Shown: positions 1 through 32,000 of the stretch, one piece after another
How the letters are laid out: every line of letters starts with the position of its first letter
Numbering within the stretch: the stretch's first letter is position 1
Assembly (NCBI GenBank): GCA_965226375.1
Contig: CBDDCX010000006.1
Coordinates: forward strand, 110,393 to 142,392
From: Longimicrobiales bacterium
Lineage (GTDB): Bacteria; Gemmatimonadota; Gemmatimonadetes; Longimicrobiales; Gaopeijiaceae
Length of the DNA stretch: 32,000 nt
Direction of reading: 5' to 3'
Program-made: the position numbers and the translations under genes
The notes under the pieces: generated by a model
Database searches by the model: none
What the model was told of the DNA's origin: nothing
What the model saw: the letters and a program-made list of their open reading frames with translations, nothing else

Positions 1-399
1 TTCGTCCAGATAAAACTTCTTCAAGTAGTGGCCGGTCGCCGTGAGGTGTTCGGGTACCCGTTCCATCGGCTTGATGTGGAGGTACTTCTGCTCACTGGAG
101 ATCCTCCGGTAGACGTCCATTCTGATGATTCGGAACTTGGGAATCCGAAACACTCTCCCCTCCGAGCCCCGTGGCTCGGAGAGGAAAATCGGGCCTCTGT
201 GGGCAGACCGGATCAGTCCCTCCAGTACGATGGAGACGATGATTACTACCATCAGTGGGGACAACAAGATGAGAAGGCCGAGAGAGAGGCCGACGTCCAG
301 CAGCCTTTTCTGCCACGGAAGCTGTGTCAGCCCCTTCTGCTCGCGGCCGGCTCTATCGGCCTCTTCGAACTGCTCGGTGCTCATGAGTCGAGTGGGCAT
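1..399 (-). CDS. Bacterial sugar transferase (polyprenyl-phosphate glycosyl-1-phosphate transferase, WbaP/EpsL-like), N-terminal part; 3' end runs off the window
   Basis: Open minus-strand frame, absent from the ORF track because it has no stop in the window. Translation: M(PTRLM)STEQFEEADRAGREQKGLTQLPWQKRLLDVGLSLGLLILLSPLMVVIIVSIVLEGLIRSAHRGPIFLSEPRGSEGRVFRIPKFRIIRMD...HYLKKFYLDE. The KRxxD + TM helix + GP(I/V)F..R.G..G..F...KFR.M + ..LDE(LPQ) order is the hallmark N-terminus of the Bac_transf family. Start is ambiguous (in-frame ATGs at 399, 384 and 474). Confidence 0.8.
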   Translation of the reverse strand, partial: MPTRLMSTEQFEEADRAGREQKGLTQLPWQKRLLDVGLSLGLLILLSPLMVVIIVSIVLEGLIRSAHRGPIFLSEPRGSEGRVFRIPKFRIIRMDVYRRISSEQKYLHIKPMERVPEHLTATGHYLKKFYLDE

Positions 400-486
400 G
401 AGGGGCAAGCTTGAGTAGGAGAGGCACCTTGGGCAAGCCGGAAGATGCGAGACAACGCGGAGGCCCTCTGGCATATATGATTACAA

Positions 487-523
487 GTCAATAGTTGACA
501 CGTCATCAATATAGTCTTATGAT
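487..523 (+). promoter_or_regulatory. Near-consensus sigma70-type promoter of marR with an overlapping palindromic operator; predicted leaderless transcript
   Basis: TTGACA (495-500), 17 nt, TATGAT (518-523). The marR ATG (529) begins 6 nt after the -10 hexamer and there is no SD. Palindrome GTCAA-tag-TTGAC (487-499) overlaps the -35. Confidence 0.55.
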
Positions 524-528
524 ACGCT

Positions 529-1023
529 ATGTCCAGCAAACAACCACGTTCGATCCTCGACGAGATCGGCCAGACCAAACCCAGCGCCTCGAAGCAGCAG
601 GAGGCGCTTATCGCGCTCATGCGCACCACCGACGCCGTCAAGTATCAGCTGGCCAAAGAGCTCGACGGTTATGATGTGACACCACAGCAGTACAACGTTC
701 TCAGGATCCTTCGTGGGGCCGGGAAGGACGGTCTTCCGACCCTGGCCATCGCGGACCGAATGATCGAGCGGACACCTGGAATCACGCGCCTTGTCGACCG
801 CCTCGAAGGGTGTGGCTTGGCCGAGCGGAGCCGGTGCCAGAACGATCGTCGGCGCGTGTTCGCTATCATCACTGACAAGGGCCTCGAGCTTCTGGAGACT
901 CTCGATCCGGTGATTGATTCGGCCGATCGTACTGTGATGGCCGGCCTGCCTGTCGAGAACCTTGAGCCTCTCCTCACGTCCCTTTCGATGATCCGTGCGG
1001 GTCTCGGGTCCCAGGGGGCGTGA
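529..1023 (+). CDS. MarR family transcriptional regulator
   Basis: 164 aa. Typical MarR wHTH core: VTPQQYNVLRILRGAGKDGLPTLAIADRMIERTPGITRLVDRLEGCGLAERSRCQNDRRRVFAIITDKGLELLETL. Confidence 0.9.
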   Translation: MSSKQPRSILDEIGQTKPSASKQQEALIALMRTTDAVKYQLAKELDGYDVTPQQYNVLRILRGAGKDGLPTLAIADRMIERTPGITRLVDRLEGCGLAERSRCQNDRRRVFAIITDKGLELLETLDPVIDSADRTVMAGLPVENLEPLLTSLSMIRAGLGSQGA

Positions 1024-1057
1024 CTTTTTTTCCACCAATACATTACTAGTCAATAAT

Positions 1058-1067
1058 TTAATCTCAA
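1058..1067. repeat. Left copy of flanking direct repeat TTAATCTCAA (putative target-site duplication of the IS)
   Basis: Identical 10-mer abuts both IS termini (1058-1067 and 2133-2142). Confidence 0.7.
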
Positions 1068-2132
1068 GGGGGTATTCCCTTAAGTCCACCGACCCCAAGA
1101 TATAGTGGTTACCGGGGCTCTGCGGGCCGTTTCCCACGTCCGGTGCCGAGGTAAAGGGCCGAAGCTGGCGTGGGAGCACACTGAACAGCCTGCTCAAGCA
1201 AGCGGTAGAACAACAGGCCGCGAGCCCGGGATGTGCGTCGGTTGAAGCGAAAGGTGAACTCGTCCAGATAGTAGGGGAGGTGTTCGCGGGCGATCCCTCC
1301 TTGGAGGGTTCCGAGGACCCAGCGCTTGAGGAGAGACGCCACCCGATGTACGGCCGACATGAGCACGTGAGCGGGATCGCCGGAGGTCGAGAGGTTCGTG
1401 ACCGTGTGGCGAAAGCCCAGTTTGGCGAGTCCCTGATAGCTTGGCCATCCGTCGGTATGCACCGTGCTTGCCGGTGCGATGCTATCCTTGACGAAGCCTC
1501 GCAGAACCGGAGCGGAGAGGTCGGGCACCCAACGCAGCCGTATTCTCCCGATCTTGCGTCCGTCGACCTCGGCGGCGATCGCGACGATGGCCTTCTTGAT
1601 CGTCTCGCGGCCCCGCACTCCAGCCTCCACGCCCCCGACATAGCTCTCGTCCACTTGCACAACGCCGCTCAGCTGGTCGCGATCCGGTCGGACCATGGCC
1701 CGGCGGAGCTTGTGGAGCCAGACCCACGCTGTCTTGTAGCTTCCCAGTCCGAGCACGCGCTGGAGCCCGAGAGCATTGGCTCCGTATTTCTGGCTCGTGA
1801 GCTCCCAGGCAGCGAGAAACCACAGACGCAGGGGCGAGCGCGTGCGGTGGAACACGGTTCCCGCCAGCACCGAGGTCTGCCTTCGACAGTGTGGGCAGAC
1901 GAGACGCCCCCGCGATGCTCGCCAGACCTCTCCCAACCCGCCACAGCCCACGCACACAAACCCTTCCGGCCAGCGCAGACCCTCCACGTACTCCAGGCAT
2001 GCCGCATCGTCGGGGAAGAACTCGTCCAACTCCAGCCGCGTACGGGGATAGTCCACGCCGCCACGGAGCTGAGAAGCCGGAACCGCCATGACCACAACAT
2101 GTAGTGGGCGGTGGACTTAAGGCAATACCCCA
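1068..2132 (-). mobile_element. IS1595-family insertion sequence (about 1.07 kb), apparently intact
   Basis: Terminal inverted repeats: GGGGGTATTCCCTTAAGTCCACCG (1068-1091) versus the reverse complement of 2109-2132, TGGGGTATTGCCTTAAGTCCACCG (22/24 identical). They enclose a single transposase ORF and are flanked by a perfect 10-bp direct repeat. Confidence 0.85.
1109..2095 (-). CDS. IS1595/ISXO2-like DDE transposase
   Basis: 328 aa, GTG start. N-terminal zinc ribbon (CVGCGG...CPHCRR) followed by DDE-domain blocks (VQVDESYVGG, VHTDGWPSY, YLDEFTFRFNRR) characteristic of IS1595-family transposases. Confidence 0.9.
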   Translation of the reverse strand: MVMAVPASQLRGGVDYPRTRLELDEFFPDDAACLEYVEGLRWPEGFVCVGCGGLGEVWRASRGRLVCPHCRRQTSVLAGTVFHRTRSPLRLWFLAAWELTSQKYGANALGLQRVLGLGSYKTAWVWLHKLRRAMVRPDRDQLSGVVQVDESYVGGVEAGVRGRETIKKAIVAIAAEVDGRKIGRIRLRWVPDLSAPVLRGFVKDSIAPASTVHTDGWPSYQGLAKLGFRHTVTNLSTSGDPAHVLMSAVHRVASLLKRWVLGTLQGGIAREHLPYYLDEFTFRFNRRTSRARGLLFYRLLEQAVQCAPTPASALYLGTGRGKRPAEPR

Positions 2133-2142
2133 TTAATCTCAA
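2133..2142. repeat. Right copy of flanking direct repeat TTAATCTCAA
   Basis: Identical to 1058-1067 and immediately outside the right inverted repeat. Confidence 0.7.
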
Positions 2143-2168
2143 ATAACATCTGCAGAAGGAGAAATACA

Positions 2169-2621
2169 ATGATTAGCAAGCTGATGAAGACTGACGGAGA
2201 TGTGGCCGCGTTGATCCTCCGGGTCACTCTGGCCCTCGTGATGTTCCCACACGCAGCCCAAAAGCTCTTCGGGTGGTTTGGCGGCTACGGCCTCGACGCC
2301 ACGCTCCAATTCTTTGCGACCCTCGGGATTCCGGCGTGGATGGGAGTCCTCGCCGTCTTGATTGAGTTCGCTGGGTCGATCGCCTTGCTGCTCGGAGCGT
2401 TCGGAAGGGTCGCCGCTCTCGGATTGGCGGGCGTGATCGCCGGTGCCGTACTGACCGTCCACGCCCCGAACGGGTTCTTCATGAACTGGAGCGGTGCCCA
2501 GGTGGGCGAAGGGTTCGAGTATCACATCCTGTTCCTCGCCATGGCGGCGGTTGTGGTCCTCAAGGGCAGTGGAGCCCTCTCGGTCGACCGCGTGTTCAGT
2601 CTGGCTCCAGCTACGGACTGA
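2169..2621 (+). CDS. DoxX family membrane protein
   Basis: 150 aa with four hydrophobic helices. DoxX-like N-terminus (LILRVTLALVMFPHAAQKLFGWFGGYG). AAGGAG SD (2156-2161) lies 7 nt upstream of the ATG. Confidence 0.85.
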   Translation: MISKLMKTDGDVAALILRVTLALVMFPHAAQKLFGWFGGYGLDATLQFFATLGIPAWMGVLAVLIEFAGSIALLLGAFGRVAALGLAGVIAGAVLTVHAPNGFFMNWSGAQVGEGFEYHILFLAMAAVVVLKGSGALSVDRVFSLAPATD

Positions 2622-2751
2622 GTAACAACCGGAGCGATTCGGCCAGGACGGCCGGGCAGGGACGTGCGACCCTCGGAGCGTGGCTCCGGGGGTCGTTCGT
2701 CCGTATCATCCTTCCGACTGCGGAAGCTCCCACACCGAGAGGGACCGAAGC

Positions 2752-3882
2752 ATGACGTTTCGAGCACACTGGGCCCTGACACTTCTTGCCGGCGTCGCCG
2801 CGGGCGGATGCACGATCGAGTCCGAGCAGGACACGTCTGGCGACGCCTTACCGGGTGCTCCCTGGACCCTCGCGGACCCGGCACCCGACGACGACGGTGA
2901 GCTTCGAGTCCTGGTCATGCACGACATGGAGGGGCTCTCCGGTCAGTCCGACCCCCGGACCTTTTCGTACCGCAATGCCGAGTTCTATCCGCAGGGTGCG
3001 GAGTATCTGATCGGTGACGTGAACGCCGTCATCGCGGGTCTGTTCGATGGAGGGGCCGATGTGGTTCGGGTGGTAGACGGCCACGGAAGTGGCAACCCGG
3101 AACCCGATATCATCCTCGACCGTCTGGACCCACGGGCCGAGATGTACAGCCGGTCAGAACCCTTCGAGGCCTATGTCGACATCGTCGAGGCGGGCGCTTT
3201 CGACGCGATCGCCGTGGTCGGCATGCATGCCAAGACCGGAAGCGGGGGCTTCGCATCTCATACCTACAATCCCGGAATCGGATGGCGCCTCAACGGGCAG
3301 AGTATCACGGAGACCGAGATCGTGGCTCTTTCCTGGGGTCGTGTGGGCGTGCCTGTCATCTTCGCGTCCGGTGATGACAAACTCGCCGCTGATCTGGCCA
3401 CCATGCCGTGGATCCGGTACGTGACGGTGAAGGATGCCACCAGCGCGTCAACGGCGGATCCCTATCCCGTGGAAGAAGTCCGGGCACAGCTCCGTGCTGA
3501 GGCCCAGGCCGCCGTCGAGGCACTGTCCGATGCCCGCGTGATGAAGACCGCGTCGCCGGTCGAAGCGACGCTCGATGCCGTGCCGCCCGCCTCACTGGCG
3601 GCCCTGGAAGGGGTGCCAGGTGTTCGATATGACGACGGCTCCGTGACGTTCACGGCCCAGGGTTTCGCGGACGCATACGATGGATTGACCGCCCTGATCA
3701 GGGTGGCCAGGGCAGGCTACTCCGGCGTCATGGGTGAGGTTCTCAGGGGACTGGACGCCAATGCGGGGGCCGAGTACTCCGCCAGGCTCTTCGAGCGCTG
3801 GATGGACTTCGAGTCAGGGCGCTGGACGGCCCCGACGCTGCCTGCTCCCCCGCAGGGCCGCACATATTACGGATACCGGTGA
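2752..3882 (+). CDS. Peptidase M55 (DppA-type D-aminopeptidase), exported, possible lipoprotein
   Basis: Start chosen at MTFRAHWALTLLAGVAAGGC (signal peptide with Cys); the longer track ORF from 2680 is rejected. Blocks align with B. subtilis DppA: MHDMEGLSG / VVDGHGSGN / VVGMHAKTGSGGFASHT / LNGQSITETEIVALSWGRVGVPVIFASGDD. Confidence 0.8.
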   Translation: MTFRAHWALTLLAGVAAGGCTIESEQDTSGDALPGAPWTLADPAPDDDGELRVLVMHDMEGLSGQSDPRTFSYRNAEFYPQGAEYLIGDVNAVIAGLFDGGADVVRVVDGHGSGNPEPDIILDRLDPRAEMYSRSEPFEAYVDIVEAGAFDAIAVVGMHAKTGSGGFASHTYNPGIGWRLNGQSITETEIVALSWGRVGVPVIFASGDDKLAADLATMPWIRYVTVKDATSASTADPYPVEEVRAQLRAEAQAAVEALSDARVMKTASPVEATLDAVPPASLAALEGVPGVRYDDGSVTFTAQGFADAYDGLTALIRVARAGYSGVMGEVLRGLDANAGAEYSARLFERWMDFESGRWTAPTLPAPPQGRTYYGYR

Positions 3883-3886
3883 GGCC

Positions 3887-5677
3887 ATGATAAATATGCT
3901 TCGTTCCCGATCCATCGCCCTGCTCCTCACGGTCCTCGTCCTCTCTTCGTGCGGAGGGAGTGCACCTCCCCCCGCCGTAGCCGTGCCCCTTCCGGCTCCG
4001 GAGCCGGCCGTCGAGCCGGTGGCCGAACCGGAGGTCGAGTACGACCTGGTCATCGAGAACGGAAGGATCGTAGACGGCACCGGAAACGCATGGTTCTATG
4101 GCGACCTGGCGGTCAAGGACGGCCGCATCGCCCGCATCGCGCCTCGCGGGATGTTACGTCGTGCGTCGACCAGCGAGCGCGTCGACGCGTTCGGGCACGT
4201 GGTCGCTCCCGGCTTCATCGATATACAAAGCCACTCCCGCTACGCGTTCCTCCAGGGCGACGGGAGGGTCGTCAGCAAGGTCACGCAGGGTATTACGACG
4301 GAGATCATGGGGGAGGGCACTACCGATGCCCCGGTGAATCCGACGGGCCTGGGGCGGGCAAACGACGAAGAGTCTCAGGCCGACCGTCTGGCTCGTAGCT
4401 TCGCCGGAAATCACGGCTTCGACGCGTGGCTGAAGGCCATGGAGGCTCACGGCACGTCAGCCAACCAGGGTTCTTTTCTGGGGGCGGGCACGGTGCGCAC
4501 CTATGCGGTCGGGATGCGTATGGGACCCGCCGCACCCGCAGAGCTGGACACGATGAAAGCCGTCGTGAGGCGGGCCATGGAGGACGGCGCCTTCGGTGTC
4601 GCCTCCGCTCTGGTCTATCCTCCGGGAAACTTTGTGTCCACGGCTGAGCTGGGTGAGATCGCCGGGGCGATGGCTGGCTATGGGGGCGTCTACATCACGC
4701 ACATGCGATCCGAAGCGGACGACTATCTGGAGGCCATCGACGAGGCCATCGAAATCGGAGAACGTGGCGGCGTACCGGTGGAGATCTACCACCTCAAGGC
4801 CGGAGGCCAGCGGAACTGGCACAAGGCTGCAATGGCCATCGCCAAGATCGACTCGGCCCGGGCTGCAGGGGTCGACGTACAGGCGAACATGTATCCGTAC
4901 GTTGCGGGGAGCACGGGTCTGACGGCGTGCTTCCCACCGTCGGCTTCCGCGGATGGCAAGCTCTACGACAATCTGGCCGATCGCGAGGCTCGGCAACGGA
5001 TTCGAGGGGAGATCGAGAACCAGCAGGAGGTATGGGAGAGCTTCTGCACGCTCGCTACGCCTGCCGGTGTCTTGGTTCTCGGTCTGGACAAGCCCGAGAA
5101 TCAGAAGTACACGGGCCGCTACCTGGACGATATCGCGGCGGAGATGGGCAAGGACTGGATCGACACCGCCATGGACCTGGTTCTGGACGAGCGCCAGCGC
5201 GTGGGAACGATCTACTTCCTGATGAGCGAGGACAACGTCGCTCTTCAGATGCAGCAGCCCTGGATGAAGTTCGGGACCGACGCCGGAGGCGTGAATCCCG
5301 AAACCACGCGCGTTCTCGTGCATCCGAGAAGCTACGGGACGTATCCGCGTATCCTCGGCCGTTATGTGCGAGAGAAGGGAGTGCTCCCATTGGAGGACGC
5401 CATCCGGAAGATGAGCTCGGCGGTGGCCACCCGTCTTTCGATTCATGATCGCGGCCTACTCAAAGAGGGCTTTTATGCGGACATCGTGATCTTCGATCCC
5501 GAAACGATTATTGACCGGGCCACCTTCGAGGAGCCTCATCAGGTGTCAGAGGGCGTGCGCGACGTGTTCGTGAACGGGGTGGCGGTGGTCAGGGACGGAG
5601 AGCACACCGATGCGAAGCCGGGCATGATCGTGCGTGGCCCTGGCTACCAGGCGCCGGACCGGAGGCCGATCTCCTAG
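3887..5677 (+). CDS. N-acyl-D-amino-acid deacylase (D-aminoacylase) family amidohydrolase, exported lipoprotein
   Basis: Start at MINMLRSRSIALLLTVLVLSSCGG (lipobox LSSC; alternative ATG at 3896), 4 nt after the M55 stop. D-aminoacylase-type N-terminus YDLVIENGRIVDGTGNAWFYGDLAVKDGRIARI...VAPGFIDIQSHS and C-terminal DRGLLKEGFYADIVIFDPETI. Confidence 0.85.
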   Translation: MINMLRSRSIALLLTVLVLSSCGGSAPPPAVAVPLPAPEPAVEPVAEPEVEYDLVIENGRIVDGTGNAWFYGDLAVKDGRIARIAPRGMLRRASTSERVDAFGHVVAPGFIDIQSHSRYAFLQGDGRVVSKVTQGITTEIMGEGTTDAPVNPTGLGRANDEESQADRLARSFAGNHGFDAWLKAMEAHGTSANQGSFLGAGTVRTYAVGMRMGPAAPAELDTMKAVVRRAMEDGAFGVASALVYPPGNFVSTAELGEIAGAMAGYGGVYITHMRSEADDYLEAIDEAIEIGERGGVPVEIYHLKAGGQRNWHKAAMAIAKIDSARAAGVDVQANMYPYVAGSTGLTACFPPSASADGKLYDNLADREARQRIRGEIENQQEVWESFCTLATPAGVLVLGLDKPENQKYTGRYLDDIAAEMGKDWIDTAMDLVLDERQRVGTIYFLMSEDNVALQMQQPWMKFGTDAGGVNPETTRVLVHPRSYGTYPRILGRYVREKGVLPLEDAIRKMSSAVATRLSIHDRGLLKEGFYADIVIFDPETIIDRATFEEPHQVSEGVRDVFVNGVAVVRDGEHTDAKPGMIVRGPGYQAPDRRPIS

Positions 5678-5695
5678 GGGGCTGTCTCGAGCCGC

Positions 5696-6871
5696 CTAGG
5701 CGGAGTCTGTCGCCGCGTCGTCACCGCTGTTTCCGTCCGCTGTGGCCAGCTGCCACACGCCCCAGGTCAGCAGCGGCAACAGGACCACCACCAGGAAAAT
5801 CCACGTGAGTGTGCCGTACCCCCTCGCGATCAGGCCGATGAGCCCGAACTGAGCCAGAAGGGCGCCGATAACCAACAGCGTCACGGCGATTGCCGGGCGC
5901 ACCATCGGGGGAAGCTCCTTGCCAGCCTCTTTGAAAGTCATGGCCAGACGCTCGTTCACACCGTGGATCATGCCGGTGCCGGTCTCGATGAGCGTTCCGA
6001 ACAGGCAAATCTGAAAGACGATCTGGAACGTGCGGGATCCGAGGCCCTCGAGTATGAGGTTCACGGGCACCGTCTCGTCGGCGATTCCCGGGTAGTGGCC
6101 GGCCATCGCGAGGAGCAGGAAGAAGCCCGGGATGATGGCGATCGGGCCGGCGAGACCACCCGAGATCAACGCTTCTTTTCTGGTGCTCACGTGTCGCACA
6201 CTGAAGAGCAGCGCCGGGATGATGGCCACGTTGTACGCCGCGTAGGCGATGCCGCCCACGAACCATCCGTCGCCGACCGGCACTGTGCTCAAGGCCGTTC
6301 CGATCTCCGTGCTGAAGGCGGACAACGACCAGGCGAACAGGACAGTGAACGTGCCGTAGAGCACGAATGACCAACTGGCCAGCACCTTCTCGATGAGTCC
6401 GGTACCCTCGAAGACCAGGAATCCGATCGCGACCATGATCCCGACGACCCCCACCAGGTACGGGAGACCGAACGTCTCCTGTAGAATCGAGCCCGCTGCC
6501 GACGCGATCACGGCCAGAACGACCATGAGCATGGCCGAATACGTCAACTCGAAGACGATCCAACCAGGCCCCAGCAAGTGCCTGCAGAACGTCCGGTAGT
6601 CATAGGCCTGGAAAACGCGTGCGTACTCGAAGGCTACGGCACACACCAGCGACCAGAACGTCATGGACACCAGCATCATGGCCAGGAGTCCGCCCTTGGG
6701 GCCGTAGGGCAGAAAGAACTCCGCCAACTCCCTGCCCGTGCCGTATCCACCGGCGATGACCACCGACTGGAAGATGAACCCGGGAAGGAGGTAGCGCTTC
6801 AGAAGGCCCGGGGCGCGAGTCCCGCTGCCCGTGGCGTCGGTGGCTGAGTCGGTCATCTCGCAGCGTGTCAC
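5696..6871 (-). CDS. YkvI-like polytopic membrane transporter (APC-superfamily-like), function unknown
   Basis: 391 aa with about 11 hydrophobic helices. N-terminal FQSVVIAGGYGTGRELAEFF resembles the YkvI-family GAGFATGxExxxFF motif. GTG start at 6871; alternative ATG at 6856. Confidence 0.7.
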   Translation of the reverse strand: MTRCEMTDSATDATGSGTRAPGLLKRYLLPGFIFQSVVIAGGYGTGRELAEFFLPYGPKGGLLAMMLVSMTFWSLVCAVAFEYARVFQAYDYRTFCRHLLGPGWIVFELTYSAMLMVVLAVIASAAGSILQETFGLPYLVGVVGIMVAIGFLVFEGTGLIEKVLASWSFVLYGTFTVLFAWSLSAFSTEIGTALSTVPVGDGWFVGGIAYAAYNVAIIPALLFSVRHVSTRKEALISGGLAGPIAIIPGFFLLLAMAGHYPGIADETVPVNLILEGLGSRTFQIVFQICLFGTLIETGTGMIHGVNERLAMTFKEAGKELPPMVRPAIAVTLLVIGALLAQFGLIGLIARGYGTLTWIFLVVVLLPLLTWGVWQLATADGNSGDDAATDSA

Positions 6872-7061
6872 CGCACCCCATGGCTGTCAAGCGATGTGAC
6901 CCCGACGCAACCTTCCTCGTCTAAGAGTCGTCAGAGCAAGTGAGGGGGATGGTTCTTGCGATGAGCCTGAAACCGAAACAGTGCTGTCTCGTATTGGAGA
7001 GAGTGTGGGAGAAGGGCTGAGGGCCGCGTTCAGATCGGCCCCGTGAGGAAGGAAGAGGAAG

Positions 7062-7223
7062 ATGAGTGTGGAAGAGAGAATTGGGCACTTACTCAGAGCA
7101 GCGAGTCGGGTGGAGGGTGAGGGGGATAGTCGTGGGGCTGAGCTACTTCGGCAGATGGCCGAAGAGGCACTCCCGGTGGAGCGTCAGAGAGTCGTGATGG
7201 CCGTGGGTTGCCACAGCGACTGA
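7062..7223 (+). CDS. Hypothetical 53-aa small ORF (may instead be part of a non-coding RNA)
   Basis: MSVEERIGHLLRAASRVEGEGDSRGAELLRQMAEEALPVERQRVVMAVGCHSD. A purine tract GAGGAAGGAAGAGGAAG lies directly upstream and a strong intrinsic terminator lies 27 nt downstream. Too short for the ORF track. Codon usage is atypical for the window (AGA, TTA, CTA, AGT codons). Confidence 0.3.
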   Translation: MSVEERIGHLLRAASRVEGEGDSRGAELLRQMAEEALPVERQRVVMAVGCHSD

Positions 7224-7249
7224 GAGAGCCGAGTTCTCCGGCCTTTCCA

Positions 7250-7282
7250 GGGCGCTGCCTTTCGAGGCAGCGCCCTTTTTTT
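7250..7282 (+). terminator. Rho-independent terminator
   Basis: GGGCGCTGCCT (7250-7260), TTCG loop, AGGCAGCGCCC (7265-7275), then T7 (7276-7282). This is a perfect 11-bp GC-rich stem with a UUCG tetraloop. Confidence 0.8.
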
Positions 7283-7432
7283 CTTTCCAGTGGCGCCTTG
7301 GAGGCCTCGTTGATCCGGCCTACCGCGCCTTACCTCCGTACAGAGGCTTGCGTATTTTTCAGGGTCCCCGTGTTCACGGCCGGTGGCCTTTCGGCTACTC
7401 GGCTACGAGCCGAACCAGGAGTACGGATCAAA

Positions 7433-8008
7433 ATGAAGCGCTCCTCCAAGCTGGGTCTGACCGCCGTTATCACCGCAGGGCTCGTAGCCTGTGGCGGTGC
7501 CGATTCCCCGGACGCCGCTCCCGCCGCTTCGGAGCCGGCAGCGGCACCGGCGGCCGAAGGCGCCGTCGAGGGTGGGATACCGGACTGGTACCATATCGAC
7601 ACGGACGCCAAGACGGTCGAACTCCACGTGACCGCACAGATGGACGGCGGGTGGAAGTTCAACGGCATGGCGAACGGCAAGGGTACGATCACCGTGCCGC
7701 TGGGCTACGAGATCACGGTAGAGTTCACCAACGACGACTCGGCCATGGCGCACAGCCTCGGAATCGACGCGCAGGTGGGGGGCTACGGCGCCATGTTCGA
7801 GGATCCTCAGCCGGCCTTCAGCGGAGCGATCACCGCCGATCCCACGTCCATGACGGAGGCCACCCTGCCGGGCGAAACGGAGTCCTTCAGGTTCACTGCC
7901 GATGTGGCCGGGGAGTACGCGCTGGTGTGCTACATCCCCGCGCACGCCGTCACCGGCATGTGGGTCCGATTCAACGTGTCGGAGGGTGAGCCGGGCGTGA
8001 GCATGTAA
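7433..8008 (+). CDS. Cupredoxin-domain blue copper lipoprotein (sulfocyanin-like)
   Basis: Start at MKRSSKLGLTAVITAGLVAC (lipobox LVAC, Cys20). The track ORF from 7208 would read through the terminator and is rejected. Type-1 Cu ligand pattern: AMAHSLG ... LVCYIPAHAVTGMW (C-x4-H-x4-M). Confidence 0.75.
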   Translation: MKRSSKLGLTAVITAGLVACGGADSPDAAPAASEPAAAPAAEGAVEGGIPDWYHIDTDAKTVELHVTAQMDGGWKFNGMANGKGTITVPLGYEITVEFTNDDSAMAHSLGIDAQVGGYGAMFEDPQPAFSGAITADPTSMTEATLPGETESFRFTADVAGEYALVCYIPAHAVTGMWVRFNVSEGEPGVSM

Positions 8009-8041
8009 CACCCGTCGGGGAGCCCATCGGGTAGCCCAGAG

Positions 8042-8824
8042 TTAGACGTCCCCGCCGCTATCTGCCGCCGCCTCCTGCGTTTCCGAGGGGTGCAGGGGGG
8101 CCGCATGCGGCCCCGCCTTGTCTTGCGGGTGTGCACGCAGGTTGAGGAACTCCACGAAGACCGAGAACCCCATGGCAAAGTAGATGTAGCCTTTCGGGAT
8201 ATGGAAGCCCACTCCGTCCGCCACCAGACTCATTCCGATCAGCAGAAGGAAGCTGAGGGCGAGCATCTTCACGGTGGGATGATCCGAGACGAAGTTGCCC
8301 ACAGGTTCGGCCGAGATCATCATGACCCCCACGGCCAGGATGACCGCTGTCACCATTACGGCCAGGTCGTCCGCCATACCGACCGCCGTGATCACCGAGT
8401 CCAGCGAGAAGATCATGTCCAGCAGGGCGATCTGAATCAGCACCCCCGTAAAGGTCACCACGTTACCGCCTGACCCGACCCCGTCTCCGTTCCCCTCCAT
8501 CTTGTGATGGATTTCACGGGTGGATTTGGTCAGGAGGAAGAGTCCCCCCACGATGAGAATGATGTCCCTGCCCGACACTTCGTTCTGGACCACTGTAAAC
8601 AGCGGTGCCGTGAGCCGCATGATCCAGGTGATGGAGAACAGCAGCAGGATGCGCGTGCCCATCGCGAGCGCCAGGCCTAGCTGGCGGGCTTTGGGCCGTT
8701 CCTCCGCGGGGAGTCGGTCGGCCAGGACCGATATGAAGACGATGTTGTCGATCCCGAGGACAATCTCGAGAATCGTGAGCGTGGCCAGGGCGACCCACGC
8801 TTCGGGGCTGGTCAGTAAATCCAT
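8042..8824 (-). CDS. TerC family integral membrane protein
   Basis: 260 aa. Contains both characteristic TerC repeats: LEIVLGIDNIVFISVLADRLP and LLDMIFSLDSVITAVGMADD. Confidence 0.9.
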   Translation of the reverse strand: MDLLTSPEAWVALATLTILEIVLGIDNIVFISVLADRLPAEERPKARQLGLALAMGTRILLLFSITWIMRLTAPLFTVVQNEVSGRDIILIVGGLFLLTKSTREIHHKMEGNGDGVGSGGNVVTFTGVLIQIALLDMIFSLDSVITAVGMADDLAVMVTAVILAVGVMMISAEPVGNFVSDHPTVKMLALSFLLLIGMSLVADGVGFHIPKGYIYFAMGFSVFVEFLNLRAHPQDKAGPHAAPLHPSETQEAAADSGGDV

Positions 8825-8937
8825 TCAGATAATGTGGAGCCGAACGGAGACTCAACAAAGAGGTGAGTCCGGGAACCGGTGGACCCGCCGGGGCTCCTTG
8901 CCTACCATGGACTCGTGACTACACACGTGTGGCGATC

Positions 8938-9294
8938 ATGAGCGCCGGATACTCCGGCACCCCACTGGCCAAGAGGCTCGGGATAAAGGCGGGGCACCAC
9001 GTGGGTACGTTCGACGCTCCGCCCCACTTTCCCGCCCTCCTCGATCCACTGCCCGACGATGTGGACATGAAGAGGGAGCCACCACCCGAGATCGAGCTCG
9101 ACGTGGCCGTCTTCTTCGTTAGCGACGAAGGGGCTGCGGCAAGACCACCCTGCTGTCGATTCTGGGGTTGCTCGATTCCCCCACGAGCGGTGACTACCTG
9201 CTCGACGGCGAGCCGGCGGCGAACCTCACGGCTTCGCAGCGGGCCAAGATCCGCAACCAGGCCATCGGGTTCATCTTCCAGGCGTTCAACCTGA
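8938..9294 (+). pseudogene. Chimeric ORF: 5' part of a DUF3052-like gene (tentative family call) running out of frame into the ABC ATPase gene
   Basis: MSAGYSGTPLAKRLGIKAGHHVGTFDAPPHFPALLDPLPDDVDMKREPPPEIELDVAVFFVSDE is protein-like. From about 9126 the frame reads Arg/Pro/Ser-rich nonsense (GAAARPPCCRFWGCSIPPRAV...), which is the +1 reading of the ATPase gene. Confidence 0.55.
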
Positions 9295-9806
9295 TCGGTG
9301 ACCTCACGGTATTCGAGAACGTCGAGCTCCCGCTCACATATCGCGGAATGGGTGGGGCCGAGCGCAAGGAGCGCGTGCACGCGTCTCTGGAGCGTGTGGG
9401 CATGGCTCACCGCATGACCCACTATCCCAGCCAGCTCTCCGGTGGTCAGCAGCAGCGGGTGGCGGTGGCCCGTGCCATCGTGGGCAAGCCCCTCATCCTG
9501 CTGGCAGACGAGCCCACGGGTAACCTGGACTCGAAGAACGGCAACGCGGTCATGGACCTGATGCACGAGCTCCATGATGAGGGAGCCACAATCTGCATGG
9601 TCACGCACGACCCGCGTTACTCTGCGGTTGCGGAACGCTCCGTGCATCTCTTCGACGGCCTGGTCGTCGACGAAGAGGACGCCAAGCGTGAGGAGCATGC
9701 GCATGAACTCGAGGAATCCGGCTTCGACGTGCGTACCGCGGACTGGATCCGCGTACCGCGGACTGGATCCGCGTACCGCGGCCTGGATCCGCGGATTTCG
9801 CGCTGA
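9123..9806 (+). pseudogene. MacB/LolD/FtsE-type ABC transporter ATP-binding protein, 5'-truncated inside the Walker A motif
   Basis: The frame opens directly after TAG (9120-9122) as RRRGCGKTTLLSILGLLDSPTSGDYLLDG... About 40 N-terminal residues and the first Gly of the P-loop are missing, and no start codon precedes the GK(T). The remainder is intact: Q-loop FQAFNL, signature LSGGQQQRVAVARA, Walker B ILLADEPTGNLD, H-loop MVTHD. Confidence 0.8.
9731..9794. repeat. Tandem repeat, 3 full copies plus 4 bases of a fourth, of a 20-bp unit GCGTACCGCGGACTGGATCC
   Basis: Units at 9731-9750, 9751-9770 and 9771-9790 (one A>C change), plus partial GCGG. Each unit can form a CGCGGA-ctgga-TCCGCG hairpin. 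It forms the last ~20 codons of the ATPase ORF. Confidence 0.95.
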
Positions 9807-9826
9807 GCTGACTTGCCGGGACCCTG

Positions 9827-9853
9827 GGGGGGTGACTTTGGTCACCCCCCTTT
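9827..9853 (+). terminator. GC-rich hairpin between convergent genes (possible terminator)
   Basis: GGGGGGTGAC (9827-9836), TTTG loop, GTCACCCCCC (9841-9850), then only TTT. Confidence 0.4.
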
Positions 9854-9934
9854 CAGTTCAGCCAGCTCCTCCCGTGCCGGGTCGCCATGAGTGCCACCCA
9901 GCGCTCGAACGTCTCGATGGCTGACACCTCCTCA

Positions 9935-11266
9935 TCAGTCACACGCGACCTCGAACCCCTGCTCCGCCCACGCGGTGGTTCCGCCATTGATGCTGCGGAC
10001 ATTCCGGTAGCCCAATGAAGCCAGGAACAGGGCGCCGGACAGAGATCGTACGCCCGTGGCACAGACCACGAGCATCGGGGCCTCGCGATCCTCGGGCAGG
10101 AAGTCGACGTATCGAGTCATCTCCTGCAGGGGCATGAGGAGCCCACCGGGAATACGTATGGCCGCGTATTCATCGGGCTCGCGCACGTCGACCACCACAA
10201 CATTGGCGGCCTCGATGAGATCGTGGGCGGGCCCGACCTCGATAGTGAGGCCTGGTGTGCTCTTCGCGTTCTCAACGAGCCGATCCATCATGTGCTCACG
10301 TGGGCTGGGCGCCGCGGTCGAGCCCAGTTCTGGGAGGTACTTGGGCACGGACGAAGCGTACTTGAAGGCACTGTCCGGGAACAACACCACGGCGAGCCCC
10401 CCCGGCTCGTCCGGCACCAAGTCGAAGGCGCCCGCGAGCGCCATGCCGGAGCTCGGGCCGGCTATGATGCTCTCCTCACGGTTGAGTCGGAGGCAGAGGT
10501 CGAAGGCCGCCTGGTTGGTCACCTCGGCCAGCGTGTCATACTCGTCGGGCCGGAAGAGCTCGGTCTGCTGGAGCTGCCGAAGACTCCGCACCCCCGGAAT
10601 GTCGTGTCCCTCTTCCGGGTGCACACCATGAACCATGATGGCCGGGTTCTGCTCCTTCAGGAACCGTCCCGTCCCCGTAATCGTCCCGCAGGTGCCCAGG
10701 CCGGCCACGAAGTGCGTTACTCCGCCGTCCGTCTGGAGCCAGATCTCGGGGCCTGTGGTCTTGTAGTGCGCGTCGGGATTGGCTTCGTTTCGATATTGAT
10801 TGAGCATGTAGAAATCGGGGGCCTCGGCCAGGTCGTTGGCTCTGGCGATCGCTCCCTCAGGAGCGCCAGGAGCTGGGCAAAGGGTATCCTCGAGCTCGAT
10901 GACGTCTGCGCCGAAGAACCGCAGCATCGTACGCTTCTCGAGTGGGATCGCCGATGACAACGGGGTCGTGAGCGAATACCCCCTCGCATTGGACATCATG
11001 GCCAGGCCCATGCCGGTGTTCCCCGACGTGGGCTCGACCAGTTGCTGCTCCGGGCGCAGCACTCCCCGTTCTTCGGCATCGGCGATCATGTTGGCGGCGA
11101 TACGATCCTTGACCGCGCCGAACGGGTTGTACCACTCGAGCTTTGCGTACACCCGTGTGTGTTCGAACGGAACCACTCGATTGAGCCGCACGAGCGGTGT
11201 GGGATTCTCGGCGTCGCAAAGGAGGCCGAGTACCGAGTCATATACGCGTCGTCGGTGATCTCGCAT
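9935..11266 (-). CDS. PLP-dependent cysteine synthase (CysK/CysM family) fused to a C-terminal rhodanese domain
   Basis: Start chosen at MRDHRRRVYDS (GGAG 9 nt upstream). PLP-lysine motif NPFGAVKDR, plus TSGNTG and GLGTCGTITG loops. The C-terminal ~100 aa is rhodanese with an active-site loop VVCATGVRS (C-x2-G-x-R-S). Confidence 0.85.
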   Translation of the reverse strand: MRDHRRRVYDSVLGLLCDAENPTPLVRLNRVVPFEHTRVYAKLEWYNPFGAVKDRIAANMIADAEERGVLRPEQQLVEPTSGNTGMGLAMMSNARGYSLTTPLSSAIPLEKRTMLRFFGADVIELEDTLCPAPGAPEGAIARANDLAEAPDFYMLNQYRNEANPDAHYKTTGPEIWLQTDGGVTHFVAGLGTCGTITGTGRFLKEQNPAIMVHGVHPEEGHDIPGVRSLRQLQQTELFRPDEYDTLAEVTNQAAFDLCLRLNREESIIAGPSSGMALAGAFDLVPDEPGGLAVVLFPDSAFKYASSVPKYLPELGSTAAPSPREHMMDRLVENAKSTPGLTIEVGPAHDLIEAANVVVVDVREPDEYAAIRIPGGLLMPLQEMTRYVDFLPEDREAPMLVVCATGVRSLSGALFLASLGYRNVRSINGGTTAWAEQGFEVACD

Positions 11267-11386
11267 GAGCCGTTCTCCGTAATGTCGATGGTGAGATCCG
11301 CCGGACCTCGGTTCCCCGATTCGCACCCTCCTTTCCTAGTTCTCCGGAGGCCGGCCGGGGTTCCCGCCGAGAGGGTCAGTCTGGCT

Positions 11387-11743
11387 CTAGTCAGCCGTCC
11401 CTTCGCGGGCCAAGAGCTTGTCTGTCTTGGCGGCCATGATGAAGTCGTTCCGGTGCAGGCCCCGGATCTTGTGGGTCCACCAGGTCACCCTGACGTTGCC
11501 CCATTCGGTCACAAGGGCCGGATGATGAGCGTCTTCTTCGGCCAGAGCACCGACGCCGTTCGTGAACCGCAGCGCGTCAGCGAAATTCCGGAACTCGAAA
11601 TCCCGTTCCAGACGCGGGATCCCATCCCGCTCGATGAGCGCCCACTCCGGCACCTGGGCATGCAGCTCACGGCTTTCCTCAGCCGTGACGGTGGGGGCCC
11701 CTCGCTGACAGGCCTCACAAGTCATTTTCACTAGCGGGTCCAT
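11387..11743 (-). CDS. 4a-hydroxytetrahydrobiopterin (pterin-4-alpha-carbinolamine) dehydratase
   Basis: 118 aa from [13 protein letters not shown] (GGGAGG SD upstream). PCD motifs: [61 protein letters not shown]. Confidence 0.85.
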
Positions 11744-12031
11744 CGGTGACGACCTCCCTGGCTCGGGCGGATAGCGGACGATTCGAAGCACTCGCAATGG
11801 GCCTCGCCGGTGACGTGGTAGGCGTTCCAAGTCCCCTTGGGGCCAAAAGCCAAGGTATGGCGTGTAGTGATGGACTGGCCAGGTGGAGAGAGGGCCTTGG
11901 GTAGGAGCCAGCCGCTGATGAGACCTAGCACGCGGTTGCTGCTGTCGGGGTCGGCTTGCGTAGCGCCATTGCGGCTCGCATGGTTGCCCCGCGGCAGAAA
12001 CGCAGTGTTAGACGACGGCTCGCATCCTCAT

Positions 12032-12511
12032 ATGGATCAACCGTTTCAGATGAAACTCAGCCAAATCCACAACCGCAGTTTGGCTATCCTCATCGCTCGA
12101 GTCATTCTCGGCCTGATTTTCTTCATGGCTGGGCAGTGGAAGTTGTTCTCGCTTGGCCCCCTAGGACATGCTCGCCGCTGGTTCGTCGGGCCCTACGCGG
12201 AGACGTTCTTGCCGATGTGGTCTCTGTGGGCGACGGGGACCGTTGTTCCCTTCGTGGAATTCGTGGCGGGTGCCTTGCTCTTGGTTGGACTATGGACGCG
12301 TCCAGCACTCGCCGCGCTCGGCGGTGTCTTGATTATCGTGACGTTCGGCCACCTGCTCGCCGACACGTTGTATGCGTTTCATACGCACGTGATTCCCCGG
12401 ACGGCGCTCCTACTCTTTGTGTTGGCCATGCCGGCCTCAGAGGACCGTTTGTCCATGGATTACTGGCTCGCTCGTCGAGCAGCGGACCGGTCAACCAGGG
12501 ATCCTCGCTAG
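12032..12511 (+). CDS. DoxX-like membrane protein (second paralog)
   Basis: Start at MDQPFQMKLSQ (alternative ATG at 12050). Four hydrophobic helices: LAILIARVILGLIFFMAGQWKLF..., VVPFVEFVAGALLLVGLWTR. Confidence 0.7.
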   Translation: MDQPFQMKLSQIHNRSLAILIARVILGLIFFMAGQWKLFSLGPLGHARRWFVGPYAETFLPMWSLWATGTVVPFVEFVAGALLLVGLWTRPALAALGGVLIIVTFGHLLADTLYAFHTHVIPRTALLLFVLAMPASEDRLSMDYWLARRAADRSTRDPR

Positions 12512-12540
12512 CGCGCGATGGGTGAGGGGCTTGCCCGATC

Positions 12541-12574
12541 TATAGGGAATCGCTATATAGGGTGACACCCTATA
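12541..12574 (+). promoter_or_regulatory. Candidate PadR operator: 19-bp perfect palindrome plus an extra upstream half-site
   Basis: TATAGGGTG-a-CACCCTATA (12556-12574, 9-bp arms) lies 20 nt upstream of the padR ATG. A third TATAGGG half-site sits at 12541-12547. TATAGT (12571-12576) is a possible -10. Confidence 0.5.
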
Positions 12575-12593
12575 GTGACTGGCCCCATAAAAT

Positions 12594-12938
12594 ATGGCAC
12601 AGAATCCAGAGCAGTTCATCCCGCTCACGCACGTGGCCTACCACGTGCTGCTCGCCCTCTCCGACCAGTCCAGGCACGGCTACGGCATCATCAAGCACGT
12701 GGAAGAGAGGACGAACGGTCGCTTGGAGTTGGAGGCAGGCACACTGTACGCCGCGATCAAGAGGCTGCGCGACGACGCGTTGATCTCCGACGCGAAGGCG
12801 CCTTCCGGAACCGACTCTCGGCGCCGCTACTACGGGCTGACTCCGTTCGGGCGGCGCGTCCTGGAGGCCGAGTCGCTCCGACTCGTCGAGCTCGTGGCGC
12901 TCGCACGCGATGCTCAGCTGATCCCCCCGGGCGTGTAG
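12594..12938 (+). CDS. PadR family transcriptional regulator (cassette 1, class A)
   Basis: 114 aa. HVLLALSDQSRHGYGIIKHVEERTNGRLELEAGTLYAAIKRLRDDALI...RRRYYGLTPFGRRVLEAE is a canonical PadR wHTH. Confidence 0.9.
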   Translation: MAQNPEQFIPLTHVAYHVLLALSDQSRHGYGIIKHVEERTNGRLELEAGTLYAAIKRLRDDALISDAKAPSGTDSRRRYYGLTPFGRRVLEAESLRLVELVALARDAQLIPPGV

Positions 12939-12945
12939 GCTACCG

Positions 12946-15639
12946 GTGTCACCGAAGAGCTACCGTCGACTGTTCTTTCTCCTGCCCTCGCGGTTCAGGG
13001 ACGAGTACGGTTCGGAGTTGGAGGAAGTGGTCGAGGATCGTTGGAACGTGGTCCGAGAGCGAGGCGGGGTCGCCGTGAGGATCCGATTCTGGGTAAGGGA
13101 AACTGTGGCGCTCACGCTGCTCGCGACCCGGTTGCGAGTGGGGCTGGAGCCGGCTTCGGCCGAGCGCACGACTACACGCATGAAGACGATGATGAGGAGG
13201 TGGGAGGTGAACGGTTTGGGACAGGACCTCGGACAAGCGGTCCGATCGCTACTCAAGGAACCGGGTTTCACTCTCGTGACGGTGCTTACACTCGGGCTCG
13301 GCGTCGGTGCCTCGACGGCGATCTTCAGCGCGGTCCACGCCGTGCTCTTCCGTGATCTGGCGTACGCCGACGCAGACCGGATCGTAGCCGTGTTTCATGC
13401 GGATACCGAAACGCGAGAGCTCTCAGTCGGCGCGTCGGCCACGAACATCAGGGACGTGGCCGAGTCGAGTAACCGACTCTCCGGGGCTGCCATAGCGGAG
13501 CCCTGGAGCCTCGACCTCTTCCTGGACGACCGCACCGAGTCGCTTCGCACATGGGCCGTGTCCACAGGGTTCTTCGAGATCCTCGGCGCGGCGCCCGCGC
13601 TCGGTCGCGCTTTCCGTCCCGACGAATACGTGGAAGGGAACGACAAGGTGGTCCTGCTGGGGCATCGCAGTTGGACGCAGCGCTTCGGCGCCGACCCTGC
13701 GATCGTGGGCCGGACCGTAACACTCGACAACGAGCCCTACACGGTCGTGGGTGTCCTTACCCGGGACTTCAAGTACCCCAACCAGGCAGCGGCATGGATT
13801 CCTCGGGCCCCTAATTCGCGGGACGACGGCTCCCGGGCCGCGGACTACATGTACGGTATCGGGCGACTCGCCGACGGAGCGACGATGTCGGACGCGCAGG
13901 CCGAAATGGATCGCCTGGCGCGCTCGCTCGAGGAAGCCTTTCCGGAGACGAACACCAACATCGGTATACAGTTGGTCCCGTTCCGGGAGCACCTCTTCGG
14001 AGACGTGCGTACACCGCTTTATGTGTTGTTGTCGGCGGTCGGGTTCGTGCTACTCATCGCATGCGCGAACGTTACGGGCCTGATGCTCGCTCGAGGAGCA
14101 AAGCGGGAGCGCGAGTACGCGCTCCGGAGCGCTCTTGGGGCCGGGCGAGCCCGCTTGGCCGGATATGTTGCGACCGAGAGCCTGCTCTTGGCAGCTGTCG
14201 GATGCGCGCTGGGCGTCGGGCTCACCTTCCTGGGGGTGCGTGTGATCCAGAGTCTCGGACCGGATCATCTGCCGCGCATCGACGAGCTTCGTGTCGATGG
14301 CACGGTCCTGACGTTCGCCCTGATCGTGGCGGGACTCAGCGCGTTTCTCTCCGGGTTGGCACCGGCCTTCAGACTCTCTCGCCCCGATTTGCGAGGTGCG
14401 CTGTCGGACGCCACTCGGGGCAGCACGGGCGGACGGAAGGCCAATCGACTGAGGAACCGGCTCGTCGTGGCCGAGGTTGCAGCCGCCCTGGTCCTGCTCA
14501 TCGGGGCCGGGCTCCTCACCAGGAGCTTCTCGATTCTGGTGAACGAGGAATTGGGCTTCGACCCGACGGACCGAGTCGCTATTCAGGTCTTCGCGTACGG
14601 GTATCCGGGTGAGGAGCTGATTCAGTTCGTGAACCAGACGATCGAGAACATGAACGCGATTCCCGGAGTGAGGGACGTGGCGATCACGTCGAACGTGCCC
14701 GGCGCGACGGACGGCGCGATCGCCTCGATCGACATCGACTTGCCTATGCGGATCGATGGGGTGGCTCCGCTGCCGACTGGTCAGGAGCCGGTCACCTGGA
14801 TTTCGCAGGTGTCGAAGAGCTATTTCAACGTGATGGGGATGCCGATGGTCGCGGGTCGCGGCTTCGATGACGGCGACCGTTCCGAGGCTCCGCCGGTCGT
14901 GATCGTCAATGAGGCCCTGGTCCGGCGCCATCTGGGCTATCGGGACGCGGTAGGACAGCGCATCGGCCTGCCTTGGGGCCCCGAGGCGGACCAGTGGAAG
15001 TGGCGTGAGATCGTGGGTGTCGTGAAGGACGTCCGTCCGCTGGGCTTCGAGTCGGAGCCGCGGCCCGAGGTCTTCTTCCCGATCACCCAGGCGGGCACAG
15101 GCAGCTTGACCTTCGTGCTCGCTTCCGATACGGACGCGGGCCCCATCGTGACCCAGGCGGCCGAGGCGGTCTGGCAGGCGAATCCGGCACAGGCCGTTTA
15201 TGGAGCTGCCACACTCGAGGCGCTACTGGCCGATTGGCTGCAGGAACGACAATTCAATGTGGTGCTCTTGTCGTCGTTCGCGCTGATCGCGCTGATGCTC
15301 TCGGCGGTGGGGATATACGGACTCGTCAGCTTTTCGATGGCACAGCGCGTCGGGGAGCTCGGAATCCGTAGGGCGCTCGGCGGCCAGACCCCCGACGTGC
15401 TCGGCATGGTGCTCCGGGAAGGAGCGAGGCTGGCCGGGGCAGGCGTGGTGCTGGGAGTCGTGGGCGCCTTGGTCCTCACCCGCTTCCTCGGCGGCATGCT
15501 TTGCGGCGTGGAGCCCACCGACTGGCCGACCTTCGGGCTGCTTGCTCTGGCGGTGCTCATGGTGTCGTCGTTGGCCACGCTCGTGCCGGCGATTCGCGCT
15601 ACGCGTGTGGATCCGATGGAGGCCCTCAGAGAGGGTTAG
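12946..15639 (+). CDS. Duplicated MacB/FtsX-type permease with N-terminal cytoplasmic prefix (ADOP-type orphan permease), cassette 1
   Basis: 897 aa, GTG start 7 nt after the padR stop. Prefix YRRLFFLLPSRFRDEYGSELEEVV. Then two units of TM + large periplasmic domain + 3 TM (IACANVTGLMLARGAKREREYALRSALGAGRARL; second unit MAQRVGELGIRRALGG), and the tail IRATRVDPMEALREG. Confidence 0.9.
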   Translation: MSPKSYRRLFFLLPSRFRDEYGSELEEVVEDRWNVVRERGGVAVRIRFWVRETVALTLLATRLRVGLEPASAERTTTRMKTMMRRWEVNGLGQDLGQAVRSLLKEPGFTLVTVLTLGLGVGASTAIFSAVHAVLFRDLAYADADRIVAVFHADTETRELSVGASATNIRDVAESSNRLSGAAIAEPWSLDLFLDDRTESLRTWAVSTGFFEILGAAPALGRAFRPDEYVEGNDKVVLLGHRSWTQRFGADPAIVGRTVTLDNEPYTVVGVLTRDFKYPNQAAAWIPRAPNSRDDGSRAADYMYGIGRLADGATMSDAQAEMDRLARSLEEAFPETNTNIGIQLVPFREHLFGDVRTPLYVLLSAVGFVLLIACANVTGLMLARGAKREREYALRSALGAGRARLAGYVATESLLLAAVGCALGVGLTFLGVRVIQSLGPDHLPRIDELRVDGTVLTFALIVAGLSAFLSGLAPAFRLSRPDLRGALSDATRGSTGGRKANRLRNRLVVAEVAAALVLLIGAGLLTRSFSILVNEELGFDPTDRVAIQVFAYGYPGEELIQFVNQTIENMNAIPGVRDVAITSNVPGATDGAIASIDIDLPMRIDGVAPLPTGQEPVTWISQVSKSYFNVMGMPMVAGRGFDDGDRSEAPPVVIVNEALVRRHLGYRDAVGQRIGLPWGPEADQWKWREIVGVVKDVRPLGFESEPRPEVFFPITQAGTGSLTFVLASDTDAGPIVTQAAEAVWQANPAQAVYGAATLEALLADWLQERQFNVVLLSSFALIALMLSAVGIYGLVSFSMAQRVGELGIRRALGGQTPDVLGMVLREGARLAGAGVVLGVVGALVLTRFLGGMLCGVEPTDWPTFGLLALAVLMVSSLATLVPAIRATRVDPMEALREG

Positions 15640-15670
15640 CGGTCCCGCGTCGGCTTTCGTGGCGGACGTC

Positions 15671-16066
15671 CTACCGTACCACGCAAACCTTCGCGCCGTG
15701 ACCGGGCGCGTCAGCGCTCCGACCATCACACGTGAGTAGCGGACAGTCGAGGGCCTCCGCGAGCGCAACGTAGGCGGCGTCGTACGCGCTCAAGTTGTCG
15801 CGCAGCATCCAGATGCGCGGGACGAGCATCCCAGCGGGGCGTCTTTCGACGGGTAGTGCCTGCAGTAGCTCCACAGCCCCGGTCGCCCTCGAATCCGAGA
15901 CGGCGCCCGACCGCGCCAAGCGTCGAAACGCCTGCACGACTTCGACGTCGAGTAGATCCGGGGCGAAGAATGCACCGTCCGGGTCGTCCAGCAACTGTGT
16001 TACCACGCCGTCACCACGCTCGCTTCCCAGTAGCCACTCCACCACGGCAGAGGCGTCCAAGACCAT
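15671..16066 (-). CDS. vapC: PIN-domain toxin VapC
   Basis: 131 aa from MVLDASAVVEWLLG. Acidic PIN residues are present (D4, E..., D..AYVALAEALDCPLLTCD). The start overlaps the vapB stop (TGATG, 1-nt overlap at 16066). The longer track ORF to 16324 is rejected. Confidence 0.85.
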   Translation of the reverse strand: MVLDASAVVEWLLGSERGDGVVTQLLDDPDGAFFAPDLLDVEVVQAFRRLARSGAVSDSRATGAVELLQALPVERRPAGMLVPRIWMLRDNLSAYDAAYVALAEALDCPLLTCDGRSADAPGHGAKVCVVR

Positions 16067-16296
16067 CACCGGGTGTCGCGATCCTCGCGGATGATTTCGG
16101 CGGCCGTTGGAGCACCGTACACCGGCCCCAATTCGTGAACACGTGCCACGACCTCGTCCACGCTCAGCCGTTGCAATTCCTTCTGCAGTGCTCGAAGTGC
16201 CAGATCGGACAGGGTCACCCCTTCCATGGCCGCCTTGGCCTTGGCTCGGCGGTGCAGGTCCTCCGGCACATTGCGGATTTGGATCATGATAGACAT
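16066..16296 (-). CDS. vapB: Ribbon-helix-helix antitoxin VapB (FitA/Arc-like)
   Basis: 76 aa. MSIMIQIRNVPEDLHRRAKAKAAMEGVTLSDLALRAL is a typical RHH antitoxin N-terminus. Translationally coupled to vapC. Confidence 0.8.
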   Translation of the reverse strand: MSIMIQIRNVPEDLHRRAKAKAAMEGVTLSDLALRALQKELQRLSVDEVVARVHELGPVYGAPTAAEIIREDRDTR

Positions 16297-16329
16297 GTGA
16301 AAAGCATGTTAGCATGTGTAGCACATGTC
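16292..16329 (-). promoter_or_regulatory. Candidate vapBC operator (CATGT-rich inverted repeats)
   Basis: GACATGTG (16292-16299) and CACATGTC (16322-16329) are inverted 8-mers, with two further CATGT copies between them. The region spans the vapB start codon and its immediate upstream sequence. Confidence 0.45.
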
Positions 16330-16463
16330 AACGGCTGAACGTCTTACGGCACCTGTCTCCGTGGATTCAGCCGACCCCTCGGGTCGGTCAGGGTCTAGTT
16401 GAGGGCCGGGGCTCCAGCGTAAACAGCCTGTCCAACATCCGGGGTTCAACCGGTATTCCAACC

Positions 16464-16511
16464 ATATCGCACTGCGAAGTGTCCAACCCCTCGATATCGC
16501 AATGCGAAGTG
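16464..16511 (+). promoter_or_regulatory. Two 18-bp direct repeats, each containing a TCGCA-n-TGCGA palindrome; candidate operator pair for cassette 2
   Basis: ATATCGCACTGCGAAGTG (16464-16481) and ATATCGCAATGCGAAGTG (16494-16511) are 17/18 identical, 30 bp centre to centre, and end 5 nt before the first possible permease start. Confidence 0.5.
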
Positions 16512-16515
16512 AGGA

Positions 16516-19131
16516 ATGGACCGATCGGGGAGACGAATGGATCGATCACCCAGGGGCATCTACAGGGCTCTACTCAGGGTCTATCCAGCCGCGTTCCGCC
16601 AACGCTTTGGCCAATCGATGGAGGTCGTCTTCGAGCGAGAGTGGAAGCGGGCTCGGATCGCGGGAACCCCGGCGGCGTTCGTGTTTTGGATCCGGCTCCT
16701 GGCGGATTCTTTCGTAAACGTTCCGCGCGAGTGGCTCGACGTCGCCGCGCACGAGGGGAAAGGGAGGGTGGGGATGATGCTCGAGAGTCTATGGCAGGAT
16801 CTTCGATACGGAATGCGGGGACTGGTGAGACGCCCTGCACTTACCTTGGTTTTGACCCTCACCCTGGGCCTCGGAATCGGGGGTGTGACGGCCATCCAAT
16901 CGGTGCTGCGTGGGACGCTGTTGCGGGAGCTTCCGTACGACGCGCCCGATCGAATCCACATGTTCTGGAATGCCGGTTCATGGGCTCCAAGTGATCTGGC
17001 GGTCCTCGAGGAAGGCAGCCCGACGCTCTCTCTGGTGGCCGCCTACACCGAGACCCAGGTCGTGGTACAGAACGAGTCCGGCCCCGCGTCGGCCGAGGAT
17101 GCCCTCCTTGTCTCCCACGACTTCTTCTCCGTGTTCGGTGTGGAGCTTCAAAGGGGACGCGACTTCGACGTATCGGACGAGGTCCGGGGAGCCCCGCCGG
17201 TCGCGGTGATCACCCATGGCCTGTGGGTCGAGCTGGGTCAGAGACCCGATATGGTCGGCTCGACGCTGCGGATAGACGGTCAGGGCGTCGAGATCGTCGG
17301 GATCACCGCACCGGAATTCTACTTCCCGGACGAAGCGACGAGGATGTTTCGGCCGATGCAGGTCGATCGCACGAGCCGTGATCGCTACCTCAGCCTGATC
17401 ACCCGAGTCTCGACAACGGCCACCCCCGAGACGCTCGCCGGCGAGGCGCAGCGCGTCGTGACGGTGCTCGGGCGGCAGATTGACAGTTTTTCCGATGCCG
17501 TTCGGCTGACACCGGTTCGGCGCGCCATCTTCGGCCGTAATCGCGAGCCGATGATCCTGGTCGGGGGAGCGCTGGCGCTCGTGCTGCTCATGGCCGTCAT
17601 CAACGTAGGGGGGTTGTTGCTCGGGCACACCGAGCGACGCAGGGGCGAGTTATCCCTTCGGGCGGCCATCGGCGCGAGTAGGAGTCGTCTCGCTCGCCAA
17701 CTCGTGACCGAGTCCACGATCATCGGCTTGTTGGGCGGTGGCGCCGCAGTGCTGTTCGGGCTGGTCGGCTTCAAGCTGCTGGTGGGCAGCCTGCCGATCT
17801 CACCGGGGGATGCCCAGGCACTCGAGATGGATCGGGTATTTCTGCTCTTCACGCTGCTCCTTGGTGTGGGGGTCGGGGCGGTTGTCGGTCTGATCGCAGC
17901 GCTCGGATCGTCCGCCAAGACACCGGGCGGGAGTCGCGGCACGACTACCGGCGCCTCCCGCTCAGCAGCGCTGACCCAGAACGCACTGGTCATAGCACAG
18001 GTCGCCCTTACCGTGCTGCTCGTCGGGGGAGCCGGCGTGATGGCGAGGAGCGTCGGCGAGCTCTCGATGATCGAGACCGGCCTCTCTCCCGGACAGGCCG
18101 TGGTCCTCGATGTCGTCGCCGGCGCCGGGGATTATCCTGCCTCCGAACGCGGAGAGCTGTACGCCAACCTTCGTGGATTGATCGGTGAGATGCCCCAAAC
18201 GGCCTCGGTCGGCTTGAGCCAGAAGCTCCCGCTGAGAGGGAGCGGGTGGACCACGTCGGTGGTGGCTCCGGGAGTGTTGGATGAGCCGATGTTCGTTCCG
18301 ATTCGGTTCGTCACGCCGGGATATTTCGAGGCATTGGGCGTGCCGCTCGCCTCCGGGCGCCTTCCCGACTCGTTCATCGACCGAGCCGATGGTGCTCCGG
18401 TGGCCTGGGTGAACCAAGCACTTGCCGAGAGGATTTGGCCCAGAGAGGATCCGGCCGGCCAGCGTTCGGTCACCGCTTGGGGAGCGAGCCGCCGCGTGGC
18501 GGGCGTAGTGGGTAACGTTTCGGAAGGGAATCTGACAGATGCGGTTCTCCCTGCGATCTACGTTCTGATCGAGCAACATCCGCGGTTTCTGAGTTTTGCG
18601 ATGGTCGCGCGACCCGTGCCCGGGGCGGGGCCGCAGTACCCGGCCCAGGTCGTGAACCTGTTGAGAGAGCGGGAGCCCCGCCTGGCCGTGAGGAGCGTCT
18701 CCACGTTTACCGAGGTCGAGCAGGCCGCTCAGGGGGACACGCTCATGATCATGCGACTGCTGATCCTGCTCGGTGTGTTGGCGCTCATCGTCGGCGCCGT
18801 CGGCGTGCACGGTGTCATCTCGCAGTGGGTCAGCGGGCGGATCCGAGGCTGGGCTGTAGCGCTCGCCCTGGGCGCCACCTCCGGGACTGTACTCCGGGAG
18901 GTGCTGATACGAAGCCTCTCGCTGACTGTGGCGGGCGTGGGTGCGGGGATCGTACTCTTCCTGATCGGCAGCTCTGCGCTCGAGTCCTTCCTGTTCGGCG
19001 TCGAGCGGACCGACCCGGTATCTCTCGGCGCCACAGCAGCCTTGATCGTCGCTACGGGAGTACTGGCGGCCGCAGCCCCCGCTCTCCGTGCCGTTCGCAC
19101 CGATCCCGTGACCCTGTTGAGGGGAGAATGA
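16516..19131 (+). CDS. Duplicated MacB/FtsX-type permease with N-terminal prefix (ADOP-type), cassette 2
   Basis: 871 aa. The alternative ATG at 16537 has a better-placed GGGGAG. Prefix YRALLRVYPAAFRQRFGQSMEVVF (class A). Two FtsX-like units and the tail LRAVRTDPVTLLRGE. Confidence 0.9.
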   Translation: MDRSGRRMDRSPRGIYRALLRVYPAAFRQRFGQSMEVVFEREWKRARIAGTPAAFVFWIRLLADSFVNVPREWLDVAAHEGKGRVGMMLESLWQDLRYGMRGLVRRPALTLVLTLTLGLGIGGVTAIQSVLRGTLLRELPYDAPDRIHMFWNAGSWAPSDLAVLEEGSPTLSLVAAYTETQVVVQNESGPASAEDALLVSHDFFSVFGVELQRGRDFDVSDEVRGAPPVAVITHGLWVELGQRPDMVGSTLRIDGQGVEIVGITAPEFYFPDEATRMFRPMQVDRTSRDRYLSLITRVSTTATPETLAGEAQRVVTVLGRQIDSFSDAVRLTPVRRAIFGRNREPMILVGGALALVLLMAVINVGGLLLGHTERRRGELSLRAAIGASRSRLARQLVTESTIIGLLGGGAAVLFGLVGFKLLVGSLPISPGDAQALEMDRVFLLFTLLLGVGVGAVVGLIAALGSSAKTPGGSRGTTTGASRSAALTQNALVIAQVALTVLLVGGAGVMARSVGELSMIETGLSPGQAVVLDVVAGAGDYPASERGELYANLRGLIGEMPQTASVGLSQKLPLRGSGWTTSVVAPGVLDEPMFVPIRFVTPGYFEALGVPLASGRLPDSFIDRADGAPVAWVNQALAERIWPREDPAGQRSVTAWGASRRVAGVVGNVSEGNLTDAVLPAIYVLIEQHPRFLSFAMVARPVPGAGPQYPAQVVNLLREREPRLAVRSVSTFTEVEQAAQGDTLMIMRLLILLGVLALIVGAVGVHGVISQWVSGRIRGWAVALALGATSGTVLREVLIRSLSLTVAGVGAGIVLFLIGSSALESFLFGVERTDPVSLGATAALIVATGVLAAAAPALRAVRTDPVTLLRGE

Positions 19132-19430
19132 CGCTCAATCGATCGTCCCTGCCATCCGCTCAGTTCCAGATCCTCCTGGCGCTAGCCGATGGCCCGAAGC
19201 CGGGCCATGTCATCAACGAAGACATGCGCGTGAGGAGTGACGGCCGGTTGGCGATGGGACCGGGTACGCTGTATGGCGGGCTCAAGCGCCTGCTTCGGCG
19301 GGGGTGGGTGACCGAGGCCGACGGCGTCTATCAGATCACCGCGGAGGGTGCTGCGGCCTGCGAGCGAGAGATCGCCCGCATGAGCGCGATCCTCGGGATC
19401 GCGGCGGCGAAGGGGCTGGCGGCGCGCTGA
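19128..19430 (+). CDS. PadR-like wHTH regulator located downstream of its permease (cassette 2, class A)
   Basis: 100 aa from MTLNRSSLPSAQFQILLALADGPKPGHVINEDMRVRSDGRLAMGPGTLYGGLKRLLRRGWV. The ATG overlaps the permease TGA (ATGA at 19128-19131). This is only the distal part of track ORF 18825-19430. Confidence 0.8.
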   Translation: MTLNRSSLPSAQFQILLALADGPKPGHVINEDMRVRSDGRLAMGPGTLYGGLKRLLRRGWVTEADGVYQITAEGAAACEREIARMSAILGIAAAKGLAAR

Positions 19431-19472
19431 GGGGGGAGCCGCTTGAGACGAGCCCCGCCGTCTCCGGGTGTG

Positions 19473-20459
19473 TTACCCGTCAATAACCCGTGTTTCCCGT
19501 TCGAGCTCGAGATCGTAAATGTAGAGACCGTACACACCGTCGACTGCCTTCGTGTAGGTCAGGAAACGCCCGTTTGGAGAAACACGCGCTCTGTTGACGA
19601 AGCCGCCGGTATTGGACACCGCGTTGCCGTCCTCGACCATGATGGTAGGGGCCGGTTGGCCGAGGCGCTGTCGCAACAGCGATCTTCCGTCTGAGTTGTC
19701 CCGGAAGAAGAACACCTCGCTGCCGTCCGAGCTCCAGCTTGCACCTTCGTCAGGAACCTCGTTCTGGGTGATGGGCGTAATGGTCCCGTCCGCGAGGTCC
19801 AAAACCATGATCTCCGTCGACACATTGACATCGTTTCGTTCCTCGTCGGTCTGATCACGCCTGAACTTGTAGAGGGCCGTTGTCCGGACGAACAGAATCC
19901 GATCACCATCGGGTGACCATTGGGGTGAGAAATCGTTGTACTGACCGTCCGTGACCCGCTCCCTCCCCAGTCCATCGGTGCCGACCACGTAGATACTGTG
20001 GACGAAAGGATTGATCTCGGGCCTCGACTGAAAGGCGATGCGGTCTCCATCCGGAGACCACGTGATGTCGTACTCCAGCGCGGCGCTCTCGTCGGTAACC
20101 CGTCTCTGGTCCGATCCGTCGGCGTTCATGATATGGATCTGAAGACTGATCGGTCGTTCGTCCCTTTGATCTCGTCGGTTCGAGAAGAAGGCGACTTTCC
20201 GGCCATCCGGAGACCAAACCGGACCCTCATCATTGTACTCGGCATCCGTAAGGCGGATGAGGTTGTGGCCGTCGACATCAACGGCGTAAATCGAGAACGC
20301 GCCATTACTGCCAGACGAGAAAACGATTCTCTCACCGTCCGGCGACCAGTCCGGACTGAAATACATGACAGGGCTGCTTTCTTGAGCCCGAAGACCGGTC
20401 GGTAGTAGACCAACAGAAAGAAGCAGTAGCTTCACGGATTTTAGTGACGACCCCTTCAT
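19473..20459 (-). CDS. Periplasmic TolB-like beta-propeller (PD40/WD40-like repeats)
   Basis: 328 aa. Signal peptide MKGSSLKSVKLLLLSVGLLPTGLRAQE. Six repeats carry the PD40 signature (WSPDGERIVF, WSPDGRKVAF, WSPDGDRIAF, WSPDGDRILF, WSSDGSEVFF, SPNGRFLTY). Confidence 0.85.
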   Translation of the reverse strand: MKGSSLKSVKLLLLSVGLLPTGLRAQESSPVMYFSPDWSPDGERIVFSSGSNGAFSIYAVDVDGHNLIRLTDAEYNDEGPVWSPDGRKVAFFSNRRDQRDERPISLQIHIMNADGSDQRRVTDESAALEYDITWSPDGDRIAFQSRPEINPFVHSIYVVGTDGLGRERVTDGQYNDFSPQWSPDGDRILFVRTTALYKFRRDQTDEERNDVNVSTEIMVLDLADGTITPITQNEVPDEGASWSSDGSEVFFFRDNSDGRSLLRQRLGQPAPTIMVEDGNAVSNTGGFVNRARVSPNGRFLTYTKAVDGVYGLYIYDLELERETRVIDG

Positions 20460-20538
20460 CCTCCCGTCCCTTTCCCGAGCATATAGCCGAATGACTTGTC
20501 ACAGTGCCTCGGAGCGGCTCTCAGCAGCCAGTCGCCCT

Positions 20539-23214
20539 TTACTCCTCCCGCATCGCGTCGATCAGATCGCAGCGAGCGGCCTGCCTGGCCGGCAGGTAGC
20601 AACCCGCAAACGCCACGGCTGCGAGCGTCACGCACGCCCCAATGAACGTTCGCGGGTCCGTCGCACTTACACCGTAGAGCTGGCCCTGAAGAAAACGGGT
20701 GAGCCCGAGCGCCAACATCACCCCCAAGACGAGGCCGGCCACGGCGGCCGTCATCCCTTGGCGCAGGATCAGTTTGGTCACTCGCGAACCGGTAGCACCC
20801 AAGGCGAGCCGTATGCCCATCTCCCGGCGGCGCTGCGAGACGGTGTACGAGAGGACGCTGAAGATCCCGACGGCGGAGAGCACGAGCGCGAGCACGCTCA
20901 GCGTGCCCAGGAGCATCGCACCGGTACGGCGGTTCGCGCTTGCGGACGTGAGCAGATCGTCCAGCGTGTTGACGAGGTAGATCGGAAGTCCGGTCGCCTC
21001 GAAGACTTCACGGCGGAGAATAGGGATCATCTGCTCCGGGTCAGCCGTTGTTCGAACTGTGAGGGTCCGGGGCCGCGTGTCGTCGATCTCGTAATAGTTC
21101 TGGAGATCGGGCTCGAGATCCAGCCCGCCAAGCCGTACGTCCTCGACCACACCGATGATCCGAATCGGGTTCCCACCATTGATGAGGCGCTGGCCGACCG
21201 GATCCGAGTCGGGCCAGTAGCGTTCGGCGAGCGTCTCATTGATGAGAGCAACGATCTCAGGAGCGGTGTGGTCCTCTGGTAGAAACGAACGACCCCGGAT
21301 GAGACGTGATCCGACCGTGGAGAAGTAGTGCATATCGACGCCCTTGAGCAGTGCGCGTGGCGCCTGTCCTTCCGGAAACGGGTCGCGGCCTTCGATCCCC
21401 AGCAGCGAGGAGAAGGGACTCGTCAGTGGGTTGGAGAAGGAGCTCGCGGCGGAGACCACGCCCGGTACCGAACGCAGCCGCTCCGTCAGGTCGTTGTACA
21501 TGCCCCGGATCTCGGCGTCATCTGGAAAACGATTCTCCGTGATGTTCATCTCGAACGTCAGCAGGTTTTCCGGATCGACGCCGGTATCCACATTGAGTAG
21601 CCCCACCAAGCTCTGGATCATCAGACCGGCCCCCACCAGGAGCACGACCGACAGGGCGAACTGACCCACCGAGAGCAGGTTGCGACCGTGGCGGCCAGCT
21701 CCGCCCGACGTCACGCCGAGGGAATTTCTACCCAGCATGCCGTGTACGCTGGTGCGCACGACCTGGAAGGCAGGGGGTGCTCCGACGAGCACGGCGCCGA
21801 GAGACCCCACTACGCCTGTGAACGCCAGGACCCTCCAGTTTAGGGCGACCTCTTGGGCCAAGGGCGCCCCCTCGAACCAGATACCCACAAGGATCTGGAT
21901 GCCCAACCATCCCGTGCCGACTCCCAGCCCCACGGCCAGGCCGGTGATCAGCAGGGCCTCGCCAATCGCCATGCGGAATAGGCGTCCGCGTCCCGCACCG
22001 ATCGCGGCGCGCACCGTGAACTCCTTGCTGCGCGTCGTGGCGCGAGCCAGCCCGAGCGCAGCCACGTTGGCCGTTGCGATGAGCATTACCAGACCCACGG
22101 CCCCCAGAAGAGCGAGCAGCAAGGCAGCCGAGTCGCCCCCAAAGCGCTCGCCCAGCGGGACGATCGCCACACCCCTGGACGTGCCGTGCTCCTCATTGAG
22201 CCGCACCACGATCGCGCTCAGCTCTTCGAGCGCCGCGGTCGGACCCACACCGGGAGCAACCCGGACGGCCACGTCGAGCCAGTGGTTGGCGCGGCCACTC
22301 CAGAAGGGTACTCGCTCGATAGGCCGCCAGATATCGGTGGGGTCCGTCCGATCGAGGAGTCGGTTCGCTGTGAGATCTCCCGCGTGGGGCGCGGCGACCC
22401 CGACGACCTCGTGTGCCTCGTAATCCAGCACGATGGTGCTGCCGATCATGTCGGGATCGGCCTCGAATCGATTCACCCAGAGCCGGTAGCTCATCACCGC
22501 CACGGGCGACGCGTCGTCCAGGTGCTCCACCGGTGAGAAGAATCTCCCCAGGAAGGGCTGCGCGCCCACTAGGTCGAAATAGTCGCGGCTGACGAGTCCG
22601 CCTGGGAGCCAGTCCGCCCGGTTGCCCTGGCTCAACGTGACACCGCCCTCCTCGAACGCGACCATGCGCTCGAACAGTGTGCTGCGCTCTCGCCAATCGA
22701 GGAACTCCGCCCAACTGACTCGTCCGTAGTCGCCGGTCACCGGTGCGGTCTCGTAGACCTCGTAGGTGCGATCCGCATCGGGGATGGGCAGGGCGCGCAA
22801 CACGAACGTGTCCACCATCGAGAAGACCGCAGTGTTCGCACCGATCGCCAGCGCCAACGTCAAGACCGATACGCCGGCGAAGGCCGGACTCCGCAGTAGC
22901 GCTCGAGCCGCAAATCTCAAATCGTCAACGCAGGCCATCATCCCTCTCCCGTCCAAGTTCCTATGCCGCGTTTGTCGTACGGTGTGCCGAAGTGCCAACA
23001 GGTGCCAAGGGGCCAGTTCAGCCAGGAGTCGCCGCCGGGCCCGGACGAGTCCGAGACGCTCCACGTCGCGCCGGTAGGCCGATTCGATGTCCGTCATCAC
23101 CACGGCTCGGACGTGCTCGGGAATCACGAGGCGAAGGAGCAGGTGAACCCACCGAGGGAGCGGACTGGCGTGTTTCGTGCCTTTGCTGCTGTCCTGCGGG
23201 CCAGAGGTCCTCAT
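20539..23214 (-). CDS. Duplicated MacB/FtsX-type permease with N-terminal prefix (ADOP-type), cassette 3
   Basis: 891 aa from MRTSGPQDSS. The ATG overlaps the upstream PadR-fragment stop (ATGA at 23211-23214). Class B prefix LPRWVHLLLRLVIPEHVRAVVMTDIESAYRRD. Tail RQAARCDLIDAMREE. Confidence 0.9.
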   Translation of the reverse strand: MRTSGPQDSSKGTKHASPLPRWVHLLLRLVIPEHVRAVVMTDIESAYRRDVERLGLVRARRRLLAELAPWHLLALRHTVRQTRHRNLDGRGMMACVDDLRFAARALLRSPAFAGVSVLTLALAIGANTAVFSMVDTFVLRALPIPDADRTYEVYETAPVTGDYGRVSWAEFLDWRERSTLFERMVAFEEGGVTLSQGNRADWLPGGLVSRDYFDLVGAQPFLGRFFSPVEHLDDASPVAVMSYRLWVNRFEADPDMIGSTIVLDYEAHEVVGVAAPHAGDLTANRLLDRTDPTDIWRPIERVPFWSGRANHWLDVAVRVAPGVGPTAALEELSAIVVRLNEEHGTSRGVAIVPLGERFGGDSAALLLALLGAVGLVMLIATANVAALGLARATTRSKEFTVRAAIGAGRGRLFRMAIGEALLITGLAVGLGVGTGWLGIQILVGIWFEGAPLAQEVALNWRVLAFTGVVGSLGAVLVGAPPAFQVVRTSVHGMLGRNSLGVTSGGAGRHGRNLLSVGQFALSVVLLVGAGLMIQSLVGLLNVDTGVDPENLLTFEMNITENRFPDDAEIRGMYNDLTERLRSVPGVVSAASSFSNPLTSPFSSLLGIEGRDPFPEGQAPRALLKGVDMHYFSTVGSRLIRGRSFLPEDHTAPEIVALINETLAERYWPDSDPVGQRLINGGNPIRIIGVVEDVRLGGLDLEPDLQNYYEIDDTRPRTLTVRTTADPEQMIPILRREVFEATGLPIYLVNTLDDLLTSASANRRTGAMLLGTLSVLALVLSAVGIFSVLSYTVSQRRREMGIRLALGATGSRVTKLILRQGMTAAVAGLVLGVMLALGLTRFLQGQLYGVSATDPRTFIGACVTLAAVAFAGCYLPARQAARCDLIDAMREE

Positions 23215-23396
23215 CGCGTGGCTCCGTCCGCAGCAGAGGGCATGCCCTCCCACATGCGTTCCCACTGACGGCGCACCTCTTCCAGGGCCTCGTCACCCGC
23301 CTCGGTTATGCGGAAGTGACGTCTGGCTTTTCCGCCTCGGACCGGGGTCGGATCACCGAGCTGCGAGCTGAGGAATCCTTTTGTTTCCAGCCGCAT
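23211..23396 (-). pseudogene. PadR family regulator, C-terminal fragment only (5'-truncated), cassette 3
   Basis: RLETKGFLSSQLGDPTPVRGGKARRHFRITEAGDEALEEVRRQWERMWEG aligns with residues ~53-103 of the intact PadR at 29640-29975 (RMERKGLIRSDVGSPTPERGGRAKRFYELRPPGLEALVDARETLARFWEK). Residues upstream of 23396 in the track ORF are the antisense of the neighbouring permease remnant. The N-terminal helices of the wHTH are absent. Confidence 0.75.
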
Positions 23397-25045
23397 GGGA
23401 GTCCCTGGTAGGAAACGTCCGGCCGGCGCTGCTGATGTTGATGGGAGCGGTGGGCCTGGTCCTCCTGATAGTCTGCGCCAACGTGGCGAATCTCCTATTG
23501 GCGCGGACGGCGGCACGTGATCGTGAGGTAGCAGTTCGCATCGCTCTGGGAGCCGGGCGCTTACGACTCGTCCGGCAGCTTCTCACCGAGAGCGTGCTGC
23601 TGGCAGTGGTGGGCGGGTTGGCGGGAGTCGGGTTGGCGTATGGCGGTCTACGTGTCATCCTCGCCTTGGCGCCATCCCAAGCCGTCCCCCGGGTCACCGA
23701 GATCAGCATGGACGGCCGAATCCTTGCGGTCATGGCCGCCGTGACGTTGGCCACTGCCGTACTGTTCGGTCTGGTTCCCGCGCTCAAGAGATCACGCTCG
23801 CGTTTGGCCCACACCATGAAGGAGGGCACTCGGGGCATGCGGGCTATGCCGGGTGGACGCCGTCGGGGATCTCTCGTGGTGTTGGAGACGGCGGTGGCCA
23901 TGGTGCTCGTCGTCGCGTCGGGCCTGCTCATCCGGAGCTTCGCGGCCGTCCAGTCGGTCGATCCGGGGTTCGATCCGGACGGTCTTTGGGAGATCTCACT
24001 CTCGTTACCGTTTACCCAATATCCGAGCGAGCGCTGGCCCGAGGTGGAGACGTTCTTTGATCAGGTCACGCGCCGGACGCGTGAAATGCCGGGTGTCCGT
24101 GACGCCGCTATTGCGTACGCGGGTCCGACGAACCCGAGTTGGACGATTGGCTTTTGGGTCGACGGGCGCCCGGAACCCGCCGGAAACGTGCGGCCCGAGG
24201 CACAATACCGCCCGGTCTCTCCAGGCTACTTCCGGACCGCAGGCATCCCCCTCGTACGTGGTCGTGATTTCACCGACCTCGACGATTCGAAGTCCACGGG
24301 TGTGGTGATCGTGAATCAGGCGTTCGCCGACCAGCACTTTCCCGGCGAGGACCCCATCGGCCAGGTACTACTGATCGGCAGCTGGTGGGAGGATATCGCG
24401 ATCGCCCGCTGGGAGGTTGTCGGGCTGGCGCCGAACGTCCGCTATTTCGGTCGTGAGTCCGAGACGCTCCCGGGTTACTACTTTCCCCACGCTCAGCGCC
24501 CCATGACGGACATGGTGCTCCTGGTACGGGTCGACGGCGACATTGCCGATGTGTTGCCGTTGATTCGCCAGGAGGTCTGGAGTTTCGACGGGAGCGTGCC
24601 GGTGGAGAGAGTCTCGCCGAGCGAGCAGGCCCTGGTAACCTCGGTGGCCGGTCGGCGCTTCAACACGATCCTTCTGGGCGTCTTCGGCGGAGTGGCTCTG
24701 CTGCTGGCGGCCGTCGGTCTGTACGGCGTTCTGTCCTACACGGTGTCCCAGAGGACCCATGAGATGGGAGTGCGGGTGTCCTTGGGTGCTCAGCCCGCAG
24801 ATGTCCGACGACTGGTGGTCATGCAGGGGCTTAGACTCGCCCTCGGGGGCCTCGCGCTGGGCCTCGTTGCGGCCTTCGGATTCAGTCGCCTCGCGTCGTC
24901 CCTCCTGTTCGGGGTCACGGAGGGTGACCCGGTCACGTTGGCGACCGTCTCTGGTCTGCTGATCGGGGTCGCGGTTCTGGCCAGTTACCTCCCGGCGCGT
25001 CGGGCCACACGGATCGATCCCGTGACGGCATTGAGAGCGGACTAG
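23396..25045 (+). pseudogene. ADOP-type permease, 5'-truncated remnant (about 330 N-terminal codons missing), cassette 4
   Basis: Homology begins abruptly at (W)ESLVGNVRPALLMLMGAVGLVLLIVCANVANLLLARTAARDREVAVRIALGAGRLRL. In the intact paralogs this segment lies about 330-350 aa from the N-terminus. There is no prefix, TM1, first periplasmic domain, credible start or RBS. The 3' part is intact to the tail RRATRIDPVTALRAD. Confidence 0.8.
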
Positions 25046-25207
25046 TGTCCAGACCCGGGTAGGGATCCGGAGTGTGCAAGTCTTCACCCTTCGATCGTCA
25101 TCAGATACGTAGGGCGGCTCCAAGGGGTCGTCCGTGGGGTAACTGAGCCAAGCCTCGGAGCCCCAACGGGAGAGATTCGCTCTCCGATGTGATCGAATGA
25201 GGACGCC

Positions 25208-25714
25208 GTGGACGCTGACTGGGCAGAGCTCTACCGAACGACGCTGCCGGATCTGGTTCGCTTTCTGCACCGCAAGGTGTGGGATTTGGAGCGTGCCAAG
25301 GACCTGGCACAGGAGACGTTCGTCCGGGCGTTACGGGAGCAACCGGACAAGCCCCGCGCGTGGCTTTTTACGGTTGCGGCCAACCTGGCCCGTGACGAGG
25401 CGCGAACCGCCATACGGCGCAAGAAACACCTCACGCTACTCAAGTCCGAGGCGGAAGTGCGTGGGCCGGCCCCCGATCCGCAGGCGGAGCTCGAACGGGG
25501 GGAGCGCGAGGCGGAGGTGCGGAGGGCTCTGGAGTCCCTGGGGGAGAGAGACCGTGAGGCCCTTCTCCTGTGGGATGCGGGGCAGAACTACGAAGACATC
25601 GCAGAGGCGCTGGACCTGGCGGTGGGCGCGGTGGGAACCACGCTCGCCCGTGCCCGGCAGCGGCTCGTGAAGGCGCATGGAGACTTGGAGCAATCAGATG
25701 TCGCACGTCGGTAA
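25208..25714 (+). CDS. ECF-type RNA polymerase sigma factor (sigma-70 family)
   Basis: 168 aa, GTG start with GAGGA 4 nt upstream. Region 2: DLAQETFVRALREQPDKPRAWLFTVAANLARDE. Region 4: REALLLWDAGQNYEDIAEALDLAVGAVGTTLARARQRL. Confidence 0.9.
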   Translation: MDADWAELYRTTLPDLVRFLHRKVWDLERAKDLAQETFVRALREQPDKPRAWLFTVAANLARDEARTAIRRKKHLTLLKSEAEVRGPAPDPQAELERGEREAEVRRALESLGERDREALLLWDAGQNYEDIAEALDLAVGAVGTTLARARQRLVKAHGDLEQSDVARR

Positions 25715-26915
25715 GGGAGATATCCACGCCTACCTCGACGGCGCCCTGGGCGCCTATCCCGAGGGTGAGGCCAATCGCGTGGGACAGCACCTGGACGAGT
25801 GCGAGGCGTGCGCTCGATCCTTGGATGAAGAGCGAGAGCTCCGTATGGTCGCGTCGGAAATTCTGGCCGCTACGGCCGAGGCTCCCATGGACCTGGCACC
25901 GTTCGAAGAACTGGTGGCAGGGGCGGACGAGGCAGAGTCGACCCGCCCGTCCGGCGGGACGTCGAAGTTCAGGGTGCTCCGCATGGCCGCCACGGTGGTG
26001 ATTTCCCTCGGTGCCGGATGGATGGCCCATGATCTGACCGGACCCGGCAGCGAACTGGCAACCGCGCCTGCGCTCGACGCGGTGCGAACCCAGGAGGGCG
26101 TTCCGTCGCGAGCTGACGAGGCCCTGAATCCGTTCCAGGCCGAGCCCGAACTCAGGCAGGCCGATCAGGGCGACTTTACCGCCCAGGTTGCGTCACCCGT
26201 GCAGTCGCAGGACCTCGACGCCGAGGCGGTGCCACCCATTGCCTGTGCGGCACTCTCCGACGTGGTAATAGCGCCGACCGACGCGCCGGCCGCCGCGGTC
26301 CCCATGGAGTCCGCCGATGAGGTTGAGGCCGGACGGCGCGACGCGGTCGGCGGCGCTCTCCGGTTGGATCAGCAGCGAGCGTCCGAGGCAGCGCCCCAAG
26401 CGGCCGGACCAGCCGCTCCCCTGGAGCGGAGAAGGCGCGAGGCGGTCGACCCGACCAGCGTCATGGACAACCGAGCTGTCACGGGAGTGGCCAGAGGCGT
26501 GGCTGCCTCCGTCCTGGCGGAGGATGTCACGAAGTCCAATCAGGATGAGCTGTTCGCGGACAATGCCAACGCGATGAGTCTCAATGAAATGTCAGTCACC
26601 GGGCGCACGAGCTCCTTCGTCATCCCAGGCCTCTCGATCCGGGACGTCCGGTTCGGGGGAGGCGCCGAGGGTTTCGATTCTGCGGTGACGATCATTCAGG
26701 AGCTCCCGGACGGGCGCGTCGTGGAGTTGCGCTTCGTACCCACCCTGGCGGAGCGAGACACATCGAGGGACGCTGAGGGGATCCCCGTCGCACGCCTCCC
26801 GGACGGGTGGAACCAGGTCGTTCGAGAACTCCTGGATGGTCTGGCTATTCTCCGCGGCCCGCTCGGTGAAGCCGAGTTATCCGAACTACTCGACCAGGCG
26901 CTCGCCCGGCGCTGA
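25698..26915 (+). CDS. Anti-sigma factor (zf-HC2 type), single-pass membrane protein with Ala/Pro-rich linker and uncharacterised C-terminal domain
   Basis: Start at MSHVGKGDIHAYLDGAL (GGAG 7 nt upstream), overlapping the sigma gene by 17 nt. H-x3-C-x2-C motif HLDECEAC. TM segment MAATVVISLGAGWMA. Confidence 0.75.
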   Translation: MSHVGKGDIHAYLDGALGAYPEGEANRVGQHLDECEACARSLDEERELRMVASEILAATAEAPMDLAPFEELVAGADEAESTRPSGGTSKFRVLRMAATVVISLGAGWMAHDLTGPGSELATAPALDAVRTQEGVPSRADEALNPFQAEPELRQADQGDFTAQVASPVQSQDLDAEAVPPIACAALSDVVIAPTDAPAAAVPMESADEVEAGRRDAVGGALRLDQQRASEAAPQAAGPAAPLERRRREAVDPTSVMDNRAVTGVARGVAASVLAEDVTKSNQDELFADNANAMSLNEMSVTGRTSSFVIPGLSIRDVRFGGGAEGFDSAVTIIQELPDGRVVELRFVPTLAERDTSRDAEGIPVARLPDGWNQVVRELLDGLAILRGPLGEAELSELLDQALARR

Positions 26916-26961
26916 GCCCGCCGCTTTCCGATGCCTGCCGGTGGGTCGGTCCCCCGAGGCC

Positions 26962-29643
26962 TTACTTTTTCCGCATGGCTGACATGGGATCGACCCGAGT
27001 GGCGCGGAACGCCGGGATGTAGTTGGCCACCAGCGCCACCACCATCAGGGCCGCCGGCACACCGATGAACGTCACCGGATCTCGGGGGCTTATGCCGACC
27101 ACCATGCTCTCCAGGACGGGACTCAGCAGGAGCGCTCCGACGATTCCGACCGCGGCTCCGGCGGTCATCAGCGTCCCGCCCTTGTAAAGCACCATGCGCA
27201 GCACGTCCCCTCGCTGGGCACCGAGTGCCATCCGCAGGCTGATCTCGGCCTTTCTCTCCGAGACCATATACGACATCACTCCGTAGATCCCCAGGCCCGC
27301 CATGACCAGCGCGAACACAGCGAAGGTCATCGCCAAAGTCAGGAGGGCGAGGCTGAACGACGAGCTATCGTATTTGTATTGCTCCATGGTGCGGACGTCG
27401 TCGACCGGTTGTGCCGGATCCACGGACCGGACGGCGTTCTTGATGCCGGCCAGGGCCTCCGTGGGCTCGCCGCGGGTGCGCGCGAGTAGTACCATGCGCC
27501 TCCGTGGCGTCTGCGAGAGTGGCAGGTAGATCTGCGGCACGTGCTCGATCGACGGACCGGGTCCGTACTCGGTCCCGCCTGCGATGCCGACGATGGTCAA
27601 CCAGTCCTCCGACTCGGAGCTGGCGGGAAGGATCCGCTGCCCGATGGGGTTTTCACCGGGCCAGTACTTTTCCGCGGCGGCAAGGCTGACGATCACTACA
27701 GGCGGTGCCTCGCCATTGTCCTGGAGTTCGAGACTCCGTCCCCTGAGCAGCGGCACCCGCAGCACGTCGAGGTAGTCCCGGCTGATCACGGTCTCGACCG
27801 CCCGCGGCTGGTCCCGCTCGTCGACCACCGGCCTTCCCTCGATTTCGAACCGTGATCCTTGGGATGTGACGCCGGGCCGCGTGTTCACCAGAGCGATGCC
27901 TTCCACGTCGGGGAGGGCGACGGCTGTGGCCAGCAGTTCGTCGAAGAACTGTCGAGCCCGCTGGTCCTCGGCGTAACCGGACTCGGGCAAGTCCACGACC
28001 ATGGACAGCACACCCGTGCCCTCGTATCCACGGTCGATCGTCTGGATCAGCAGGTTGGTTCGTGTAGACACGCCGGCCACCACCATGAGAATGAGGGCCA
28101 GGGCCATCTGCGAGATCACGAGTGCCCCCCGGAGGCGACCCCCCTTGCGGCCGCTCGCTCCCAAGACCCCGCCATCCTTCAGCGTGGCGCTGACGTCGGT
28201 GCGACTGCCCCGCAAGGCCGGAATCAATCCGAAGATGACGGGTGCCGCCAAGGTTACGATCAGGGGGAACGTCAGTACGTGGCGGTCGATTATGGCCGTC
28301 GTGAACAGCGCCTCCCGCCCGCGGGTGATCGCCACCAGCAGGCGCATCAGGCCATGGGCCATGGCCAAGCCCATCACCCCCGCCGACGTGGCCACGAGTA
28401 CGCTCTCGGTCAGCAGTTGGCGGATGATACGGAGCCTGCTGGCACCAAGGGCCACGCGCACCGCCAACTCACGGCTACGGCCCGGGGACCGCGCGAGGAG
28501 CATGTTGGCCACGTTGGCGCAGGCGATCATGAGCACGAACCCGCCCGTCAGTCCCAACAGGAGCAGGATCGCGGGAAGCTCATCGCCCAGCAGCAGGGTC
28601 CGCGTGTCCACCACGTGCATATTCCAGTTGCCGTTGGTTTCCGGATAGAGCTCCGAGAGGTGCTCACCCAGGGCGGTTATGTCCTCGTCGGCTTGCTCGA
28701 CCGTGACGCCCGGCAGGAGCCGCCCCGACACCAGGAGGGTTCTTGCTTCCCGATCGCCACCTGTCTCCGGTTCGTCGAGGGGCAGCCAAAGCCTTGCGAG
28801 GCCGAGGCTCGCGAACTCCATGCGCGACGATACGACCCCAACGATCGTGTGTTGGCTTCCGTCTATGCGAAGCGTCTGACCGAGGACGTCGGGATCGCCT
28901 CCGAAGCGTTCCTCCCAGAACCCGTAGGAAAGCAGAACGACGGGTGCCGCTCCGGGCCGATCCTCCCCCGGCAGAAAGTCGCGACCCAACGCCATCGGGA
29001 CTCTCCAGTTGCCCAAGAAGTTGTCGGTGGCTTTGTGGATCGCCACTCGCTCGGGCTCGTCGCCACCCGTGAGAATGGCGTTCTCCATCATGAGCCCCGA
29101 GAGGCCTTCGAAGCTGCGTTGGTCCCGCCGAAGGTCCACCAGATCCTGGAAGCTTACTCCCTCTTGGAACTGGCCGGTGGCGGCATCGTTCATCGACAAG
29201 AACCCGAGCGTCTCGTCGTCCTGCATTGGCAGGTCCTGGAACGCCACGATGTTGACCAGGCTGAAAATCGCCGTGTTCACGCCGATGGCGAGAGCCAGGG
29301 CGAGTGCGGAGATGACCGCGTAGCCGGGGCTCTTCTTTAGGCTACGAAGGCCGTATCCGATATCCTGCCACAGGGTCTCCATCAGTAGACCGCCCTCCCT
29401 GGAGCGAGACGAGCGTTCGCGAAACCGGAGCGTGAGGTTGGACTTGAACGACGACAGGACCTGTCGGCGGTACCAGCGGCGAGCCGTAACAACACCCTCG
29501 GCGTCTGCCAGGGTCCGGAACTCCTCGGCCAGGTCGCCGACTTGGTTGTCGCGATACCGACCGGGCAGGATCAGCGAGAGGATAACGCGGGCGAGCCTGG
29601 GTGGACTCGCTGGCGGGGGTGACCGATGCTTCCGGGTGTTCAT
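26962..29643 (-). CDS. Duplicated MacB/FtsX-type permease with N-terminal prefix (ADOP-type), cassette 5
   Basis: 893 aa. Class B prefix PPRLARVILSLILPGRYRDNQVGDLAEEFRTL. IACANVANMLLARSPGRSRELAVRVALGASRLRI; second unit ERKAEISLRMALGAQRGD; tail FRATRVDPMSAMRKK. The ATG overlaps the padR stop (ATGA at 29640-29643). Confidence 0.9.
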   Translation of the reverse strand: MNTRKHRSPPPASPPRLARVILSLILPGRYRDNQVGDLAEEFRTLADAEGVVTARRWYRRQVLSSFKSNLTLRFRERSSRSREGGLLMETLWQDIGYGLRSLKKSPGYAVISALALALAIGVNTAIFSLVNIVAFQDLPMQDDETLGFLSMNDAATGQFQEGVSFQDLVDLRRDQRSFEGLSGLMMENAILTGGDEPERVAIHKATDNFLGNWRVPMALGRDFLPGEDRPGAAPVVLLSYGFWEERFGGDPDVLGQTLRIDGSQHTIVGVVSSRMEFASLGLARLWLPLDEPETGGDREARTLLVSGRLLPGVTVEQADEDITALGEHLSELYPETNGNWNMHVVDTRTLLLGDELPAILLLLGLTGGFVLMIACANVANMLLARSPGRSRELAVRVALGASRLRIIRQLLTESVLVATSAGVMGLAMAHGLMRLLVAITRGREALFTTAIIDRHVLTFPLIVTLAAPVIFGLIPALRGSRTDVSATLKDGGVLGASGRKGGRLRGALVISQMALALILMVVAGVSTRTNLLIQTIDRGYEGTGVLSMVVDLPESGYAEDQRARQFFDELLATAVALPDVEGIALVNTRPGVTSQGSRFEIEGRPVVDERDQPRAVETVISRDYLDVLRVPLLRGRSLELQDNGEAPPVVIVSLAAAEKYWPGENPIGQRILPASSESEDWLTIVGIAGGTEYGPGPSIEHVPQIYLPLSQTPRRRMVLLARTRGEPTEALAGIKNAVRSVDPAQPVDDVRTMEQYKYDSSSFSLALLTLAMTFAVFALVMAGLGIYGVMSYMVSERKAEISLRMALGAQRGDVLRMVLYKGGTLMTAGAAVGIVGALLLSPVLESMVVGISPRDPVTFIGVPAALMVVALVANYIPAFRATRVDPMSAMRKK

Positions 29644-29975
29644 AGCAGCCCCTCCGGATCCAGCTCCAGCTTCTCCCAGAAGCGGGCCAGGGTCTCACGG
29701 GCGTCAACCAGCGCCTCCAGCCCCGGGGGGCGGAGTTCGTAGAAGCGCTTTGCGCGGCCTCCGCGCTCTGGGGTCGGGCTGCCCACGTCCGATCGGATGA
29801 GCCCTTTGCGCTCCATGCGGTCGAGGGCGGCGTAGACTGATCCGATGGATACGGGTCGCTCGGATCGCTCCTCGATCTCGTTACGGATGGCCACCCCGTA
29901 GGCGCCCGCTTTCAAACGTGCCACGGCCAGGAGTGTGATCTGCTCGAACTCGCCGAGAAAGGCGCTGTGAGGCAT
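29640..29975 (-). CDS. PadR family transcriptional regulator (cassette 5, class B; Acidobacterial-type PadR)
   Basis: 111 aa. FEQITLLAVARLKAGAYGVAIRNEIEERSERPVSIGSVYAALDRMERKGLIRSDVGSPTPERGGRAKRFYELRPPG. Confidence 0.9.
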   Translation of the reverse strand: MPHSAFLGEFEQITLLAVARLKAGAYGVAIRNEIEERSERPVSIGSVYAALDRMERKGLIRSDVGSPTPERGGRAKRFYELRPPGLEALVDARETLARFWEKLELDPEGLL

Positions 29976-30022
29976 GGTTCCTCAATTTAATCATGGTCCG
30001 TGAAGATATCCCTGAAGAGTCC

Positions 30023-30049
30023 TACGGGAGTGTCGACGAAAGAGTTTCA
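30023..30049 (-). promoter_or_regulatory. Candidate ECF-type promoter upstream of padR-permease cassette 5
   Basis: On the minus strand: TGAAAC (30049-30044), 17 nt, CGTA (30026-30023), about 48 nt upstream of the padR ATG. It resembles the TGAAAC-N16-CGTA class of ECF promoters. This is a motif match only. Confidence 0.2.
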
Positions 30050-30141
30050 CACGTTGGCCCACGATGTGCCCGGCCGTAAACTATACGCCTTGCTTCGTAC
30101 CTTTCATGGGCTTGTTTCGCACTGTCGACCGGATAGATGAG

Positions 30142-31716
30142 ATGAAGACGGGATTGGCGTTGTGGGTTGGGGTCGTGGTGTCGGTATCCTCCGCCTGTGC
30201 CCAGGAGTCCGGCGTGACGCCGTCCACCTCGGAGGTAAGCCTGGCGCCCCTGACGGTGGATGTGCTGGAAGCGGCGGCGTCCATCACGCCGGACGACTAT
30301 CTCCGGAAGATCTCGGTCATCGCCCACGACAGCATGGGAGGACGCGATACGCCTAGTCCCGGGCTGGAGATGACGGCAGCATGGATCGCTAGCGAGTTCG
30401 AGCGGCTCGGGCTGACTCCGGGGGGGGACGACGGCGGCTACATTCAGCGCTACGCCATCCAGAGTGTGGGTCCGGATATCGTCGCTTCTTCAGCTGAGGT
30501 GAGTGGGGGCGGGGAGTTGAGGTTCGGCCGCGACCTGATGACGTCCTTCGGGGCTGCCGAAGGAGACGCCGAGGGCGAAGTCGTGGTCCTGGCCGGCACC
30601 GGGAGCGTGACCCCGGAGATCGGCGCGGCGGTCAATGGCAAGCATGTAATCGTGGCGTCCTTACCCGCCGGGGTCGACCGAAGCAGCTTTCGTTTCGTGT
30701 CCAACCTCCGACGGGAAGGGGCACTCTCCGTGCTCGTAGCCACAGACAAGTCGGATCGTGACTGGAACCGGAGCGTTGAGAGCCTGACGAACATCTCCAG
30801 CGTTCGCGTGGGCTTCAACGGGGGTGGATCACGCGGACTGACTCTCGAAGTCCGAGACCGGGCCATCGAGCCGATCCTCGCGGCCTACGGCGTCGACCTC
30901 ATGTCGGCTCGCGATCGTCGGGGCGTCACCGTCTCGGATGCCCCGGGACTGATCCTGAGTTTGTCCTCGAACGTCCGGGTCATCGACGACGACTCGGCAC
31001 CCAATGTGGTGGGCATCATCGAAGGGAGCGATCCGGAGCTCAAGGACGAGTACGTGGTGTTCAGCGCCCACATGGACCACATCGGCATCGGGTCACCGAA
31101 CGCCGAAGGGGACAGCATCAACAACGGCGCGGACGACGATGCGTCGGGAACCACCGCGATTCTCGAGCTTGCCGAGGCCTACGCGAGCATGGTCACCAGG
31201 CCCAAGCGTTCCATGATCTTCCTGGCCGTGAGCGGGGAGGAGAAGGGCTTATGGGGCAGTGAGTACTTCGCGAACAACCCACCGGTGCCGGTCGACCGCA
31301 TGGTGGCGAATCTGAACGCTGATATGATTGGGCGGAACTGGTCGGACACCATCGTGGTCATCGGCAAGGAGCATTCTGACCTGGGGGCGACCATGAATCA
31401 GGTCAACGGAGCCCATCCGGAGCTCGATATGACCGCCATCGACGACATCTGGCCGGACCAACGATTCTACTTCCGATCGGACCACTTCAACTTTGCGCAG
31501 AAGGGAGTGCCGATCCTGTTCTTCTTCAACGGCACCCACGAGGACTACCATGGGGTGAACGACGAGGTGGACCGGATCGACATCGACAAGGCGTCGAGGA
31601 TCACCAAGCTCTTGTTCTTCCTGGGCTACGAAGTGGCCGAGCGGACGGAGCGGCCGCAGTGGAACCCGGAAAGCCGCAGCCAGATCGTGTCCGACGGGCA
31701 GTGGGACGAGGGGTAG
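30142..31716 (+). CDS. M28 family metallo-aminopeptidase with PA domain, secreted
   Basis: Start at MKTGLALWVGVVVSVSSACAQE (signal peptide). M28 zinc-ligand blocks: VVFSAHMDHIG, NNGADDDASGTTAILE, FLAVSGEEKGLWGS, NLNADMIG, SDHFNFAQKGVP. Confidence 0.85.
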   Translation: MKTGLALWVGVVVSVSSACAQESGVTPSTSEVSLAPLTVDVLEAAASITPDDYLRKISVIAHDSMGGRDTPSPGLEMTAAWIASEFERLGLTPGGDDGGYIQRYAIQSVGPDIVASSAEVSGGGELRFGRDLMTSFGAAEGDAEGEVVVLAGTGSVTPEIGAAVNGKHVIVASLPAGVDRSSFRFVSNLRREGALSVLVATDKSDRDWNRSVESLTNISSVRVGFNGGGSRGLTLEVRDRAIEPILAAYGVDLMSARDRRGVTVSDAPGLILSLSSNVRVIDDDSAPNVVGIIEGSDPELKDEYVVFSAHMDHIGIGSPNAEGDSINNGADDDASGTTAILELAEAYASMVTRPKRSMIFLAVSGEEKGLWGSEYFANNPPVPVDRMVANLNADMIGRNWSDTIVVIGKEHSDLGATMNQVNGAHPELDMTAIDDIWPDQRFYFRSDHFNFAQKGVPILFFFNGTHEDYHGVNDEVDRIDIDKASRITKLLFFLGYEVAERTERPQWNPESRSQIVSDGQWDEG

Positions 31717-31795
31717 AACGTCGAATCCCTGTCAATATGCGGCCCTGACACTCGGAATTCTGACCCGTTTTTTGGGCATGTTGGTCCGAAATGCG

Positions 31796-31835
31796 AAAAA
31801 AAAGCCCTTCGCCGTTGCTCGGCGAAGGGCTTTTT
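31796..31835. terminator. Bidirectional rho-independent terminator
   Basis: A8 (31796-31803), GCCCTTCGCC (31804-31813), 7-nt loop, GGCGAAGGGC (31821-31830), T5 (31831-31835). It sits between convergent genes. Confidence 0.8.
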
Positions 31836-31849
31836 CCCCGACAGGGCCC

Positions 31850-32000
31850 CTAGTTGGGTTGATCTCCCAATAAGGGGACACATACGAAGAGGTCATCCAG
31901 ACCCAGGGCCTTCAGGAGACGCCACGCTCCCTCGGGAAGGTCCACCAGCCAAACCTGTCGATTCTCCGAGCCGGCGATCTGCTGCGCCGTGAGAAGCATC
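31850..32000 (-). CDS. C-terminal end of a STAS-domain-like protein (partial; 5' end outside the window)
   Basis: Open minus frame to the window edge: ..LLTAQQIAGSENRQVWLVDLPEGAWRLLKALGLDDLFVCVPLLGDQPN*. The pattern (V..L....LL...GL...F) resembles the last strand and helix of STAS/anti-sigma antagonist domains. Weak, short evidence. Confidence 0.35.
   Translation of the reverse strand, partial: MLLTAQQIAGSENRQVWLVDLPEGAWRLLKALGLDDLFVCVPLLGDQPN

Follow-up and report, generated by a model that had tools for sequence, protein, structure and literature searches.

PadR-led cassettes of prefix-bearing duplicated MacB-type permeases in a Longimicrobiales bacterium

The 32,000-nucleotide stretch of Longimicrobiales DNA analysed here (the window) carries four intact ADOP-type permeases, which are duplicated MacB/FtsX permeases, a fifth copy truncated at its 5' end, and four PadR open reading frames, three of them intact and one a fragment. 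Sequence comparisons that reach far beyond the window strongly support a pairing, at the level of classes, between the N-terminal prefix of the permease and its PadR. Each cassette is probably a self-contained, self-regulated envelope module, in which a HAAS-PadR-type dyad would be combined with an ATPase acting in trans. The cassettes belong to a known but unstudied soil-bacterial family, with a prefix variant, class A, that is new.

Gene content, family membership and strain variation

A preliminary description had recognised five cassettes of a PadR and a permease. With regard to the permeases, four full-length and one 5'-truncated, the open reading frames agree with this description (Table 1), whereas the number of PadRs had been set too high.

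Table 1. Features of the locus, with positions in the window
Feature	Position	Strand	Evidence
MacB/LolD-type ABC ATPase remnant, 5'-truncated	9123-9806	+	Pfam ABC_tran, profile positions 35-136
Candidate class-A PadR operator array	12541-12589	strandless	3 matches vs 0 in 100 shuffles
PadR1, predicted class-A PadR repressor, 114 aa	12594-12938	+	Pfam PadR 70.6 bits
ADOP1, 897 aa, class-A prefix at residues 1-64, amphipathic helix, 8-TM duplicated MacB-type permease	12946-15639	+	TIGR03434
VapC (PIN) toxin	15671-16066	-	Pfam PIN
FitA-like RHH antitoxin	16066-16296	-	FitA-like_RHH match
Two exact 18-bp direct repeats, ATATCGCAnTGCGAAGTG	16464-16481 and 16494-16511	strandless	2 matches vs 0 expected in shuffles
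ADOP2, most divergent copy, class-A-like prefix	16516-19131 (gene caller: start 16537)	+	TIGR03434 553.7 bits
PadR2, divergent class-A PadR, 100 aa	19128-19430	+	Pfam PadR 30.5 bits
Secreted PD40/TolB-like beta-propeller protein	19473-20459	-	Pfam PD40 repeats, 116 bits
ADOP3, 891 aa, class-B prefix (perm_prefix_2-like)	20539-23214	-	TIGR03434, NF038404
PadR3 fragment, C-terminal 61 residues only	23211-23396	-	Weak PadR matches, C-terminal half
Junction of 1,783-bp deletion	23397|23398	strandless	blastn vs L087, L084, L086
ADOP4 fragment, C-terminal part, ADOP HMM positions 261-803	23398-25045	+	TIGR03434
ECF sigma factor	25208-25714	+	Pfam Sigma70_r2 and r4_2
Putative zf-HC2 anti-sigma factor	25698-26915	+	Weak zf-HC2 match, E = 0.03
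ADOP5, 893 aa, class-B prefix (perm_prefix_2)	26962-29643	-	TIGR03434, NF038404
PadR5, class-B PadR, 111 aa	29640-29975	-	Pfam PadR 42.7 bits

All five permease copies match the TIGR03434 (NCBIfam ADOP), MacB_PCD and FtsX profiles, which bears out their assignment to the ADOP family. The curated TIGR03434 cut-off of 622.3 bits is passed by four of the five, namely ADOP1 (824 bits), ADOP3 (761), ADOP5 (813) and the ADOP4 fragment (653), and ADOP2 falls short with 554. Each full-length copy contains two MacB_PCD and two FtsX stretches, and the ADOP4 fragment one and two, respectively (Pfam). With pairwise identities of 27-41%, the copies are ancient paralogues, not recent duplicates. In the R-x-x-R-x-D-P tail reported at the C-terminus, ADOP3 has D-L in place of D-P.

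Among the regulators, PadR1, PadR2 and PadR5 reach the Pfam PadR gathering score, while the PadR3 fragment stays under the cut-off of 27 with 20.3 bits. Their proposed membership of the Acidobacterial PadR family is not supported, since no PadR in the window attains the TIGR03433 (padR_acidobact) cut-off (66.3 bits for PadR1 against 101.8 required). PadR1 has 784 relatives at E <= 1e-8, and its nearest solved structures are LmrR-type PadRs. The cassettes share with the families described by TIGR03434 and TIGR03433 the two repeats of a TM helix, a MacB_PCD periplasmic domain and three FtsX TM helices, as well as PadR genes that adjoin the permeases. However, most relatives' ADOPs have neither prefix nor PadR and stand in tandem arrays behind an ATPase, whereas the window cassettes are of a minority form, PadR-led and prefix-bearing.

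PadR2 lies downstream, not upstream, of ADOP2, with an overlap of 4 nt; PadR5 and ADOP5 also overlap by 4 nt, and these overlaps would count toward translational coupling within cassettes. The PD40/TolB-like gene runs in the same direction as ADOP3, 79 bp downstream, and its product is, speculatively, a periplasmic partner of ADOP3. The VapC/FitA-like toxin-antitoxin pair is interspersed between the cassettes as a member of none, and PIN toxin-antitoxin pairs are also found 3' of class-A ADOPs at two other loci (L089 and L092). The ECF sigma and putative anti-sigma genes are likewise interspersed, outside any cassette.

The PadR3 and ADOP4 fragments meet at a clean, strain-specific deletion, seen in two independent assemblies (the window and L086) and absent from two others (L087 and L084), with no microhomology in the breakpoint sequences. 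It took out residues 1-51 of PadR3, a 234-bp divergent control region, PadR4 in its entirety and some 341 residues from the N-terminus of ADOP4. The truncated permease has hence lost its own PadR, as had been supposed, the gene lying inside the 1,783 bp that sister strains keep. The PadR3 fragment lacks its promoter and the wHTH N-terminal half, and an intact PadR3 of 112 aa is found in L087 and L084. A Logan contig ends exactly at 23397. Furthermore, in L084 ADOP2 is frameshifted, ADOP4 is disrupted and an integrase island interrupts ADOP5; in L087 ADOP4 is frameshifted, L085 carries an IS where cassettes 1-3 have been lost, and the ADOP5 orthologue of L094 has an internal deletion. These deletions, frameshifts and IS or island replacements fit the earlier view of an accessory, not housekeeping, locus.

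Permease fold and ATPase partner

The AlphaFold2 model of ADOP1 (pLDDT 86.8, pTM 0.77) has three helices (residues 3-64) and an amphipathic helix (77-104) ahead of TM1, and eight TM helices in total; together with the MacB_PCD and FtsX stretches it is in keeping with the soluble helical prefix and two tandem TM/periplasmic units first proposed. Its best PDB match is the YbbP chain 9ge6_A (E = 7e-19, identity about 14%) of the E. coli type VII ABC transporter YbbAP(-TesA) (PDB 9ge6), followed by MacB, LolCDE and BceAB. Like ADOP, YbbP joins two MacB-type units in one chain and has two periplasmic domains, and it is driven through mechanotransmission by a separately encoded ATPase (PMC12646458). 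YbbP differs in its 10 TM helices, two of them extra linking helices (PMC5985334), against eight in ADOP1. It also shares an operon with its ATPase and lacks both a PadR and an N-terminal prefix.

Family-wide, conservation is highest in the coupling helices and the C-terminal tail and lowest in the periplasmic domains, and the invariant coupling-helix residues R387, E390, R394 and G398 are kept in all five copies. Since both major coupling helices, whose roles in MacB have been described (PMC5985334), and the C-terminal minor coupling helix are retained, use of a MacB-type ATPase in trans is most likely, and the window permeases are probably not truly orphan. The sole ATPase in the window is a pseudogene, with homology that begins within Walker A at 'GCGKTT' and about 47 N-terminal residues absent in three-frame translation; directly upstream lie a stop codon and, in another frame, an unrelated ORF fragment (from 8938). 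The remnant is 68-76% identical to the ATPases heading ADOP arrays in 11 other genomes. Elsewhere most PadR-led ADOPs have no adjacent ATPase, and L053 shows operons of the order ATPase-PadR-ADOP. The earlier picture of orphan permeases with an uncharacterised energy source therefore needs qualifying, given that the NBD-coupling elements are the best conserved parts and that a conserved MacB-type ATPase heads ADOP arrays elsewhere.

Prefix classes, PadR pairing and candidate operators

The two prefix/PadR motif classes noticed at the outset are both real. The class-A prefix (consensus LLxLYPxxFRxxYGxEM) matches neither NF038403 nor NF038404, nor any Pfam family, HAAS included, nor any PDB fold, and is present in at least 1,709 clusters of proteins (50% identity). 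The class-B prefix is NCBIfam perm_prefix_2 (NF038404, cut-off 35), with 35.4 bits for ADOP5 and 28.9 bits (E = 1e-6), short of the cut-off, for ADOP3; perm_prefix_1 (NF038403) is the model matched by the type 1 prefixes that other ADOPs carry. Homology among class A, class B and type 1 is not demonstrable by hhalign (E = 0.03-0.3). Cassette 4 had been placed in class B by permease similarity, which proved mistaken: the undeleted allele in L087 and L084 carries a class-A PadR4 ('GTGTLYSAIKRLRKDGLISEA') and a class-A ADOP4 prefix ('LLPPDFRWEHGNEM'). The permease bodies do not sort into two classes, and that of ADOP4 is nearest to ADOP1 (40% identity).

Prefix presence was compared with PadR adjacency in 204 ADOPs from other genomes, of which 21 have both, 8 the prefix alone, 1 a PadR alone and 174 neither (Fisher p = 4e-21). 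Five of the prefix-only ADOPs stand behind a PadR-led ADOP in tandem, two lie at or near a contig start and one is unexplained; the sole ADOP with a PadR and no recognised prefix bears another prefix type. Typed pairs are all concordant (14 type 1, 3 class A and 2 class B), and in the window the pairing holds in 5/5 cassettes, with cassette 4 restored from sister strains. A class-A PadR lies directly upstream of all eight class-A-prefix proteins looked up, which comprise five ADOPs and three small non-ADOP membrane proteins. PadR5 has 80 metagenomic relatives, with a class-B-prefix gene downstream in 73 of the 74 evaluable cases; the class-B-prefix genes behind class-B-like PadRs encode mostly small non-ADOP membrane proteins.

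In Mantel comparisons, PadR correlates with the prefix at r = 0.83 and with the permease body at r = 0.55. Within class B, the PadR-prefix correlation (r = 0.29) is no better than that with the membrane body (r = 0.36), so fine-scale co-evolution is not supported. The suggested co-diversification of prefix and regulator thus stands between classes, where the co-variation is discrete, and not within class B; the class pairing could reflect inheritance as one unit.

The candidate operator array ends 5 bp before the PadR1 ATG and contains one perfect 19-bp palindrome, TATAGGGTGACACCCTATA, at 12556-12574; on either side of it, at 15-bp spacing, lies a copy with two mismatches. Among the other fetched loci, exact TATAGGG-N5-CCCTATA is limited to L089 and L090, where in each case it precedes the start of a class-A PadR by 40-70 bp. 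This candidate operator thus stands ahead of three independent class-A PadRs. The ATATCGCAnTGCGAAGTG repeats just upstream of ADOP2, each with the palindrome TCGCAnTGCGA, may be the operator of PadR2. The region ahead of class-B PadR5 showed no palindrome, and promoter scans gave chance levels.

A proposed membrane-to-gene switch and its alternatives

The analysis shows to which family the proteins belong, their fold and gene order, the pairing at class level, palindromes that resemble operators, the pattern of conservation and the variation between strains; how such a module may work, including physical PadR-prefix binding, the direction of regulation, trans ATPase use and substrates, we infer. 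The permease would be a single-chain pseudo-dimer of a type VII (MacB/YbbP-like) ABC-transporter membrane domain, with eight TM helices and two divergent periplasmic domains, served by two molecules of a MacB-type ATPase from a separate gene, which is common to the paralogues and whose nearby copy is truncated here. The cytoplasmic three-helix prefix, preceding TM1 where MacB bears its fused ATPase, would be the cognate partner of the PadR repressor encoded next to it. PadR would repress the padR-adop operon by binding a palindromic operator that covers its promoter; engagement of a periplasmic or membrane substrate would then shift the permease conformation, and this shift would pass via TM1 and the amphipathic helix to the prefix, which would capture or release PadR and induce the cassette. 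Distinct A/B prefix/PadR classes and distinct operators could insulate parallel cassettes in one cell, and the divergent periplasmic domains may confer signal or substrate specificity. The sensing of toxins or antimicrobial peptides, suggested at the outset, is speculative.

The prefix-PadR pairing matches the already published, purely computational idea of a HAAS-PadR-like wHTH dyad, which includes FtsX/MacB_PCD permease fusions (Ravi et al. 2024, PMC11237479; Pfam PF22564 HAAS). Both systems place a standalone PadR gene beside a membrane protein with a short three-helix cytoplasmic N-terminus, and both are modular across membrane domains. However, the window prefixes do not match the Pfam HAAS model, and the GxP motif reported from helix 3 of HAAS is missing in class A. 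In Listeria, the PadR LltR controls its own operon, which also encodes a membrane protein with DUF1700 (PMC6624303). LmrR-LmrCD and LltR-lmo0600 likewise have a short, autoregulating PadR repressor beside a transporter or membrane-protein gene, but LmrR senses drugs directly, lmo0600 bears DUF1700/HAAS where the window permeases have a class A or B prefix, and in neither system is there a fusion to a MacB-type permease. In the BceAB-BceRS 'flux-sensing' modules of Firmicutes, present in many paralogous, mutually insulated copies per genome, a MacB-type fused permease doubles as sensor for its own expression; BceB, with 10 TM helices and a single extracellular domain, passes its signal to a histidine kinase. 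By analogy with this structural relative, PadR and prefix would here stand in for the two-component system.

PadR could also be an ordinary ligand-sensing repressor in the manner of LmrR and of PadR itself, with small toxic molecules as directly bound ligands, a prefix acting otherwise (in ATPase docking or oligomerisation) and co-variation reflecting joint inheritance of neighbours. The closest solved relatives of PadR1 are indeed drug-binding PadRs of the LmrR type, and class B shows no excess of PadR-prefix over PadR-body correlation. This reading is nevertheless unlikely, as the prefix tracks PadR class instead of membrane domain, A and B pairs recur both on ADOPs and on unrelated small multi-TM proteins, and an adjacent PadR occurs in 0/174 prefix-less ADOPs; an ATPase-docking role is itself unlikely because prefix-less ADOPs stand right behind ATPase genes.

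It seems more doubtful still that transport has been lost and that the ADOPs act here as ATP-independent receptors or anti-repressors, with periplasmic sensing for PadR only, which would account for the missing functional ATPase in cis. The four coupling-helix residues kept in five copies, most conserved family-wide together with the C-terminal tail, and the operons of L053 argue against it. Signalling by FtsX and BceB itself depends on their own ATPases. The window nonetheless has no intact ATPase, the nearby one being truncated, an adjacent ATPase is missing for most PadR-led ADOPs at other loci, and type VII permeases such as FtsX and BceB are able to signal (PMC5985334). Least probable of all, and by our estimate very improbable, is an array in decay, whose accessory paralogues form a graveyard and do little in this strain at present. 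The deletion shared with L086, the frameshifts, islands, IS and deletions in L084, L087, L085 and L094, and the truncated ATPase would suit it, but the ORFs of four permeases and three PadRs are intact, with every family-invariant residue present, the PadR and upstream control regions are kept in cassettes 1, 2 and 5, and the single-base indels of sister assemblies could be sequencing errors. With regard to the self-regulated module favoured here, the matching of an N-terminal domain to its own repressor points to a simple membrane-to-gene signalling switch.

Gene map and family membership of the cassettes

The locus was mapped with a six-frame ORF map and HMM scans of the window (see table). 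The duplicated MacB/FtsX-type permeases ADOP1 to ADOP5 and their PadR genes make up cassettes 1 to 5, and two kinds of N-terminal permease prefix, each with a matching PadR, are distinguished as class A and class B. The family and fold assignment of the permeases is close to certain. ADOP1, ADOP3, ADOP5 and the ADOP4 fragment pass the curated whole-protein cut-off of the NCBIfam ADOP model TIGR03434 (622.3 bits); because its 554 bits fall under this value, ADOP2 is best regarded as only a divergent relative of the family. Each full-length ADOP contains two MacB_PCD and two FtsX stretches in the Pfam scan. The ADOP assignment made in the preliminary description is thus upheld by significant matches to TIGR03434 (with ADOP2 under its cut-off), MacB_PCD and FtsX, and the proposed two tandem units of one TM helix, a periplasmic domain and three TM helices agree with both the Pfam stretches and an AlphaFold2 model.

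The placement of the regulators in the companion Acidobacterial PadR family stands only in part. PadR1, PadR2 and PadR5 meet the cut-off of the Pfam PadR model (PF03551), under which the PadR3 fragment scores, but the curated cut-off of NCBIfam padR_acidobact (TIGR03433, 101.8 bits) is reached by no PadR of the window (PadR1 66.3, PadR2 33.9, PadR5 39.4 and PadR3 fragment 20.1 bits). By these scores the three intact proteins are members of the PadR family that lie outside the TIGR03433 subfamily model. The PadRs that partner type 1 prefixes (the perm_prefix_1 kind) in other loci look like the canonical type. Two details of gene order required correction: the window holds four PadR ORFs, one of them a fragment, rather than five, and PadR2 comes after ADOP2, with a 4-nt overlap, and not before it.

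Features of the window, with strand and supporting evidence or position
Feature	Position	Strand	Evidence or remark
IS1595-family transposase (DDE_Tnp_IS1595 + zinc ribbon)	1109-2095	-	near left end of window
MacB/LolD-type ABC ATPase remnant	9123-9806		5' end lost inside Walker A; ~3 kb upstream of cassettes
PadR1	12594-12938	+	ORF map, HMM
ADOP1	12946-15639	+	ORF map, TIGR03434 824 bits
VapC/RHH toxin-antitoxin pair	15671-16296		Pfam; interspersed between cassettes
ADOP2	16516/16537-19131	+	ORF map, TIGR03434 554 bits
PadR2	19128-19430	+	ORF map, HMM; 3' of ADOP2
Secreted PD40/TolB-like beta-propeller protein	19473-20459	-	79 bp downstream of ADOP3, same strand
ADOP3	20539-23214	-	ORF map, TIGR03434 761 bits
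PadR (PadR3) fragment	23211-23396	-	ORF map, HMM
ADOP4 fragment	23398-25045	+	ORF map, TIGR03434 653 bits
ECF sigma/anti-sigma pair	25208-26915	+	between cassettes 4 and 5
ADOP5	26962-29643	-	ORF map, TIGR03434 813 bits
PadR5	29640-29975	-	ORF map, HMM

The permease bodies share 27-41% pairwise identity, with FtsX cores (30-50%) more alike than periplasmic domains (24-34%), and the window ADOPs are old paralogues. A recent tandem duplication of the cassettes is ruled out by the low body identity together with the mixed orientations. The DNA comes from an uncultured bacterium of soil type, with Acidobacteriota and Gemmatimonadota MAGs as its best relatives.

With regard to the neighbouring genes, three of six inspected loci with a class-A ADOP have a PIN toxin and an RHH, MazE or VapB antitoxin right beside it (the window, L089 5878-6548 and L092 5682-6379, the latter two from other genomes), which could reflect coincidence or a stabilising association. 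An ECF sigma factor also lies near the class-A ADOP of L092; the putative anti-sigma factor of the window has 405 aa and a weak zf-HC2 match. By analogy with TesA for YbbAP, the PD40 protein could be a periplasmic partner, and the class-A-prefix proteins of two fetched loci (L175 and L176) are likewise followed by a propeller of WD40 type.

Pairing of prefixes and PadR regulators

The pairing survey comprised the window and 80 loci of other genomes, with 204 non-redundant full-length ADOPs. A recognisable N-terminal prefix is present in 29 of them, and 21 of these 29 directly adjoin a PadR. A further five are the second or third permease of a PadR-led tandem operon and two lie at or near a contig start, leaving one sole unexplained exception (1/29) to the pairing rule: L037 9730-12415, the only type 1-prefix ADOP with no detectable upstream PadR that is neither a tandem follower nor near a contig edge. 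Adjoining PadRs were found for none of the 174 prefix-less ADOPs, and the association of prefix with adjacent PadR across the 204 ADOPs has a Fisher's exact p of 4e-21. In one additional case the PadR adjoins an ADOP whose prefix is of another type; at L013 4879-8039, an ADOP with an upstream PadR carries a prefix of another kind (LWLITLVSLLVPRRLRADWKREWRAELE), matched by none of the three prefix profiles.

All pairs that could be typed are concordant (14 type 1, as defined by NCBIfam perm_prefix_1, 3 class A and 2 class B). PadR similarity follows prefix similarity (r = 0.83) more closely than similarity of the permease body (r = 0.55; 22 pairs). Within class B, the correlation of PadR with the prefix (r = 0.29) does not exceed that with the membrane body (r = 0.36), and fine-scale co-evolution inside this class is therefore not supported. 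The co-variation of prefix and regulator that had been proposed thus holds between classes, and the signal is best described as a discrete class pairing rather than demonstrated residue-level co-evolution.

The same class pairs also occur on other membrane proteins. A class-A PadR lies immediately upstream of all eight class-A-prefix proteins whose gene context was retrieved; five of these are ADOPs, the other three small and non-ADOP. For class B, 80 metagenomic relatives of PadR5 were fetched, of which 74 were evaluable, and in 73 of these the gene after the class-B-like PadR starts with the class-B motif (LL..DEREAVLGDLxE). Among these PadR5 relatives the motif is only occasionally carried by an ADOP and mostly by a membrane protein of ~250-300 aa that matches no Pfam family; the three that were scanned measure 259-304 aa. 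Since the same class pairs are found on ADOPs and on other membrane proteins, the conserved unit is PadR plus prefix, with an interchangeable membrane module. Class-B-prefix multi-TM proteins of the fetched soil-metagenome loci (L094-L173, for instance L119 672-1593 and L104 205-1237) have a conserved W(K/R)xWRPW after the prefix.

Cassette 4 had been placed in class B on permease similarity, an assignment that does not survive comparison with other alleles of the locus, which was found in five assemblies by exact-protein look-ups. Between window positions 23397 and 23398, the sister-strain alleles L087 and L084 hold 1,783 and 1,781 extra bases, respectively; L084, a contig of 3.7 Mb, derives from the sample that also gave the window's own contig (ERZ28763718). 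The segment absent from the window codes for PadR3 residues 1-51, the whole of PadR4 (122 aa) and ~341 N-terminal residues of ADOP4, and includes a 234-bp divergent control region. In the intact allele of L087 and L084, both PadR4 (GTGTLYSAIKRLRKDGLISEA...RRKYYELTPAG) and the ADOP4 prefix (LLPPDFRWEHGNEM) are of class A, in agreement with an ADOP4 body that is nearest to ADOP1. Once cassette 4 is restored from the sister strains, class pairing at the window locus is 5/5.

A Logan contig stops exactly at 23397, as expected for a branch of the assembly graph. A mis-assembly at this position is ruled out by the same deletion in the independent assembly L086 (99.85% identical to the window over 16.8 kb, with an identical junction) and by the intact allele in two other assemblies, and also because the Logan contig merely ends at the branch point. 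The truncation of cassette 4 is therefore a strain-specific deletion; no microhomology was found at its breakpoints.

Other alleles carry lesions of their own. L084 has a 1-bp deletion in ADOP2, a disrupted ADOP4 and an ADOP5 cut by a phage-type integrase island (11755-15197), and L087 has a frameshift in ADOP4, with an IS21-type element (rve + IstB) downstream at 17376-19240. In the related allele L085, an IS takes the place of cassettes 1-3, an IS3-type transposase (7585-8747) substituting for window 8982-24034. The ADOP5 orthologue of L094 (1608-3282), the nearest metagenomic relative of cassette 5 with a PadR 90% identical, has lost most of the first permease half through an internal deletion, and its class-B prefix continues directly into TM2 (…PPRLARWVLSLVLLIACANV…). 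Single-base indels in the sister alleles could be assembly errors. The larger events among the alleles show the array to be an accessory, fast-turnover region, and they provide natural deletion alleles that remove one repressor together with its promoter.

Class-A prefixes and candidate operators

The class-A prefix has the consensus RxYRxLLxLYPxxFRxxYGxEMxxxFxDxxRxAxxxxGxxxxxRxWxRxxxDL. Word-indexed homologue searches with prefixes alone gave one or two matches and an exhaustive profile search was required, which matched 1,709 representative clusters at E <= 0.001. The match is always N-terminal, in proteins of 49-917 aa; the best 150 include 40 ADOPs, a few Wzz/EpsF-like proteins and many small multi-TM proteins, and none of these 150 matches the Pfam HAAS model or perm_prefix_1. 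As for the catalogued prefix models, the ADOP5 prefix is just at the cut-off of perm_prefix_2 (NCBIfam NF038404; 35.4 against 35 bits) and the ADOP3 prefix falls under it (28.9 bits, E = 1e-6), with no match for class A prefixes. The perm_prefix_1 model (NCBIfam NF038403) finds no window prefix at E <= 10 and scores type 1 prefixes of other loci at 37-60 bits. When compared with hhalign, prefixes of class A, class B and type 1 match one another only marginally (E = 0.025-0.28), and homology between them is not claimed.

The modular combination of PadR and prefix in the window and in metagenomes is what the HAAS-PadR dyad describes, a pairing of PadR with membrane proteins bearing an N-terminal HAAS domain that was proposed computationally by Ravi et al., with FtsX/MacB_PCD fusions named as one context (PMC11237479). 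Like HAAS, the class-A prefix is predicted to form three consecutive N-terminal alpha-helices of a membrane protein (AlphaFold2 H3-12, H15-39 and H42-64; pLDDT 84-94 when modelled within the full-length protein, 72 when modelled by itself), and it is encoded beside a standalone PadR-like wHTH gene. HAAS has been described with a kinked third helix and a conserved GxP motif (PMC11237479), and unlike it the class A consensus has no conserved GxP in helix 3. Taking a match to the HAAS, DUF1700, DUF1129 or DUF1048 profiles as the sequence criterion, the four window prefixes gave no match to Pfam, HAAS (PF22564) included, at E <= 10; elsewhere, the prefix of a related class-B ADOP matched Pfam HAAS at E = 0.33 and a type 1b prefix at E = 0.0075. 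A PDB profile search with the class A prefix did not recover 2O3L, and neither profile search nor Foldseek of the prefix model gave a PDB match to its fold. HAAS membership of class A is rejected on the missing Pfam, PDB profile and Foldseek matches. Because the three-helix unit fits and the GxP, Pfam and PDB-fold matches are absent, class A is called HAAS-like only: it seems to work like a HAAS-type partner, with no claim to membership.

Operator-like repeats accompany the class-A PadRs. A perfect 19-bp palindrome (TATAGGGTGACACCCTATA, 12556-12574) lies upstream of PadR1, flanked at 15-bp spacing by two 2-mismatch copies, where none would be expected by chance. Among 173 fetched loci, exact TATAGGG-N5-CCCTATA occurs only upstream of class-A PadRs, in the window, L089 and L090. 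The control region of PadR4 in the sister strains contains TATATCATA-C-TATGATATA, a candidate operator (TATATCATACTATGATATA) with the geometry of the PadR1 palindrome and different inner bases, and two exact 18-bp repeats, each containing TCGCAnTGCGA, precede ADOP2. A perfect 24-bp palindrome (CCAATATGGATATATCCATATTGG, L177 1-46), a putative different operator variant, precedes a class-A-type PadR whose partner is a small non-ADOP protein with a class-A prefix. No palindrome with arms of at least 6 bases was found upstream of the class-B PadR5 and PadR3, and scans for sigma-70 promoters and terminators were at chance level and uninformative.

Probable ATPase coupling and a proposed mode of action

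The AlphaFold2 model of ADOP1 (pLDDT 86.8, pTM 0.77) has 8 TM helices, two periplasmic domains, short cytoplasmic helices at 388-396 (TM2/TM3) and 802-810 (TM6/TM7) and a C-terminal helix at 890-896; TM4 (452-477) is joined to TM5 (497-533) via a short cytoplasmic helix. Among PDB structures it matches YbbP of E. coli YbbAP best (E = 7e-19), and then MacB, LolCDE and BceAB. The modelled four-TM FtsX modules, with a periplasmic domain between TM1 and TM2 and with major and minor coupling helices, have the layout of type VII (MacB-type) transporters. YbbP has 10 TM helices, two of which link the permease units (PMC5985334), and unlike it the ADOP1 model shows 8 and no linking pair. Across the 204 ADOPs, the most conserved elements are the cytoplasmic end of TM2 with the first coupling helix (R387, E390, R394 and G398 at 100%), the second coupling helix (R808 and G812 at 100%) and the tail P-A-x-R-A-x-R-x-D-P-x-x-A-L-R, while the periplasmic domains are the least conserved (1.9 vs 3.2-3.5 bits). 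The C-terminal tail had been noted before as conserved, which the 204 ADOPs confirm; it aligns to the MacB C-terminus, where the minor coupling helix lies. In MacB, the coupling helices contact the ATPase (PMC5985334).

The description of these permeases as orphans of uncharacterised energy source needs qualifying: no ABC ATPase gene adjoins any cassette of the window, but homologues of the ATPase remnant head ADOP arrays elsewhere. The remnant is 68-76% identical to ATPases that stand at the front of tandem arrays, with as many as eight ADOPs, in at least 11 other genomes; ATPases of a second type adjoin ADOPs in about a dozen more, and L053, from another genome, contains ATPase-PadR-ADOP operons. 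As the coupling elements are the most conserved and homologous ATPases head ADOP arrays, the ADOPs probably draw on ATP via an ATPase that is encoded separately and shared among them. In the window, a stop codon precedes the remnant, which abuts, in another frame, the N-terminal fragment (from 8938) of an unrelated ORF (MSAGYSGTPLAKRLGIK...) that may resemble DUF3052; the whole (8938-9806) looks like another deletion scar. A search for an intact allele via the TerC neighbour returned only the same contig. The local copy is dead in this strain, and any partner would have to be encoded elsewhere in the genome.

What the analysis shows directly is the order of the genes, the statistics of their pairing, the fold, the conservation pattern and the operator-like repeats; that PadR binds the prefix, in which direction regulation runs, that an ATPase is used and what the substrates are is inferred. 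On balance, it seems rather probable that each cassette is an autoregulated envelope module in which PadR would repress its own operon until the periplasmic domains of the permease engage a substrate or signal. The conformational change would travel along TM1 and then the amphipathic helix into the prefix on the cytoplasmic side, which sits where MacB carries its ATPase and would capture or release its cognate PadR; class-specific PadR-prefix pairs and operators would insulate the cassettes from each other. The closest functional analogy is flux sensing of the BceAB type, with the PadR dyad replacing the two-component system. The only experimental precedent comes from PadR repressors that control their own operons, in which DUF1700 membrane proteins are encoded (PMC6624303). 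A full-text literature search for the ADOP family name returned two passing mentions only and no characterised ADOP.

A joint reading that goes further is put forward more tentatively, as one that may well prove wrong. The class-A pair, with at least 1,709 clusters for the prefix and 784 for the PadR, could be a widespread but uncatalogued one-step transmembrane signalling pair with its own operator (TATAGGG-N5-CCCTATA), distinct from HAAS, perm_prefix_1 and perm_prefix_2 and mounted on ADOPs as well as other membrane modules. The ADOPs, for their part, could follow a 'one engine, many permeases' arrangement, a single conserved MacB-type ATPase powering many interchangeable fused permeases, with cognate PadR-prefix classes to insulate those that are individually regulated.

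The ADOP and PadR families, perm_prefix_1, perm_prefix_2 and the dyad concept are already catalogued. New here are the correction of the class map, numbers in support of pairing by class and of modularity, a class-A prefix that is widespread but has no model, together with its PadR subclass and candidate operator, the evidence for a shared ATPase and the natural deletion alleles. The ADOPs belong to the most strongly expanded gene families of soil Acidobacteriota, Gemmatimonadota and Verrucomicrobiota, as many as eight following one another in the arrays seen here, and the 'orphan permease' can be recast in testable terms, with cognate repressor-prefix pairs, a candidate operator and a candidate shared ATPase. 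If true, the PadR-prefix switch would be a minimal alternative to two-component signalling, and its specificity classes may be reusable as orthogonal sensors.

Follow-up and report, generated by a model that had tools for sequence, protein, structure and literature searches.

The cassette at positions 26962-29975 of the window (the whole stretch of Longimicrobiales DNA that was analyzed, 32 kb in length) consists of a gene for a short PadR-family regulator and a gene for an ADOP-family permease with a helical prefix of about 90 amino acids at its N-terminus. Gene neighborhoods in other genomes support the view that PadR accompanies this prefix, not the permease core, and that the PadRs of each prefix class form a separate clade. 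It appears somewhat more probable than the opposite that the prefix is the partner of the cognate PadR and that the prefixed-ADOP/PadR cassette is an 'alternative two-component system' comparable to HAAS-PadR. The features of the cassette are:

29640-29975, minus strand: pad4, 111-aa PadR-family winged-HTH regulator of the short, single C-terminal-helix type (class B)
26962-29643, minus strand: perm4, 893-aa ADOP-family duplicated permease, prefix followed by two copies of a TM / MacB periplasmic core / 3-TM unit
29374-29643, minus strand: perm4 prefix, aa 1-90, N-terminal and cytoplasmic
29443-29604, minus strand: match to permease prefix domain 2 (NF038404), perm4 aa 14-67
30023-30049, minus strand: candidate ECF-sigma-type promoter TGAAAC-N17-CGTA, about 50 nt 5' of the pad4 ATG

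The pad4 product scores 42.7 bits against the Pfam PadR family (PF03551; gathering threshold 27), and the closest solved structure is a PadR-family regulator (5dym). The match of perm4 to the ADOP family (TIGR03434; 813.4 bits, cutoff 622.3) covers residues 91-892, and more than 7900 relatives were found in a search with this protein. In the AlphaFold2 model (pLDDT 81.8), perm4 has eight TM helices arranged in two 4-TM modules and, according to Pfam, each of the four permeases perm1-perm4 contains two MacB_PCD and two FtsX stretches, in agreement with the original prediction that the TM/periplasmic module is duplicated in one chain as a covalent pseudo-dimer. The best match among solved folds is YbbP in 9ge6 (E=1.9e-18), followed by MacB, LolCDE, and BceAB.

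The end of pad4 (...CTG CTA TGA) and the start of perm4 (ATG AAC) share the ATGA at 29640-29643 on the minus strand, and a GGAGG Shine-Dalgarno sequence lies inside the padR gene, 7 nt 5' of the perm4 ATG. The 4-nt overlap between the padR and permease genes is kept in all close relatives examined, namely three cassettes of locus L081 and those of L087, L088, and L089. Among 28 PadR-ADOP junctions (25 from diverse genome loci and 3 from the window), 11 are overlaps of 1, 4 or 8 nt and 22 fall within 15 nt. The junctions listed in the original prediction, that is, the padR stop/permease start ATGA at 29640-29643 and at 23211-23214, the permease stop/padR start ATGA at 19128-19131, and the 7-nt gap in cassette 1, can all be read directly in the sequence. 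Of the tight 1:1 coupling proposed on this basis, the overlaps stand but the 1:1 stoichiometry is not established. The ATGA overlap is the commonest operon junction and indicates co-transcription and possible translational coupling.

The window contains several related cassettes, with the following features:

12556-12574, plus strand: perfect palindrome of 9-1-9 format, TATAGGGTG-A-CACCCTATA, detected by a repeat search; candidate operator for the PadR of cassette 1
12594-12938, plus strand: pad1, 114-aa PadR of class C (Pfam PadR, 70.6 bits)
12946-15639, plus strand: perm1, 897-aa ADOP with a class-C prefix and a GTG start (TIGR03434, 823.9 bits)
16516-19131, plus strand: perm2, 871-aa divergent ADOP with a class-C prefix and no PadR upstream (TIGR03434, 553.7 bits, under the cutoff)
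19128-19430, plus strand: pad2, 100-aa PadR of class C, 3' of perm2 (Pfam PadR, 30.5 bits)
20539-23214, minus strand: perm3, 891-aa ADOP with a class-B prefix (TIGR03434, 761.5 bits)
23211-23397, minus strand: pad3 remnant, 3' half of a class-B padR that has lost the HTH (ORF 23211-23516)
23381-25045, plus strand: adop5, 5'-truncated fifth ADOP corresponding to approximately residues 340-895 of the full protein (Pfam FtsX twice and MacB_PCD)

In cassette 1, the pad1 stop (TAG, 12936-12938) is separated by the 7-nt gap from the perm1 GTG at 12946. Cassette 2 has the reverse order, with the permease gene preceding that of PadR and the perm2 stop and pad2 start sharing the ATGA at 19128-19131; the upstream neighbor of perm2 is a VapBC pair on the opposite strand, and pad2 is 28.7% identical to pad1. 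The cassette 3 junction (ATGA, 23211-23214) involves pad3, which the original prediction counts among its padR genes but which is a truncated remnant without the HTH half. The pad3 ORF retains just the wing and the C-terminal helix, its alignment to pad4 being confined to residues 53-103 of the latter (at 23241-23393), and scores 20.3 bits against Pfam PadR, under the 27-bit threshold. A near-identical public contig has an intact 112-aa padR at this position, and relative to that contig the window carries a 1783-bp deletion with its junction at 23397|23398, which accounts for the truncation. The 5' part of adop5, which was placed against other ADOPs by tblastn, and its own PadR are present in the public contig and fall in the 1783 bp missing from the window.

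The ADOP-PadR gene pair is already named in TIGRFAMs/NCBIfam, and the family descriptions of TIGR03434 and TIGR03433 presumably mention the PadR neighborhood. The cassettes analyzed here resemble the ADOP family in having two MacB_PCD and two FtsX domains per chain, an adjacent PadR and no ATPase gene nearby. They differ from it in that perm2 falls short of the 622.3-bit ADOP cutoff, which perm1, perm3, and perm4 pass, and in that the PadRs score far under the 101.8-bit cutoff of TIGR03433, the acidobacterial PadR paralog family (pad4, 39.4; pad1, 66.3; pad2, 33.9). By these profile scores, pad4, pad1, and pad2 belong to PadR subfamilies other than TIGR03433. The taxonomic setting is different as well: Acidobacteria for the named pair and Gemmatimonadota/Longimicrobiales here. 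A literature search for work on ADOP, PadR or FtsX in Acidobacteria returned nothing experimental.

The N-terminal extension of perm4 corresponds to the original description of a helical segment of about 90 aa in the position of the MacB nucleotide-binding domain, given that the ADOP profile begins at residue 91 and that AlphaFold2 places three helices (16-25, 28-49, and 51-80, with a low-confidence linker at 80-86) ahead of an elbow helix and TM1. The pLDDT of residues 16-80 is 73 when the prefix is modelled alone and 83-88 in the full-length model. Against NF038404 (hereinafter prefix_2), the perm4 prefix scores 35.5 bits when scanned alone (cutoff 35) and 30.9 within the full protein; perm3 scores 29.3 bits, under the 35-bit cutoff, and the class-C prefixes of perm1 and perm2 gave no match in the profile scan. 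The prefix is characterized by the conserved motif LLPxxYRDxxLGDLxExF...ARRWYWRQ, and the conserved positions in a 41-sequence alignment are P15, P27, R31, G36-D37-L38, E40, A54, W57, Q61, and S65. The prefix_2 domain is carried by 8121 proteins, including the non-ADOP membrane proteins P0121 and P0155. A Foldseek search of the prefix model against PDB gave no significant match (best E=3.1, sigma-E region 2), and the A2 prefix profile matched no PDB sequence, 2O3L included.

The principal evidence on the role of the prefix comes from gene neighborhoods. In a set of 99 full-length ADOP genes for which sufficient upstream DNA was available, a PadR gene is located directly upstream on the same strand in 26 of the 33 prefixed ADOPs versus 1 of the 66 unprefixed ones (Fisher p=2e-16), so PadR appears linked to the prefix, not the permease core. 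The single "unprefixed" ADOP with a PadR (L015) has an unclustered, class-C-like extension; of the seven prefixed exceptions, four are the second gene of a PadR-ADOP-ADOP array and one, perm2, has PadR directly downstream. The class-specific co-variation of prefix and PadR that had been noted in the window extends to the 32 PadR-prefix pairs compared, in 31 of which the nearest-neighbor PadR shares the prefix class, with the qualification that the neighborhood and pair counts are not phylogenetically independent, class B being represented by 4 pairs and class C by 6, several of them from one contig. The ADOP cores, in contrast, are no more alike within a prefix class (36-38%) than between classes (34.5-36%). 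Furthermore, class-B PadRs are encoded directly upstream of 9 of the 10 prefix_2 genes examined, including those for the two non-ADOP proteins P0121 and P0155, where the junction is a 4-nt overlap in one case and a 2-nt gap in the other; locus L083 has a prefix_2 ADOP without PadR. Two apparent PadR-prefix-ADOP fusions of the Rosetta-stone type (P0175 and P0182) were discarded as evidence because their garbled second PadR half fits a frameshift across the 4-nt overlap.

The idea of a relay from the envelope to transcription is not new: it is the published hypothesis of a HAAS-PadR signalling dyad, in which the same architecture is listed (Ravi et al., mSystems 2024; PMC11237479), with ACP_2125 / ACO32024.1 as an example of a HAAS-PadR-like wHTH dyad (PMC11237479). 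The prefixed cassettes share with this dyad a three-helix core, coupling to a stand-alone PadR, fusion to varied membrane modules and the proposed mechanism, which is a prediction in both cases (PMC11237479). Listeria offers a precedent: the PadR repressors LstR and LltR control their own operons, which also encode HAAS/DUF1700 membrane proteins (PMC6624303), and LftS (DUF1048) is required for LftR derepression. These systems (LltR-Lmo0600 (DUF1700), LstR-Lmo0421, and LftR-LftS) resemble the present cassettes in the co-transcription of a PadR repressor and a partner, here from the HAAS superfamily, and differ in belonging to Firmicutes and in having different membrane modules or a soluble partner.

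Nevertheless, prefix_2 is not demonstrably a HAAS domain, as judged from profile comparisons. In searches with the HAAS, DUF1700 and DUF1048 profiles, none of the 41 prefix_2 and class-C members matched Pfam HAAS (PF22564) at E<=10; the other superclass of ADOP prefixes (perm_prefix_1 type) shows weak Pfam HAAS matches in 10 of 33 cases, and hhalign comparison of prefix superclasses I and II was not significant (E=0.02-0.06, probability 1-2.5%). The HAAS domain is distinguished by a kinked third helix with a conserved GxP; helix 3 of the perm4 prefix is continuous in the model, and no conserved GxP motif is evident in the 41-sequence prefix_2 alignment. It is conceivable, although we regard this as doubtful, that prefix_2 and its class-C sister form a PadR-docking family that is either distinct from HAAS or diverged beyond the reach of profiles, in which case the prefixed ADOPs would be not transporters but ATPase-less transmembrane receptors derived from MacB.

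Class-B cassettes, including that at 26962-29975, probably also depend on an ECF-type sigma factor for transcription. The TGAAAC-N17-CGTA element, which we assign to an ECF sigma on the assumption of a sigma-W-type consensus, occurs twice in the window, against 0.24 occurrences expected, and is found at the equivalent position in L081, L088, L089, and L083. Both motif blocks are positionally conserved in all five aligned upstream regions of class-B padR genes, with an invariant CCCGTAG. At class-C promoters, the palindromes are putative PadR operators: that of cassette 1 is accompanied by an additional half-site at 12540-12547, and a palindrome of the same format lies 5' of the class-C gene padX in the public contig. 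The repeat search (6-nt seeds) detected no inverted repeat in the pad4 promoter (29976-30063), which leaves autoregulation of cassette 4 unsupported. A weak TTC...GAA symmetry is visible there by eye; we do not claim it as an operator.

Each cassette is a two-gene operon that pairs a short repressor of the PadR family with a permease of the ADOP family, the latter a single-chain pseudo-dimer of MacB-type (type VII ABC) TM/periplasmic modules without a fused ATPase. Under the partner hypothesis, the cytoplasmic three-helix prefix would serve as the partner module for the cognate PadR. A PadR dimer bound to an operator at its own promoter would repress the operon, and an envelope-located ligand or membrane perturbation would be sensed by the periplasmic MacB-core domains. 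The resulting change could be carried by the long TM helices, as in MacB mechanotransmission but inward, and would alter the grip of the prefix on PadR, by either capture or release, thereby shifting transcription.

A conventional arrangement of local repressor and pump, in which PadR senses a small molecule directly and represses the adjacent transport or efflux permease, seems to us rather unlikely, even though PadR repressors are common next to their own efflux targets, as in LadR-mdrL, and LmrR and LadR sense directly. The prefix would then have a role unrelated to PadR (oligomerisation, membrane-surface anchoring or gating), and the co-variation would reflect duplication or inheritance of whole cassettes. 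Indeed, the cassettes have multiplied as units (five in this contig and three in L081), operon overlap is generic, and the prefix-PadR interaction is a prediction. This explanation is at odds with the adjacency of PadR, which tracks the prefix and not the core, and with the presence of the same PadR subfamily beside prefix_2 on unrelated membrane modules. Moreover, co-inheritance of whole cassettes alone implies that the cores should also partition by class, and they do not, whereas the PadRs do.

The fold matches raise another alternative, namely that ADOPs are the membrane part of genuine type VII ABC transporters with the ATPase encoded elsewhere, as with YbbP and YbbA, and that PadR signalling reports transport in the manner of BceAB-BceS. 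The E. coli YbbAP-TesA system offers a parallel, YbbP being a single-chain duplicated MacB-type permease, and this system and MacB, both type VII ABC transporters, share MacB-like periplasmic core domains and 4-TM modules with perm4. In BceAB-BceS, a MacB-type permease acts as a flux sensor for a partner that controls transcription, but this system relies on an ATPase together with a histidine kinase and response regulator, with no directly coupled PadR. Whereas YbbP has YbbA as its ATPase and MacB carries an NBD fused at the N-terminus, perm4 has the 90-aa helical N-terminus, the partner gene encodes a transcription factor, and no ATPase gene is nearby. Neither profile searches nor the AlphaFold2 model revealed an NBD in the perm4 chain, and no ORF within the 32-kb window has both Walker A and LSGGQ. 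An ATPase-like ORF adjoins none of 35 prefixed ADOPs versus 9 of 76 unprefixed ones, a marginal difference (p=0.055) in a scan that covers the window and ADOP-adjacent ORFs; an ATPase encoded in trans would lie beyond this scope. The 9 unprefixed cases, which are in line with the transporter scenario, mean that the 'orphan' status of ADOPs is not universal; for prefixed ADOPs, we consider this scenario improbable, and they may lack an ATPase partner altogether.

The candidate promoter and the presence of an ECF sigma gene (25208-25714) 1.2 kb from perm4, with another near the L081 cassette, would fit an anti-sigma-like prefix whose role is to sequester an ECF sigma factor, with PadR as a bystander. 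The layout of the permease N-terminus is also reminiscent of anti-sigma factors, in which a small helical domain precedes a TM helix. A phmmer search, however, detected relatives of the window sigma in the window's own contig and L081 only and in none of the 80 genome loci, so that ECF sigma genes are not general neighbors and this reading was rejected as highly improbable, PadR being the invariant neighbor; in addition, searches of Pfam and PDB linked the prefix to no known family of anti-sigma factors.

In soil Acidobacteriota and Gemmatimonadota, few gene families are as expanded as the ADOP permeases, which have no known function. If the prefix tethers or reconfigures PadR, these cassettes would make up a very large group of transmembrane devices that signal in a single step and are built on a transporter scaffold, which would help to explain how Acidobacteriota and Gemmatimonadota sense envelope-active compounds. 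Should the PadR-docking interpretation be correct, the thousands of paralogues and their cognate PadRs would form a one-step envelope-to-transcription signalling repertoire that ranks among the largest yet unrecognised in Gemmatimonadota and Acidobacteriota, class B being layered under ECF-sigma promoters. The present data sharpen the published prediction in that PadR follows the prefix and each prefix class has a PadR clade of its own, and a single contig supplies concrete cognate and non-cognate PadR-prefix pairs.

The cassette at 26962-29975 belongs to a catalogued family that combines an ADOP permease, a PadR regulator and permease prefix domain 2. The large permeases perm4, perm1 and perm3 match the NCBIfam model TIGR03434 ('ADOP family duplicated permease') with 813, 824 and 762 bits (cutoff 622), perm2 scores 554 bits, under this cutoff, and two MacB_PCD and two FtsX stretches are present in each of perm1-perm4. 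The TIGR03434 match starts at about residue 91 and leaves over an N-terminal prefix which, when scanned alone against NF038404 ('permease prefix domain 2', cutoff 35), reaches 35.5 bits for perm4 and 29.3 bits for perm3; the prefixes of perm1 and perm2 match no model in the profile library searched. The small ORFs are Pfam PadR proteins and score far under the cutoff of TIGR03433, the acidobacterial PadR paralog family. In the AlphaFold2 model of full-length perm4 (pLDDT 81.8), the prefix consists of three helices (16-25, 28-49, 51-80), also obtained when it is modelled alone (pLDDT 73), followed by a low-confidence linker (80-86), an elbow helix and two consecutive modules, each with a TM segment, a periplasmic domain and three TM helices. 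Among solved structures, the fold of perm4 is best matched by YbbP from E. coli YbbAP (9ge6, E=1.9e-18), a duplicated type VII ABC permease that, like perm4, carries two permease modules in a single chain (PMC12646458); MacB, Spr0694-0695, LolCDE and BceAB come next. The profile match, the paired MacB_PCD/FtsX stretches and the model all agree with the original prediction of a TM/periplasmic module duplicated in one chain.

The junctions between regulator and permease genes were read directly from the sequence, with cassettes 4 and 1 laid out as follows.
29640-29975, minus strand: pad4, 3' end ...CTA TGA
26962-29643, minus strand: perm4, starting ATG AAC
12594-12938, plus strand: pad1, followed by a 7-nt gap to perm1
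12946 (start), plus strand: perm1, GTG start codon

All the junctions that had been claimed were borne out: pad4 and perm4 have the ATGA at 29640-29643 in common, with the perm4 Shine-Dalgarno sequence GGAGG inside pad4, 7 nt 5' of the ATG; pad3 and perm3 have a common ATGA at 23211-23214; the perm2 stop and the pad2 start, in reversed gene order, overlap in the ATGA at 19128-19131; and the gap in cassette 1 is 7 nt. Gene spacing was compared for 28 PadR-ADOP pairs, 3 of them from the window and 25 from the fetched loci: in 22 pairs the genes are within 15 nt of each other, and overlaps of 1, 4 or 8 nt occur in 11. The 4-nt overlap recurs in every close relative of perm4 (three cassettes of locus L081 and one each in L087, L088 and L089). 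The further claim of 1:1 coupling does not follow, as an ATGA overlap reflects operon organisation and says nothing on stoichiometry. Two database proteins, P0175 and P0182, are apparent PadR-prefix-ADOP fusions in which the second half of PadR is garbled, most likely frameshift read-through over the 4-nt overlap in error-prone assemblies.

The association between PadR and the prefix was analyzed in 80 ADOP-bearing genome loci, which come from Acidobacteriota, Gemmatimonadota, Verrucomicrobiota and further phyla and in which ADOP cores and PadRs were found using HMMs built for this analysis; the co-occurrence count took in the 99 full-length ADOPs preceded by 700 nt or more of sequence. A PadR gene is located directly upstream on the same strand of 26 of the 33 prefixed ADOPs vs 1 of the 66 scored as unprefixed (Fisher p=2e-16, kinship ignored), and this single case (L015) has an unclustered, class-C-like extension. 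Among the seven prefixed exceptions, four are the second permease in a PadR-ADOP-ADOP array and another is perm2, whose PadR lies downstream; locus L083 encodes an ADOP with prefix_2 (the class B prefix of perm3 and perm4) and no PadR. The nearest-neighbor PadR is of the same prefix class in 31 of 32 pairs, classes B and C being small samples, while ADOP cores do not split by class (similarity 36-38% within and 34.5-36% between classes), so that the predicted class-specific co-variation of prefix and PadR holds. A search of 1.84 billion proteins with the prefix_2 profile yielded 8121 matches, non-ADOP architectures among them, such as P0121 (prefix and TM pair, in two copies) and P0155 (prefix, TM region and C-terminal domain); directly 5' of both genes is a class-B (pad4-like) PadR, with a 4-nt overlap in one case and a 2-nt gap in the other. 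Co-occurrence, co-variation and modularity together tie PadR to the prefix and not to the permease body, a link that a simple model of PadR as a local repressor of the pump does not predict.

The prefixes of ADOPs split into two superclasses. Superclass II, comprising the 'ELDEELRFHLE...G.S.EEA' type and the perm_prefix_1 type, weakly matches Pfam HAAS (10 of 33 members, best E 1.7e-4); superclass I consists of prefix_2, with the motif 'LLPxxYRDxxLGDLEEEF...ARRWYWRQ' (perm3 and perm4), and its sister class C, with 'YRxLLxLxPxxFRxxYGxE' (perm1 and perm2). None of the 41 superclass I members matches HAAS, the hhalign comparison of superclasses I and II is non-significant (E 0.02-0.06), and prefix_2 has no match among PDB sequences or by Foldseek. 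Thus, prefix_2 resembles HAAS in gene context and in its three helices but failed the sequence test; its membership in HAAS is unproven, and the prefixes in the window belong to a class without detectable relation to HAAS. A separate ~300-340-aa family with two tandem units of prefix_2 and a TM-helix pair includes P0121, P0133, P0135 and P0146; a gene of this family in locus L086 (3001-4023) has a class-B PadR 5' with a 4-nt overlap.

HAAS was defined as the HTH-associated alpha-helical signalling domain by Ravi et al. (mSystems 2024; PMC11237479), who proposed that a HAAS-PadR dyad takes the place of a two-component system, with a conformation shift driven by the fused membrane sensor releasing or reconfiguring PadR, and who named 'FtsX-like TM domains with MacB/PCD domains' among the HAAS fusions. 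Since both architecture and mechanism are listed there, the original prediction of a prefix that binds its cognate PadR restates a computational prediction already in print. The experimental anchors for this idea come only from Listeria, where operons with HAAS/DUF1700 membrane protein genes are under autoregulation by their PadR repressors, LstR and LltR (PMC6624303), and the DUF1048 protein LftS is required for derepression of LftR by aurantimycin. The comparative data strengthen the published HAAS-PadR model, itself a computational prediction, and for the present cassette we lean slightly towards prefix-PadR signalling.

No ORF in the 32-kb window contains both Walker A and LSGGQ motifs, and in the fetched loci an ATPase-like ORF adjoins none of 35 prefixed ADOPs vs 9 of 76 unprefixed ones (p=0.055). 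Possibly, an ATPase for prefixed ADOPs is encoded elsewhere in the genome, outside the regions surveyed. An ABC-ATPase-like ORF adjoins an unprefixed ADOP on the same strand in L002, L005, L016, L019, L023, L030, L043 and L049, and therefore the family name 'orphan' is untrue of some members.

The regulatory regions contain the following elements (window coordinates, except for L084, a public contig nearly identical to the window).
30023-30049, minus strand: TGAAAC-N16-18-CGTA motif upstream of pad4
25208-25714, plus strand: ECF sigma factor gene (Sigma70_r2/r4_2)
25677-26915, plus strand: 412-aa ORF overlapping the end of the sigma gene, no Pfam match
12556-12574, plus strand: class-C padR palindrome, within 12540-12574 (repeat search)
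L084 17695-17713: palindrome upstream of a class-C padR

Five class-B padR upstream regions share the TGAAAC-N16-18-CGTA blocks, with an invariant CCCGTAG block; the pattern occurs twice in the window vs 0.24 expected, and at the equivalent position in L081 (3593-3618), L088 (402-427), L089 (824-848) and L083 (9924-9949), where it precedes the prefix_2 ADOP without PadR. We take this arrangement to fit ECF-sigma (sigma-W-like) promoters. The sigma gene and the 412-aa ORF, which may encode an anti-sigma factor, are convergent with perm4; in the fetched loci, sigma genes are not a general neighbor of PadR-ADOP cassettes. At class-C padR promoters, perfect 9-1-9 palindromes (19 bp, TATA...N...TATA) located ~20-50 nt upstream are plausible candidate PadR operators; the repeat search upstream of pad4 found no comparable palindrome. 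An 18-nt direct repeat, ATATCGCA[C/A]TGCGAAGTG, occurs in two copies immediately 5' of perm2 (16464-16481 and 16494-16511, plus strand). Both include the palindrome TCGCA-N-TGCGA, and the ribosome-binding site of perm2 is overlapped by the second of them.

The perm4 protein is 100% identical to one on a 64,070-bp ENA metagenome contig, and named relatives are from Longimicrobiales/Gemmatimonadota. Relative to this contig, ena:ERZ28669063:ctg9467 (L084), the window represents a 99.7-99.9% variant but lacks 1783 bp (L084 16248-18030), with the junction at 23397|23398 and only 1-3 nt of microhomology; natural variation between strains or a difference between assemblies may account for this. The missing stretch takes in the beginnings of two genes, pad3 (5' half) and a fifth ADOP (5' third), together with a divergent intergenic/promoter region and an additional 122-aa class-C PadR. 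Intact pad3 in L084 encodes 112 aa, and the window pad3 aligns only with pad4 residues 53-103; as a consequence of the deletion, it is a remnant without the HTH.
23381-25045, plus strand: fifth ADOP, 5'-truncated, its 5' third lost with the 1783-bp stretch

In L084, a 1-nt indel (~15954) splits this fifth ADOP into genes of 562 and 319 aa; the window version has no such indel and has lost its 5' end, so the damage differs between the two. Either this gene is in decay, or the L084 indel arose as an error of long-read sequencing. Cassettes 1 and 2 are separated by a toxin-antitoxin pair of the VapBC type (PIN domain and FitA-like ribbon-helix-helix; 15671-16320, minus strand), and L082 and L083 also have toxin-antitoxin genes (PIN, HipA_C, PemK) in the vicinity of ADOP genes.
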